Program-made: the position numbers and the translations under genes
NCBI GenBank assembly: GCA_034190725.1
Contig: JAXHSZ010000434.1
Coordinates: 1 to 39,893, forward strand
Direction of reading: 5' to 3'
DNA: 39,893 nt
Source: Thermodesulfobacteriota bacterium
GTDB lineage: Bacteria; Desulfobacterota; UBA8473
Part shown: piece by piece, positions 1-39,893 of the stretch
How the letters are laid out: every line of letters begins with the position of its first letter
How positions within the stretch are numbered: the first letter of the stretch is position 1
The notes under the pieces: model-generated
Told to the model about the DNA's origin: nothing
The model's input: only the letters and a program-made list of their open reading frames with translations
The model's database searches: none

Positions 1-1047
1 GTGAAAAAGGAGTTTGCCGATGAAATGCTCCTTAGTATCAGTCAAATTGTAGATCCTAAGAAGATCGATTTTGTTATAAGCAATCATACGGAAATGGATC
101 ATTCAGGCGGACTTCCCAGGGTAATGCACAGAATCGGAGAAGACAAACCCCTCATATGCTCTCAGATGGGTTATAAAAATCTTGCTCGTCACTTCAAAGA
201 AAGATGGAACAACAAACCAGTGGAGAATGGAGAAGAGATGAGCCTGGGGAAAAGGACACTTACCTTTATGGAAACCAGGATGCTTCACTGGCCGGACAGT
301 ATGTTTACTTATGTGAAAGAGGACAAACTCCTCTTTTCAAGCGATGCCTTCGGACAGCATTATGCCGGATATGAGCGATTTGACGACGAGATCGGTGATG
401 CAATAATGCCACATGCTCTCAAATATTTTGCCAACATCCTTTTACTCTATTCTCCCTTGGTCCTCAAACTTGTCAGTAAGGTAACAGAGATGGGATTGTC
501 TATTGATACCATCTGCCCGGATCATGGTATTATCTGGCGAAAGGAACCTCACAAAATTATCAAAGCTTATGTGGAGTGGAGTACCCAGAAGCCAAAGAAG
601 AAGGCACTTGTCATTTATGATACCATGTGGCAAAGCACGAAAAAGATGGCAGAGTCCATTGCCACCGCAATAGCAGAAGAAGGAGTGGATGCAAAACCCA
701 TGCACCTGCGCTCCTGTCACAGAAGTGATGTCATGACCGAAGTTCTTGACGCCGGCGCTCTTGTTGTGGGGTCACCGACACTCAATAACGGACTCTTCCC
801 TACGGTAAGCGACTTTTTGACCTATATGAAGGGTCTTCGACCACAGAATAAGATCGGGGCCGCATTCTGCTCCTATGGATGGAGTGGTGAGGCAATGAAC
901 TTGATCAATAGTGAACTCACGGCCATGAAATTTGATGTTGTTGATCCTGGAGTAAAAATACAATATGTGCCTGATGAGAAAGGTTTAGAAGAATGCCGTC
1001 AATTGGGCCGGAACATAGGCAAAAGACTTGCCCGATTGGATGAATGA
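1..1047 (+). CDS. fprA: A-type flavodiiron protein (FprA/ROO-like O2/NO reductase); 5' end cut by window edge
   Basis: Frame is open from base 1. Di-iron metallo-beta-lactamase-fold motif NHTEMDHSGG, followed by a C-terminal flavodoxin-like domain (KKALVIYDTMWQSTKKMAE, VVGSPTLNNG, YGWSGEA). Stop TGA at 1045-1047. Confidence 0.9.
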   Translation: MKKEFADEMLLSISQIVDPKKIDFVISNHTEMDHSGGLPRVMHRIGEDKPLICSQMGYKNLARHFKERWNNKPVENGEEMSLGKRTLTFMETRMLHWPDSMFTYVKEDKLLFSSDAFGQHYAGYERFDDEIGDAIMPHALKYFANILLLYSPLVLKLVSKVTEMGLSIDTICPDHGIIWRKEPHKIIKAYVEWSTQKPKKKALVIYDTMWQSTKKMAESIATAIAEEGVDAKPMHLRSCHRSDVMTEVLDAGALVVGSPTLNNGLFPTVSDFLTYMKGLRPQNKIGAAFCSYGWSGEAMNLINSELTAMKFDVVDPGVKIQYVPDEKGLEECRQLGRNIGKRLARLDE

Positions 1048-1101
1048 CATTTAAGAGATGAGGCAATTTCTCATGTTGGATTATCTGAAAGGAAGATTGA
1101 T

Positions 1102-1314
1102 GTGAAAAGGGTGCCGGTCGTGGACATCGGTGAATGTTCTGATTGTGAATGCTGTCTTGAACTCTGTTCTGAAGTCTTCAGAAAGAACGAGATGGGATAT
1201 ATTGAAGTGACAGAACTTCCAGAATATCCGGAAGCGGCAGTTGAGGAGGCAATGCATCTGTGTCCCAGTGACTGCATTGCGTGGGAAGAAATTGAAGGAG
1301 GTGCTTGTGCATAA
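1102..1314 (+). CDS. Small single-cluster ferredoxin (CxxCxxC...CP type)
   Basis: 70-aa ORF with GTG start 6 nt after AAAGGAAG. Cys motif CSDCECCLELC plus distal LCPSDC, typical of mono-cluster [4Fe-4S]/[3Fe-4S] ferredoxins. Overlaps the next gene by 8 nt. Confidence 0.75.
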   Translation: MKRVPVVDIGECSDCECCLELCSEVFRKNEMGYIEVTELPEYPEAAVEEAMHLCPSDCIAWEEIEGGACA

Positions 1315-1921
1315 GAAATGGAAATGTACTGTCTGTGGGTATATTCATGAAGGTGAAGGCCCTCCGGACAAATGCCCTGTTTGCGGAGCGTTTAAATATC
1401 AATTCATTCTCTATGAGAAATTGCCGGATGTGCTGGAGAAGAGTCTGAAGGAGGCTTTCGCAGGAGAATCGAAGGCGTATGTTCGAAATTTGGCCTTTGC
1501 AGGCAAAGCAGATCAGGAGGAAATGCCCCAGATTGCAAGGCTATTTAGAGCTGTGGCTGAGGCAGAAAGGGTTCACGCGGCTGAGTATCTCAAATATCTT
1601 GAGGGAGTGATCGGTGACACCGAGGAAAATCTGAAAGCGGCCTTTGAGAATGAGATCAAAGCAAATACTACAATTTATCCACCTCTCATCAAGCAGGCCA
1701 CAGATCTGGAAAGAGAAGACATTGCGTGGAGTTTTTCCCGATCCCGAGACGTGGAAGAAAGACACAGCAAACTTTACAAGGATGCATTATCTGCAATGAT
1801 AACGGAACAAGAAGTGAACTACCATGTATGTCAGGTTTGTGGATATGTCTTTGATGGTGATCTGCCTGAAAGATGTCCGGTTTGTAAGGTGAGTAAGGAC
1901 AACTTCAAGGAAGTTTCTTGA
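1307..1921 (+). CDS. Rubrerythrin-family protein with rubredoxin-like CxxC..CxxC knuckles at both N- and C-termini
   Basis: GTG at 1307 lies 5 nt after AGGAGG (1296-1301); the longer ORF from 1241 runs inside the ferredoxin gene. N-terminal WKCTVCGY..DKCPVCGA. Ferritin-like core with E/ExxH pairs (AGESKAY, EAERVH, ENEIKA, VEERH). C-terminal HVCQVCGY..ERCPVCKV. Confidence 0.85.
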   Translation: MHKKWKCTVCGYIHEGEGPPDKCPVCGAFKYQFILYEKLPDVLEKSLKEAFAGESKAYVRNLAFAGKADQEEMPQIARLFRAVAEAERVHAAEYLKYLEGVIGDTEENLKAAFENEIKANTTIYPPLIKQATDLEREDIAWSFSRSRDVEERHSKLYKDALSAMITEQEVNYHVCQVCGYVFDGDLPERCPVCKVSKDNFKEVS

Positions 1922-1973
1922 TCGATTCAATAGAAAGCCATTCTATTGAGAGTAGGAGAAACTTGATTAACTC

Positions 1974-2131
1974 GTGTTCATCCATAAATGGCTATTTTTC
2001 GCGATCTCTGCGTCAGACTCAGATGTAAGGGCACATAGCAACGTGCCCCTACATACCCAATGTATTCATGCGGTTAAAATCTTCTTCTTCCTTGACCGTA
2101 TAAAAAATATCTTAATTCTGGATGGACACTA
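1974..2131 (+). mobile_element. MITE-like intergenic repeat, copy A (~158 bp)
   Basis: Terminal inverted repeats GTGTTCATCCATAAATGGCTATTTT ... AAAATATCTTAATTCTGGATGGACAC. Internal blocks (CTCTGCGTCAGACTCAGAT, CCCAATGTATTCATGCGGTTAAAATCTTC) are shared with copies at 3816, 33442 and 37015. Confidence 0.8.
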
Positions 2132-2152
2132 ACTATGTGAAAGGAGCAAGAA

Positions 2153-2635
2153 ATGGTATTCTTTTCTGGAGCTGAAATAATAGAAGTAGCAGTACAAATA
2201 GAAAGAAACGGTTTTTCTTTCTACAAAACCCTTGCAGACTCTTTGAAAGATAAAGATACTCAGGATCTCTTCAACCATCTTGCAGGCGAGGAGGAAAAAC
2301 ATATCAAGAGTTTTCAATCTCTTTATGAATCATTCAAAGAGTACACGCCGGATGTTGCGGATAAGGAAGAGTATTACGATTATATCAATATGCTGGCATC
2401 AATGAATGTTTTTACGAAAAAAGAGGGTATAGATGAGGTGGTTAGTAGAATGAAAAACAAGAAAGATGCCCTGGACATGGCTATTCGGTTTGAAAAAGAT
2501 TCAGTAGTCTTTTTTACTGAGATAAAAGGTCTTGTCAGAGAATCAGAAAAAGACTCGGTTGAAAACCTCATCTGTCAGGAACAAAGTCATTTACGAAGAC
2601 TCCTTCGGTTACTGAAAAGTGAGGAACAAAAGTGA
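2153..2635 (+). CDS. Ferritin-like di-iron protein (rubrerythrin superfamily, no rubredoxin domain)
   Basis: ATG preceded by AAAGGAG. Di-iron ligand pattern QIERNG..AGEEEKH in the first helix pair and RFEKDS..CQEQSH in the second. Confidence 0.8.
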
Positions 2636-2663
2636 ATCTAATCAACAAAGGGAGGATAACATT

Positions 2664-3236
2664 ATGGGATTAAAAGGAAGTCGGACTGAAAGAAATATTT
2701 TGACCGCTTTTTCAGGAGAATCTCAGGCCCGTAACAGGTATACATATTTCTCCAGTCAGGCCAAAAAGGAAGGGTTTCAACAGATGGCATACATTTTTGA
2801 AGAGACAGCCGACCAGGAGAAGGAACATGCAAAGAGACTCTTCAAACTTCTTCAAGGAGGAGAAGTTGAGATAAAAGCAGCTTTCCCGGCCGGTGTCATC
2901 GGTACAACTGCTCAAAACCTCAAGGAAGCGGCAGCGGGTGAAAACTATGAATGGACGGACATGTATCCTTCATTTGCAAAGGTTGCAAGAGAAGAAGGTT
3001 TTGAGGACATCGCCAAAATATTCGAGTCCATAGCAGTGGCTGAAAAGCAGCACGAAAGAAGATATCTTGGACTTCTTACAAATATTGAAAAAGGTACGGT
3101 TTTTAAGAAAGAAAAATCAGTGACCTGGCGATGCCGAAATTGCGGCTATCTTCATGAAGGAATCGAGGCGCCGGGAACATGCCCCGCATGTGACCATGCT
3201 CAGGCTCATTTCGAGCTTCTAGCAGAGAATTGGTAG
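2664..3236 (+). CDS. rbr: Rubrerythrin (classical: N-terminal di-iron four-helix bundle plus C-terminal rubredoxin-like domain)
   Basis: ATG at 2664 follows AGGGAGGA. N-terminus [53 protein letters not shown]-terminal [16 protein letters not shown]. The upstream extension of the ORF (2619) overlaps the previous gene and lacks an RBS. Confidence 0.95.
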
Positions 3237-3297
3237 TCAAATGGTCACATGACATCAAAGGTAACATTCCCTTTGAATGTGAGGAAAGGAGTTTGAA

Positions 3298-3813
3298 ATG
3301 AAAGAAAGGGTCGGAGCTGTAACAATGAGAGGGAATCCTCTTACTCTTATGGGAGAGGAGTTGAAGGTGGGCGACAAAGCGCCTGACTTTCAAGTGATTG
3401 ACAATGAAATGTCTCCGGTGAAGCTTTCGTCATTTATGGGAAAGGTGTGTATCATATCATCTGTGCCGTCTCTGGATACTCCCGTATGTGACATGGAGAC
3501 TCGACGCTTCAACGAAGAAGCCGGTCGATTAGCCTCGGATGTAGCCGTACTCACCATCAGCATGGATCTTCCTTTTGCACAGAAACGATGGTGTGGAGCA
3601 GCGGGTGTAGACAAAGTGAAAACCCTTTCCGACCACAAAGATGCCTCTTTCGGTATCTCATACGGTGTGCTCATAAAAGAACTGAGATTATTGGCAAGAG
3701 CTGTCTTTGTTATTGATCGGAATGGTGTCATCCGTTTTGTGAATTTGGTGAAAGAAATGACGGAGGAGCCGGATTATGATTCCATTCTTGCAGCAGTGAA
3801 AGAAATTGCTTAA
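3298..3813 (+). CDS. tpx: Thiol peroxidase (Tpx-type atypical 2-Cys peroxiredoxin)
   Basis: GNPLTLMGEELKVGDKAPDF, SVPSLDTPVCDMETRRFN (peroxidatic Cys), LPFAQKRWCGA (resolving Cys). RBS AGGAAAGGAG. Confidence 0.93.
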   Translation: MKERVGAVTMRGNPLTLMGEELKVGDKAPDFQVIDNEMSPVKLSSFMGKVCIISSVPSLDTPVCDMETRRFNEEAGRLASDVAVLTISMDLPFAQKRWCGAAGVDKVKTLSDHKDASFGISYGVLIKELRLLARAVFVIDRNGVIRFVNLVKEMTEEPDYDSILAAVKEIA

Positions 3814-3815
3814 AC

Positions 3816-3960
3816 AGTGTCTGAACAAAAACTTGATGGTTTTTTCAAGTTCAAGGAAGATAAAGATTTTAACCGCGGGAATACATTGAGTATTTGGAGG
3901 ACTAAAATCTGAATCCGACACAGAAATTGGGAAAAAATAGCAGTTTCCATTCGGGCACTA
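3816..3960 (-). mobile_element. MITE-like intergenic repeat, copy B (inverted orientation, ~145 bp)
   Basis: The reverse complement aligns with copies A/D/E (…CAGATTTTAGTCCTCCAAATACTCAATGTATTCCCGCGGTTAAAATCTTTATCTTCCTTGAAC…). It starts 2 nt after the tpx stop codon. The ends are AGTGTC... and ...GGGCACTA. Confidence 0.75.
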
Positions 3961-4028
3961 AATATATGAAACACTATGCCTGTTCTTCAAAGAATGGGCC
4001 AAATGAAATGGGAGGAAGTGAGGAGATT

Positions 4029-4481
4029 ATGAATGGAGATGGTCTGAAGGAAATTATTGATTTTGCAGTGAAAAAAGAACAAGAAGCAGCTGATTTTTAT
4101 AATGATCTCTCAGGTAAGGTTGAGTTGAAAGCACTGGCTGAAGAGTTACTCAAAATGGCCCGAGTGGAGGAGAGCCATAGGGATCGATTGAGAAATATGG
4201 ATGTCTCCGCTTATGTGGCAAGCCCAGTAAAACCTCCAATTGACCTTAAAATTGCCGATTATTTGATCGATAAAGAACCCACACCCGAGATGTCATGGCA
4301 AGATCTGGTGCACATAGCCATGAAACGGGAGCTGGCTTCTATGAGACTCTATACTGATCTGGCAAAAGGAACCTCTGATCCTCAAGCCAGACGACTCTTT
4401 GAGAATCTGGCAGTTGAAGAGGAGGCTCACAAACTCTATTTTGAAAAGATTTGGGATGAAGAGATCATGACGGACAATTAA
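4029..4481 (+). CDS. Ferritin-like di-iron protein (rubrerythrin superfamily)
   Basis: ATG at 4029 follows GGGAGGAAGTGAGGAG. AVKKEQEAADFY, ARVEESHRDRL, AMKRELASMRLY, AVEEEAHKLYF. The longer ORF from 3927 begins inside MITE copy B and is rejected. Confidence 0.8.
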   Translation: MNGDGLKEIIDFAVKKEQEAADFYNDLSGKVELKALAEELLKMARVEESHRDRLRNMDVSAYVASPVKPPIDLKIADYLIDKEPTPEMSWQDLVHIAMKRELASMRLYTDLAKGTSDPQARRLFENLAVEEEAHKLYFEKIWDEEIMTDN

Positions 4482-4508
4482 ATCCTGAATGGAAAAGACC
4501 TCTTTGCC

Positions 4509-4574
4509 TTTCAGATAAACCAAGTGTCAGGAGAGAAAAAAGGATCTGAAACCTGAACACTGACACTTGAAACA
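4509..4574. repeat. GTTTCAGGT-type heptamer-rich inverted-repeat element (family 2), locus a
   Basis: CAAGTGTCAG (4521-4530) and CTGACACTTG (4560-4569) form a perfect 10-bp inverted repeat. TTTCAGAT and ATCTGAAA form a second pair. Motifs CTGAAACCTGAACACTGACAC are shared with loci at 10397, 14172, 17172 and 21987. Confidence 0.7.
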
Positions 4575-4704
4575 GAAATTTAACTCCATATCAGGGGCGA
4601 TTTACATTTTCTAAGAAATTGTTCGTTGTGGTGTGCATCGTTAAAAGTATGCACTGAGAAATGAAGGATGCCTCATTTTCGATGTAAAAAAAGGAGGAAA
4701 TGTA

Positions 4705-5079
4705 ATGACAAAGAAATTGGAGATCTATAAATGTGAAGTGTGCGGGAATATGGTTGAAATGATCCACGATGGCAAGGGTGAACTTGTATGCTGTGGTCAA
4801 CCCATGAAGCTCTTTGTGGAGAACACAACAGATGCAGCCAAAGAGAAGCATGTGCCTGTGCTGGAGAAGGCCGATGACTCATGCAAGGTGAAGGTTGGAA
4901 GTGTTCCTCATCCTATGGAGGAAGCCCATTACATCGAATGGATTGAAGTGATCTCAGATGGAAAAGCGTATCGCCAGTTCCTCAAGCCGGGAGAGAAGCC
5001 TGAAGCTGTTTTTCCCATTAAAGCAGAGAAGATCACTTCCCGTGAATACTGTAATCTTCACGGTCTGTGGAAAGCATGA
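4705..5079 (+). CDS. dfx: Desulfoferrodoxin (2Fe superoxide reductase)
   Basis: N-terminal desulforedoxin-like CEVCGN..VCCGQPM. Centre II ligands [38 protein letters not shown]. Confidence 0.95.
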
Positions 5080-5112
5080 TATGAGAGTCGTCTTGTAGAG
5101 ACAGAGGTTCAA

Positions 5113-5853
5113 TTGTCATCTAAAAGGAGAAGAGATCTCAAGGATCATGTGAGAAACTTGCTCAATTTTTTTGATATTGATCAGGCGTTGTGTGAGCTGT
5201 CCCAAATTCCCCCTCGCAGGGTCATCAATCCTCTTTTGTCCTTATTCTACAGCCAAGATGAAGAAATAAGGTGGAAGGCGATTACGGCAATCGGTTCTCT
5301 TGTCTCCCTTATTGCTGCAAAGGACATGGAATCCGCCCGCATTGTGATGCGTCGACTCATGTGGAATCTCAATGACGAGTCCGGAGGAATAGGCTGGGGT
5401 GCTCCTGAAGCCATGGGTGAGATCATGGCCCGACATGAGGGTCTGGCAAAAGAGTATGCTCACATTCTCGTTTCCTATGCTCGAGAAGACGGCAATTTTT
5501 TGGAACACGAACCATTGCAATGCGGTGTATTGTGGGGTCTTGGGAGGTTGGCCCAGGCAAGGCCCCATATATTACAAGGACGAGGCGTAATACCACTTCT
5601 TCATCCCAACCTGGGATCACCAAATGCAACGATCAGAGCACTGGCTGCCTGGACTATTGGATTACTTGGTGTTAAAGACAGTCGTTCCCGGATTGAAGAG
5701 CTTTTGGGAGATAATGCCTCTGTTCACCTTTTTATTGATCAAAAAATATCGACGTATAGAGTCAAAGAAATAGCCAGGGACGCATTAACAAAATCGATAG
5801 ATCGTCGAGTTGGGGAAGTGTATTCTGAAGAGAGTATTCCTGAAACGAATTGA
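5113..5853 (+). CDS. HEAT/armadillo-like repeat protein of unknown function
   Basis: TTG start 5 nt after GAGG. Repeated helical motifs of HEAT type (DEEIRWKAITAIGSL, LWGLGRLAQARP, NATIRALAAWTIGLLG). From memory it resembles the proteins that databases label the DVU0298 family; this needs an HMM check. Confidence 0.65.
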   Translation: MSSKRRRDLKDHVRNLLNFFDIDQALCELSQIPPRRVINPLLSLFYSQDEEIRWKAITAIGSLVSLIAAKDMESARIVMRRLMWNLNDESGGIGWGAPEAMGEIMARHEGLAKEYAHILVSYAREDGNFLEHEPLQCGVLWGLGRLAQARPHILQGRGVIPLLHPNLGSPNATIRALAAWTIGLLGVKDSRSRIEELLGDNASVHLFIDQKISTYRVKEIARDALTKSIDRRVGEVYSEESIPETN

Positions 5854-5913
5854 TATGGCTGTTTTCAGTAATCTCTTCGAAAGTCTGTAAATAGAAAAAC
5901 AAAGGAGGTTTAT

Positions 5914-6114
5914 ATGACGACACCTAAACATTGCCCTGGTTTTGACTTATACCATAACCTGGATGCCTTTATATGTAAATGTCCCAGTTGCGGCAAGGAA
6001 AAGGAGATCTTCGCTGATGAATTCGATTCAAAGCACAAATGTCCGGGATGTGGGAAGGAGATTGATTTCACTCAATGTTCTATTGAAGGACCAAAATTAA
6101 AGGAAGGTGCATAG
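5914..6114 (+). CDS. Small Cys-rich zinc-ribbon/rubredoxin-knuckle protein (66 aa)
   Basis: Strong RBS AAAGGAGG 7 nt upstream of the ATG. Two CPxCGKE knuckles (CPSCGKEKE, CPGCGKEID) plus extra Cys. Confidence 0.6.
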   Translation: MTTPKHCPGFDLYHNLDAFICKCPSCGKEKEIFADEFDSKHKCPGCGKEIDFTQCSIEGPKLKEGA

Positions 6115-6430
6115 ATATACATCGAAATTGTAGGTTTTTATTCACATCATTCTTGACATGGGAAAACCATCCTTGCGTTTTTCCAAAGAAAAGTTTATAA
6201 ATGAATTAGGAAAGACAATGACTCATGTTAATGAATCGCAACATTGCAATGACGATGATGCATACTCGGCGGTCTATCGACGATTTCCAGCCCTGATATC
6301 AAGACTACTACTTATTCAAGGACAATTTAATGGAATGGGGCGAGTATCTCTGAAAAGTTTTATCAATTCATAATTTTTAACGTAATCTTAAACAACCAAT
6401 GTTTCACATACGAAACGAAGTATCCTAGAT

Positions 6431-6573
6431 AGTGCCCATCCAGAAATGGTCTTTTTGCCCAATATCTGCGTTATGCTCAAAAAATAATCCTCGGAATAGC
6501 AAACATATGCCTGTGGTTATTTTTTTCGCATGCCTTGATCTTGAACAAAAATCCTCATTTCTGGATGGACACC
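6431..6573 (+). mobile_element. MITE-like intergenic repeat, copy C (divergent)
   Basis: The ends AGTGCCCATCCAGAAATGG ... CATTTCTGGATGGACACC are near-perfect inverted repeats and match the termini of copy E. The interior is diverged. Confidence 0.65.
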
Positions 6574-6770
6574 AGATAATTTCTACTGATATACTGCATA
6601 GAGGGGCCTTTCATGAATTGCCCCTATTGGAGATACTTCAGCCATTTCATATTTAAGTTTTGTGACAGTTTAGCAAATGATCTCGGCACCTTACTTCAGG
6701 GTTATTTGCTAGAATAATAAAGATTTGAATATATTACAAGCCCTTCTAATGTGCATATATTGTTATCGAT

Positions 6771-6799
6771 TTTTAATGTGAGTCTAGGTCTGATATAAT
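6771..6799 (+). promoter_or_regulatory. Candidate sigma70-type promoter for nifU-nifS (extended -10)
   Basis: TGATATAAT at 6791-6799 (TGn + TATAAT). Weak -35 TTTTAA at 6771-6776 with a 17-nt spacer. Lies 109 nt upstream of the ATG at 6908. Pattern match by eye only. Confidence 0.3.
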
Positions 6800-6907
6800 G
6801 AAGGTTTACAAAGGGATAAACGTGATTATATTATAGTAAAAATAGTAAAAAGGTAATAAAGAAGATAACATGTATCTCACAGTGTCAAACGTAAGGAGGA
6901 AAAGAAA

Positions 6908-7420
6908 ATGTACTCAGAAGTTGTTATGGATCATTTTAAAAATCCGAGAAATGTCGGTGAGATGAAGGATGCGGATTCAGTTGGAGAAGTGGGCAATCCG
7001 GTCTGCGGTGATATGATGAATATCTACATCAAGGTGAAAGATGATCGTATAGAGGATATAAGTTTTCAAACATTCGGTTGTGGAGCGGCTATTGCCGTAT
7101 CAAGTATGCTCACGGAGATGGCCAAAGGCAAGACCATAGAAGAGGCTAAAAAGATTACAAATAAAGCGGTGGCTGAATCTCTGGGAGGTCTTCCAAAGAA
7201 CAAACTCCATTGCTCAAACCTGGGGGCGGACGCACTCCAACTGGCCATAAAGAATTACGAGGACAAAAAGGCAGGAAAAGTCAGGGAAGAAAAAATAGTA
7301 GAGGAGAAACACGAGCATTTGCATGGTGAGACCTGCAAATGTCCATATTGTAACGGCGATGTGGATCTGGAGTTGGATGTATGTTCAAGTTGTGGGAAAG
7401 TGGTGGAGAACTGTCACTGA
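6908..7420 (+). CDS. nifU: NifU/IscU-type Fe-S cluster scaffold with C-terminal Cys-rich extension
   Basis: HFKNPRNVG, GNPVCGDMM, FQTFGCGAAIA, LHCSNLGADAL (the three scaffold Cys). Extra tail HGETCKCPYCNG..CSSCGKVVENCH. RBS AAGGAGGA. Confidence 0.9.
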   Translation: MYSEVVMDHFKNPRNVGEMKDADSVGEVGNPVCGDMMNIYIKVKDDRIEDISFQTFGCGAAIAVSSMLTEMAKGKTIEEAKKITNKAVAESLGGLPKNKLHCSNLGADALQLAIKNYEDKKAGKVREEKIVEEKHEHLHGETCKCPYCNGDVDLELDVCSSCGKVVENCH

Positions 7421-7442
7421 ATTCGGGTAAGGAGGCCCAGAA

Positions 7443-8609
7443 ATGAGTGTAACAAACTTAGACTATATATCAGCCAATCCACTTTTGCCGGAAGTTCATG
7501 AAGCTATGATCGATGCCATACAGGAAAATTATGGCAATCCTTCCAGCTCCCATCAACTGGGGGATCAAGCCACTGAGGTTTTGGAGCAGGCTCGTGAGAA
7601 CGTGGCTCATCTGATCAATAGTTCAACACCGGAAGAGATTGTATTTACTTCATCCGGAACCGAATCCATAAATCATGCCATAAAGGGTGTAGCCCTGGCT
7701 AATGCAGACAAAGGAAAGCACATCATAACATCCAATATTGAGCATAATGCGGTTTTAAAGTCACTCAGAAGGTTGACAAGGATGGGTTACAGGATAAGTT
7801 CGGTTTCTGTTGATGATTATGGAAGGGTTAATCCGGATGACGTGGCAAAGGCTATAACTGATCAAACTATCCTCGTGACGATTATGCATGGGAATAACGA
7901 GATCGGAACCATTCAGCCAATAAAGGAAATCGCAGAGATTACAAAGGGAAAGGACATCCTCTTTCACTGTGATGGGGTTGCTTCGGTAGGGGTTGTGCCG
8001 ATTGATGTCCAGGATCTGGGTATAGACATGCTCAGTTTTGCAGCCAACCAGTTTAACGGGCCCTCAGGGATGGGTGGTCTTTATGTTCGTAAAGGAGTGA
8101 ACCTGTGGCCTTTGATAGATGGTGGTGCTCAGGAGAACGGGAGAAGAGCGGGCACGGAAAATCTTATCGGTATCGTAGGGATGGGTGTGGCGGCAAATAT
8201 TGCGTTAAAGGAGATGGAATCTCGTGTGACCCATGCAAAAAAATTGAAAGACAAGCTGGTCACGGGACTGAAAGATCAGATAGGGGATACTATAATCAAC
8301 GGTCACCCGGAGTTCTCTCTCCCCAACCTTGTATCAGTGTCCGTCAAATATGTGGAGGGAGAGAGCATCGTTCTGATGTTGGATGAGGAGAATATCACTG
8401 TGTCTACAAGATCTGCCTGCGCATCCGGAGCCCTTCGGGCCTCCCATGTACTTCTTTCAGTGGGAAGAGAATACGCAGATGCCCAGGGAACTCTCGTCAT
8501 AAGCTTCGGGAGAGACACCACGGAGGATGAGATTGATAGATTTCTGAAAGTTTTAAAGGAGTCAGTGGAGACACTGCGAAAGATTTCTCCACTCTATAAA
8601 AAAAATTAA
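7443..8609 (+). CDS. nifS: Cysteine desulfurase (NifS/IscS class, PLP-dependent)
   Basis: GNPSSSH, FTSSGTESINHA, ITSNIEHNAV, SFAANQFNGPSG (PLP Lys region variant), STRSACASG (active-site Cys loop). Immediately follows nifU. Confidence 0.92.
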   Translation: MSVTNLDYISANPLLPEVHEAMIDAIQENYGNPSSSHQLGDQATEVLEQARENVAHLINSSTPEEIVFTSSGTESINHAIKGVALANADKGKHIITSNIEHNAVLKSLRRLTRMGYRISSVSVDDYGRVNPDDVAKAITDQTILVTIMHGNNEIGTIQPIKEIAEITKGKDILFHCDGVASVGVVPIDVQDLGIDMLSFAANQFNGPSGMGGLYVRKGVNLWPLIDGGAQENGRRAGTENLIGIVGMGVAANIALKEMESRVTHAKKLKDKLVTGLKDQIGDTIINGHPEFSLPNLVSVSVKYVEGESIVLMLDEENITVSTRSACASGALRASHVLLSVGREYADAQGTLVISFGRDTTEDEIDRFLKVLKESVETLRKISPLYKKN

Positions 8610-8658
8610 CCGAAGACACTTGCCCAGGAGTCGGAAGCCAAAGGTCGGAAGAGAAAAA

Positions 8659-9444
8659 ATGCATCTCGATATTGAGATGTTGTCCACAGACAGAGGAAGA
8701 TACCTGGATGATCTCTATAAAAAATACAATCGAAGAGATTGTGTTCATCCTGATCCACTGGAGTTTCTTTACGATTACGAAGATCCACACGACCGCGAAA
8801 TAGTCGGTCTCATCTCTTCATCCCTTGCCTATGGAAGGGTTCGGCAAATACACAAGAGTGTGCATTCCATACTTGATCGAATGAAACCATCTCCGTCGAT
8901 CTTCCTGAACAGGGCCTCCCTTGTATCACTCCTCAGTACATTTTCAGAATTCAAGCACAGGTTTACTACCGGTGAAGAAATAGCTTTTTTACTGATTGGT
9001 ATCAAAGGAGTTATTGAGAGGTATGGTTCATTGTATAACTGCTTTATTGCAGGATTGAATGATGATGATACAGTCCTCCCAGCGGTCTCCAGATTTGTGA
9101 AAGAGCTGCATATAGGAAGAAAGGGGAGGTTCAAAAGCCTGATTCCTTCTCCGATAAAAGGCAGTGCATGCAAGCGGCTGAACCTTTTTCTTCGCTGGAT
9201 GGTAAGAAGTGATGGTGTTGATCCGGGAGGATGGGACAGAGTTCCGGCTTCCAAACTTATTGTTCCTCTTGATACTCATATGCACAGAATATCTCTTTTC
9301 ATCAACCTGACGACACGAAAACAGGCTGATATGAGAACTGCTTTGGAGATCACGGATTCCTTTAGAATGATCTCTCCTGATGATCCTGTGAAGTATGACT
9401 TTGCGTTAACGCGCCTTGGGATTCGAAATGGAAAGAATTTATGA
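8659..9444 (+). CDS. TIGR02757/DUF2400-like conserved protein
   Basis: DPLEFLYDY.DP.DREIVGLISSSLAYGRV, KRLNLFLRWMVR, VPLDTHMHRI, KYDFALTRLG resemble that family as I recall it. ATG at 8659 preferred over TTG at 8620; the start is uncertain. Confidence 0.7.
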   Translation: MHLDIEMLSTDRGRYLDDLYKKYNRRDCVHPDPLEFLYDYEDPHDREIVGLISSSLAYGRVRQIHKSVHSILDRMKPSPSIFLNRASLVSLLSTFSEFKHRFTTGEEIAFLLIGIKGVIERYGSLYNCFIAGLNDDDTVLPAVSRFVKELHIGRKGRFKSLIPSPIKGSACKRLNLFLRWMVRSDGVDPGGWDRVPASKLIVPLDTHMHRISLFINLTTRKQADMRTALEITDSFRMISPDDPVKYDFALTRLGIRNGKNL

Positions 9445-9721
9445 GATTTTATTGGTCATATTCTTTTTAGGGGCGTATTCAATTCACGATTCTCATTTTT
9501 AGAGATTATTTCTCCTCCCTCAATCCCTCTCACCAAGGGCGGGAGAACTTCTGACTGAGTATGTTTACTCTCTTCATTCAACTGTATTGCCATAAAAGGG
9601 AAGGGGACTTTATCGAATGTTTTTATAATTTGCACGTCAATATCATTGATGTGACATACAGAAAAAAGGTATGTTAAAGGTTTTCTATTCAGACAGCATA
9701 TTTGGGTGAAAGGAGTTTGAG

Positions 9722-10333
9722 ATGAAATCAATTCCACTTTTAAAGTTTTCTTGGTCTCAATCAACACCAAAGAATCATATGTGTTGGAATTTTTGTAAAA
9801 AACCATGGCAAGTATTGTTTCTGTTTGGGTTACTTTTACTGAGTTATGGTTGTGCAACTATTGAAGAACGAGAGATCATATACGGTACAAACATACCAAT
9901 CATTACTTCCATTTTTGCCAAGGATGAAATAAGAACAGTGGACACCTGGAAAGTTTATCTCAATGCCATTGACGTAGATGGTGATATGAAAATGGTTGTT
10001 TGCTCCATAATGCAAGATGGATACGGCGCTTATCCTGTGGATACGGTAAGGATCAAACCCGAGCGAGGAGGAGAACTTTCCGGTTACTTGTACCTCCCTG
10101 CGCAAAGTTTTCAGGACTTATGGAATGTTCACATCGCATTGTCTCTCCATATCGTCGATAAAGCGGGACACATGAGTAACGAAGAGACCTTACGGTTGAG
10201 TTTTGTTTCAAGAGCATCGGATAGGGAAGTGGACAAAGCACTTTTTCATGATGAACCCATCGGCCCCATAATGATTAACTTAGTCGGTCATGATAGAGGT
10301 GACGGTCCTGATGTGGACATTCAGGTGCGATGA
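9722..10333 (+). CDS. Predicted lipoprotein of unknown function
   Basis: ATG 6 nt after AAAGGAG. Hydrophobic segment VLFLFGLLLLSYGC with a lipobox-like L-S-Y-G-C. No recognisable catalytic motif. Confidence 0.6.
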   Translation: MKSIPLLKFSWSQSTPKNHMCWNFCKKPWQVLFLFGLLLLSYGCATIEEREIIYGTNIPIITSIFAKDEIRTVDTWKVYLNAIDVDGDMKMVVCSIMQDGYGAYPVDTVRIKPERGGELSGYLYLPAQSFQDLWNVHIALSLHIVDKAGHMSNEETLRLSFVSRASDREVDKALFHDEPIGPIMINLVGHDRGDGPDVDIQVR

Positions 10334-10396
10334 GAGGTAGCTGGCAAGCGGTGAACTCGGCTAACTATGCATGTCGAAAAATTTCTTGGAAGATAT

Positions 10397-10465
10397 GAAC
10401 CTCAGGTGTCAAGTGTCAGGTTTCAGATCTTTTAATGCTCACTCATAGCGTCTGAAACCTGAAAT
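10397..10465. repeat. Family-2 heptamer-rich inverted-repeat element, locus b (between convergent genes)
   Basis: CTCAGGTGTCAAGTGTCAGGTTTCAGATC. Perfect 11-bp inverted repeat CAGGTTTCAGA (10417-10427) / TCTGAAACCTG (10451-10461). Confidence 0.7.
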
Positions 10466-10526
10466 AATACAAATAAAGTGTAAAGTGTAAACTGTTATCT
10501 GTGAATATGAAGGCTGCCCAGTAAGA

Positions 10527-13500
10527 CTAAGGATTTGCCGATACTGATGATTGATGAAAAGGCAGGCCTGATTGATATAATTTCATTCTGTTTTTTATTT
10601 GCCTCGCCAACTTCAATCTCCCCAAAGATACTGCGGCCTGCAGGGCTTTCTCCGCCGTGCGGACAGCATTATCAAAGAGGCCGTCTTCTGCATAGGCTGC
10701 GGCTAAAGTATCCAGCATTACCGGCTGTCTATAGAAAGTCTCTCGACATGCCTGTTTTGCCAGTTTCACTGCTTCCCTGGCATCACGAAACTCCGAGTTA
10801 TTATGGGTCGCCAAAAGCCATGCAAGGTTGCTTAGGGCCTCCGGCCAGTATGGTCTCAAGCGTAGGGCTTTTTGATACTGACTGATCGCTTCTTTAACAC
10901 GTCCTGAAACAACCAGGGCAATTGCCATATTAAAGTATATTTCAGGATCATCCGGTTTCATTCGAAGGGCTTCTGAAAAATGGACAATCGCCTCTTGGAA
11001 CTTCCCTTGTCTGCCAAGCGCTACAGCCAGACTCTCATGAGCCATGCCATAATCCGGCTTTATTTGTAATGCTTCCCTATAATGATCAATGGCTTCCTCC
11101 AACCTTCCCACCTCTTTCAGTGCCATTCCTATATTGTGATGGGCTTCCGCAAAGTCGGGTTTTATTCTCAACGCTTCCGCATATTGCTCAATGGCTTGAT
11201 CCAAAAGACCATTTCCATAAGAAAGACTCCCCATCAGAGAGTACAAAAGGGCTCTGTCAGGAGTATTATCGAGTTTGTTCCTCAATGTCGTCATTTGAGC
11301 GGACATGCATATCTGCCTGAACTCAATATCGTTAAAGATTGACAGATCCAATAAATTATTGGCGCAATATGTCTTTACAAGTCTTGAAAAACGCTCTTTT
11401 TGAAACGGTGTTGCCCTCTGAAGATCAACCATGTCATTGAATGGTTGATACAGAGAGAAAGCAAGGTCTGCGAAATCGATCTGAGCATCCACATCCTCTA
11501 TGATCTCCCCGATTATGCTTCTCGTTTTTTCACTGAGCCATTTGCGGAACTGAATATTTCTTTCTATTGCAGGATCGTTCATATACATTTGCTTTGGTGC
11601 GGTAAATTCCAGGCGAGGCATGTTGTCCGAGTTGATCGGTCCGGGGCCGAATAATTTTTGGAGGTCTTCGCTGGCAATATGACCGTAAAGGGATTTGGGA
11701 TTCAACAGAGTAATATTTTTGGATTGTCGAATGAATGGCAGATTCTTTAATGCATTTTCAAGGTTGAGTTCCTTTTCACCTTTCAATCCGATCAGCAGCC
11801 AGTCCCCTCCACCTATATAAGGAGCGGTACGCACCAAGAGACTCTTGGGAAAGACATGGCAGAAAGTGCGTCCCACAAGGGCAAAGGTCTCCCAATCCAT
11901 CTGATATGAATGAATCCACTGGACAAATATTCCATTGTCATTGAGTCTATTTCGAACAAGGCAAAAGAACTCATGAGTGTATAGGTTTGCCAGACCTGCC
12001 ATCCATGGATTGGATGGCTCTGAGATGATCACATCATATCTTCGTTTGGTTAACTGAAGATGCGCTCTTCCGTCCTGAATGATGAGTTCCGTCCGGGGAT
12101 CTTTCAGTACATTGCTGTTCCAGGGATTAAAAAAAGCACTTGCTTGCGCCATCTGCCTATTAATATCAATGACATCCAACCTTTCAATAGGGTAATTGAG
12201 TACCTCACCGGCGGTTATGCCGCTGGCCAACCCCAATACCATGACCTCTTTTGTATTTCGATGAAAGAGCATCCCGAAATGGGCCGAGAGAGTTTGAGTT
12301 GACATGTCGGTCATGGATGAAGCATCGGGTTTCCCACTATTGTACAAGCTGTAGATGGTCTTCCCCAGAGGATCCGTATCCTTGAACACCGTTGTGAAAC
12401 CTCCAATGCCGTCCCCGTAGTATACAAGATCACCGTGCTCGGACTTATCGATAAAACTGGGCCCATTCCAGAGAGCCTTCCACCATGGGATATTCTTTAT
12501 GCTTGAATGGATCCCCATCTCTTGAAAACGATGATATCTCCCTATTGACAGACCGTAGCGATCCCAGTTTGGGAAATGAGAACAGAGAAAGAGTCCAATG
12601 ACGGCTGTTACACCCAGAGGGACCCATTTGGAGAAGACTTCACTTTTTCTCCAGAATACAAAGCTCCCAATTGTCAGAGAAGTGAAAAGTTGTAGGCCGG
12701 CAACTACACTCAAACCATGTTCTTTGCCTATGAAGGGTACGAGGATGAATCCTGCACAGAAAGAGCCCAGAACTGCACCTATTGTATTGACGGAATATGC
12801 AATACCTATTGACCTTCCCACTTTAAGAACAGAACTGGTATATATCTTCCCCACAAGGGGAAGAGTTGCTCCCAGGCAAAGTGTGGGGAGAAACATAAAA
12901 ATGAAGAGTACAGTCGCTTTCAAAAAGGTCATCAGTGCAAAGTCATCTTTGAATTGGTAGATCAATTTTGCAAAGAAGAATTGGGTGTTCCCCAGGGTTT
13001 GACTTACACCCAGTGCAAAGAGAGCAGCAGCAACCTGAGTGCATATAAGAAACCGTATTACATTTCCGAATCTGTCGGCAAGTCTGCCGAAAATCATACT
13101 TCCCAGGGCCAATCCCGCGATAAATGTGGCGAGAACGATTGTAAAAGAATATGTGGTCGGACCGATGATCAATCCCAGAAGCTTTGTCCATATAACCTCA
13201 TAGGACATGGCGCAAAAACCGGAGACTCCATATATCACAAGGGCTCCATAAACTGCTCCTGGATATTCTGAAGGAAGAGGAGTATCGTGGATATCTCTCT
13301 GTGAAGAGTCTTTTGAATCCCTGTCTTCCTTCCAAACGTTCTTTGAAAATATTTTTCCACCATGACTGAGAAAAAGACACGATGCACCGATAATTACATT
13401 GAGGAGTACGGTTGATATCAGAGTAATCCATATGCCCCATATGTTTATGAGAAGAAAGCCGCATAAGAGGGAACCAAGTGCGGCTCCAATGGTATTGAGC

Positions 13501-14060
13501 CCATATAGTCGTCCAACATGGGTGCCCAGATGAGAGAGATGACTCACATAGAAACGACTCAGGATTGGGAGTGTGGCTCCCATACATGCAACAGGGGGGA
13601 TCAAGAGGATTGTGCATCCGATAAAAGTGAGGGAATTATACAGTATGAGATGATCGAAGAGTTGATTATACAAGGCTGCAAAAAAAGGCCTGGATGCAAC
13701 GAGAAGCAAGGGAAGGAGGAGACCGTATCCACCTATGGCAATTTCCAGTATTCCGTATAGCTTAATCAATCTTCGTGGATTTTTAATGCGGTCTATTGTT
13801 CTTCCGGCTAAATAACTTCCCAGCCCCAATCCGCCCATAAAGACCGTCAATACCGCACTGACTGCAAACGGGGCATTGCCGATGACCATTGAAATCATTT
13901 TGGTCCAAAGTATCTCGTAAATCAACCCGGTGAGACCTGAGAGGAAGAAACAGGTAAGGATAAAGGCGGTTATCCATGGGGCAGGATACTTGAAGCCTCC
14001 ATTCTTCTCTCTTGTTCGTTCTTTATCATCCAGGTTTGTTTTGTCTTTGTGTCTCACCAT
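10527..14060 (-). CDS. Fused polytopic membrane domain / spermidine-synthase-like methyltransferase-fold domain / C-terminal TPR repeats (1177 aa)
   Basis: N-terminal ~480 aa of repeated hydrophobic helices (GLIYEILWTKM occurs in two related forms). Central SpeE-like region (VMVLGLASGITAGE, DVIISEPSNPWMAG). C-terminal TPR units (AIEQYAEALRIKPDFAEAHHNIG, AIDHYREALQIKPDYGMAH, and others). Confidence 0.85.
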   Translation of the reverse strand: MVRHKDKTNLDDKERTREKNGGFKYPAPWITAFILTCFFLSGLTGLIYEILWTKMISMVIGNAPFAVSAVLTVFMGGLGLGSYLAGRTIDRIKNPRRLIKLYGILEIAIGGYGLLLPLLLVASRPFFAALYNQLFDHLILYNSLTFIGCTILLIPPVACMGATLPILSRFYVSHLSHLGTHVGRLYGLNTIGAALGSLLCGFLLINIWGIWITLISTVLLNVIIGASCLFLSHGGKIFSKNVWKEDRDSKDSSQRDIHDTPLPSEYPGAVYGALVIYGVSGFCAMSYEVIWTKLLGLIIGPTTYSFTIVLATFIAGLALGSMIFGRLADRFGNVIRFLICTQVAAALFALGVSQTLGNTQFFFAKLIYQFKDDFALMTFLKATVLFIFMFLPTLCLGATLPLVGKIYTSSVLKVGRSIGIAYSVNTIGAVLGSFCAGFILVPFIGKEHGLSVVAGLQLFTSLTIGSFVFWRKSEVFSKWVPLGVTAVIGLFLCSHFPNWDRYGLSIGRYHRFQEMGIHSSIKNIPWWKALWNGPSFIDKSEHGDLVYYGDGIGGFTTVFKDTDPLGKTIYSLYNSGKPDASSMTDMSTQTLSAHFGMLFHRNTKEVMVLGLASGITAGEVLNYPIERLDVIDINRQMAQASAFFNPWNSNVLKDPRTELIIQDGRAHLQLTKRRYDVIISEPSNPWMAGLANLYTHEFFCLVRNRLNDNGIFVQWIHSYQMDWETFALVGRTFCHVFPKSLLVRTAPYIGGGDWLLIGLKGEKELNLENALKNLPFIRQSKNITLLNPKSLYGHIASEDLQKLFGPGPINSDNMPRLEFTAPKQMYMNDPAIERNIQFRKWLSEKTRSIIGEIIEDVDAQIDFADLAFSLYQPFNDMVDLQRATPFQKERFSRLVKTYCANNLLDLSIFNDIEFRQICMSAQMTTLRNKLDNTPDRALLYSLMGSLSYGNGLLDQAIEQYAEALRIKPDFAEAHHNIGMALKEVGRLEEAIDHYREALQIKPDYGMAHESLAVALGRQGKFQEAIVHFSEALRMKPDDPEIYFNMAIALVVSGRVKEAISQYQKALRLRPYWPEALSNLAWLLATHNNSEFRDAREAVKLAKQACRETFYRQPVMLDTLAAAYAEDGLFDNAVRTAEKALQAAVSLGRLKLARQIKNRMKLYQSGLPFHQSSVSANP

Positions 14061-14171
14061 CTTTTCTTATCCGTCATAAGAAATTACTACAGAACAGTCA
14101 TTCCCAGGCTTGCTCACTGATGTTCTTATATGGTGTAATCTCTTCCCATCAAGAGTTCAGAATTGTTTTTT

Positions 14172-14203
14172 AGATTTCAGGTTTCAGTGTTCAGGTTGCA
14201 GGT
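14172..14203. repeat. Family-2 heptamer-rich repeat, locus c
   Basis: AGATTTCAGGTTTCAGTGTTCAGGTTGCAGGT: tandem degenerate GTTTCAG/GTTCAGG units as at the other loci. Confidence 0.6.
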
Positions 14204-14820
14204 ATTTCTTTTCTCACTCCCGAAACTTGTGAGTGATTACAAAGCAAAAGACTTCGTAATTACTCTGCGTTCTCAGACAGAAGGGGACATTTTACTCTGT
14301 CATAGCAGGTTGAGTTTTTCAACCGCCACAGTCATCTTTTGAATGAAAACTCGTTCTGCATATTCAGACAGGATAAAGCCTTTGCGGTATGTGAAAATAT
14401 GGGTGATAAGGACAAGAATACTGGTATAGAGGAATAGTATTGTATACTAGCATGTAGAGTGGATTCTTCAGTGTAGTGTGGCATCAGTGAGAAGAATGAA
14501 ATGCAGGTGAGTTACAGAAGGGAGTGTGCATTGAAAACTCTTTATGAACAACAAGAAAAGAAGAGTATCGGTAGTTACACCAATCGAAAATTCTTCAGCT
14601 TATAAACTTATGATCAAAGATAACGGCATTTCCCATCAGAAAATCAGATTATTTTACAGAGTAATCTATATTGTCAAACCTCCTTTAATTATCCCTCAGG
14701 GTTTCATTGACAGAACTCTCAAATTCTTTATCATCGACCTGATCTGTATATGAAGCTGTGTATCTTAAAACAGTCTGTGGTTCATTTAAAGAGAGAACGA
14801 CTTCAATGTGTAATAATAGA

Positions 14821-14849
14821 AGAGCCCCAGGGAAATCCTCCGGGGCTCT
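14821..14849 (-). terminator. Rho-independent terminator of the outer-membrane protein gene
   Basis: AGAGCCCC...GGGGCTCT perfect 8-bp GC-rich stem, extendable by three further pairs after one mismatch, 38 nt after the stop codon. On the - strand it is followed by UCUAUUAUU. Confidence 0.6.
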
Positions 14850-14886
14850 GAGGTGTTTCAAGAGTCAACAAAAGAAACCGGCAGGC

Positions 14887-16587
14887 TTAGAATGCATACT
14901 TCATAGCCAAAGCGGCTATCCATGCATTATCAGGGTCATGATCATCCGCTAATTTCCAGTAGTCTCCAGCAACAAGGTAATCAAACTCTGCCGTGAGTGT
15001 CAAGGTCTTTGTCATGGCGTACCGGAGTTCCAAGTCAAGCTCATGGCCTATGTCAGTGTCGCGAACATATCTGACACCACCGCCAAGAGTAACTCGGAAA
15101 TTTTCTACATCTTTTTCTAATGTTTGTAAATACCAATATTCAGCATACAATGAAAGCTTCTTGTCGAACGGAACAGTTATCGCAAGATTGGCCATAAATC
15201 TTCCCAGACTGTCTAAACCGGATGCAGTTGGAAAATCAGCATATTCCTCAGTTGTGTTTCCACTCCCTCCCCACCATAGGAGGTTGGGTCCGTCTGTACT
15301 CAAGTTTATGAGAGGCAATCTGGATGGCGGCTCAATAAAAGCAAAACATTCCAGCTTATCATCTGTGGGGTCATCGTCGGCGGAACCATACAGAAGACCG
15401 GCCTTGAGCGTGTAGCTGTTAATGGGCATTGTTGCCTTCCATCTGGCAAAATAGCCGCCGGCATCAATGTCCGGATAACTGTCATTCTGTGAATCCCATT
15501 CACCAAAAGAATATATGGCGTGAAGATTGTTCTTTACTGGTCCTATTTTAAAATCCGTAAATCCACCAAGATAGTATGTGTCAATATTCCATGGTTTGGC
15601 CTGAAGGTTGCCAACCGTTCCCGCGAGAACCGCATCAGGTGAAGCAAAATACAGCATATCCCAGGTTCCCCCTAAGCCGGAACGGGACGTCCATTTCTCT
15701 CTATGATCCATATTATATCCGACATAACCTCCAAAACCTAGTGATTCTTTTTTCTGGCTGTATTCCACATAGAAGAGATTGTGGTCACTGTCACCCTCGC
15801 CCCACACATCAGATGTATGTATATCTCCTTCAACCATCTTTGCCCAAAATGCCTTGATCTTTTGATTTTTGCCGAATTTATAATTGGCCTCTACTCCGGG
15901 CGCCGGGCCTGCAGCGGTCATGAAGACCTGATCATAGCCATATATGGGCTGTTTCCCTACTTTAAAAGACAAGCTGGTATCAGGTACGGTGAAGTCTACA
16001 AAAGCCCACCTTACAGCAACGTTTGTAATAGCATCATCCGCTACCATTCCATTATCTCCAGCCGTGTTGAAGATGGCCTGTACAGCGCTAAAATCAGTGC
16101 CGTCAGTGCCGTATATTCCCATACCGCTGTCACTGTAATCCTTGCCCCACTCATCCCAGCCTACTTCCACCTGAAAGAATCCTTTAACGTTTGTCGACGC
16201 AGCGATACTTAAAAGACGAAACCGCTGGTCCACATAATTAGACTCGTCTTTGGTTCCCACATTAGGATAGAGAGAGTCACTCGCTGCATTAAGAAAATAC
16301 TCTCTCAAAGTTAAACCAGGAGCACCGAGTGAGGCGGCATCGGCATCGGGATCATAGTCAAGTCCCAGTGCAGCCAATTGAACAGTTCCTATTGTGTCTG
16401 CAAGCCAATAATTTATCTCCGGAAAATAACTGTCTCCCCCATCCCACATGTCATGAACATTATCAGATGCTATTGCCTGGACTTCATATTCTCCCTTAAA
16501 GAGCATCATTGCGGCAGAGGCTGTTTGAGGCGCTGTCAAAAACCCAACAAGCGTCAATGCCAAAGCCAGTATCAAGAATTTTTTCAT
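14887..16587 (-). CDS. Predicted beta-barrel outer-membrane protein / porin-like (566 aa)
   Basis: ATG at 16587 follows GGAGG by 9 nt. Signal peptide MKKFLILALALTLVGFLTAPQTASA. Alternating amphipathic strands rich in Y/G/D. C-terminal ...LAMKYAF with terminal Phe, typical of BAM substrates. Family not identified. Confidence 0.8.
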   Translation of the reverse strand: MKKFLILALALTLVGFLTAPQTASAAMMLFKGEYEVQAIASDNVHDMWDGGDSYFPEINYWLADTIGTVQLAALGLDYDPDADAASLGAPGLTLREYFLNAASDSLYPNVGTKDESNYVDQRFRLLSIAASTNVKGFFQVEVGWDEWGKDYSDSGMGIYGTDGTDFSAVQAIFNTAGDNGMVADDAITNVAVRWAFVDFTVPDTSLSFKVGKQPIYGYDQVFMTAAGPAPGVEANYKFGKNQKIKAFWAKMVEGDIHTSDVWGEGDSDHNLFYVEYSQKKESLGFGGYVGYNMDHREKWTSRSGLGGTWDMLYFASPDAVLAGTVGNLQAKPWNIDTYYLGGFTDFKIGPVKNNLHAIYSFGEWDSQNDSYPDIDAGGYFARWKATMPINSYTLKAGLLYGSADDDPTDDKLECFAFIEPPSRLPLINLSTDGPNLLWWGGSGNTTEEYADFPTASGLDSLGRFMANLAITVPFDKKLSLYAEYWYLQTLEKDVENFRVTLGGGVRYVRDTDIGHELDLELRYAMTKTLTLTAEFDYLVAGDYWKLADDHDPDNAWIAALAMKYAF

Positions 16588-17171
16588 TACGTTCACCTCC
16601 AAATTGATAATAGGTTCTTACTCCTTACATCTTCAATTTTTTTACCCCTTGCCAAATCTCTCCCTTTTCTTTGCATCCCCCCTTTCAGTGTTTAGAATTA
16701 CTTCAAAAACTCAGAACTGCTTCTTCAGGGGTGTTGGCCAAAGCCGTTTTTGCTAATGCATCACCCCCTTTTACTATGAATTCGCTAATATCGAGGATAT
16801 CCTGTTCTTGTTCTTTTCTTGAGCCTAAAATACCATTCTCAATAACACCTTTAATATAGCCTTGTCAAGAATTTTTTTTTAAAAATAAGCGTCAGGCCTA
16901 TGTTTATACCCCATAGACAATCAACATTCTACATCCATTATCACCAATTATTGTGGATTGTACGATCCTCGATACAACATATGGAGGTTAAAAAATTTTT
17001 AGACTGCTGTTTTTTATGAGTTATTTTATAGGGTTATGACTCTCTGCATAATAAATCTAAACTACCATTGTTTCTGATCCATACTTTATGATAAGGACAG
17101 ATATTGTAGGCGCTTTTCTTATCACTGATGCTCTTTGTGGTAAAAATGCACCATCACGAATACTCTCATCT

Positions 17172-17340
17172 TGGTTTCAGGTGTCAGGTTTCAGATGTCA
17201 GAAGAGAGAAAGACTAGAAATGCACTCTTCGCTCAGGCATCATAACTTTTTTACGACCTCAAGGTACTCTCCATACATACAGCTCCTAGTTGTAACTGCG
17301 TTGTTTCTTGAACCTGAAACCTGTGAACCTCGAACCCGTA
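17172..17340. repeat. Composite family-2 element: two inverted heptamer-rich arms flanking ~100 bp
   Basis: Left arm TGGTTTCAGGTGTCAGGTTTCAGATGTCAG (17172-17201). Right arm CTTGAACCTGAAACCTGTGAACCTCGAACC (17308-17337) is its imperfect reverse complement. Lies just downstream of the amzA stop. Confidence 0.65.
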
Positions 17341-17408
17341 ACGTTACGTTATGAAAAGTAATTTGCCGGTGCTTTTGATTCGACAGATGACCCCAATTTC
17401 TCTTTCAT

Positions 17409-17957
17409 CTATGAATGAACACCATCAAGAAACCACTGAAAGAGATCAAAACATGTGGGACAGAAGTCCGGTTCTTTCAAATCTGTGTTCTCAATTTTTG
17501 TGGATGAAAACATCACACATCTCTTGTCCCTGCAATGTGTCAAACCGAAAGTGTGGCCGAGTTCATGTATGGCGGTCTTTTCAACTCGTTCCAGGAGAAT
17601 GTCGGTATTGGGTGGCTGGTCGTAAAACTCCGGATGAAGCCGATGTGTTGAGATGAGAAAACACTTTCCCTCAACCTGTGCCACTCCGAAGACATACTTC
17701 AAAATGGGCACATAAATATCAACATGTGTAACACCCATAAACCGTAATGTATCTTCAGGACAAGACCGAGAGAGATGACTCAAGATCAGCTTTGAATTGT
17801 ACTGGCCCCGGGCTTCATTATAGGCATATTGGGGATTCTCCATCATCCGAGAAATCCTGGAAGCAAGACCGCACCGTGTAAAGATCCGTTCGGCAATGTG
17901 CATAAGGATTGTCTTGTCTTCGGAGCCGATAGGGCATATGATGATCTCTCTTGACAA
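17409..17957 (-). CDS. amzA: Archaemetzincin-type zinc metallopeptidase (peptidase M54)
   Basis: HELGHTFGLTHC zinc motif followed by CVMF...CPTC (Cys4 structural site). TTG start 12 nt after the stop of the upstream regulator gene (likely coupled). Confidence 0.85.
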   Translation of the reverse strand: MSREIIICPIGSEDKTILMHIAERIFTRCGLASRISRMMENPQYAYNEARGQYNSKLILSHLSRSCPEDTLRFMGVTHVDIYVPILKYVFGVAQVEGKCFLISTHRLHPEFYDQPPNTDILLERVEKTAIHELGHTFGLTHCRDKRCVMFSSTKIENTDLKEPDFCPTCFDLFQWFLDGVHS

Positions 17958-17969
17958 AGCGGCTTGCAG

Positions 17970-19322
17970 CTACCTCCTTCTTTTCATCTCATATTTTGCT
18001 ATCTTGTTGTAGAGGGTCTGTCTGTCAATCTCAAGTACACTTGCTGCTTGACTGATATTCCAATTGGTTTCATTCAATATTCTCTCAATATGTATCTTCT
18101 CCATCATCTTCAACGACTTGGGAAAAGTATCTGCCCCAACTTCTATACGTGAAAAAGGCAGATCATCCGGTACAATTTCATTGCCTTGACCGATCACCAA
18201 AGCCCTTTCGATGATATTCTCAAGTTCCCTTACATTCCCTGGCCAGTTATAATCCATGAGCAATTTAAGTGCTGAGGAGGAGATTTTCACAGGTTCCCTG
18301 TTCATTTCAAGACAATACCTTTTGATAAAGGCGTTCACTAATAGAGGGACATCCTCTTTTCGTTCTCTGAGTGGGGGTAAATGAATTGAGATGACGTTCA
18401 GACGGTAATAAAGGTCCTCACGAAATTTCTTCTCTTCCATTGCCTTTTTCAAATCACGATTTGTTGCAGCCAGTATCCGGACGTCAACTTTTATTACGTC
18501 TTGACCTCCAAGACGTCTGAATTCCTTTTCCTGGAGAACCCGCAAGAGATCAACCTGCGTCTTTAAGCTGATATCTCCAATTTCATCAAGAAAAAGCGTG
18601 CCTTCATGGGCCATCTCGAATCTTCCCTTTTTGGTATGCTCCGCCCCGGTAAAGGCGCCCTTTTCATATCCGAACAGTTCACTCTCCAAAAGAGAATCTG
18701 GCAATGCACCGCAACTGACCGCTACAAAAGGCATGTAGCATCTCTGACTATTTCCATGAACGGCTTGAGCCACAAGCTCTTTCCCCGTGCCGCTTTCACC
18801 TGTAATGAGGACGGTAGAATCCGTTGGCGCAACGCGGGAAATCAACTGAAAAACATCTTGCATTGCATCACTTTTTCCAATAATTTCATCATATCCTTCC
18901 CGTTCTTCCAATTTTCTGCGAAGCAGTATATTCTCCAGAACCAGCTCCTTATGTGAGACAATCTTCTTAATATGCATCTCTACTTCATCCGGATCAAAGG
19001 GCTTCACAAGATAATCAAAGGCACCTTCTTTCATGGCCTGGACTGCTGTATCTATTGTGGCATACGCGGTCATGATCAGTATCTCAGCATCTGGGTTTAC
19101 ATCCTTTTGTTTGAGTTTTGTAAGGGTTTCAAGGCCGTCTATTCCAGGCATCTTGAGGTCCAGTAAGACAATATCCCAGTTCTTCTCTTTTGCCATGTCA
19201 ACGGCTTCTTCTCCACTTGCCGCCAAGCCAACATCATAGCCATCTTCCATCAGCCAGTCCCTGAGACTCTCTCGCATGGCCACCTCATCATCAACAACGA
19301 GAATACGAGGTTTTTTCGTCAT
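17970..19322 (-). CDS. Sigma54-dependent response regulator (REC + AAA+ activator + Fis-type HTH; NtrC family)
   Basis: ILVVDDE...DLKMPG receiver domain. Walker A GESGTGKE. GAFTGA loop (EKGAFTGAE). C-terminal HTH NISQAASVLEIDRQTLYNKI. Confidence 0.95.
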   Translation of the reverse strand: MTKKPRILVVDDEVAMRESLRDWLMEDGYDVGLAASGEEAVDMAKEKNWDIVLLDLKMPGIDGLETLTKLKQKDVNPDAEILIMTAYATIDTAVQAMKEGAFDYLVKPFDPDEVEMHIKKIVSHKELVLENILLRRKLEEREGYDEIIGKSDAMQDVFQLISRVAPTDSTVLITGESGTGKELVAQAVHGNSQRCYMPFVAVSCGALPDSLLESELFGYEKGAFTGAEHTKKGRFEMAHEGTLFLDEIGDISLKTQVDLLRVLQEKEFRRLGGQDVIKVDVRILAATNRDLKKAMEEKKFREDLYYRLNVISIHLPPLRERKEDVPLLVNAFIKRYCLEMNREPVKISSSALKLLMDYNWPGNVRELENIIERALVIGQGNEIVPDDLPFSRIEVGADTFPKSLKMMEKIHIERILNETNWNISQAASVLEIDRQTLYNKIAKYEMKRRR

Positions 19323-19419
19323 AACACGCCCCCCCGTGTTTCAAAATATTAAAATTTGACCGATGTTGAAGCTACTCTTTAAAATAATTAGACTGTTACA
19401 CAGTCAAAACTCGTTTACT

Positions 19420-21630
19420 CTATTGAGCGGTTGGAAGTTGAATCCTGAAGATGCTCCCTTTCCCCTCCTGACTTTCCACCTCTATGGAGCCGTTGTGCCG
19501 TGTGATGATTCCATAGACTACCGAGAGACCCAGACCGACCCCTTTAGCTTCTTCTTTTGTGGTAAAGAACGGCTCAAAGATATTCTTCATATCTTCCTCA
19601 GGGATGCCACAACCCGTATCCGAGACTTCTACTTCTAAAAAATCCTTCTTTTGGGACAGCCGGGCTTTTATCGTCAGTATCCCACCTTTTGTCATTGCCT
19701 CTGAACCATTGATTACGAGGTTGAGTAAAGCCTGCTGAATCTGCTTGAAATCACATCGTACCTTTGGTAAGTCTGATTCAATCTCTTTTTCCAATTGTAT
19801 TCCTTTGATTTCCAGATCATGAGCAATGAGGATCAGCGTCCTATCAATGATCTCTTCAATATTGTTGTCCTCAATTGTTATCTTGGACTGACGGGAAAAT
19901 GCCAGAAGATTCTTTACAATGTCTCCGCATCTGGCAGTCTCCGATTCCATAGTGGCCAGGTATCTGGATATATCTTCAATTCTTTTCGGTATGAAGTTAC
20001 CGCGACGCAACATCTTTCGCATTAACCTGATATAGGTCAAAACAGCAGCGAGAGGATTGTTTATTTCATGGGCAATGGTGGCTGCCAATTTGCCCAGTGA
20101 TGCCAATTTCTCCGTATGTATGACCTGTTCGTGAGCTTCACTGAGTTCCTGATAAGCACTCTTAATACTCTCATAAAGGTTTGCATTGTCTATGGCAACC
20201 CCAATCTGATTTCCAATAGCCGTCAAGAACTCCACATAGTCCGATGAGAATCTAAATTCCGAATGGCTGGATACGCACATTACACCTACAGATTTTTCTT
20301 TGGACATAAGCGGTATATAGACCGTGGATTGAAGGCCCTCTTCGATAATTGAGTCTACATAGGGATCTTCCGATCGCAGAAAGTTGTCCACAATACGGGT
20401 TTCACCCGTAAAAACAGTCTGCCCCAAAAGCCCGTCTCCCACCCTCCGCGATTGAAAGAAGCTCTTCGAAATAAATTTATGAGAAAGGCCCTTATGAGCC
20501 ATGAGGTAGAGGTTTTCCCTCTCTCTGTCAAGCATATAAATCCTGACACTATCAGGCTCCAAGATATCGACTATTCTATCAATAGTGTGGTCAATGACCT
20601 CATTGAGATACAGACTGCTGCTTACGGCCATGGCTACGGTATTGAGAGTGGTTAACCTGGCATTCTGTGCCTCAATCTGTTCCTGGGCCTTTGTGAGTTC
20701 CTTATACGCCCCCTTGACATTTTCATACAGATTTGCATTGTCAATTGCCACCCCTATCTCATTGCCGATAGCTGTCAAGAATTCCACATAATCGGCTGAG
20801 AATGTGAACTCAGAATGGCTGGACACGCACATGGCTCCCACCGGCTTTTCCTTTGACACAAGAGGGATATAAACAGTAGACTGAAGGCCTTCTTCGATAA
20901 TTGAGTCCACATAGGGATCCTCTGAGCGTAAAAAGTTGACCACAACCCTCGTGTCGGCTGTGAGGACTGTTTGCCCTAAAAGCCCGTCCCCTATTTTTCG
21001 GCATTTGATAAAGCTCTTATTGACAAATCTATCTGATAACCCCTTATGAGCTACAAGATTGAGACATTCTCTTCCCTTATCGTATAAATAGATCCTGACA
21101 CTATCTGATTCGAGAATCTCAAGCATCTTATCGATCGTATGTGCAAGTACCTTATTTAAGTCCAGACTCCTATTTAGTGCCTTGGATACAGCGTTCAGGA
21201 TGGTAAGTCTCGCGTTCTGTCTCTCAATCTGCTCCTGAACTTTCTTTATGTGGGATATGTCTCTGATGATAACTACATAGCCACTCGCCTCATTGTTAAC
21301 GTCAAGAATCACGCTGGAAGTAATCAAAGCATTAAAAACCCGGCCTTGTTTTGTCACAAGTCGGGTCTCATACTCTGAAACAGAGCCCTCTTTCAGAACA
21401 TTCTTCCGTAATTGGTACAAATCTTCTCGCTTTTCAAAAACATCGACAAACGATACTGGGGATAAGATTTCATCTTTTGTTTCATACCCCAGGATTGTAA
21501 TCCCGGGTCTGTTGATATCCACTATCTTGCCTTCGGGGTCCGCAAGAATTATGGCATCACGAGACCATTCAAATATCGTTCGATACTTTTCTTCAGATTC
21601 ATATAAACCTTTTAATGGCTCTGGTATCAT
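19420..21630 (-). CDS. Soluble sensor histidine kinase, PAS-GAF-GAF-HisKA-HATPase
   Basis: N-terminal PAS ([22 protein letters not shown]). Two near-identical GAF modules. H-box [14 protein letters not shown] boxes [25 protein letters not shown]. No TM segment. Confidence 0.92.
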
Positions 21631-21986
21631 CTTCCAAGCCCATCCCTTTTATTATCGTCATTCATAGAATGAAGATGTGAAATTGATGCATTTGGGTAAG
21701 CGGTATAATCGAACACTCTCAGCTCGCTGTATTCGAATACAATTTTGATTAGGCAAGATATGAGTCTTGACGAATCTGGCAAGTGAAAAGGCAGGAACGT
21801 TTGAATGTTGACACCTTTCTGTGATTCAGCAGGGCACACTCGAATTTACATACTGGAAATGGTCATATGTTATTGGTCCTTTTTTGCGGTCACCAGTACA
21901 AGTTTAAAAACATATGAGGCGTATACTGATGACCTGTTAAAAAGGACAACTGAAAAAATGATGTCTCGTTGTCATTGTGTTCTTTT

Positions 21987-22015
21987 TGAAACTGGAACCA
22001 GACACCTGTGAACTC
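21987..22015. repeat. Family-2 heptamer-rich repeat, locus f
   Basis: TGAAACTGGAACCAGACACCTGTGAACTC (reverse complement GAGTTCACAGGTGTCTGGTTCCAGTTTCA). Lies ~115 nt downstream of the hdrD-like stop. Confidence 0.5.
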
Positions 22016-22129
22016 TGGGCTCCGTTTACATTTGCAATCAATTAGTGAGGATTAACTTCTCTTTTCTCACATCGACAGTATTACCTTGTAGCGTAAACCG
22101 AATGCAACACCTCAAGAAATTTTATGCAC

Positions 22130-23380
22130 TCAGTCCAATATAATGGCATTGGCCAGAAGTGTCCATAGATGAACGGGTTCGAATTGATAATCGTCTTTGT
22201 ATTCCCTTGCCAGATTACCGATACCGTCAAAACAATTCACACATGGGGTACAGACAAAATTCGCTTTTGACCTTTTGATCTGATCCACCTTCACTTTTCC
22301 ATAATAGCTTCTGGCTCTTGCAAATCCGCTTATGAGAGCACCACCGCCTCCACTGCAGCAGAAGTTATTCTCCCGGTTCGGTGTCGACTCCACGAAGTTG
22401 TTCACCACATGACTCAAAACAAATCTGGCATCGTCAGCTATGGAAGGAAAGTCATCTATCTTGGCTTTACGCACAGCATTGCACGGATCATGCAATGTGA
22501 CCACTTTGTCATCATTTCTCGACGGATCCAATTTGAAACGTCCTTCTCTGATCCATTCCGCGTACAAAGTAACAACACTCTTCACATCAAACTTATGCTC
22601 AATATTGAATTTTTTGAAACCCACCTGGGTTGCCCAAAGACCGTGGCCTCACTCCGTATACGCCATGGTTTTGCAACCCAACTCGTGAACCCGGTCAACC
22701 TGTTTTCTCAGAGTAGTTTCCCAAGTATCAAAATCACCGGTAAACATGGCGTAGTTGGTGCCTTCCCACCATTGGGAAGATATGGTCCAATCCACACCTG
22801 CTGCATGAAAAATCTTGTAGATAGGCTGGAGATCACCTGGATAATACTGAGGCAGTTTTGAGTTTATTGTACAGAAATATTCTGCCCCTTCTTTATCAAT
22901 GGGTACTTCAAATCCAGGAATCTCATCGTCCTCAAGTTCTTCTGCCATCCACTCAAATGTCTCAATCCCATCCTCTATGGTCAGTCTCATGTTATTGCCC
23001 ATTTCAAGATGATTGTCCGCTGTCTTTTGAATCTCTCCGGGACATTCCTCCCTCGGACGAGCAGCTCGGGCTTGTGTAATTATCTGACCCAAATTGATGC
23101 CCATAGGACATGACCATGTACAGCGTTGGCAATTGGTACACTGCCACGGCCAATTTGAATCGATCACATCTTGCTCCAAACCTAATTCAATCATACGAAT
23201 CAACTTCCTCGGATCCATGCCTTCCCAGTCTGATACCGGACAACCACCAGCACAGGTTCCGCATGTAAGACATAAATCCAATTTGCTGAGAGGTGAGACC
23301 AACTCCTTGAATTGAAGGTCTCCTCTGTCTTTTTTTAGTCTGATTTTCTCCACTATCCACCTCCTGAGGCCTTTGGCCAC
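22130..23380 (-). CDS. HdrD/GlpC-like Fe-S oxidoreductase (2x[4Fe-4S] ferredoxin domain + CCG domains), predicted selenoprotein with in-frame UGA at 22651..22649
   Basis: ORFs 22649..23380 and 22130..22624 are in the same frame, separated only by one TGA (…MAYTE-TGA-GHGLWATQVGFKKF…). The N-terminal part carries CLTCGTCAGGCP and CTNCQRCTWSCP. The C-terminal part carries DPC...CCSGGGG...CTPCVNC (CCG domain) but has no ATG or RBS of its own. A SECIS-like hairpin follows the TGA. Confidence 0.7.
22613..22638 (-). promoter_or_regulatory. SECIS-like hairpin downstream of the in-frame UGA
   Basis: mRNA reads UGA-GGCCACGGUC-UUUGG-GC-AACCC-AGGU-GGGUU-UCAAA. The lower stem is UUUGG/UCAAA (with one G.U pair), there is a 2-nt bulge, the upper stem is AACCC/GGGUU, and the apical loop AGGU contains GGU. 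The stem begins 10 nt after the UGA, similar to the spacing known for E. coli fdhF. Confidence 0.5.
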
Positions 23381-23774
23381 AACGGTATGTTTCCTTCTTT
23401 GAAGGATTGCTATCCCTGATCAAAAAAATTTATGAAAAGTGAAGCAGTTCTTTTATAATTAATTGTTATAAAATAGCAAGCTGTCAGCAAGCTTCAACGG
23501 CAGTCGAATTTTAATAAATGTATTGTCTGAGCATTTGAGTAAGCGTTAAGAGAATACGAGTTTTACACGAATTTAAATTTGACTCTTTTTAAAAAAGCTA
23601 AACTGACATAAGATAAGACAGATATCGGCAAATGTCAAGTTTGCTCTCTCCTGTCATATTATAATATTCTTCCTGATAATATAAGTCCTTTTCGACGGTT
23701 ACGATGAAGCCACATCCAGCTTTGTTATGTGAGTGACTCGTCAAAAAGGACCCATATATCACACAAAGAACCGA

Positions 23775-24668
23775 CTATAACTCAAGCCAGGAATCGGAAT
23801 ACAGTGAATGTCCCAAAAGAACCTTAGCTGTCTTCATATAGTCCAGCTCCTCTTTTGTCATGGAGCCGGGATCGGGTTCATTGCCGTCGCAAATATCTTC
23901 GATCAGCTTCTTGATCTCAGGCCTTTCACCTTTACAAAAAGCAGTCATATCATCATCAAAGGCGTCGACTATGGCCGAGTACATGCCGTACTTTTCTATG
24001 ATAACTATATACGTTTGATTGAGTATAGGTCTCAAATGTTCGGGGGCCCCGTTTGAGACATTTGATAACCCGCAGGTGGATTTCATCCCAGGTGCCAGGG
24101 CGTCACACAAATCAGGAAACATCATCATAAACGTGGTCATGCTCTTCACCTGGTCCTGCTGAACGTTGACCGGTGTCATGATGGGATCCAGGAAGATATC
24201 CTCCGGCGCCATTCCCGCTTCAAGCATTGCGGAAACCAGAGTCACGGTCAATTCCGATCTCTCGTTTTCATCCCTGGGCATACCAGAGGGTCCCCAGAGT
24301 AAAGCGATTGCCTGGGCGTTGTACTGAGCTGCTAATGGGATCATGGCCTCCATTCTTTCAGGCCTTGCCATGATCGAGTTGATCATGGCTCTCCCCTTGT
24401 GCACCTTTAACCCTGCCTCTATGGCCTCTATGTTTGAGGTGTCCAGGGCCAGGGGGATATCCGGCACCACCTCCTGAACTGTCTTGACGATCCATTCCAT
24501 CAATTCGGGGCCACCCTTTCTTGCCGGACCAAGATTGATATCGATCCAGTCCACACCCTTTTCCGCTTCTTCCTCGGCCAGCTTTCTGATGGGACCCGGG
24601 TCCTTCTCTTTCATTGCTGCGCCGATGGTTTTCACCATGACGTTTAAATTTTCTCCTATTCGTAACAT
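23775..24668 (-). CDS. acsE: Methyltetrahydrofolate:corrinoid/iron-sulfur protein Co-methyltransferase
   Basis: Pterin-binding (DHPS-like) barrel: IGENLNV, DWIDINLGP, LALDTSN, INSI, CGLSNVSNG. Position next to acsC/acsB. Confidence 0.9.
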   Translation of the reverse strand: MLRIGENLNVMVKTIGAAMKEKDPGPIRKLAEEEAEKGVDWIDINLGPARKGGPELMEWIVKTVQEVVPDIPLALDTSNIEAIEAGLKVHKGRAMINSIMARPERMEAMIPLAAQYNAQAIALLWGPSGMPRDENERSELTVTLVSAMLEAGMAPEDIFLDPIMTPVNVQQDQVKSMTTFMMMFPDLCDALAPGMKSTCGLSNVSNGAPEHLRPILNQTYIVIIEKYGMYSAIVDAFDDDMTAFCKGERPEIKKLIEDICDGNEPDPGSMTKEELDYMKTAKVLLGHSLYSDSWLEL

Positions 24669-24763
24669 ATTTTCCCCTTCCTTTTTATCCGGTTTTCAAA
24701 TTAACTGGACAGTCCAAAGTTTTTCTCAATTGTTGAAATTATTAACAATAAGAAGTTATGTCC

Positions 24764-24844
24764 CGTCATTCCTGCGAAAGCAGCAATCCGTAATATTATC
24801 AGTATCATATGACTTCTGGATCCCGGATCAAGTCCGGCATGACG
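24764..24844. repeat. 81-bp nested palindromic repeat in the acsC-acsE spacer
   Basis: The outer ends CGTCAT...ATGACG are inverted. Each arm has its own mini-hairpin (CTGC-GAAA-GCAG; CCGGA-TCAAG-TCCGG). It translates to the WIPDQVRHDE-type spurious peptide that I recall seeing widely in environmental genomes. Confidence 0.65.
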
Positions 24845-24916
24845 AGAGAACTTTAGACTCTCAAGAAATTAACTATAAAGAACAAAAAGATAACCATGAT
24901 ACGTTTACGTGAAGTT

Positions 24917-26266
24917 CTATGCTGCTACTTGCCTTAAAAAAGCTGGAATATGAGCGGCTTCCCTTGGTCCGATGGCCACTTCCCAATCCGTGCCTAACTC
25001 TTCTTCCAGGTCGCCGCTTATTGCTGCCGCATATCCGGGAATGATGATCTTTCTTGTCTTCGCTTTATCCATGATCCCGCACTTCTTGACAAATATTCCC
25101 AATGCGTCGCCGACAAACTTTCCTGCCGCCCATGCCGTCAAAACAGAAAGTCCTTCCGTGTCGATGATCAAAAGCCAGGTAGGCACTTTGCTGCCTTCGA
25201 TCTCTCCGGATACGATGAAGTAGGTCAAAGCAAAATTCGAGGTGATACAGATGGGGGAATTTTCATCGGGATTGTTGATTTCGTATATTCCCTCGGTGAC
25301 CACCATGGGACGTTGGGGATCGGTGTAAATATTCAATCGTTCCAAAAGGAGCGGGAAGAGGCTTGATCCTTCAAAATCCGACATGACCAATATGCCTGCA
25401 TATTTCGCAATCAGCATCGAAGAGATCATGGTTTCCTGGTCCAGTGTCTCTGCCATTTCAAAGGGGAGGCAGATTGTGGGGAATCCCAAAGACTTGTTCT
25501 TGGCCAGAAGCGCGGCCCTCCTGATCGTTATCTGATCCTCATACGCTTGCTTTGCAGATCGTGCTCCTGAATCGAGTACAAGATCTTTTAGCCCCATTGC
25601 GGTGGCCTTGTCGGACAACTCGGTCAGATTATCCATGTCCGTCCCTTTGATCGCTAAAGAGCATCCGCTTTCTTCGGCCAATGCCGCCATTTTATCGAAG
25701 TTATCGTTTGTTGCAGCATATATAAGGGGATGTGTGCCATCCTTTGCCTTAAGACCTGACGCCATGACACCCGGATCTTCACTCATAAGAATAGAACTGA
25801 AGTTACTTGTGTCCGCCACTTGCTTTACTATGGCTTCGAATTTTCCGGCATCGCCATTGGTATCTTTGATAGCCACAAGTTCCGGTCTCAGATTGAGACC
25901 CACTCTCTCGTATTGATATGTATCCCACTTTCTCAGTTTCATATCAACGGTATCTTCATCCATATCCGTGGTCAGGAGAGCTGCTAGTCCGGTAGGACTG
26001 AAAAATGTCTTCTCATGACGATAAAGAACCGTCTCTCCCCCTACTTTTACGGGTCGATCTCCATATCCGACAGTGAGTTGCCGAATGGGAGGGGCCGAAG
26101 CTTCCGCCAGTTTTTCTTTTGCCTCCTCTGAAACATACGGACAGGCAGAAAGCTCTGCCTTTCCTGCCGCCAGATTCATGGCAAAAGCAAGGCAGGTAGC
26201 AACCCCACACTCCTTACAATTGGTTTTGGGGAGCATCTTAAATATTTCTATACCTGTAAGTGCCAT
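24917..26266 (-). CDS. acsC: Corrinoid iron-sulfur protein large subunit (gamma)
   Basis: N-terminal [4Fe-4S] motif LPKTNCKECGVATCLAFA...SACP, then a TIM-barrel and a C-terminal corrinoid-binding domain. RBS GAGGAGGAAAG. Confidence 0.93.
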   Translation of the reverse strand: MALTGIEIFKMLPKTNCKECGVATCLAFAMNLAAGKAELSACPYVSEEAKEKLAEASAPPIRQLTVGYGDRPVKVGGETVLYRHEKTFFSPTGLAALLTTDMDEDTVDMKLRKWDTYQYERVGLNLRPELVAIKDTNGDAGKFEAIVKQVADTSNFSSILMSEDPGVMASGLKAKDGTHPLIYAATNDNFDKMAALAEESGCSLAIKGTDMDNLTELSDKATAMGLKDLVLDSGARSAKQAYEDQITIRRAALLAKNKSLGFPTICLPFEMAETLDQETMISSMLIAKYAGILVMSDFEGSSLFPLLLERLNIYTDPQRPMVVTEGIYEINNPDENSPICITSNFALTYFIVSGEIEGSKVPTWLLIIDTEGLSVLTAWAAGKFVGDALGIFVKKCGIMDKAKTRKIIIPGYAAAISGDLEEELGTDWEVAIGPREAAHIPAFLRQVAA

Positions 26267-26340
26267 AATGATCTTTCCTCCTCAGCTTTTGTACACAGAA
26301 AGCGGCCTTCTTTGAAGGAAGACCGCCTATTCACTTGAAA

Positions 26341-28557
26341 TTAACCAATGATGGGATCCATCTTCAGGGCCGGATGATCTTTCTCTTTTAAGAAGGGCAG
26401 AATCTCATCCTCGGTGATTCCGACAGTTTCATCGGCGATCCTGTCTATGAGATCGGAGCAACCCAACTCTTCACCTCTCTTTAACAGACCTTCTCTGAGC
26501 TCTTCCTTCAACCCTTTCGGCATCCATACCAATCGGAGGAGCCCACCATCTCCTGAGATGAATTTTCTCTGGCAGATATTGTATTTACTGTGTCCGACAA
26601 ATCCCGGGGAGGATGCTCCGCCCCCCATCACTCCGGCCAGTGTTGTGAACTTCATTCCTGAAGGGGTCTCTCCCGTATAATCACGGCCCACTGTCATCAC
26701 TCCGTTACACCCGGAGAGAACAGCAGCAATGCACTCACAGCATCCGCAGGTGGTCATGGGATCGTGAACGAGACTGTAGAAATTGTAATGAGTCACATTT
26801 TGTCGTGAAGCTTTGTACACAAAGTCGTTCACTCCCTTCCATTGACCCAGTTTCGGATCAACACATTCTCCCTTTTCCACAGGCTGGTTGGGACCAGTGG
26901 GATTGATTTCATATGAGGCCTTACAATCCATCCAATTATAAGCACCACAAAGGCCGGTCCTCTCGGGGCTCACCATACAGACATGGTTAGGAGCAAATGA
27001 TTGACACAAAGTACAGGAGTAGTAGGTTTCCACGCTCTCATCCGTCATGGCCTCCACCCTGGCGTCTCTCTTCTTGTAATTATCCCTTGCAGTGGCTGTC
27101 AACTTGTCCACATCATCCTTCTTGGTATAGAGGGTGACTTGAACCTTATCGAGGATATTGCCGAAATCCTGATGCAACTTGGCATGGAGAATCGTCCCTA
27201 TATCCTTGAGGGCGAAGCCTTTATTCACAGCTTGATCACCAACCCGTATCCATGCAATATCGCGCTGTCCGATATGCATGATACCCTGGGCATAATTGAT
27301 AAGATGATGAATCTGTCTTTCGAGAATGGGCTCGAAGTCTTCCTGCATTTGACGCCCTGCCACCTGAACAAAGATGCCCAGTGGAAGCTTGTCACCTTTT
27401 TTAGTATCTTTAATCTCCGGCCCTATGACTTCAATTTGACCGTCTTCAATCTCCTTCATATCCGCCATCTTGCAAAGCTCAACCGCCTGGGTCTTTCCAC
27501 CGCCCATCTCCAGATAGAGATCATCTTTCCTCACACGCTCTCCCTCAAAGGCAGGGCCGTAGGCAAGGGGTATATCGATTTCAGAAACCGTGACCTTAAG
27601 GCCGCGAATTTCTATTGACTTGCTTGTCATCTCCTCGTGAGTAACGTTTGCCACCACATGCTCATATGTACAGATACCCGTGGGGAGTACTTCCGGGATG
27701 TCTGTATCTGCGATCGTGGGAAAACCCCAGTTTACACACCCGGCAGCATTGACTGCCCATTCCGCATTGACTTCCCCAAGGGCGTTTACAAAGGCAAAGA
27801 TACGCTCTTTGTTGTACATGAGTATCTTTCTTGCATCTCCCGGTTTCATTCCGCCGAATGACATGGCAGCCCGATTGGCGAAACCGAGTGCAAAGACGGC
27901 CGCCGATATATCGGGGCCAAAGGGAACCAGTCGTGTATTCCAGCCGATCTGCACTCCTGCCTCCACAAGCTGTTCTGCGAAGGTGGTTCCCGCCTGATTT
28001 GCGGCCATGAAGACGTAGATGCTCTTCTTTTGATACTCTTCAGCGATCAGTTTGGCTGTCTCAGGATCAGGGGCGGCGCCCACAATGGCTGCAAATCCGG
28101 GAGCGGTTCCGTCCACGAATTCCACACCTCTCTTTCTCATAATGGCATCGTCTGCGGCTCCCAACCAAATCTTGCCATTATCCACATCCGGATCCTCGAT
28201 TTCAGGTTGGTAGAAATCCGGGTCTTCCACGTAACGGATCGCCTCCACGATCTCTTCGGCCAGTATGGCCGCCATACCGGCATCGAGCATAGGGCCGAGA
28301 TAAGGAAGATGGTTCACCCTTTTGACGTGAGGGGGAAGAAGACTTCGGCACACCTTCATGACCTCGGCGGCATCGCCCAGGGTCTTTACGGGAATGCCCA
28401 GTATTGAATAGATAATCGGGAGATAATATGCGGTATTGGGAAATTCCAACTTCTGTTCAGGCCCGTACTTCTCCATGGCCTTTTTATATTTTCCTTCTGC
28501 CTTCTGGACGATATTGTATCCGCCCTGAATCGCAGCAAATGCAACTAGTTTTGACAT
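26341..28557 (-). CDS. acsB: Acetyl-CoA synthase catalytic subunit (A-cluster protein)
   Basis: 738 aa. N-terminus MSKLVAFAAIQGGYNIV..EFPNTAYYLPIIY. A-cluster Cys region CTLCQSFAPNHVC..GLCGA and TTCGCCECI. Confidence 0.95.
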   Translation of the reverse strand: MSKLVAFAAIQGGYNIVQKAEGKYKKAMEKYGPEQKLEFPNTAYYLPIIYSILGIPVKTLGDAAEVMKVCRSLLPPHVKRVNHLPYLGPMLDAGMAAILAEEIVEAIRYVEDPDFYQPEIEDPDVDNGKIWLGAADDAIMRKRGVEFVDGTAPGFAAIVGAAPDPETAKLIAEEYQKKSIYVFMAANQAGTTFAEQLVEAGVQIGWNTRLVPFGPDISAAVFALGFANRAAMSFGGMKPGDARKILMYNKERIFAFVNALGEVNAEWAVNAAGCVNWGFPTIADTDIPEVLPTGICTYEHVVANVTHEEMTSKSIEIRGLKVTVSEIDIPLAYGPAFEGERVRKDDLYLEMGGGKTQAVELCKMADMKEIEDGQIEVIGPEIKDTKKGDKLPLGIFVQVAGRQMQEDFEPILERQIHHLINYAQGIMHIGQRDIAWIRVGDQAVNKGFALKDIGTILHAKLHQDFGNILDKVQVTLYTKKDDVDKLTATARDNYKKRDARVEAMTDESVETYYSCTLCQSFAPNHVCMVSPERTGLCGAYNWMDCKASYEINPTGPNQPVEKGECVDPKLGQWKGVNDFVYKASRQNVTHYNFYSLVHDPMTTCGCCECIAAVLSGCNGVMTVGRDYTGETPSGMKFTTLAGVMGGGASSPGFVGHSKYNICQRKFISGDGGLLRLVWMPKGLKEELREGLLKRGEELGCSDLIDRIADETVGITEDEILPFLKEKDHPALKMDPIIG

Positions 28558-28602
28558 GTTTTTTCTCCTTCCTAAGAGATGTTAAGATCGTCTGGCTCTG
28601 AT

Positions 28603-30639
28603 CTAGACAGCTTCCAGTTTTTGTCTGTCGGCCATATCCATGAGCACTCGTTCTCTGGCTTTGTCAATGCCCAGCTCTTTTCTCTTCTTATCGATGTGGG
28701 CAATCATCTTATGTGCATGTTTGATGGGATCGGCTTCGAAATCCCACTTGCCGCCGTAGATCCCTTCCAATTTATTGTACAGATGATCCTGAAATACAGG
28801 GGCACCGGATACAGGCATGGTCACACCAAACACAGTATACACTCCGGAAGCCACGAAATAATGCCCGATACTGATTGCCTTCTCACTCATCCATTCCGGG
28901 GCTGAACCCGCAGCCGGAAGGTCACTGATATCCTTACCCAATCCACCTGCCTTTACAACCTCTGTGGCCGCCATCAGTATCCTGCTGTTGTCCACGCAAG
29001 ATCCCATATGAAGTACTGGCGGGATTCCTACTGTCTCGCACACCTCTGCAAGCCCTGGTCCACAATACACTGCGGCTGCCTCCGGTGTCAATAATCCTGC
29101 TTTGCCGCAGGCCATGGCATTACACCCTGTGGTGAGAACGATCACATCGTTCTTCAAAAGCTCCTTGACAACAGTGAGATGTCCATTGTTATGCATTGTG
29201 CGGGCATTGTTACACCCCACGACTCCTGCGACACCCCTGATCCTGCCGTTTATGATATTGTCGTTCAACGGAGTATAAGACCCCCTGAATGAGCCACCCA
29301 GATGATAATTGATTGCTTCATAAGAAAATCCCACAACCTGGACCTCTTTTTCTTTGGGAATCATCGGTTCCGCACTCCGGTTTTTAAAATTGTCTATAGC
29401 CATCCTGAGTATTTTTTTCGCATCTTCCATAGCGTGATGCTCATCGAACTCTATGTGAACCGTATCCCCTGATCTTATGCGAGTGCGGGGATTCGTCGTT
29501 ATCAACTTGGTGTGAAAACACTTGGCCACATTTGCCAGATTTTCCATGATGCACTGAACATCAACTACCATTGCATCAACAACACCAGTCACTATAGCCA
29601 ACTCTTGTTGTAAGAAATCTCCTGCTATAGGGACTCCGTGCCTGACCAGTATTTCATTTCCTGTACAGCATATACCTGACAGATTAATCCCTTTTGCGCC
29701 TTTGCTCTTTGCATATTCCAGCATCTCGGGATCTTGGGATGCGGCTACAATCATCTCTGACAAGAGTGGTTCGTGTCCGTGAATAACGACGTTCACCTGA
29801 TCTTCATCCATTACTCCCAGGTTAATCTGCGCATGAATGGGATACGGCGTACCAAAGAGAACATCCTGGAGGTCTGTTGCCAGCATAGACCCACCCCAGC
29901 CATCGGCCAATGCGGCGCGACTGCACTGTTTTACTATATTTTCGTAATCTTGGTCCACTCCCATGTGTGTACGGTGCATTATCTCTACCACTTCTCGGTC
30001 TATCCCCCGAGGCACCACGCCCTGCTTTTTCCACAGTTCATAACGGGGCTCTGGGGCTCTTTTGGCATAGTAGATCTCACCTTCTTGTCTGCCCCATTCC
30101 GCCAGGGCCTTCTCCGCCACTTCCAGTGCTATCTCATAAATGTCACGATCCTTCTCTTCATCATCTACAGTAACCGTTGTGGCAACTCCAAAGTCCGGTG
30201 CGATCTCTAGTAATTTCTGTGGATCCTTTATCTTGTAATCGTCTGTCTCTTTGCGTGCTACTGCCAAAAAGACCTCTGCAACACCCCGTCCATGATCGGA
30301 ATGAGCGGAAGCCCCAGCTGCCACCATACGCGCAAAATTACGGGCAGCGATAGTGTCCGGAGTTGCTCCGCAGAGGCCCTTTCTGTCGTCTTCTCCTTCA
30401 ATACCACTCTTTGGCAAGGGAAGTCGACATGGTCCCATAGCGCAGTTCTTACAACATGTGCCCTGTATCCCGATTGCGCATGGAGCCATTGTGACGGCCC
30501 TATCAAAAACCGTCTCTATTCCCTCTGCCTGGGCTTTCTCAAGCATCTTTACAGTGGCGGAATCGACACTGCATTCAGAGGGGACTGCCGTTTTCTTCGG
30601 TTTCTTCACAGTCTTTTCCTTTGCTTCTTCTGTTGCCAT
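28603..30639 (-). CDS. acsA: Anaerobic Ni-Fe-S carbon monoxide dehydrogenase catalytic subunit
   Basis: 678 aa. D/B-cluster motifs CAIGIQGTCCKNCAMGPCRL. GLCGATPDT. C-cluster region HGHEP, GICCTGNE, GCNN, MGSCVDNSR. Confidence 0.95.
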   Translation of the reverse strand: MATEEAKEKTVKKPKKTAVPSECSVDSATVKMLEKAQAEGIETVFDRAVTMAPCAIGIQGTCCKNCAMGPCRLPLPKSGIEGEDDRKGLCGATPDTIAARNFARMVAAGASAHSDHGRGVAEVFLAVARKETDDYKIKDPQKLLEIAPDFGVATTVTVDDEEKDRDIYEIALEVAEKALAEWGRQEGEIYYAKRAPEPRYELWKKQGVVPRGIDREVVEIMHRTHMGVDQDYENIVKQCSRAALADGWGGSMLATDLQDVLFGTPYPIHAQINLGVMDEDQVNVVIHGHEPLLSEMIVAASQDPEMLEYAKSKGAKGINLSGICCTGNEILVRHGVPIAGDFLQQELAIVTGVVDAMVVDVQCIMENLANVAKCFHTKLITTNPRTRIRSGDTVHIEFDEHHAMEDAKKILRMAIDNFKNRSAEPMIPKEKEVQVVGFSYEAINYHLGGSFRGSYTPLNDNIINGRIRGVAGVVGCNNARTMHNNGHLTVVKELLKNDVIVLTTGCNAMACGKAGLLTPEAAAVYCGPGLAEVCETVGIPPVLHMGSCVDNSRILMAATEVVKAGGLGKDISDLPAAGSAPEWMSEKAISIGHYFVASGVYTVFGVTMPVSGAPVFQDHLYNKLEGIYGGKWDFEADPIKHAHKMIAHIDKKRKELGIDKARERVLMDMADRQKLEAV

Positions 30640-30698
30640 ATGAATTTCCTCCGCATATTTAGATTGATTATACTAAACTTATTTTCTCACAAAATATT

Positions 30699-32279
30699 TT
30701 ATGACCTCTTGTGAATTCTATCCAAAAAGGCGATAATCTTTTCCGTGTTTGATAGTTGAACGTCGGCAGGAGTAGCCGGTATAGCTTCACCAGTCTTTGC
30801 TTCCTTTTGACGTTTTGCTTCAAGTGCTTCACGCTCTTTTTGTCTTTTCAACCTCATTTCATCAAGGTCTGCTTCGGCTTTTGCTTTGGCTTTCTCTTTT
30901 GCCTCAGCCTCGGCTTTCTTTTTTGCTTCCTCCTCGGCTTTGGCCTTTGCTTCCGCATCTGCTTTCGCCTTTGCCTCTGTTTCCGCCTTTGCCTTGGCAT
31001 CCTCTTCTGCTTTCTTCTTTGCTTCCTCCTCGGCTTTAGCTTTTGCTTCTGCATCGGCTTTTACCTTGGCCTCTGAATCCACTTTTACCTTTGCTTCTGC
31101 ATCCGCCTTGGCTTTAGCATCTTCAACCGCTTGAGGCTTTTCTGCAACCTTCTTCTCTTCCTTTACCTCAGGTTTTGGCGCTGCCTTGGGAGGGGCTTTC
31201 GGCGCTGCTTTCTTCTTTTCCTCTTTGGGCTCTTCCTTTACCTCTATTTTCTCGATCTTCGGAAAATCGCCTTCCGGCTTAGCGTTAATCCCCTGCAATT
31301 TAGCCGCGAGTTGCTCGGGGCTGATGGCAAGATCGCCGGTAATCATCAAACAAATAAACTCCTTCACCAACTTGACACTCTCTGGATGCCTTAAGACAAG
31401 GATATCCGAACCGGCCAGAAGATAGGTAACGGCTCCGACACATTCCAGCATGATCCCTCTGTTCTCAGGGTCGCCCAGAGTGGGAGCTTCCTCCAAACTC
31501 TGCTTGGCCTCTTTACACTTCCATATCTCCTCACCGAGACTGTTGATTATTGGACTCTGAAGTTTTTCATCTTCCTGAGTCAATGCGGCCATCCTGATTC
31601 TTTCCATTACTGAATAGGAATATTCCAGGCCATATCCCAATCCTCCCGTGGTGGGATCGATCAGGATCTTATCAGAACTCACTCCAAGATTATCGAGAAG
31701 TACATTGAGTTGTTTGGCAAGATTGATGTCTATGGGGGTTGACGCGATCACCGATTGTTTGAATCCCAAAGCACTGGCACCGATTTGTTTGTGAGTAGCT
31801 TCTTCAACCGGGCCTAAAACAAGGTTCTTTCCCTGGTTATCTTCCGCTATCTTCTTCAGGACTTCAACGTCTTTATCTTTATCCCCGCATCCCCACACTG
31901 CAACCGGGACGTCCACAGCATCGCGCACTTTTTTCACCGTGGCGGCTGCCTCCTCCGGACCCTTGTTCGGACCGTTGGGATCAGTGCTTTTCAATTGTAC
32001 CACAATCATGTCAGCACCGTATTCTTCTACACACTTCTTTGCCCAGGCCCCGGAATCGTTCAATACATCCTTAAATGGCGTAATAACAGCCTCAGGCCAT
32101 TCTTCAGGTGCCATGTCCCATATTTCCATGGCAACCTTCGGTGTATTAGGCATTTCACCCTCAAACAGGTAAAAAGGATAGGATGACTCTCCACCTACAG
32201 TGAGAGTCTTTCCCCCTTCACCCAGGGTCACCTCTTTTATCATTCCTGTGTAATGTGTTTTTGTAATTTCAAAGGCCAT
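30699..32279 (-). CDS. acsD: Corrinoid iron-sulfur protein small subunit (delta) with ~185-aa Lys/Glu/Ala-rich C-terminal extension
   Basis: Residues 1-~330 look like the AcsD TIM-barrel (EVTLGEGGKTLTVGGE, MIVVQLKSTDP, IDPTTGGLGYGLEYSYSVMERIR). Residues ~341-526 are low-complexity (PKEEKKKAAPKAPPKAAPKPE, then repeated AEAKAKAEEEAKKKAE units), ending in NTEKIIAFLDRIHKRS. Confidence 0.88.
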   Translation of the reverse strand: MAFEITKTHYTGMIKEVTLGEGGKTLTVGGESSYPFYLFEGEMPNTPKVAMEIWDMAPEEWPEAVITPFKDVLNDSGAWAKKCVEEYGADMIVVQLKSTDPNGPNKGPEEAAATVKKVRDAVDVPVAVWGCGDKDKDVEVLKKIAEDNQGKNLVLGPVEEATHKQIGASALGFKQSVIASTPIDINLAKQLNVLLDNLGVSSDKILIDPTTGGLGYGLEYSYSVMERIRMAALTQEDEKLQSPIINSLGEEIWKCKEAKQSLEEAPTLGDPENRGIMLECVGAVTYLLAGSDILVLRHPESVKLVKEFICLMITGDLAISPEQLAAKLQGINAKPEGDFPKIEKIEVKEEPKEEKKKAAPKAPPKAAPKPEVKEEKKVAEKPQAVEDAKAKADAEAKVKVDSEAKVKADAEAKAKAEEEAKKKAEEDAKAKAETEAKAKADAEAKAKAEEEAKKKAEAEAKEKAKAKAEADLDEMRLKRQKEREALEAKRQKEAKTGEAIPATPADVQLSNTEKIIAFLDRIHKRS

Positions 32280-32324
32280 TTAATTCTCTACCTCCCTCTA
32301 CAGGTTAATATAAACATATCCAGA

Positions 32325-33212
32325 TTAGATCAGCCCGGCATGAACTTTGGCGGATTTCACCGTATTCATCATCAGCATGGTTATCGTCATCGGCCCCACT
32401 CCCCCGGGAACAGGCGTTATGGCTGAGGCTTTCTCCTTTACGGCTTCAAAGTCCACATCTCCACAAAGTTTTGCCTTCCCTGATTCTGTCTTTCCGATAC
32501 GGTTCACGCCGACATCGATGACTACGGCTCCTTCCTTCACCATGTCCGCTGTCACTGCCTTTGGTTTTCCCGCGGCAACGATAAGAATATCAGCCCTTTT
32601 CGTATAAGAGGCCATGTCCTTCGTTCTCGTATGACATACGGTCACGGTTGCGTTTGCCCCTTCCTGTTTTTGTAAAAGGATATTTGCCACGGGTTTCCCG
32701 ACGATGTTGCTTCGTCCCACAACAACAACATCAGCCCCATTCGTTTCCGTATTGCTCCTTATTAACAATTGCTGGACCCCGGCCGGGGTGCAAGGAAGAT
32801 AATCCGCTTCACCAATCATCAATTTCCCCAGGTTAACGGGGTGAAAGCCATCCACATCCTTCTTGGGATCTATGGCATAGAGTACTTTTGTATCATCTAT
32901 ATGCTTTGGCAGGGGCAATTGCACAAGTATGCCATGGATCTGAGGGTCCTTGTTGTATGTGTCGATCAAACCCAATAACTTTTCTTCCGAAATATCATCC
33001 GGTTGGTTGTCCTGTATGGAATGAAATCCCAACTCCTTTGCCGTCTTCTGTTTCCCTGTCACATAGCTTATGGATGCAGGGTTCTCCCCAACGAGTATGG
33101 TGACCAATCCGGGCACCACATTATGTTTCTCCTTTAACTCTTCAACTTCCTTCTTCAATTCTTCTCTGATCTGTTTGGCTACTTCGGTTCCGCTGATAAT
33201 CTTCGCTGACAT
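32325..33212 (-). CDS. folD: Bifunctional methylenetetrahydrofolate dehydrogenase / methenyltetrahydrofolate cyclohydrolase
   Basis: PGLVTILVGENPASISYV, HGILVQLPLPKHID, DVDGFHP, CTPAG, VVVGRSNIVGKPV, PVPGGVGPMTI. Confidence 0.95.
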   Translation of the reverse strand: MSAKIISGTEVAKQIREELKKEVEELKEKHNVVPGLVTILVGENPASISYVTGKQKTAKELGFHSIQDNQPDDISEEKLLGLIDTYNKDPQIHGILVQLPLPKHIDDTKVLYAIDPKKDVDGFHPVNLGKLMIGEADYLPCTPAGVQQLLIRSNTETNGADVVVVGRSNIVGKPVANILLQKQEGANATVTVCHTRTKDMASYTKRADILIVAAGKPKAVTADMVKEGAVVIDVGVNRIGKTESGKAKLCGDVDFEAVKEKASAITPVPGGVGPMTITMLMMNTVKSAKVHAGLI

Positions 33213-33280
33213 TTTCCCCTCCCAAAAATTATTTTACCCCTTCCCCTTTTTTTCTTGTTGAATGGGCAAAACTAGTTAAA

Positions 33281-33311
33281 TGTTTCAAAAAAAATCTCAT
33301 GGATAGTCACT
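33281..33311 (+). mobile_element. Solo terminal fragment of the MITE-like element
   Basis: TGTTTCAAAAAAAATCTCATGGATAGTCACT resembles the 3' terminus CTTGCAAAAAATATCTCATTTCTGGATGGACACT and is the inverted partner of the 5' end of copy D (AGTGACTATCCAT). Confidence 0.45.
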
Positions 33312-33441
33312 GAAAAGATCTTACACATTTTCAAGTGTCCCGGTTTTAAAAACCATCCTTATCTTTGCTGAACGTAAGGCTTGGCAGTCCGACTTTTTAA
33401 ATGGTTGGCAATATGGAATGAAGTTCAAACTCCGCTCAGGG

Positions 33442-33583
33442 AGTGACTATCCATAAATGGCTATTTCCTCATCCCTGAGTCAAACTCAGATTTTGGTCCT
33501 TAAAATACTCGGAGTATTCATGCGGTCAAAATCTTCGATTTCTTTGATCTTGCAGAAAATATTTCATTTCTGGATGGACACTA
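33442..33583 (+). mobile_element. MITE-like intergenic repeat, copy D (between cooC and folD)
   Basis: AGTGACTATCCATAAATGGCTATTTCC ... AAAATATTTCATTTCTGGATGGACACTA. Its last 3 nt (CTA, 33581-33583) are the complement of the cooC TAG stop codon. Confidence 0.8.
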
Positions 33584-34336
33584 GTTGATTATGTCATCCA
33601 ATATCTGAGCAACTGCCTGTACCGCACTCGACTCATCAGGTAAATCTGTCAGGGGTCTCAACGAGAGATCATACTCAGAGATTAACGTATCCATAGGGAT
33701 AGTGAAAAAGGAGTTGAATCCGTTTTTTTTCATCTCAGTTTTTAGTACAGGATTTAATTCCCCTTGGATTCTATTAAGAATAAAGTATTCTTTTTTTATT
33801 GATAGTTCAAGTTCTTTGGCAAGATCCCTTATTCTGGCTGCAGTCATAATCCCCTTTGGTGTAGGGTCTGAGACAATCAACAAAGCATCAATCGACTGAA
33901 GTATCCGTCTGCTCAAGTGTTCCATCCCGGCTTCATTATCGAGAACCACAAAATGGTAGTTTTTGATAAAAATGTCTAAAAACCTCCTGAGCATATTGTT
34001 CACAGGGCAATAGCACCCAGGCCCCTCACCTCTCCCCATCGCCAGGACATCTATACCTTCTCCTTCCACCAAAGATTCATTGAGCTTTAATTCAAGAAAA
34101 GCTTCTTTATCCATTCCCGGCGGTAATTTTGACAAATCTGATGAAAAATCTTCTCTTACCGCCCCAAGTGTCTTTCCCTGATGAAACCCAATGGTTTCGG
34201 CAAGATTCACATTGGAATCTGCATCAACTGCCAATATGGGGCCTTTCTCTCTTCTCTTGAGATTCCGTATGATAAGTCCGGATATGGTTGTTTTGCCTAT
34301 GCCTCCTTTTCCTGCAACTGCAATCACAAAACTCAA
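33581..34336 (-). CDS. cooC: CODH nickel-insertion accessory ATPase (CooC/AcsF type)
   Basis: Deviant Walker A VAGKGGIGKTT. CxC metal motif GPGCYCPVN. MinD/Mrp-like fold signatures (VVLDNEAGMEHL). TTG start 11 nt after AGGAGG. Confidence 0.9.
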   Translation of the reverse strand: MSFVIAVAGKGGIGKTTISGLIIRNLKRREKGPILAVDADSNVNLAETIGFHQGKTLGAVREDFSSDLSKLPPGMDKEAFLELKLNESLVEGEGIDVLAMGRGEGPGCYCPVNNMLRRFLDIFIKNYHFVVLDNEAGMEHLSRRILQSIDALLIVSDPTPKGIMTAARIRDLAKELELSIKKEYFILNRIQGELNPVLKTEMKKNGFNSFFTIPMDTLISEYDLSLRPLTDLPDESSAVQAVAQILDDIIN

Positions 34337-35145
34337 GACAGACTCTTCCTCCTGTTATAAATACTCTGGATAGATAGAAAATACAAACGGATAGTGTAAA
34401 TAATACGTATCCTTCCTGATCGATTCGTCACTCAATCGATAGTCAGGTTGATAATCGATGGTTGGTTTGACAGCACAGGTGAGTGAACCTTCATTCATAA
34501 CGGCTGAAAAGTACCATACAATTGCTTTATTGTCAAGAGCTTTTGCAAATTTTTCAGAAAGCCACCGGTGTGGAAAAAATTCCCCGACTTCTCTTTTTTG
34601 TACTTGACAATCCAAGGTCAATATCCTACATAGATTAAGCGGTTCAAGGTTCACGATTGAATCATACCACCCCCCGAATTGCAAGGAATTGTTAATAATC
34701 CTGTAGCTCTTGTCATCGCATCCGTTGGGTGATTATCGAAGCCGTGGTCATAATCAGAGCTCCAAGAACTATTGCTATTATGTCTTTACAACCATGAACA
34801 TTGAATGGGGAAAACTGAACTGCTCAATTTAAGTGAAACTTGCATGCTCCGATTGAGCAAAACCGCAGGAATAGTGGTATCTATTTCAGGGATTTTGTTA
34901 TTAACTACAGAGATACTTTCGAATAAACCCGTAAAGAGCCTGTTTGAAAGACCTCTTTCCTCACTTGGATTGAGTTTTTTGCTCGTTCTCAGTTCGCTAC
35001 GCAAAATGTTAAGTTATTTTTGCGCAGATCCTTAAGATTATTGATGACACGTTTGCAGGAAGGGAGGTGGTGAGTTCAAGGAAGGTGTTACTGCGGATTA
35101 TTGAATGTGGTTATACATAACAAATTGAAAAAGAGGAGGGGAAAA

Positions 35146-35562
35146 ATGGCCATTGGAAAAGAAGTTCGCGAGATGTTAAAAGGAATGCTTGGTATGACTG
35201 ATGAGGAGATAGATAAAATCGGGCCTGACAGAGCAAAATTATTGGCGGGTGCACCAGAGCTATTTAACTACAAGATAACCGCTGAAGTCATTGCGTCTGT
35301 ACGATGCGCTGCACAAATAAAAGTGGGTGATAAATTCGTCTTTAACGCCAATGTCCTCAATAAAGATGAATCTACGGCTCCGGCCTGCATCGGCGCATTA
35401 GCTCCCTTAATGGAGCCTATTCATATGATTTTTGACAGGCTCAGCGAGGGGCTTGATCCTAATGGCTTATGGACCCGGACTGTTTCATGTTTTGATCCTG
35501 GTTTAGAGCGTGGTGGCGTTGGGAATGTGTTATTTAAACTCACCGCCGAAAAATTGGGTTAG
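35146..35562 (+). CDS. TIGR04076-like small Cys-containing protein with N-terminal extension
   Basis: ATG at 35146 follows AGAGGAGGGG. The pattern C-x5-KVGDKF...P-x-C-x2-A...L-x-P...SCFDPG...VLFKL matches my recollection of the TIGR04076 family layout. Needs HMM confirmation. Confidence 0.6.
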   Translation: MAIGKEVREMLKGMLGMTDEEIDKIGPDRAKLLAGAPELFNYKITAEVIASVRCAAQIKVGDKFVFNANVLNKDESTAPACIGALAPLMEPIHMIFDRLSEGLDPNGLWTRTVSCFDPGLERGGVGNVLFKLTAEKLG

Positions 35563-35593
35563 TTGATCAGTTGATATTGATAGTTTGGTTTGT

Positions 35594-35627
35594 GAAAGGG
35601 CAAGGGTACCTTCTCAATTGCCCTTTC
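35594..35627. terminator. Hairpin between convergent genes (possible bidirectional terminator)
   Basis: GAAAGGGCAA (35594-35603) and TTGCCCTTTC (35618-35627) form a perfect 10-bp stem with a 14-nt loop. There is no clear U-tract on either side. Confidence 0.4.
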
Positions 35628-35698
35628 AATACACTATTCCCGTTACCTTTGTAAGTATGATCTCTCAAAGGAAGAAAACAACTTTTTTTATCCAGACC

Positions 35699-36994
35699 TT
35701 AAGACATCTTATCCGCCCCCGGTAGTGGTGTGTCACCTATTATTCGTTCCCTCTCAAGTTCCTCTATCTCTTTTCCAGACATCCCTAAAAGCTTACCGAG
35801 TACATATTCATTATGCTCCCCGAGAGCAGGTGCCAGCCTCTTTATGGTGATCGGCGTCTTTGTCATCTTCACAATGGGACCAGGATGGCGCATGGTTCCC
35901 ACCTGGGGGTGACTGCCTGTCTGAAAGAAATCACGCTTCTCTAAGTGGGGATTCTCCACAATGGCCTTGCCGTTCAACACCGCCCCTGCCGGAACACCTG
36001 CTTTCTGAAGCAGGGTCATGACCTCATGATCTTCATGTTGAATGGTCCATTCCTCTATGAGTCTATCCAACTCGTCCTGATTTTCGAGCCTGCCGAGAAG
36101 AGTAGAGAACTTTTCATCCGCTGTCCACTTCGGACTGCCGATGGCTTTGGCAAAAGCCCTCCATTCTTTGTCCGATGAAACAGCAATGGCAACCCATCTG
36201 TCATCAGGCGGCTCATCTCCACCACGGCAGCGATAACAGCCATGAGGAGCCATGGACGGGTGACGATTGCCCATACGCTCCCATGTCCTCCGGTTCATGG
36301 TGAAGTCCATCATTGCTTCACCGATAAGCATGGTTGTGGCCTCACTCTGAGAGACATCTATCCATTGACCCTTTCCTGTTTTTTTGCGGTAGTGCAAAGC
36401 GGCTATGATCATGCCTGCGGCGCTTGCAGCGGCTGTGGGATCGCCGTAGTCCATACCCGATTTCATGGGTCCTGATTCGGCACTGTAGCCAAGGATCATT
36501 GCAATACCGCTCATCTGTTCCTGGGACATACCGAATGCTCGATAGTTCTTCTCCGGGCCGATGGCTCCATAAGCAGGCATGGAGAGAACGATAATGTCCG
36601 GCTTTACCTCTTTCAGAGAGTCATAGTCGAGTTTGAGCTTCTCTATCACATCGGTAGGGAAATTCACAGTCACTACATCGCTTATTTGCACAAGGCGATG
36701 GTAGATCTGAAGTCCGCGCGGTCTGCTCAGGTCGATGGTGATTCCACACTTGTTTTGATTCCAATATTGAAAGGGCCCCCGGCGATTATATGGCCTCTCA
36801 CCAGGGTCCATGTCTGGATAGATACCCAGACCGCTTATTCCGGCGATGGGTCCTCTGGAGGCATCGTAATTCTGTATTGATTCTACCTTGATCACCTCAG
36901 CTCCAAAATCGGCAAGCAGTTTGCCTACCCAGGGACCAGCCCAGATTACGCCGTGGTCCAACACTCGTATACCTTCCAGTGGCAATTGAGACAC
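35699..36994 (-). CDS. Family III CoA-transferase (CaiB/BaiF/Frc-like), 431 aa
   Basis: GTG at 36994 lies 7 nt after AAGGAGG. N-terminus LPLEGIRVLDHGVIWAGPWVGKLLADFGAEVIKVES is the family III signature region. The longer ORF to 37054 starts inside MITE copy E. Confidence 0.88.
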   Translation of the reverse strand: MSQLPLEGIRVLDHGVIWAGPWVGKLLADFGAEVIKVESIQNYDASRGPIAGISGLGIYPDMDPGERPYNRRGPFQYWNQNKCGITIDLSRPRGLQIYHRLVQISDVVTVNFPTDVIEKLKLDYDSLKEVKPDIIVLSMPAYGAIGPEKNYRAFGMSQEQMSGIAMILGYSAESGPMKSGMDYGDPTAAASAAGMIIAALHYRKKTGKGQWIDVSQSEATTMLIGEAMMDFTMNRRTWERMGNRHPSMAPHGCYRCRGGDEPPDDRWVAIAVSSDKEWRAFAKAIGSPKWTADEKFSTLLGRLENQDELDRLIEEWTIQHEDHEVMTLLQKAGVPAGAVLNGKAIVENPHLEKRDFFQTGSHPQVGTMRHPGPIVKMTKTPITIKRLAPALGEHNEYVLGKLLGMSGKEIEELERERIIGDTPLPGADKMS

Positions 36995-37014
36995 TCGAAT
37001 ACCTCCTTTTAAAT

Positions 37015-37166
37015 AGTGCCCATCCATATATGCATATATGGCTATTTTCCGCAATCTCTGCGTCAGACTCAGATTTTAATCCTCAAAATACCCAATGTAT
37101 TCCTGCGGTTAAAATCTTCGTCTTCCTTGACCTTGCAAAAAATATCTCATTTCTGGATGGACACTA
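37015..37166 (+). mobile_element. MITE-like intergenic repeat, copy E (between the two CoA-transferase genes)
   Basis: AGTGCCCATCCATATATG...GGCTATTTTCCGCAATCTCTGCGTCAGACTCAGATTTTAATCC...CAATGTATTCCTGCGGTTAAAATCTTC...TCATTTCTGGATGGACACTA. TA is present on both flanks. The terminal CTA (37164-37166) is the complement of the upstream gene's TAG stop. Confidence 0.85.
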
Positions 37167-38357
37167 AATAATACTCATCTCCTTCAACTTCACCAAGTCC
37201 TCTTTGGTGTATCCCAGTCTGTTACAGTAGATCTCTTCATTGTGTTCTCCCAAGAGGGGTGGTCGTATTGTCTGCCATGGTGTCTCGCTCATGATGGCCG
37301 GTGCACCCGGATAAGTGAGAGTGCCTGTCTCCGGATGATCAATATCCACCCAGAATCCTCTGGCCCTGTATTGAGGGGCATTTACCAGGTCTTCAGGGGA
37401 ACGAACGAGTGATATGGGGATCTTTCTCTCCTGCCCTTGATGATAAATTTCCTCTCTTGTATGATCCATGAAGAATGGATACAGGGCAGCATCGACTTCA
37501 TCTCGGTTGAAGACACGCTTGACAATACTATCGATGCTCTCAGACCGTATCTCAGGTGTATCGATCCATTCCACAAGACGATCCCACAACTTCCCAACCA
37601 CAGCTATCCCAATGTATCCGTCTTTGCAAAAATACATCCCCCATGGGTGAGCAGCTCCCTTATTTCCCTTCCTGACCTCGATTCTCCCTTGATAGAGGTA
37701 TTCAAGGAGAGAGTACTCTAAGATCGAGTTCATCGTTTCCATTATGGAGCTTTCCACGTACTGGCCAATACCGGTTCCATTTGCTCCGTAAAATGCAGCC
37801 ATGGTGCCAACAAAGGAGTTCAACCCTGCCTGGTATTGTGCCTGGGAGCCAACCGGTTTCAAGGGGACCCTGTCCAAATCACCTGTAATATACATCAATC
37901 CCCCTAAAGCCTGTGCCACAATCTCGGTCATTTTGTAATCCCGGTACGGACCACTGCTGCCAAAGTTGGAGATCGATGTCATGACCAGCTTTGGATTCAA
38001 CTCCTCCAGGACTTCATATGTAAGCCCGAATCCTGCCATTACTCCGGGGCTGAAATTCTCCACCAGGATATCCGCCTCTTGGACCAATTGAAGGAATATG
38101 TTTTTCCCGGTCGAACTCTTCAGGTTAAGAGTGATACTCTTTTTCCCGGTATTCAAATGATGGAATAGGCCACTCTTCTCCGGGTGGGGCTCATCATTGA
38201 AGAAGGGTCCTATACTCCTTGCCGGGTCCCCTTGGCCCGGCCTCTCTATCTTGACTACCTCGGCCCCCAACCCGGCCAAGAGTTTCGTACAATAGGGGCC
38301 TGCGATATGCCAGGAGAGGTCCAATACCTTTACATCTGATAATGCCTGTTCTGCCAT
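37164..38357 (-). CDS. Family III CoA-transferase (CaiB/BaiF/Frc-like), 397 aa
   Basis: LSDVKVLDLSWHIAGPYCTKLLAGLGAEVVKIERPGQGDPAR. Full-length family III architecture. Confidence 0.9.
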   Translation of the reverse strand: MAEQALSDVKVLDLSWHIAGPYCTKLLAGLGAEVVKIERPGQGDPARSIGPFFNDEPHPEKSGLFHHLNTGKKSITLNLKSSTGKNIFLQLVQEADILVENFSPGVMAGFGLTYEVLEELNPKLVMTSISNFGSSGPYRDYKMTEIVAQALGGLMYITGDLDRVPLKPVGSQAQYQAGLNSFVGTMAAFYGANGTGIGQYVESSIMETMNSILEYSLLEYLYQGRIEVRKGNKGAAHPWGMYFCKDGYIGIAVVGKLWDRLVEWIDTPEIRSESIDSIVKRVFNRDEVDAALYPFFMDHTREEIYHQGQERKIPISLVRSPEDLVNAPQYRARGFWVDIDHPETGTLTYPGAPAIMSETPWQTIRPPLLGEHNEEIYCNRLGYTKEDLVKLKEMSII

Positions 38358-38431
38358 TCATCCCTCCCTGATTCTGCATGGTTCAGAAACGACCGATATA
38401 TTGAAAACTCAGGACTTTCATGATAGAATCG

Positions 38432-38459
38432 ATGATAATTGAGAATCCCAAAAAGTCAA
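38432..38459 (-). promoter_or_regulatory. Candidate sigma70-type promoter of the CoA-transferase operon
   Basis: On the - strand: TTGACT (38459-38454), 16-nt spacer, TATCAT (38437-38432), ~75 nt upstream of the ATG at 38357. Pattern match by eye only. Confidence 0.35.
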
Positions 38460-38515
38460 TAAAAAAGTAACTTTTCGACAAATGACCCATATAAAAAATC
38501 ATTTCGAGGTATGAT

Positions 38516-38833
38516 GTGACTCATGAAGAACTCAGAGCTATCATGGTTTATCTGGCAGAGAGGGTACACCTCAGTTCCCAGGGGGCTGAAAGCCCGGTCG
38601 TCATCACCTTTGATGCTCCGACTGAAAAAGATATGATCGAGGCAGGTCTGGATGCTGAGGGGGGAAAGAGGATACTCCGAGTCCCATGGTGGGAGGAGAT
38701 GGTGACAGACATTGTAGAAACACCGGACATGTGTGATCCTGACGACTCGCCGCAACAGATTCTCGAGTTTGCAAAGGACGTGGTATCAGAATACATCCGC
38801 AAGCGAATCCCGCTCAATGGCGACTCAATTTAA
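38516..38833 (+). CDS. Small acidic hypothetical protein (105 aa)
   Basis: GTG start 5 nt after GAGGT. Coding-like composition, unlike the two antisense ORFs that overlap it. No recognisable motif. Confidence 0.45.
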   Translation: MTHEELRAIMVYLAERVHLSSQGAESPVVITFDAPTEKDMIEAGLDAEGGKRILRVPWWEEMVTDIVETPDMCDPDDSPQQILEFAKDVVSEYIRKRIPLNGDSI

Positions 38834-38875
38834 AACACATTAGGTACACCAGGCCCCATACAGAATGGCCGCTAA

Positions 38876-39054
38876 GGAATCGGAAATAAGTAACTCATGG
38901 TTTTCGTATCCCACCTTCAGGCCACCTTTCGACGATTATCAATCGCAAAGTCCTCGACGTAATACTCTTACGCCTGCGGCTTTGCTCAATCAGATCGTCT
39001 AAAGTTGACCTAAATCTGGGCGCGAATTCCAATGACTTATTTATTTCCGATTCC
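38876..39054. repeat. 179-bp long imperfect palindrome between convergent genes
   Basis: The left arm GGAATCGGAAATAAGTAACTCATGG... and the reverse complement of the right arm GGAATCGGAAATAAATAAGTCATTGG... align over ~85 nt (roughly 70% by eye). The symmetry centre is at the CGTAA-TACTC-TTACG hairpin (38958-38972). Confidence 0.7.
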
Positions 39055-39092
39055 AAAAAGATAAATAAAGAAGTGAAAGTTGATATGGCACT

Positions 39093-39893
39093 TTATGCAA
39101 TCGACCCTGTTTCATCCACTTCATAACCGCCCATTTTCACAACGAGCTGTTTAAATTTATCTGAGCGAATGACTTCCAACATCAACTGTATTTTCTTGTC
39201 CAAAAAATACTTGGCCGGAATAACAAGATCGTATCGCTCTTTTGTAATGGGAATAAAATCCAGAGAAAGAGCATTTGCAGCAGCATGGATACCGAGACCA
39301 ACATCTGCTGAACCTGAAGCAATTGCCATGGCCAAGTTCATGTGTGTGTACTCTTCATTTTGGTATCCATTAATTATCTCTCCTTCAATTCCCGCCATTC
39401 CAAGCTCATAGTCCAAAAGAATCCGTGTGCCAGAACCGGACTGACGATTGACAAAGACCATGTCTTTTCGGTTCAGATCGTAAATGCTTCGGATGCCCTT
39501 CGGGTTGCCACTTGTCACCATAAAACCTTGCCAGCGGTGTACGAGAGTCACCAGCTTTACAGGGACTGAAGGCAGATAGCGGCTGATGTATGAATGATTG
39601 TATTCCCCTGTCTCAATATCAAGCAAATGGGAACCGGCAAAATGAGCCGTCTCTTTTTTCAATGCGATAAGACCTCCCAGGCTGCCCACGTTGGTTGATG
39701 AGATCTGCACTTTTCCACCTGTCTTCTCTTTCAGCAAGCTGCCTATCAGGTCAATGGTAAGATCGTGAGAACCGATGGCGAGAAGCCTTCCATCGATCAT
39801 TTCCCGGGATGCAAGAAGTTCTGCCTCTATTTTTTCTCCCTCGGACAAGCCTCCTGTTTCCTGAGGTATGCGTACAATACCATCTGCGCGAAC
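39093..39893 (-). CDS. C-terminal part of a MoeA-type molybdopterin molybdenumtransferase fused to a PBP-like (periplasmic-binding-protein fold) domain; 5' end beyond window
   Basis: The frame stays open to base 39893. VRADGIVRIPQETGGLSEGEKIEAELL resembles the end of MoeA domain IV. The following ~240 aa (IGSHD, GSLGGL.AL, GTR) resemble the type 2 PBP-like domain found fused to MoeA or HTH proteins. Confidence 0.7.
   Translation of the reverse strand, partial: VRADGIVRIPQETGGLSEGEKIEAELLASREMIDGRLLAIGSHDLTIDLIGSLLKEKTGGKVQISSTNVGSLGGLIALKKETAHFAGSHLLDIETGEYNHSYISRYLPSVPVKLVTLVHRWQGFMVTSGNPKGIRSIYDLNRKDMVFVNRQSGSGTRILLDYELGMAGIEGEIINGYQNEEYTHMNLAMAIASGSADVGLGIHAAANALSLDFIPITKERYDLVIPAKYFLDKKIQLMLEVIRSDKFKQLVVKMGGYEVDETGSIA

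Follow-up and report, generated by a model that had tools for sequence, protein, structure and literature searches.

Five short repeats lie between the genes of a single 39.9-kb contig, which in its entirety is the window analysed here, and this raises the question of what kind of element they are, what moved them and when. On the original prediction they were MITE-like, non-autonomous elements, with flanks compatible with a TA duplication as in IS630/Tc1-mariner derivatives, and probably recently active. Our analysis upholds the first part of this description, in that the repeats are multicopy, intergenic and bounded by terminal inverted repeats, and revises the rest. We conclude that they are very probably copies of a Desulfobacterales-wide MITE family moved by an insertion sequence (IS) of the ISNCY type.

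Five window copies of an old, widespread repeat

A profile built from the five copies refinds all five with E-values of 1e-25 to 1e-44, at the places and in the orientations first proposed (A, C, D and E on the + strand, B on the - strand). Their limits required adjustment, as the earlier coordinates extended by a base or two into the 'TA' of the flanking duplication and the element itself runs from GTG to CAC (Table 1). The common termini GTGYCCATCCAKAAATGG and CATTTCTGGATGGACAC and the shared internal blocks are real, and the similarity extends from end to end, with a mean column identity of 71%, and is not of the low-complexity kind. All five copies are intergenic, as had been claimed, since the apparent overlaps with open reading frames at B and E are due to upstream alternative start codons. 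Likewise, the window's 30 main ORFs include no transposase gene.

Table 1. MITE copies and core-like segments in the window, with the 6-bp sequences flanking each copy (for copy B, as read on the - strand)
Feature	Position	Strand	Length	Left flank	Right flank	Remarks
MITE copy A	1974-2129	+	156 bp	TAACTC (1968-1973)	TAACTA (2130-2135)	
MITE copy B	3817-3958	-	142 bp	TATTTA (3964-3959)	TGTTTA (3816-3811)	inverted repeats degenerate
MITE copy C	6432-6572	+	141 bp	TAGATA (6426-6431)	CAGATA (6573-6578)	separate subfamily
MITE copy D	33443-33581	+	139 bp	CAGGGA	TAGTTG	old copy; flanks match at 2 of 6 positions
MITE copy E	37016-37164	+	149 bp	TAAATA (37010-37015)	TAAATA (37165-37170)	perfect 6-bp duplication
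Core-like segment	38949-39015	+				MITE central core only, without inverted repeats
Second core-like segment	34827-34895	-				without inverted repeats; resembles 38949-39015

The copies sit close to, and in places complete, the genes around them. Copy A, which carries a GC hairpin of ~20 nt in place of the apical loop, is enclosed by two rubrerythrin genes; the duplication at copy B contains the TAA stop codon (3811-3813) of an AhpC/redoxin gene; and nifU/nifS lie downstream of copy C, which shares 93% identity with one from another species (L107). The last base of copy D and the flanking TA together form the TAG stop codon of a CbiA/ParA-type P-loop ATPase gene (33581-34336, - strand), and the stop codon of a CoA-transferase gene (37164-38357, - strand) is formed by copy E in the same way. 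Copy E, whose left inverted repeat has an 8-bp internal duplication, follows this stop codon and precedes the ribosome-binding site of the next CoA-transferase gene, which starts with GTG at 36992. A homology search with the window's CoA-transferase ORF found a protein of 100% identity.

Copy E had been described as having TA on each side. This is true and incomplete, as the full flank on both sides is TAAATA, and E is the only window copy with a perfect duplication. In the nearest relative (73% amino acid identity), nothing separates the two CoA-transferase genes, which adjoin directly (ATCTGATG); when E and a single TAAATA are taken out of the window sequence, ...ATT ATT TAA AAGGAGG-N8-GTG is restored. 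One orthologous junction thus lacks the element and is a candidate empty site, in a distant relative and not in a near-identical genome.

A recent burst of insertion in the window is not supported, because the copies are only 64-77% identical in pairwise comparison. Further, each resembles copies from other species more closely than it does its own neighbours. The copies on this contig are mostly old insertions. The additional fragment counted alongside the five copies had been given no coordinates, and its sole candidates are two core-only segments of 35-70 nt (Table 1). The downstream one reads TCCTCGA - stem-loop - CCTGCGG and forms its own hairpin of ~75 nt. The kinship of either segment to the MITE is uncertain.

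The search for copies elsewhere, in which the five-copy profile was run against 115 loci and the window, yielded 117 matches over the 115 loci, 80 of them full length; about 95 of these loci are different Desulfobacterales/Desulfobacteraceae species-level genomes. Most of the full copies measure 147-152 bp (139-156 bp in the window), within the 50-800 bp range of MITEs, and they have no ORF of their own. Each runs from GTG to CAC, has terminal inverted repeats of ~18 bp and forms an imperfect palindrome from end to end, and its ends are conserved above 90% in most columns. Across species, the copies neighbour unrelated housekeeping genes, and many lie at contig ends, where multicopy repeats are expected. 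Long inverted-repeat pairs at L034, L092, L075 and L094 proved to be separate elements on either side of ordinary genes. An inverted-repeat scan of viral contigs gave no match, comparison of the MITE consensus with a plasmid collection returned only two chance 20-mers, and a tRNA scan found nothing. The family is old, divided into subfamilies, and present in the Desulfobacterales and a few other anaerobe lineages. A text search of the available literature found no description of it, and it appears to be undescribed so far, the kind of element being ordinary.

Target-site duplication and a partner insertion sequence

We then compared the flanks of the 70 elements with both ends present, using shuffled flanks as the control. 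Only the 6-bp register matches; in it, all six positions, the variable middle ones included, reach an identity of ~0.68. The flanking 6-mers are perfect repeats in 19 of 70 elements and agree at 5 or more of the 6 positions in 32, a level that shuffled flanks reach in 9.3 elements on average and 18 at most. The preferred target, Y-TARYTA-R, is palindromic and AT-rich. Of 67 elements, 40 have TA immediately before them and 31 have it immediately after, and some perfect repeats do not have it at both ends (ATGTTA, TAACTC, TAATTC, TCTCTA). These register statistics establish a duplication of 6 bp in place of the TA originally proposed.

An autonomous IS with the same termini, for which a search had been proposed, was also found, as a ~1.7-kb element of the ISNCY family. 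Clustering of ORFs over the first 115 loci produced no recurring transposase, only the housekeeping families of SDR proteins, sigma-54 activators and ABC transporters; because a cluster required members from two loci, the single IS in L022 was missed, and this copy, in a Desulfobacteraceae MAG, was found by tblastn. Eight full IS copies of 1663-1703 bp were read (L208, L173, L237, L239, L240, L241, L134 and L022). The IS starts with GTGTCCATCCA and ends with TGGATGGACAC, and the MITE has the same termini (GTGTCCATCCA...). Five of the eight copies have perfect 6-bp duplications (TAGGTA, TATTTA, AAACTA, TACTTA and TAGCTA); the length of the duplication and the type of target are those of the MITE. 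The transposase is a DDE protein of 451-457 aa with the Pfam domains DDE_Tnp_1 and DUF772; it passes the NCBIfam model NF033593, 'ISNCY family transposase' (cut-off 325 bits), with 441 and 471 bits, and is 45-47% identical to the transposases of ISRm17 and ISRle10. The partner enzyme is thus an ISNCY-family (IS5-like) DDE_Tnp_1 transposase, and the affiliation with IS630/Tc1-mariner does not hold.

The Rhizobium/Sinorhizobium elements ISRle10 and ISRm17 are the known ISs with which the MITE can best be compared. Their transposases pass the same NCBIfam equivalog model as that of the MITE's partner, and the terminal sequence of ISRle10 is like that of the MITE (GTGCCCGTCCATAAACGG vs GTGYCCATCCATAAAYGG). 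Both duplications are short and AT-rich; that of ISRle10 is 7 bp (TAGTCTA), against 6 bp for the MITE and the Desulfobacterales ISs. Unlike ISRle10 and ISRm17, the MITE lacks a transposase gene, measures ~142 bp against ~1.7 kb, and has two termini of the right-end type. We take ISRle10 and ISRm17 to be members of the ISfinder subgroup ISDol1 of ISNCY, whose name derives from Desulfococcus oleovorans. A passage in PMC8147514 documents ISDol1 as an ISNCY subgroup.

From the common termini, the duplication length and the target, we infer that this IS mobilises the MITE. Its transposase would bind the MITE inverted repeats in trans, and the element would move by DDE-type transposition with target cuts staggered by 6 bp. 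Nucleotide matches between MITE and IS, of 18-27 bp, all fall at the right IS end (IRR); as both ends of the MITE correspond to this one alone, the MITE probably arose as a foldback (IRR-IRR) derivative and not by simple internal deletion. Insertions may be tolerated at stop codons, and survive between genes, because the target has TAA/TAG, the element starts with G and the junction TA|G restores TAG. The element supplies the stop codon of a neighbouring gene in 15 of 73 cases.

Some observations weigh against this reading: the similarity between MITE and IS is confined to that short stretch of one end, the window lacks a transposase, and the conserved central core is also present without inverted repeats.

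A hairpin maintained on one strand

The whole-length palindrome is conserved as a paired structure: the paired share of pair cells is 94.8%, compared with 79.9% after shuffling and at most 48.5% after sliding, and 25 of 42 pairs have changed on both sides in a compensatory manner. The pairing favours one strand. In 78 of 81 copies the reverse complement is the more stable strand, G.U pairs (145 cells) are far more numerous than C.A pairs (13) and occur on that one strand only, and RNAalifold gives -29 to -34 kcal/mol for the reverse complement against -1.2 to -1.6 kcal/mol for the orientation first reported. All subfamilies conserve two motifs of the unpaired centre, TCCTCGA and CCTGCGG, which occur outside the MITE too.

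These features speak for repeats that are primarily structured RNA or single-stranded DNA elements of the ERIC/REP kind, serving the host or the element itself by, for example, stabilising or processing mRNA or binding protein, with mobility secondary or extinct. We nevertheless regard this as unlikely. The copies show no preferred direction with respect to the genes beside them (19 vs 18), and half of them would therefore be transcribed as the poorly pairing strand; the copies stand in unrelated contexts across species and have flanking duplications; and an Rfam scan of the window gave no match at gathering level, only chance-level ones (E 0.5-8). Moreover, such a role is compatible with the MITE reading and can only be, at most, a layer added to it.

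In that weaker form, it is conceivable, if rather doubtful, that the MITE also carries a selectively maintained module, single-stranded and strand-specific, consisting of a ~140-nt hairpin with conserved G.U wobbles and, around a covarying apical stem, a conserved asymmetric internal loop (UCCUCGA / CCUGCGG). Were this so, the module could act as a functional RNA that the MITE carries through Desulfobacterales genomes, or could bind a protein of the host or one associated with the transposase. Inspected by eye, the central core fits neither a sigma-54 promoter, an IHF site nor a k-turn. Upkeep of a hairpin on one strand is not predicted for a purely parasitic double-stranded DNA element, and its coexistence, together with loop conservation, with random transcriptional orientation is unexplained.

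Relation to other elements and significance

Descent from IS630/Tc1-mariner, as a Stowaway-like MITE that duplicates TA, can be given very little credence. Most copies do read TA|GTG...CAC|TA, Tc1-like ends start with CAGTG or similar, and Stowaway/IS630-derived MITEs are alike in size, inverted repeats and the TA at both junctions. However, the flanks here agree over six positions, TA is missing from one end of some perfect repeats, and the IS with the same termini encodes a transposase of another family (DDE_Tnp_1/ISNCY) and makes 6-bp duplications like those of the MITE. Least probable of all, to the point of being negligible, is a derivative of a recombination site or single-strand transposon (an integron attC site, or a REP/PATE element mobilised by HUH enzymes of the RAYT or IS200/IS605 kind), which would share the 140-150-nt intergenic imperfect palindrome and strand-specific pairing, but these classes have neither target duplications nor DDE-bound terminal inverted repeats, whereas 6-bp duplications and a matching DDE IS are seen here, the copies form no one-orientation array, and GTTRRRY core sites are absent.

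The MITE also invites comparison with ERIC/IRU, Correia/NEMIS, RUP and YPAL, which are likewise intergenic, imperfect palindromes of ~130-150 bp present in many copies and both orientations. The ERIC hairpin, too, is kept by compensatory substitutions; Correia duplicates TA, and ERIC is not known to have a transposase. Elements of the ERIC/Correia type have no sequence kinship to this MITE, for which a duplication of 6 bp and an autonomous partner are identified.

Read as a MITE family moved by an ISNCY-type IS, the five repeats define a repeat family of the Desulfobacterales by its consensus, limits, 6-bp duplication, target (Y-TARYTA-R) and partner IS. The family explains many contig breaks in Desulfobacterales MAGs, and recognizing it corrects the starts and stops of genes beside insertions, several stop codons being formed by the junction TA|G. 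It also ties a MITE, apparently built from two right ends, to the poorly characterised ISRm17/ISRle10-like group of ISNCY. Finally, the strand-specific conservation of its hairpin bears on the constraints that act on such elements.

The MITE family in the window and across genomes

The original prediction named five stretches as copies of one MITE-like element, all of them intergenic, in a window lacking a transposase gene. These stretches are real, lie in the relative orientations claimed and are related end to end; the window ORFs place all five between genes, and the main ORFs include no transposase. The window takes in the full 39,893-bp contig, which belongs to a MAG labelled Thermodesulfobacteriota. 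The family's own profile recovers copies A-E with E = 1e-25 to 1e-44, and a profile search of the window found no other full-length copy. The gene content is of an anaerobe type (rubrerythrins, AhpC, desulfoferrodoxin, NifU/NifS), with a CODH/ACS Wood-Ljungdahl cluster and two family-III CoA-transferases.

A one-genome-per-species scan with the 17-mer CATTTCTGGATGGACAC matched at least 115 loci, at least ~95 of them from distinct Desulfobacterales or Desulfobacteraceae MAGs; four Nostoc loci and several others were chance matches located inside genes. Across the listed loci and the window, the profile gave at least 117 non-overlapping matches, at least 80 of them full length (mostly 147-152 bp among the matches listed), and many abut contig ends, as repeats that break assemblies usually do. 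Desulfobacterales carry a genuine MITE family, widespread in the order, of which we found no description in the searchable literature. A few copies come from contigs that were binned to KSB1, Ignavibacteriota, Nitrospinaceae or Anaerolineales. These elements, which share the termini and the 6-bp repeats (L063, Ignavibacteriota, on a contig 1.17 Mb long; L027, KSB1, with a different interior; L090, Nitrospinaceae; L108, Anaerolineales), could reflect horizontal spread or binning error.

The density of copies had been read as recent activity, a reading that is unsupported: the window copies are mutually 64-77% identical, and each is nearer to copies from other species (copy C and L107, 93%; copy E and L057, 87%) than to its window neighbours. 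Several old subfamilies therefore coexist in the window. In copy A and in L011 (7533-7696), from two different species, the apical loop is swapped for a ~20-nt GC hairpin, GGGCACAT(A/C)GCA(A/C)(C/T)GTGCCCC, which is the mark of a subfamily that more than one genome carries.

Other small repeats were also seen. Tiny GC-rich hairpins, (A/G)TCCCGC-N4-6-GCGGGA(C/T), number 51 in the 1.5 Mb of loci retrieved. They are often nested in MITE copies at varying positions and also occur elsewhere, which looks like insertion into MITE copies by another palindromic unit of far smaller size. A heptamer-like intergenic repeat (TCAGGTG TCAAGTG TCAGGTT TCAGA) lies downstream of genes four times in the window, in both orientations. 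A 12/24-nt periodic tandem repeat within a CdhD-like gene (30699-32279, -) probably encodes a low-complexity Lys/Ala/Glu-rich linker.

Elements and repeats (flanks of copy E, L057, L025, L054 and L037 given for the + strand of the locus)
Feature	Locus	Position	Strand	Length (bp)	Flanks
MITE copy A	window	1974-2129	+	156	
MITE copy B	window	3817-3958	-	142	
MITE copy C	window	6432-6572	+	141	
MITE copy D	window	33443-33581	+	139	
MITE copy E	window	37016-37164	+	149	TAAATA / TAAATA
Element	L057				TAGATA / TAGATA
Element	L025				TAACAT / TAACAT
Element	L054				GAGTTA / GAGTTA
Element	L037				TCTCTA / TCTCTA
Miniature	L026	6849-6894			
Miniature	L052	5219-5268			TAGTTA / TAGTTA
Miniature	L091	2351-2389			
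Miniature	L035	5624-5728			
Miniature	L216	1558-1596			
Core segment	window	34827-34895	-		
Core segment	window	38949-39015	+		
Core segment	L221	~4303			
Core segment	L182	~10779	-		
Core segment	L226	~6099			
Core segment	L229	~362			
IS copy	L237			1682	TAGGTA / TAGGTA
IS copy	L239			1683	TATTTA / TATTTA
IS copy	L240			1699	AAACTA / AAACTA
IS copy	L241			1682	TACTTA / TACTTA
IS copy	L134			1663	TAGCTA / TAGCTA
IS copy	L022			1699	TACCTA / TAGCTA
Element end beside IS	L208	1-75			
Element end beside IS	L173	1-72			
Element end beside IS	L134	1783-1815			
Heptamer-like repeat	window	4536-4572	-		
Heptamer-like repeat	window	10402-10433			
Heptamer-like repeat	window	14175-14211			
Heptamer-like repeat	window	17177-17208			
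Tandem repeat	window	30846-31151			
GC hairpin in MITE	L013	~3350			
GC hairpin in MITE	L081	~5355			
GC hairpin in MITE	L164	~3638			
GC hairpin in MITE	L188	~6368			
GC hairpin in MITE	L192	~8867			

Target-site duplication and insertion at gene ends

When element limits are set at GTG...CAC, the flanks of the 70 elements that retain both ends are identical at every position (0.63-0.71 each) only at length 6. These 6-bp repeats are perfect in 19 of the 70 and match at five or more positions in 32, a level that shuffled flank pairs reach in 9.3 cases on average and never in more than 18 (2000 trials); the targets share the palindromic consensus Y-TARYTA-R. Membership of the MITE class stands. 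The suggested TA duplication and IS630 assignment are not supported, and the 'TA' is just the outer part of the 6-bp repeat. In the window, the repeat is perfect at E, differs at one of six positions at A, B and C, and has decayed at D (2 of 6). Miniature derivatives of 39-105 bp, with little beyond the two inverted repeats, keep 6-bp flanking repeats where checked.

The closest orthologue of the CoA-transferase adjoining copy E is 73% identical, and on its contig the pair of CoA-transferase genes meets directly (ATCTGATG), with no sequence in between. If E and one TAAATA are taken out of the window, the junction reads ...ATT ATT TAA AAGGAGG-N8-GTG: an ordinary stop codon, then a ribosome-binding site and a start codon. 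With E inserted, the upstream gene closes with TAG, whose TA comes from the repeat and whose G comes from the end of the element, and D shows the same pattern; at B, a TAA stop is contained in the flanking repeat. Across all loci, 15 of 73 elements supply a neighbour's stop codon, and a gene end lies within 12 nt of 28 of the 73.

Hairpin and central core

The MITE folds over its whole length. In copy E, folding energies are -58.6 kcal/mol (z = -8.6) for the reverse-complement strand and -40.1 kcal/mol for the given strand; of 81 copies, 78 fold more stably as the reverse complement (means -65.3 vs -52.0 kcal/mol). Among 33 diverse copies tested against a 42-pair structure, 94.8% of cells pair (79.9% when shuffled, at most 48.5% with partners slid), 25 of the 42 pairs have changes on both sides, and the covariation score is 0.446 vs 0.166. 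The reverse-complement strand holds 145 G.U pairs, against 13 equivalents on the other. The unpaired central motifs TCCTCGA and CCTGCGG, conserved in all subfamilies, border a covarying apical stem. Orientation relative to flanking genes is nevertheless random (19 vs 18 in tandem contexts) and therefore does not point to a cis function in host mRNAs.

The core (TCCTCGA, short stem-loop, CCTGCGG) also occurs without the inverted repeats, and there the covarying stem around it is a different one. The segment at window 38925-39020 forms a hairpin of ~75 nt, with z between -3.3 and -3.9. These segments match nothing in Rfam; they may belong to a separate repeat family or have given the MITE its core.

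The probable autonomous partner

A metagenome scan with a pattern that kept the terminal repeat and excluded the T-run following it in MITEs retrieved two ~1.8-kb contigs, L208 and L173, in both of which MITE-type termini enclose a 451-454-aa ORF. The protein carries Pfam DDE_Tnp_1 and DUF772 domains, scores 441 and 471 bits against NCBIfam NF033593 'ISNCY family transposase' (cut-off 325), and has thousands of homologues, chiefly on 1.7-2 kb contigs; those named by NCBI are ISNCY family transposases of Deltaproteobacteria. Six further complete copies of this insertion sequence (IS) were found, one of them (L022) in a Desulfobacteraceae MAG that was among the loci of the first scan. In L208, L173 and L134, the IS lies 6 bp away from a second element whose end carries matching termini (...GGACAC TAGGTA GTGTCC...), which suggests insertion next to resident copies or into their duplication.

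Among named elements, ISRm17 and ISRle10 come closest, their transposases sharing 45-47% amino acid identity with that of the partner. ISRle10 (plasmid pRL7) has termini GTGCCCGTCCATAAACGG / CCGTTTATGGACGGGCAC and is flanked by a 7-bp repeat, TAGTCTA, whereas the Desulfobacterales ISs and the MITE have 6 bp. The group presumably corresponds to ISDol1 in ISfinder, an ISNCY subgroup whose direct repeats measure 6-7 bp. That this subgroup exists, and that alone, is confirmed in PMC8147514.

All nucleotide matches between MITE and IS (18-27 bp) map to the right end of the IS, past the 3' end of the transposase gene, and both MITE termini are therefore of the right-end type; the IS left end departs from the MITE after 11 nt (GTGTCCATCCACGAAAGG...). 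This arrangement agrees with the palindromic architecture of the element as a whole and points to a foldback origin. Judged by the ends and flanking repeats of the IS copies, IS and MITE have termini, duplication length and target in common, and on these shared features we consider it very likely that the MITE family is mobilised by an ISNCY-type (ISRm17/ISRle10-like) transposase making 6-bp duplications at Y-TARYTA-R.

Follow-up and report, generated by a model that had tools for sequence, protein, structure and literature searches.

A Gene at the End of a CODH/ACS Cluster in an Uncultured Thermodesulfobacteriota Bacterium Probably Encodes a Selenocysteine-containing HdrD/DsrK-like Fe-S Protein

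Results

The Gene and Its Reading Frame

The window, by which we mean the whole stretch of 39,893 nucleotides analyzed here, is part of the metagenome-assembled contig JAXHSZ010000434.1 (assembly GCA_034190725.1) from a Thermodesulfobacteriota bacterium. The gene under study is located directly after acsE at the end of a CODH/ACS cluster, where the sequence-only reading had also placed it, and is followed by genes for a histidine kinase and a sigma-54 regulator. The features referred to in the text are listed below.

22130..23353, minus strand: predicted selenoprotein coding sequence of 407 codons plus a terminal TGA stop, for a soluble HdrD/DsrK-like Fe-S protein
23351..23365, minus strand: ribosome-binding site AGGAGG (23365..23360) and probable GTG start (23353..23351), by direct reading; orthologs begin at the equivalent position
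22649..22651, minus strand: in-frame UGA, putatively read as selenocysteine (Sec), residue 235, in the motif T-E-U-G-H; aligned to the invariant Cys of ECGH, with the TGA kept in 13 distinct orthologs
22618..22631, minus strand: SECIS-like hairpin core, consisting of AACCC (22631..22627), loop AGGU (22626..22623) and GGGUU (22622..22618); begins 22 nt after the UGA
23105..23272, minus strand: HdrC-like ferredoxin region with two CxxCxxCxxxCP motifs (C28..P39 and C72..P83); Pfam Fer4_8/Fer4_17; aligns to the HdrC chains 8rvu_c and 5odc_C
22232..22483, minus strand: C-terminal CCG motif C291-X40-C332C333-X37-C371-X2-C374; Pfam CCG; aligns to HdrB (5odc_B) and to EtfD C637...C712

Translation of positions 23380..22130 showed that the minus-strand frame 23353..22130 contains a single internal stop, the TGA at 22651..22649, around which the translation reads …ELGCKTMAYTE*GHGLWATQVGFKKF…; across the UGA, the junction reads TMAYTE-U-GHGLWATQVGFK. 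Retranslation reproduced the 2 open reading frames that had been described from the sequence alone, which are in the same frame and encode 243 amino acids (22649..23380) and 164 amino acids (22130..22624). The translation of the downstream part contains no Met codon, in agreement with the earlier observation that this part lacks an ATG. The true start is more likely the GTG codon at 23353, which has AGGAGG upstream, and the relatives begin at the equivalent VEKIRL/MEKIRL. The NCBI protein MDY7033352.1 is exactly the 234-amino acid product from this GTG codon. With the same start, the full product would be 407 amino acids long with Sec at residue 235, compared with the 415 or 416 amino acids given in the sequence-only reading.

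The gene is not annotated as a selenoprotein in GenBank, and NCBI carries the 234-amino acid product only, while genes of 147 to 151 amino acids have been called by JGI/ENA in the downstream part of 2 related loci (L001 and L002); splitting by gene callers had been expected from the sequence alone. A six-frame scan identified no second credible in-frame TGA gene in the window. Reassignment of UGA (genetic codes 4 or 25) was considered and rejected, since TGA serves as the normal stop for 8 of the 27 other genes in the window and also terminates this gene itself.

Conservation of the UGA Site

Among the 120 best database matches, 106 were full-length homologs, all of which contained the Cys residue of ECGH at the position of the UGA. 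The remaining 14 were the closest relatives (72% to 86% identity), and these ended at ...MAYTE. The E-C-G-H motif was also invariant in an alignment of 36 sequences with 40% to 75% identity. The in-frame UGA is thereby located opposite a conserved Cys of the non-selenoprotein homologs, which is the outcome that the sequence-only reading had proposed to look for.

At the DNA level, the window and the loci L001-L008 and L051-L056 comprised 13 distinct sequences, all with TGA at the site, although these sequences are related and the counts overstate their independence. The 12 distinct sequences other than that of the window were from Thermodesulfobacteriota/Desulfarculaceae MAGs and metagenomes, and their sources were independent, including NCBI MAGs as well as ENA and JGI metagenomes. 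In about 40 more distant orthologs, the codon at the site was TGC or TGT. Since the TGA recurred in 13 distinct sequences from independent assemblies, it is not a sequencing error.

The frame was found to run on past the TGA with conserved protein sequence in L001, L002, and 11 further TGA-type loci for which the DNA was read. The 172 downstream codons were open, with 72% to 88% protein identity to the L002 ortholog in the window and the other TGA-type loci, and the catalytic Cys motifs downstream of the TGA were all intact. In codons +1 to +13 after the TGA, the pairwise differences were 0.09 at the first, 0.13 at the second, and 0.38 at the third codon position, which is a coding pattern. 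None of the start codons downstream of the TGA was conserved across the 13 orthologs. The truncation of the 14 database proteins, whose clusters comprise over 100 member sequences, is an artefact of gene calling, because the frame continues after the TGA with conserved protein sequence wherever the DNA was read. Homologs that end at this point or exist as 2 separate genes, which would have spoken against a selenoprotein, were thus not what the DNA revealed.

A SECIS-like Hairpin Downstream of the UGA

The hairpin with the apical loop AGGU that had been pointed out from the sequence alone is present, and its core stem begins 22 nt after the UGA. A hairpin with the stem (N)ACCC/GGGU(N) and the loop (A)GGU, located 22 to 23 nt past the UGA, was common to all 13 TGA forms, each of which had at least 5 bp in the stem and (A)GG at the beginning of the loop. 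The fifth pair of the stem varied among the TGA forms (A-U, G-U, or U-A) with a register shift of 1 nt relative to the codons, and the covariation in the stem amounted to about one compensatory event between 2 subclades. The hairpin was absent from the approximately 40 Cys-type orthologs with TGC or TGT, as well as from L075, a Cys form that is nested inside the Sec clade. Furthermore, in a 12-codon window starting from the UGA, synonymous-codon identity ranked third of 387 in the Sec forms (z = 2.1) and was below average in the Cys forms (z = -0.5).

The loop AGGU, the 5-bp stem, and the 22-nt spacing are within the criteria for loop, stem, G-position, and spacing of a published bacterial SECIS model (PMC13188914), both in the window and in 13/13 TGA forms; these criteria, including that for energy, were applied in our own re-implementation of the published model and not with bSECISearch. 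The energy criterion of -7.5 kcal/mol was reached by 8 of the 13 TGA forms versus 6 of 42 Cys forms; the window was not among these 8, its hairpin having -5.7 kcal/mol alone and -7.7 kcal/mol for a 32-nt stretch. The resemblance to a SECIS element claimed earlier thus holds for loop, stem, and spacing, but not for the energy of the window's hairpin alone.

The stability of the window's hairpin was no better than chance when compared with shuffled sequences (z = -0.5 to -0.9), and neither the window nor the orthologs gave a significant result when sequences were folded singly against shuffle controls. The minimum free energy fold was an alternative structure (-12.8 kcal/mol) that has a CAA loop and in which the UGA itself is base-paired. 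No SECIS family of Rfam was matched, and there were chance hits only, whether the entire window was searched at the gathering threshold or 22560..22700 with permissive E-values. Codon-anchored RNAalifold missed the hairpin owing to a register shift of 1 nt in the 3' arm between the subclades. The significance of the hairpin as a candidate SECIS element is in the comparison of orthologs, and not in folding energy.

Domain Architecture and Predicted Fold

Pfam placed a Fer4 dicluster upstream of the UGA and a CCG domain downstream of it, as had been suggested from the sequence motifs. The ferredoxin motifs are CLTCGTCAGGCP and CTNCQRCTWSCP, and this region is expected to bind 2 cubane [4Fe-4S] clusters. 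The C-terminal CCG motif, which aligns residue by residue with the C-terminal CCG domain of 5odc_B, is the predicted site of a noncubane [4Fe-4S] cluster. As far as can be read from the alignments, the C-terminal CCG motif is the only complete one in the HdrB-like part; the N-terminal CCG-like domain is degenerate and appears to have lost its cluster ligands except for a single invariant Cys in the motif T-E-C-G-H, which is putatively Sec in this clade. Solubility of the protein was inferred from its length and domain content.

The fold was studied in an AlphaFold model of a Cys homolog (P0004) that is 59% identical to the window protein and served as a proxy for it (pLDDT 92.3). In this proxy model, an HdrB-like fold with 2 CCG-type domains was found, and a strand-Cys-helix unit at residues 232-251 mirrored the strand-Cys373-helix unit of the CxxC motif. 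The best structural match to the P0004 model in Foldseek searches was mycobacterial EtfD (PDB 9OJN; TM 0.71, E 8e-13), whereas full-length HdrB gave target-normalized TM values of 0.62 to 0.68 over 279 to 292 aligned columns. EtfD is also the sole solved structure that aligns across the Sec site: its T-C581-P-H583-C584 corresponds to T-E-U-G-H-G, so that Sec aligns to C581 and the His at +2 to H583, and its C637 corresponds to the Cys of DPC. The N-terminal pseudo-CCG region alone gave no significant match to PDB profiles (E = 0.64 for EtfD), and an internal-repeat hhalign comparison that placed Sec at the CxxC had little statistical weight of its own (E about 0.05, probability about 1%). We place Sec at the first Cys of a CxxC because of the longer EtfD alignment, the secondary-structure repeat in the model, and a published alignment statement, according to which the second CCG motif has kept only one Cys, that of T/GECGH (PMC10861901).

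The similarity to EtfD has its limits. EtfD is a membrane protein that serves as a non-catalytic electron wire and binds a linear [3Fe-4S] cluster via C503/C538/C581/C584, and 3 of these 4 ligands are missing from the window protein. H583 of EtfD ligates the noncubane cluster (PMC13083937).

Family Placement and Known Relatives

The best NCBIfam matches were HmcF (3e-70), TmcB (3e-54), and DsrK (2e-41), all with bit scores below the cut-offs (237 vs 750, 184 vs 735, and 142 vs 400, respectively). Identity as DsrK, HmcF, or TmcB proper was rejected on the basis of these cut-offs and the gene context, and the protein is a member of a paralogous soluble subfamily that is none of the three. Only the ferredoxin part matched the GlpC model TIGR03379 (30.7 bits vs a cut-off of 279.9), and no glpAB genes were found near the window gene, so identity as GlpC was also rejected. 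The label "GlpC-like" used in the sequence-only reading is therefore a legacy name from the COG classification, the closest families being HmcF, TmcB, and DsrK.

The window protein resembles DsrK, HmcF, and TmcB in having 2 cubane motifs, a single complete CCG motif, and the T/GECGH motif. These proteins are however catalytic subunits of membrane complexes in sulfate reducers, whereas in the window protein the Cys of the motif is replaced by the putative Sec and the context is the Wood-Ljungdahl pathway rather than sulfite reduction. No membrane cytochrome b or quinone-interacting partner (DsrM, HmcE, TmcC, or HdrE) was identified in the window. In comparison with methanogen HdrBC (5ODC), the N-terminal part of the window protein corresponds to HdrC and the C-terminal CCG to the second CCG domain of HdrB. 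HdrB and the HdrD protein of Methanosarcina contain 2 complete CCG motifs and 2 noncubane clusters that jointly cleave CoM-S-S-CoB; in the window protein, in contrast, the first CCG domain keeps a single Cys/Sec, and a cluster-plus-selenol mechanism would be expected.

Selenocysteine-containing HdrD/GlpC-type proteins with the UGH motif have been known since the mid-2000s, and the window gene is a further, mis-annotated member. In agreement with what the sequence-only reading had stated, glpC-hdrA-frhD operons have been described for a Sec "Fe-S oxidoreductase (GlpC)" in Deltaproteobacteria (PMC1794560), a Sec "Fe-S oxidoreductase-like" family with the motif UGH has been listed (PMC13188914), and HdrD4 of Desulfobacterium autotrophicum HRM2 is a selenoprotein and a soluble HdrD (PMC2702500). 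The Sec GlpC-like family has the same plan as the window protein, with a ferredoxin dicluster, a CCG domain, a single Sec in U-G-H, and Cys homologs, although the likeness to the published Sec members (e.g., WP_174406253.1 and HdrD4) is one of superfamily and Sec position. The genes of the window relatives adjoin hdrA and mvhD/frhD, as in the described operons, whereas the window gene closes the CODH/ACS cluster and is followed by the histidine kinase and the sigma-54 regulator instead of hdrA-frhD-frhG-frhA.

Gene Neighborhood and Physiological Role

None of hdrA, mvhD, and metVF was adjacent to the window gene or present elsewhere in the window. Among the relatives, hdrA and mvhD/frhD were neighbors of the gene in L002, L008, and L075, and partly in L006; the gene adjoined metV/metF as well as hdrA/mvhD in L002 and L075, and metV/metF were located next to Cys-type orthologs in at least 11 loci. 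Prompted by the conserved sigma-54 regulator downstream, we also searched for a sigma-54 promoter ahead of the gene, and matches were no more common than expected by chance.

These arrangements are similar to those of the HdrCBA-MvhD-MetVF complexes of Moorella thermoacetica and Sporomusa ovata. The window orthologs occur in the order hdrA-like, hdrD-like, metV, (mvhD), metF, or beside acs; HdrD is the fusion equivalent of HdrC plus HdrB, and both systems belong to the Wood-Ljungdahl pathway (PMC9430772). The acetogen complexes differ in that HdrC and HdrB are separate and contain Cys, while the HdrD-type version considered here is known from genes. Because acsE precedes the gene and the orthologs are located with hdrA, mvhD, and metV-metF, a role in a Wood-Ljungdahl Hdr module is suggested, and from the gene neighborhood, the protein is most likely a fusion of the HdrC+B type that acts as a subunit of a methylene-tetrahydrofolate reductase or electron-transfer module of the Hdr type.

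Proposed Decoding and Chemistry

The apparent stop codon almost certainly encodes Sec at the proposed catalytic Cys position of the enzyme, as indicated by the Cys alignment, the conservation of the TGA, the coding constraint, and the conserved hairpin, which together uphold the interpretation of the gene as a probable selenoprotein. By analogy with known bacterial selenoproteins, the UGA at 22651..22649 would be decoded by SelB and Sec-tRNA(Sec), guided by the hairpin 22 nt downstream. No genes for selA, selB, selD, or tRNA-Sec were detected in the 39.9-kb window or in the related loci examined, and tRNA scans of 14 related loci were empty. On the contig of one relative (L002), mvhD likewise contained an in-frame TGA opposite a Cys, followed by a hairpin with the same spacing of 22 to 23 nt, and a Sec-type mvhD was also present on the Cys-form contig L075. 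We infer the actual insertion of Sec, its catalytic role, and the partners and substrate of the protein.

Sec normally occurs only at redox-active catalytic Cys positions. In the proposed chemistry, Sec would be located beside the noncubane cluster, with the His 2 residues past it as the putative counterpart of the His that ligates the noncubane cluster in EtfD. Sec would then be the redox-active nucleophile in the attack on, or the resolution of, a substrate of the disulfide or persulfide type, with the cluster supplying electrons singly. DsrK, HmcF, and TmcB have been proposed to use their equivalent Cys in the same way, the T/GECGH Cys being the proposed catalytic residue (PMC10861901).

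Alternative Explanations

We consider it very probable that a single gene (23353..22130, minus strand) encodes a 407-residue soluble HdrD/DsrK-type Fe-S thiol/disulfide oxidoreductase with Sec. It was also considered whether the TGA could be a true stop, in which case the locus would encode an HdrC-like ferredoxin of 234 amino acids and an HdrB-like CCG protein of about 150 to 165 amino acids initiated from an internal GTG or TTG codon. The gene callers annotate the locus in this manner, with the 234-amino acid product at NCBI and the downstream genes at JGI/ENA, and HdrC and HdrB are separate proteins in methanogens and in the solved complexes. We nevertheless regard a split gene as improbable, since the protein sequence is conserved over the 22 codons that separate the TGA from the downstream starts of the gene callers, with the third-position-dominated differences given above, and this stretch is collinear with the uninterrupted Cys-type homologs. 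Moreover, no start codon was conserved across the 13 orthologs compared, the downstream part has no ATG, and a split at this point would delete the invariant Cys of ECGH and separate its site from the invariant G-H.

Still less credible is a pseudogene or an assembly or sequencing error that turned TGC or TGT into TGA in this MAG. The contig is metagenome-assembled and TGA is one base from either Cys codon, but the comparative data effectively refute this explanation already: the same TGA is found in 13 distinct sequences from NCBI MAGs, ENA, and JGI metagenomes, and the 172 downstream codons are open, similar to the L002 ortholog, and have intact catalytic Cys motifs. Bacteria normally show some termination at Sec-UGA codons, and this fact, along with the weak hairpin in the window, could be taken to favor a read-through that is independent of Sec, in which the UGA would be decoded at low efficiency by a near-cognate tRNA for Trp or Cys, or else by SelB with Cys, yielding a mixture of truncated ferredoxin and full-length Cys/Trp protein in which termination might be regulatory. 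We judge this to be about as improbable as the split gene. The UGA is located exactly at the invariant redox Cys and the documented Sec members share the UGH motif, a hairpin with SECIS geometry strictly accompanies the TGA and has been lost from the nested Cys form, and Trp at the invariant Cys would be non-functional. In addition, L002 contains both the TGA form of the gene and the Sec-type mvhD, a classical selenoprotein, and the latter is also present in L075.

Discussion

With Sec as the preferred reading of the UGA, the presence of Sec at T/GECGH provides independent evolutionary support for the recent proposal that, in DsrK, HmcF, and TmcB, this Cys works as catalytic partner to the single noncubane [4Fe-4S] cluster. 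Selenocysteine is not mentioned in the DsrMKJOP paper. The knowledge of Sec decoding and of Hdr-like enzymes is unchanged in kind.

The recurrent linkage with acs, hdrA, mvhD, and metVF points to a role in electron transfer to or from methylene-THF. A broader and more tentative suggestion, which we hold to be possible but doubtful, is that the clade represents a natural Sec-for-Cys swap at T/GECGH, and that the protein in Desulfarculaceae-like bacteria may be a dedicated and conserved part of the Wood-Ljungdahl module, either as the HdrC+B-equivalent of an Hdr-type methylene-THF reductase or in another thiol/disulfide step tied to CODH/ACS. If so, the lineage would depend on selenium for carbon fixation or acetyl-CoA oxidation, and the elusive co-substrate of the Hdr module in such complexes would be a compound of the disulfide or persulfide type that is attacked by a selenol.

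The public records of this MAG and of at least 12 related assemblies contain a "ferredoxin" of 234 amino acids, with the catalytic half either ignored or split off. Reconstructions of the Wood-Ljungdahl pathway in these uncultured Thermodesulfobacteriota therefore miss both an Hdr-type enzyme and a probable selenium requirement.

Reading frame and public annotation of the HdrD-like gene

Translation of the minus strand from 23380 to 22130 identified a single interruption of the frame, a TGA codon in the context HELGCKTMAYTE-TGA-GHGLWATQVGFKKF, which separates 2 mechanically called open reading frames (ORFs) of 243 and 164 amino acids, as described in the sequence-only reading. The gene is likely to start at a GTG codon, and the N-termini of the orthologs are equivalent (VEKIRL or MEKIRL). 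The joined product is 407 residues long and is recoded at residue 235. The main features of the gene are as follows.

23353, minus strand: likely GTG start codon, six bases 3' of AGGAGG (23365..23360)
22651..22649, minus strand: in-frame TGA, putative selenocysteine (Sec) codon
22631..22618, minus strand: SECIS-like hairpin starting 22 nt past the UGA, with AACCC (22631..22627), loop AGGU (22626..22623) and GGGUU (22622..22618)

The exact 234 amino acid product from the GTG start to the TGA is present at NCBI as MDY7033352.1, a "4Fe-4S dicluster domain-containing protein" from a Thermodesulfobacteriota MAG. Thus, the public annotation ends at the TGA, as anticipated for a gene caller, and the finding corrects the annotation of the gene. 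The part of the window gene downstream of the TGA contained no Met codon, consistent with the earlier remark that it lacks an ATG, and no other credible in-frame TGA was found in the window.

Protein family and fold

Pfam placed a ferredoxin-type dicluster domain upstream of the TGA and a CCG domain downstream, which bears out the proposed architecture. The best NCBIfam models were HmcF (3e-70), TmcB, and DsrK, all far under their equivalog cut-offs, while the GlpC model scored 30.7 bits (cut-off 279.9) through the ferredoxin part only. With scores below the cut-offs, DsrK, HmcF, TmcB and GlpC proper were rejected, and the previous designation "HdrD/GlpC-like" was retained only for its HdrD-like half. 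In comparisons with solved structures, the N-terminal part aligned to HdrC, and C291-X40-C332C333-X37-C371-X2-C374 matched HdrB (5ODC) position by position in its second CCG domain. The AlphaFold model of P0004, a Cys homolog 59% identical to the window protein (pLDDT 92.3), matched mycobacterial EtfD (9OJN; TM 0.71) and whole HdrB chains (279 to 292 aligned columns). The domain matches, structure alignments and model therefore identify the window protein as an HdrD-like protein in which HdrC-type and HdrB-type modules are fused, and its length and domain content suggest that it is soluble.

The TGA as a probable selenocysteine codon

Among the best 120 matches in the protein collection, the 14 closest relatives all stopped at …MAYTE and were 72% to 86% identical to the query across its N-terminal 56%. 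The other 106 matches cross the site, and all of them contain E-C-G-H there. The residues E234, C235, G236, and H237 were invariant in an alignment of 36 sequences spanning 40% to 75% identity, such that a conserved Cys aligns with the UGA.

Scans of species-representative genomes and metagenomes, together with 2 contig look-ups, yielded 13 distinct TGA-type sequences (the window, L001-L008, and L051-L056) from Thermodesulfobacteriota and Desulfarculaceae MAGs, and about 40 distinct Cys-type orthologs (TGC or TGT) from Myxococcota, Planctomycetota, and others. An early stop, as in the 14 closest relatives, could reflect a sequencing error or a pseudogene, but the same TGA was present in all 13 sequences and the frame was open through to the normal C-terminus in every TGA form. 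Across the first 13 codons past the TGA, the pairwise differences were 0.09, 0.13, and 0.38 at codon positions 1, 2, and 3, a dominance of third positions that reads as the signature of translation. No start codon was conserved among the TGA forms within these 13 codons, and the 106 proteins that cross the site argue against separate genes. TGA is the ordinary terminator in 8 of the 27 other window genes, the end of the HdrD-like gene itself included. On these DNA-level results, error, pseudogenization, a two-gene split, and a reassigned code can each be discounted as a likely explanation.

The earlier reference to Sec forms of such oxidoreductases was substantiated by the literature: a table of 25 selenoprotein families in bacteria from 2006 includes "Fe-S oxidoreductase (GlpC)", a review of 2026 counts it, with the Sec motif "UGH", among high-confidence predictions (PMC13188914), and a Sec-containing soluble HdrD4 was described in the Desulfobacterium autotrophicum genome (PMC2702500). 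With the published members compared by description, the window gene appears to have the sequence-level hallmarks of this family, although its operon context differs. The Cys alignment and the DNA and hairpin comparisons support the interpretation of the HdrD-like protein as a probable selenoprotein, and the gene as an additional, currently mis-annotated member of an already described family.

The SECIS-like hairpin

The hairpin with an AGGU loop noted previously is real but small, and on its own weak. It had an energy of -5.7 kcal/mol, did not exceed shuffled sequence in stability (z = -0.5 to -0.9), competed with a fold with a CAA loop in which the UGA itself is paired, and had no match in an Rfam search.

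Support came from the comparison, scored with our re-implementation of the published bacterial model (PMC13188914). All 13 TGA forms conformed to the 3 geometric criteria, and 8 of the 13 also reached the energy criterion of -7.5 kcal/mol. Among 42 Cys forms, 6 did so at the equivalent position and 22 lacked any candidate hairpin. The TGA sequences are related, so neither these counts nor the codon statistics below represent independent events. The fifth stem pair was A-U in the subclade of the window, but G-U in L051, and U-A in the other subclade, where L008 has a G/A mismatch instead. The 3' arm GGGU was retained in both subclades despite a one-nucleotide shift in codon register (GTG-GGT-T versus GTY-GGG-TA), and the encoded residues were T-Q-V-G in the Sec forms versus T-L-A-G in the Cys forms. 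Synonymous-codon identity in the 12-codon window from the UGA ranked 3 of 387 in the Sec forms (z = 2.1) and was below average in the Cys forms (z = -0.5). Overall, a SECIS element seems well supported by the comparison, yet thermodynamically marginal in the window itself.

The Cys-type ortholog L075 (7893-9107), which contains TGC, was placed within the otherwise all-TGA Sec clade in a neighbor-joining tree (no bootstrap) and had ACC-AAA-GCG-GGA and no hairpin at the corresponding position, which looks like a Sec-to-Cys reversion. The start of its database protein, P0001 (368 amino acids), was mis-called, because the open frame extends upstream by some 35 codons and spans the first Fe-S motif.

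MvhD represents a classical selenoprotein family. Downstream of the HdrD-like gene in L002 (14464-14928) and L075 (13806-14261), gene callers broke mvhD (FlpD) in two at an in-frame TGA (…FVAG-TGA-LEGECH…) that aligns to a Cys in the homologs from L008, L047, and L048 (…VSG-C-HPGDCH…). A hairpin with a GGA loop (7 bp in L002, 6 bp in L075) followed 22 to 23 nt past the TGA, a spacing shared with the HdrD-like gene.

Position and possible role of the selenocysteine

DsrK, HmcF, and TmcB contain only one complete CCG motif, and the one strictly conserved Cys left from the missing motif, in T/GECGH, was proposed as indispensable for the reduction of disulfides or trisulfides (PMC10861901). The window protein has T-E-U-G-H, with Sec replacing this Cys, which would provide evolutionary support for a catalytic role of the cysteine. 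In profile alignments to EtfD, the Sec aligned with C581 of T-C581-P-H583-C584, the invariant His at Sec+2 with H583, and DPC291 with C637. In EtfD, C581 and C584 are ligands of the cluster in the first CCG domain, and H583 is a ligand of the noncubane [4Fe-4S] cluster in the second (PMC13083937). In the P0004 model, strand 232-235, Cys238, and helix 239-251 are repeated as strand 368-371, Cys373 (the first Cys of CxxC), and helix 374-386, and a weak internal profile alignment pointed in the same direction. By homology, the Sec would represent the sole ligand position left in a degenerate first CCG domain and adjoin the noncubane cluster, where it may serve as a redox-active selenol attacking or resolving a sulfur-sulfur substrate.

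Genomic context

The minus-strand order in the window was cooC, folD, acsD, cooS, acsB, acsC, acsE, and the HdrD-like gene. With this gene, the Wood-Ljungdahl cluster of the uncultured lineage would gain an Hdr-type component that depends on selenium. The genes after it encode a PAS-GAF-GAF histidine kinase, a sigma-54-dependent response regulator, and an M54 (archaemetzincin-like) peptidase (17409-21630, minus strand). The order acsB-acsC-acsE-(DRTGG)-SecHdrD-kinase-regulator, with the peptidase, was conserved in the MAG loci L003, L004, L006, L007, and L055; the DRTGG-domain gene that fills the gap after acsE in relatives was absent from the window. No sigma-54 promoter consensus was found above chance. 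A terminator-like hairpin at the end of acsE (23790..23771, minus strand) and a sigma-70-like promoter match (23638..23610, minus strand) within the 421-nt gap that precedes the HdrD-like gene hint at a separate transcription unit.

In L002 and the Cys form L075, the HdrD-like gene was followed by a large hdrA-like gene, mvhD, metV (DUF5981), metF, and cooC; L008 had an hdrA-like gene and mvhD upstream. At least 11 orthologous loci of the Cys type show the order hdrA-like, hdrD-like, metV, (mvhD), metF. The arrangement is reminiscent of the HdrCBA-MvhD-MetVF methylene-THF reductase known from Moorella and Sporomusa, for which the Hdr-side acceptor in M. thermoacetica was described as unknown (PMC9430772). 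The hdrA, mvhD, and metV/metF partner genes were not adjacent to the HdrD-like gene in the window. The best available functional hypothesis is that the protein may serve as the HdrC+B-equivalent subunit of an HdrCBA-MvhD-MetVF-like module.

Other features of the window

The acsD ORF encodes 526 amino acids, versus 323 in L002, and its C-terminal ca. 190 residues (30699-31300, minus strand) form a low-complexity repeat rich in Lys, Ala, and Glu (…AKAKADAEAKAKAEEEAKKKAE…) that Pfam did not match. An oxygen-defence cluster (1-5079, plus strand) contains a flavodiiron-like protein (ODP and flavodoxin) cut by the contig end, 4 rubrerythrin-family genes, desulfoferrodoxin, and a peroxiredoxin of the Cys form with no in-frame TGA. 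A 571 amino acid ORF with no Pfam match (14887-16602, minus strand) adjoins the gene for a 1177 amino acid protein (10527-14060) with an MFS-like region, a spermidine-synthase domain, and TPR repeats.

Follow-up and report, generated by a model that had tools for sequence, protein, structure and literature searches.

How a mobile corrinoid protein stays near CODH/ACS and the enzymes of the methyl branch is a live question for the acetyl-CoA pathway. The archaeal solution put forward in a 2026 preprint is a disordered N-terminal extension: in the ACDS of M. acetivorans the disordered N-terminal region of CdhD, which carries a short helix, scaffolds the supercomplex, and the proposal is that CoFeSP, ACS and CODH are kept together by this extension without losing their mobility (PMC13370988). 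Bacteria are said in the same preprint to have neither such a region on AcsD nor CoFeSP oligomers, and C-terminal tails are not mentioned. The stretch of DNA analyzed here (39,893 nucleotides, contig JAXHSZ010000434.1 of a Thermodesulfobacteriota bacterium; hereafter the window) encodes an AcsD with a long, repeat-built C-terminal tail and thereby raises the questions of what this tail consists of, how widely it occurs, and what its putative function may be.

Identification of AcsD and Extent of the Extension

The acsD open reading frame occupies positions 30699..32279 of the minus strand and its product has 526 amino acids. The Pfam model PF03599 (CdhD) spans residues 16-304 (E = 7.6e-49; 166.9 bits, cut-off 24.8) and was the sole domain found in the full protein, which thus contains no second enzyme domain. 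The NCBIfam model NF003377 was matched with 611.6 bits (cut-off 527); since this model has 432 positions and matches residues 1-436, part of a tail is already included in it. The gene lies in a cluster encoded entirely on the minus strand in the order CooC-like, FolD, AcsD, AcsA (Prismane), AcsB (CdhC/ACS), AcsC (FeS and CdhD), and AcsE (Pterin_bind). An HdrC/HdrB-like pair is located at 22130-23380. The acsD stop codon (30699..30701, minus strand) is followed by an intergenic gap of 59 nucleotides before acsA (CODH, 28603..30639). Judged by family score, barrel homology, and gene neighborhood, the protein is the small subunit of CoFeSP.

The small subunit proper is a TIM-barrel formed by residues 1-312 (31344..32279, minus strand), as indicated by PF03599, by end-to-end alignment with the solved subunits, and by the AlphaFold2 (AF2) model, in which the barrel has pLDDT values of mostly 75-97. 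The solved subunits 4djd_D (323 aa), 2h9a_B (310 aa), 4c1n_B (309 aa), and 9fzy_E (314 aa) align with residues 1-312 only (E-values from 4.9e-87 to 3.1e-74), and these lengths agree with the size of about 320 aa given in the initial annotation. Characterized AcsD proteins from Moorella thermoacetica (4DJD) and Carboxydothermus hydrogenoformans (2H9A/2YCL/4C1N), together with 9FZY, thus share a homologous barrel (E about 1e-86) and the gene context acsA, acsB, acsC, and acsE with the protein studied here, but end at 309-323 aa, whereas the latter continues for 214 residues more. Because the solved structures stop at residue 312, the extension was defined as residues 313-526 (214 aa; 30699..31343). 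The barrel begins at residue 1, and the extension is therefore C-terminal with no N-terminal counterpart. A C-terminal tail of about 185 aa had been proposed by the initial annotation, which counted from position 31259; the tail is real and repeat-built, but its length has to be corrected to 214 aa.

Anatomy of the Tail

The tail consists of a flexible linker, a predicted charged single helix of about 100 residues, and a conserved end peptide. The three peptides singled out by the initial annotation were all recovered, namely KKKAAPKAPPKAAPKPEVKEEKK in the linker, ADAEAKAKAEEEAKKKAE twice in the repeat, and NTEKIIAFLDRIHKRS at the C-terminus.

Directly after the barrel, residues 313-335 (ITGDLAISPEQLAAKLQGINAKP; 31275..31343, minus strand) form a segment with a short predicted helix (AF2 helix 321-331, pLDDT about 61) that is missing from the solved structures, and in which G315 and P335 are invariant among 33 homologs (alignment A1). 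The following flexible linker, residues 336-382 (about 47 residues; 31134..31274, minus strand), is rich in Pro, Lys, Ala, and Glu, has pLDDT values below 50 without secondary structure, and shows many insertions and deletions and weak conservation in alignment A1.

Residues 383-496 (114 aa; 30792..31133, minus strand) are free of Pro and Gly, are highly charged, and are predicted on the basis of i/i+4 charge pairs and the AF2 model to act as a single alpha-helix spacer. In the model a continuous helix extends over residues 410-495 (30795..31052) with pLDDT values of 66-81, while residues 383-409 are not helical. Nine consecutive in-register octads of the form x-[DE]-x-[DE]-x-[KR]-x-[KR] were delimited at residues 392-463 (30891..31106, minus strand) by Tandem Repeats Finder (TRF), autocorrelation, and octad counting. 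The helix ends in an Arg/Lys-rich part, residues 470-496 (ADLDEMRLKRQKEREALEAKRQKEAKT; 30792..30872, minus strand), with the consensus E.LR.KRA.ERE.L.AKR and with R479 and E482 invariant among the 33 homologs.

A putative hinge with a conserved T-P/A-A-x-x-Q motif (residues 497-510, GEAIPATPADVQLS; 30750..30791, minus strand) is not helical in the AF2 model (pLDDT below 50 at 497-508), and the conservation of its residues A505 and Q508 among the homologs is 90% or higher. It leads to a terminal amphipathic basic helix, residues 511-526 (30702..30749, minus strand), for which AF2 predicts a helix at 511-522 with pLDDT values of about 71-79. The family motif of this end helix is [DE]-K-[ILM]-[ILM]-x-x-L-[DN]-[RW]-[IV]-H-[KR]-R; conservation reaches at least 90% for K514 and R525 in alignment A1 and for H523 and R525 in alignment A3. 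The end motifs fall into classes such as ..LDRIHRR, ..VNRVNKR, and ..KFKKIRR. Three to four hydrophobic positions are spaced i, i+1, i+4, and i+7, the hydrophobic moment is 0.53-0.61, the mean hydrophobicity is -0.16 to -0.33, and the helix also carries acidic residues.

No significant Pfam match was obtained for separate pieces of the tail (the linker, the final 59 aa, and the small domain present in the split form described below), and a profile of 39 aligned end peptides yielded only a chance match in the PDB (E = 0.84). Matches of the full-length protein to eL29, TCERG1, zuotin, and circumsporozoite protein in the PDB were rejected as compositional only.

Repeat Structure and Charge Pattern

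The sequence ADAEAKAKAEEEAKKKAE occurs at residues 408-425 (31005-31058) and again at residues 440-457 (30909-30962), an offset of 32 aa or 96 nt, as had been stated in the initial annotation. The two 54-nt copies share 47 of 54 nucleotides, and all seven differences are synonymous third-position changes, for which the probability by chance is about 1e-5 if changes are assumed to be placed randomly. The 96-nt offset reflects a higher-order duplication in which octad units 3-4 and 7-8 are the same at the protein level. The repeat is better described by a unit of 24 nt or 8 aa: TRF reported a period of 24 with about 7.5 copies, and the autocorrelation of the protein sequence has maxima at shifts of 8, 16, 24, and 32. 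Four overlapping open reading frames in this region, three on the plus strand (30756..31076, 30797..31039, and 30886..31134) and one in another frame of the minus strand (30854..31054), have low-complexity translations and are by-products of the restricted codon set; the antisense frames had rightly been suspected to be artefacts of the repeat.

Within residues 383-496, 46 i/i+4 pairs are of opposite and 4 of the same charge, compared with 18 +/- 3.3 opposite pairs (maximum 29) in 2000 shuffled sequences, and over 177 tails together the ratio of opposite to same charge is 5460:687. Hydrophobic residues account for only 8 of the 114 positions (6.4% over the 177 tails), and this content of 6-7% leaves no heptad seam as would be expected of a coiled coil. 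The net charge amounts to 0 over residues 373-480, +2 over the linker, and +4 over the entire stretch of 185 aa. The central tail carries the sequence signature of a charged single alpha-helix, in line with the helix of the structure model and with the earlier comparison with ER/K helices.

Charged single alpha-helices of the ER/K type are found in myosin VI and X and in caldesmon, and rigid linkers of the type A(EAAAK)n have been engineered. The AcsD segment resembles these in its long run without Pro and Gly, its opposite i/i+4 charges, and its lack of a hydrophobic seam, and its predicted helix may likewise be an isolated one, but it differs from them in its far higher Ala content (about 30% of the repeat) and its strict 8-residue period. 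The EAK16/zuotin repeat AEAEAKAKAEAEAKAK has the same charge pattern (--++) with the same alternation with Ala; this exact 16-mer is present in 47 of 187 family members, and the exact unit AEAEAKAK is absent from the AcsD of the window and found in 130 of the 187 relatives. Zuotin (7x3k_A) matched AcsD weakly (E = 0.0028). EAK16, however, is a synthetic beta-sheet former of 16 residues (PMC2387071), whereas the AcsD pattern runs over at least 72 residues within a protein and is predicted to be helical.

The initial annotation also pointed to domain II of TolA, which is similarly rich in Ala, Lys, and Glu and presumably also forms a long helical spacer. Membership in the TolA family was rejected, since the scores remained under the cut-offs of tolA_full (TIGR02794; 46.7 bits against 59.45, E = 2.5e-12) and NF007065 (38.9 against 213), and since AcsD has neither the N-terminal membrane anchor nor domain III and belongs to a cytoplasmic enzyme context. 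The likeness does not go beyond composition.

Distribution and Length Conservation

Comparison of AcsD lengths among GTDB species representatives showed that 69 of 71 complete, unmasked open reading frames code for 499-540 aa (median 520), a range that also holds for almost every one of the 120 best database relatives. Such a tail is thus, by these comparisons, standard in the Desulfobacterales and not peculiar to this genome, and the earlier description of it as unusual does not hold. Every near relative listed has the tail. In three closed genomes among them the protein is equally long, with 516 aa in Desulfonema magnum, 519 aa in Desulfoluna limicola, and 520 aa on chromosome OZ245369.1; the cultured Desulfatitalea alkaliphila is a further bearer of the tail. 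The longest exact DNA repeat within the tail has only 20 nt, which makes collapse or expansion by an assembler unlikely. The mis-assembly that had been considered earlier is thereby excluded.

Tail length is 210 +/- 5.8 aa (coefficient of variation 2.7%). The linker and helix segments vary more than the total and do so inversely (r = -0.71), a correlation that is partly built in because a single proline sets the shared boundary; the sequences are, moreover, phylogenetically related. The variance of the total length is 32, compared with 125 expected for independent segments (permutation minimum 84). Segment lengths were determined initially from the longest Pro/Gly-free stretch, a measure that one isolated Gly or Pro can shift, and the analysis was then redone using a conserved anchor motif, with which the correlation kept its built-in part. 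The wide presence, the exclusively synonymous differences between repeat copies, and the conservation of individual residues amid low complexity indicate that the tail is real and under selection.

A literature search, in which subscription journals were poorly covered, found no paper describing the AcsD tail, and AcsD/CdhD is not mentioned in the proteogenomic paper on Desulfococcus multivorans. The lineage-wide tail has thus apparently not been described so far.

Split, Short-Tailed, and Fused Relatives

In two species (loci L028 and L055) the helix and the end motif are encoded by a separate open reading frame of 147 or 122 aa, which starts at or next to the stop codon of an AcsD of 432 or 431 aa; in this split form, the tail of AcsD itself ends in a small helical domain after an Ala/Pro/Lys-rich linker. 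The separate frames imply that helix and end motif are modular. When the small C-terminal domain of the split AcsD served as database query, one 45-aa fragment and nothing else was retrieved, which suggests that the split form is rare. Two further proteins, P0127 and P0273 from a short-tailed lineage, have a short tail without the repeat and have kept the end motif (...MVDRLTRHLARMHRRF), so that, as far as these sequences indicate, the end motif outlives the spacer. A hidden Markov model of the last 34 aa was searched against stop-to-stop open reading frames of at least 40 aa in 80 related loci and the window, and no match on neighboring enzymes was obtained. The matches were to AcsD, to the tail frames of L028 and L055, to masked or alternative-start copies of AcsD, and to one extra frame of 60 aa (L002); matches confined in this way give no sign of a targeting peptide common to the neighboring enzymes.

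In other lineages AcsD is fused to a second enzyme. Fusions of AcsD, a linker, and CODH with about 1100 aa occur with the same gene order in Desulfomonilaceae (at least 55 clusters), among them the cultured Desulfomonile tiedjei, and a conserved helix persists within their linker. MTHFR-AcsD fusions occur in Desulfobulbales and Thermodesulfatator, and an mthfr/acsD fusion has been named for Desulfurivibrio alkaliphilus (PMC5016858). In 38 of 45 MTHFR-AcsD fusions the two enzymes are connected by 42-111 aa that are rich in A/E/K, lack Pro and Gly, and show the i/i+4 pattern described above. Both kinds of fusion join the barrel to another enzyme via a long low-complexity spacer, whereas the spacer in the AcsD of the window leads to a peptide of 16 residues and no enzyme, followed by the stop codon and the gap before acsA. 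Tails built of repeated modules form a further type among AcsD proteins.

Putative Function of the Tail

We consider it somewhat better than an even chance that selection maintains the tail as an appendage by which the CoFeSP small subunit is tethered and docked. The short helix and the flexible Pro/Lys/Ala-rich chain of about 47 residues would lead out from the barrel, and the charged helix, with some 86-114 residues and a length of roughly 13-17 nm if each residue adds 0.15 nm, would follow as a semi-rigid spacer, in whose x-acid-x-acid-x-base-x-base octads each charge would be paired with an opposite one four residues away. After the hinge, the amphipathic basic helix of 12 residues would serve as binding element for a component of the acetyl-CoA pathway, be it CODH/ACS, the enzymes of the methyl branch, or copies of itself. 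The spacer would limit the travel range of the corrinoid protein, and the methyl carrier would so be kept near donor and acceptor during cleavage or synthesis of acetyl-CoA. We infer that the helix would be monomeric and stiff in solution, that the end helix would dock on a partner from this set, and that a kinetic benefit would result.

Most likely, the tail tethers the methyl carrier to enzymes that act with it in the acetyl-CoA pathway. A spacer or tether to a partner, as already suggested in the initial annotation, is favored by the fusions of AcsD to CODH and to MTHFR, the latter via an A/E/K helix, and by the naturally split form. Against the tether-and-dock reading stand the moderate confidence of the AF2 helix, the 30% alanine in the repeat unlike a classical E/R/K helix, and the behavior of isolated peptides with the same pattern, since EAK16 forms beta-sheets (PMC2387071). 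The adjacency of acsD and acsA alone can yield fusions, and these hence demonstrate compatibility and not necessity. Retention of a conserved helix inside the linker of the Desulfomonilaceae fusion furthermore means that a docking helix might bind something other than CODH.

This last observation also fits a special case of such a scaffold in which AcsD itself is the partner: terminal helices of several chains would bundle into a star-shaped scaffold of multiple CoFeSP, which would match, by convergence and at the C-terminus, the N-terminal coiled coil of archaeal CdhD. A precedent is the archaeal helix of 14 residues in the disordered CdhD terminus, which forms a hexa- or octameric bundle scaffolding ACDS (PMC13370988), and the terminal AcsD helix is amphipathic with the hydrophobic positions given above. 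We regard homo-oligomerization as unlikely, since a helix of about 12 residues offers a core of only about 1.5 heptads, the strongly basic end (HKR/HRR) would be repelled in a parallel bundle, and oligomerization of bacterial CoFeSP is unreported according to the authors of the same preprint. Anchoring of CoFeSP at a fixed distance from the cytoplasmic membrane or envelope, with a TolA-like spacer and an end helix inserted at the membrane surface, was also considered. C-terminal helices of MinD and FtsA insert into the cytoplasmic membrane surface in this manner. The hydrophobic moment, the basic residues, and the frequent Trp (..NWIHKR) of the end helix would suit such a role, as would the weak compositional matches to TolA. 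These matches, however, stay under the curated cut-offs, there is no transmembrane segment or TolA domain III, the end peptide is of low mean hydrophobicity with acidic residues on the helix, the CoFeSP partners known to us are all soluble, and the covalent analogs join AcsD to soluble enzymes and not to membrane proteins. Nothing was found in support of the earlier suggestion of a tether to a surface, and we hold membrane anchoring to be improbable.

Self-assembly of the (AEAEAKAK)n-type repeat, with complementary charges pairing between molecules and concentrating CoFeSP in an assembly or condensate, draws on the identity of the octad charge pattern with EAK16-II and the occurrence of the 16-mer in the family members noted above, and on the very stable beta-sheet assemblies formed by the zuotin-derived EAK16 (PMC2387071). 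It appears quite improbable, because AF2 gives a helix and no strands, the pattern is equally optimal for i/i+4 salt bridges within a helix, and it would leave unexplained why end motif and total length are conserved and why the same sequence is used as connector in MTHFR-AcsD fusions. A tail binding polyanions or nucleic acids in the way of histone H1 or AlgP is suggested by the Lys/Ala/Pro-rich linker (KKKAAPKAPPKAAPKP) and by compositional matches including ribosomal eL29; its net charge of about zero and the strict register of alternating acidic and basic residues, which neutralizes the helix surface, make this very doubtful. There is scarcely any chance that the tail is a neutral low-complexity expansion or an assembly artefact with AcsD effectively ending near residue 335. 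Such repeats do expand readily by slippage and a 96-nt block is duplicated, but frame and length are kept in hundreds of homologs and in independent assemblies including closed genomes, long exact repeats are lacking, the copies differ synonymously only, and conserved motifs are found at the far end. Within the reach of sequence data, this reading is refuted.

Relation to Known Carrier Systems and Implications

With the tether-and-dock reading as the preferred one, two known systems offer themselves for comparison. In the E2 chains of 2-oxoacid dehydrogenases, flexible Ala/Pro/Lys-rich linkers let a carrier module reach several active sites, and small binding domains are present; the split form of L028 and L055, with its small helical domain behind a linker of this kind, resembles this arrangement. 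There is no sequence relationship to AcsD, and the carrier would here be the whole corrinoid protein and not a lipoyl domain. The archaeal CdhD extension is located on the same subunit as the AcsD tail and is likewise a long, mostly non-globular terminus with a short conserved helix, but it is found at the opposite terminus, has no sequence similarity, and has no long charged helix. Like M. acetivorans, the Desulfobacterales run the pathway in the acetyl-CoA-cleaving direction, which for the latter is established physiology (PMC5109826). A whole bacterial order using the pathway in this direction thus has, on the same subunit, a C-terminal arm whose length and end peptide are both conserved, and sister lineages have a covalently attached CODH in place of the end peptide or MTHFR attached via the same kind of helix.

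For annotation, this means that some 200 extra residues of AcsD and the overlapping antisense open reading frames should not be taken for errors. The natural and very regular (x-acid-x-acid-x-base-x-base)n helix may also be a possible spacer for protein engineering. More tentatively, and with the odds rather against it, complete-oxidizing sulfate reducers might build a supercomplex that corresponds to the ACDS of archaea and would be organized by the AcsD tail. The end helix would dock on CODH/ACS, on a methylene-THF reductase/methyltransferase module, or on itself, and the helix of 13-17 nm would be an arm of calibrated length that lets CoFeSP swing from donor to acceptor and back; in that case evolution would have solved the same channeling problem in other ways with the AcsD-CODH fusion, the MTHFR-AcsD fusion, and the split form, all of them convergent with the N-terminal scaffold of archaeal CdhD. 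The tail in this way bears on whether bacterial Wood-Ljungdahl enzymes form tethered supercomplexes.

AcsD gene, genomic context and anatomy of the extension

The 526-aa AcsD, the small subunit of the corrinoid iron-sulfur protein (CoFeSP), is encoded by the minus-strand ORF 30699..32279 within a canonical Wood-Ljungdahl cluster in which every gene lies on the minus strand: a CooC-like ATPase (33581..34336), FolD (32325..33212), AcsD, AcsA/CODH (28603..30639), AcsB/ACS (26341..28557), AcsC (24917..26266), AcsE (23775..24668) and, listed last, an HdrC/HdrB-like pair. The Pfam CdhD domain covers aa 16-304 of AcsD, and the solved CoFeSP small subunits (4djd_D, 323 aa; 2h9a_B, 310 aa; 4c1n_B, 309 aa; 9fzy_E, 314 aa) all align to aa 1-312 and none beyond. 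The initial annotation had correctly given ~320 aa for characterized small subunits (309-323 aa for the solved ones), and the tail that it reported exists but had been marked too short at ~185 aa; the extension past the barrel comprises 214 aa (aa 313-526, nt 30699..31343).

Directly downstream of the cluster, 17970..21630 (-) encodes two proteins that could regulate it, a PAS-GAF histidine kinase of 736 aa and a sigma-54-dependent response regulator of 450 aa. Upstream of the CooC/FolD/Acs genes, two family III CoA-transferases of 451 and 397 aa are encoded in tandem (35699..38357, minus strand). Three ORFs of the window had no Pfam match at E<=1e-5 (14887..16602 (-), 571 aa; 9722..10333 (+), 203 aa; 35101..35562 (+), 153 aa), and a neighboring 1177-aa ORF (10527..14060) has a spermidine-synthase-like domain together with TPR repeats and an N-terminal region weakly similar to MFS.

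The extension starts with a conserved segment (aa 313-335; G315 and P335 invariant) for which a short helix was predicted, followed by a Pro/Lys/Ala/Glu-rich stretch (aa 336-382) that was unstructured (pLDDT below 50) in an AlphaFold2 prediction with a 33-sequence alignment as input. Next comes a Pro/Gly-free run of 114 residues (aa 383-496), comprising an octad core (aa 392-463) of nine consecutive in-register x-[DE]-x-[DE]-x-[KR]-x-[KR] units, most x being Ala, and the Arg/Lys-rich end LDEMRLKRQKEREALEAKRQKEAK, in which R479 and E482 are invariant in 33 homologues. A hinge (aa 497-510, GEAIPATPADVQLS) with conserved A505 and Q508 leads to the terminal peptide (aa 511-526, NTEKIIAFLDRIHKRS), in which a helix of 12 residues was predicted (pLDDT about 71-79). 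AlphaFold2 further predicted a single unbroken helix at 410-495 (pLDDT 66-81). The Pro/Gly-free run has 46 opposite-charge vs 4 same-charge i/i+4 pairs, where shuffling the same residues gave 18 +/- 3.3 opposite-charge pairs with a maximum of 29 (n=2000 shuffles). Together with a content of only 8/114 hydrophobic residues, this charge pairing is typical of a charged single alpha-helix and not of a coiled coil.

Selection on the repeat

TRF detected a period of 24 nt with ~7.5 copies in the tail DNA, and protein autocorrelation peaked at multiples of 8. As initially described, two copies of ADAEAKAKAEEEAKKKAE are present at a spacing of 32 residues. The two 54-nt blocks encoding them are identical at 47 nt and differ at seven, each time by a synonymous third-position change; as a random substitution in these codons would be silent in only ~20% of cases (probability of 7/7 ~1e-5), the repeat peptide is under purifying selection. 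Exact DNA repeats in the tail are no longer than 20 nt, and Ala, Lys and Glu are each encoded by a mixture of all their synonymous codons, which makes collapse or expansion of the repeat by the assembler implausible. Mis-assembly, which the initial annotation had considered as a source of the tail, is ruled out as far as the sequence data allow, given also that closed genomes encode AcsD of the same length, and to the same extent a neutral expansion or artefact is excluded; we regard resequencing of the region as needless. The ORFs that run across the repeat on the opposite strand or in a different frame have low-complexity translations and are by-products, as had been proposed.

Distribution and length conservation

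Nearly all of the 120 best database relatives of AcsD are 509-555 aa long, and they share one C-terminal layout: the A/E/K repeat, then the Arg/Lys helix, TPAxxQ and the end motif ..DK[ILM][IL]..L[DN][RW][IV]H[KR]R. A scan in which each GTDB species was represented by one genome yielded 546 stretches encoding relatives, and the best 80 loci were examined. Among these, 71 AcsD ORFs were complete and unmasked (median 520 aa), 69 of which were 499-540 aa long, including those from the cultured or closed genomes of Desulfonema magnum (516 aa), Desulfoluna limicola (519 aa), Desulfatitalea alkaliphila (524 aa) and chromosome OZ245369.1 (520 aa). The tail, initially termed unusual, is so only against the crystallised acetogen and Carboxydothermus proteins; within the lineage it is the rule, a lineage-wide feature of Desulfobacterales AcsD and no peculiarity of this window. 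The NCBI curated subfamily model NF003377, which is 432 positions long, matches AcsD over aa 1-436 with a score above cut-off, so that part of a tail is already within the annotation model, which attaches no stated function to it. At one related locus (L002), a 60-aa stop-to-stop ORF right after the tailed AcsD (~nt 7630-7810, frame +0) carries a second end-motif copy (..TPAKVQVSGVDRLLAQVDRTHRR..) and may be the leftover of a duplication or frameshift.

The length from barrel to C-terminus was 210 +/- 5.8 residues (CV 2.7%, 177 distinct tails), a narrow range despite the many indels in the alignment of this region. When each tail was divided, with the final proline and the conserved R..E[RKH] anchor as cut points, linker and helix lengths varied more than the total (SD 7 and 8) and were inversely related (r = -0.71), a relation that is partly built in by their common boundary and concerns sequences related by descent. 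The variance of total length was 32 vs 125 under independent segments (permutation minimum 84, n=5000). A narrow total length is as expected if reach matters.

Other AcsD tails, fusions and split forms

When 1.84 billion cluster representatives were searched with a barrel-only AcsD query, C-terminal extensions proved widespread and diverse. Short forms of 313-332 aa (e.g., an Omnitrophota protein) were found alongside a form of 410/437 aa with a short non-repetitive tail ending in the identical end motif (..MVDRLTRHLARMHRRF), and forms of 562-906 aa with a Pro/Ala/Lys linker, ~60-aa repeated helical modules and a different amphipathic basic end helix. Very long tails of repeated modules (P0274, P0344, P0133, P0141, P0345), among them the 1012-aa AcsD of Dethiosulfatarculus sandiegensis (P0274, WP_082464433.1), consist either of four ~85-aa units ending ..EYGEY....RWSLR or of two to four ~60-aa helical units with the conserved end ..L[RK][EQ]M[LI]..[FY][RK]..KR.V.GIK.L.

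AcsD-CODH fusions were found in Desulfomonilaceae in at least 55 clusters (968-1146 aa; gene order fusion-AcsB-AcsC-AcsE). A 1122-aa representative consists of AcsD, a linker, a short helix, a second linker and a complete CODH (Pfam CdhD 15-255, Prismane 509-1083), and the cultured Desulfomonile tiedjei encodes a 1099-aa fusion (P0317) on its 6.5-Mb genome; a fusion of ~1100 aa is the norm in this family. One such fusion is encoded at locus L081 (8001..11369; P0129). These proteins are annotated merely as 'anaerobic carbon-monoxide dehydrogenase catalytic subunit', and a conserved helix (..LTKEDIQGLKEMVGVFRAVKN..) lies mid-linker between AcsD and CODH. The AcsA N-terminus of the window (30580..30639) has a ~20-residue, probably disordered Lys-rich stretch (MATEEAKEKTVKKPKKTAVPSE) upstream of the junction where the fusion linker meets CODH, and the CODH starts at loci L028 and L055 are similarly Lys-rich.

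Fusions of methylene-THF reductase (MTHFR) with AcsD (~850-915 aa; P0351-P0395) occur in cable bacteria, other Desulfobulbales and Thermodesulfatator; an mthfr/acsD fusion has been named for Desulfurivibrio alkaliphilus (PMC5016858). In 38/45 listed fusions the joint is a Pro/Gly-free, A/E/K-rich stretch, 42-111 residues long, whose i/i+4 pattern is that of the AcsD tail. Some versions additionally contain TPR repeats (P0350, P0358, P0383, P0391, P0136).

In two species the tail is split (L028, 6001..7742; L055, 6001..7669). AcsD ends at 432 and 431 aa, respectively, with a small helical domain (..LG[LI]DLE.LL......REDI.HTAE.H.L..E..LKKLGG), and an adjacent or overlapping ORF of 147 or 122 aa, beginning at or beside the AcsD stop codon, encodes MA[IK]DLFA[DE]EPK.., (AEAKAK)n, the Arg/Lys helix, TPAxxQ and the end motif. 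A non-covalent joint may be formed by the small domain pairing with the DLFA motif; used as a database query, this domain yielded one 45-aa fragment and nothing else. Based on this comparative evidence from fusions and the split form, helix and end motif are a self-contained module, the A/E/K helix serves in the phylum as a connector of AcsD to another pathway enzyme, and physical joining of AcsD to CODH or MTHFR is a recurrent, conserved solution.

Putative function of the tail

The most likely role of the tail is that of a tether, in which the flexible segment and a semi-rigid single helix of 86-114 residues would provide a defined reach of ~13-17 nm (at 0.15 nm per residue), docking would fall to the amphipathic helix at the end, and the methyl carrier would be kept close to donor and acceptor. 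The tether or spacer suggested initially agrees with what is shown here, namely how the tail is built and conserved, its propensity to form a helix, its modular nature and its covalent analogues; monomeric stiffness, docking, the identity of the partner, the function of the tail and a kinetic benefit are presumed. The tail parallels the archaeal ACDS supercomplex, in which a disordered N-terminal region with a short helix in CdhD, the AcsD homolog, oligomerises and scaffolds CODH, ACS and CoFeSP (PMC13370988), although the archaeal extension is N-terminal. The same preprint describes bacterial AcsD as being without such a region, with no bacterial CoFeSP oligomers known; it compares N-termini and leaves C-terminal tails unmentioned. 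As a variant alongside docking on another enzyme, the end helices might self-associate into an archaeal-like hub, to which we assign a rather low probability. Desulfobacteraceae oxidise acetyl-CoA via the pathway (PMC5109826), the direction of aceticlastic methanogens, and this direction may be linked to tethering.

The octad pattern is identical to that of the zuotin-derived AEAEAKAKAEAEAKAK, and this exact 16-mer is present in 47/187 relatives, so that a beta-assembly like that of the synthetic peptide EAK16 is worth noting; it would, however, leave the conserved end motif, the conserved length and the connector use unexplained. Membrane anchoring is unlikely: the TolA likeness noted initially holds for composition but scored below cut-off, the end peptide is low in mean hydrophobicity, and the covalent AcsD analogues are all with soluble enzymes. 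Binding of polyanions by the charged tail is likewise unlikely because its net charge is about zero.

No description of the AcsD tail was found in the full-text literature searched, a library of limited coverage. The tail belongs with features of known kinds: spacers made of one charged helix, multienzyme systems with tethers, and AcsD fusions. It is genuine and conserved, hints at a mechanism and lends itself to direct testing.
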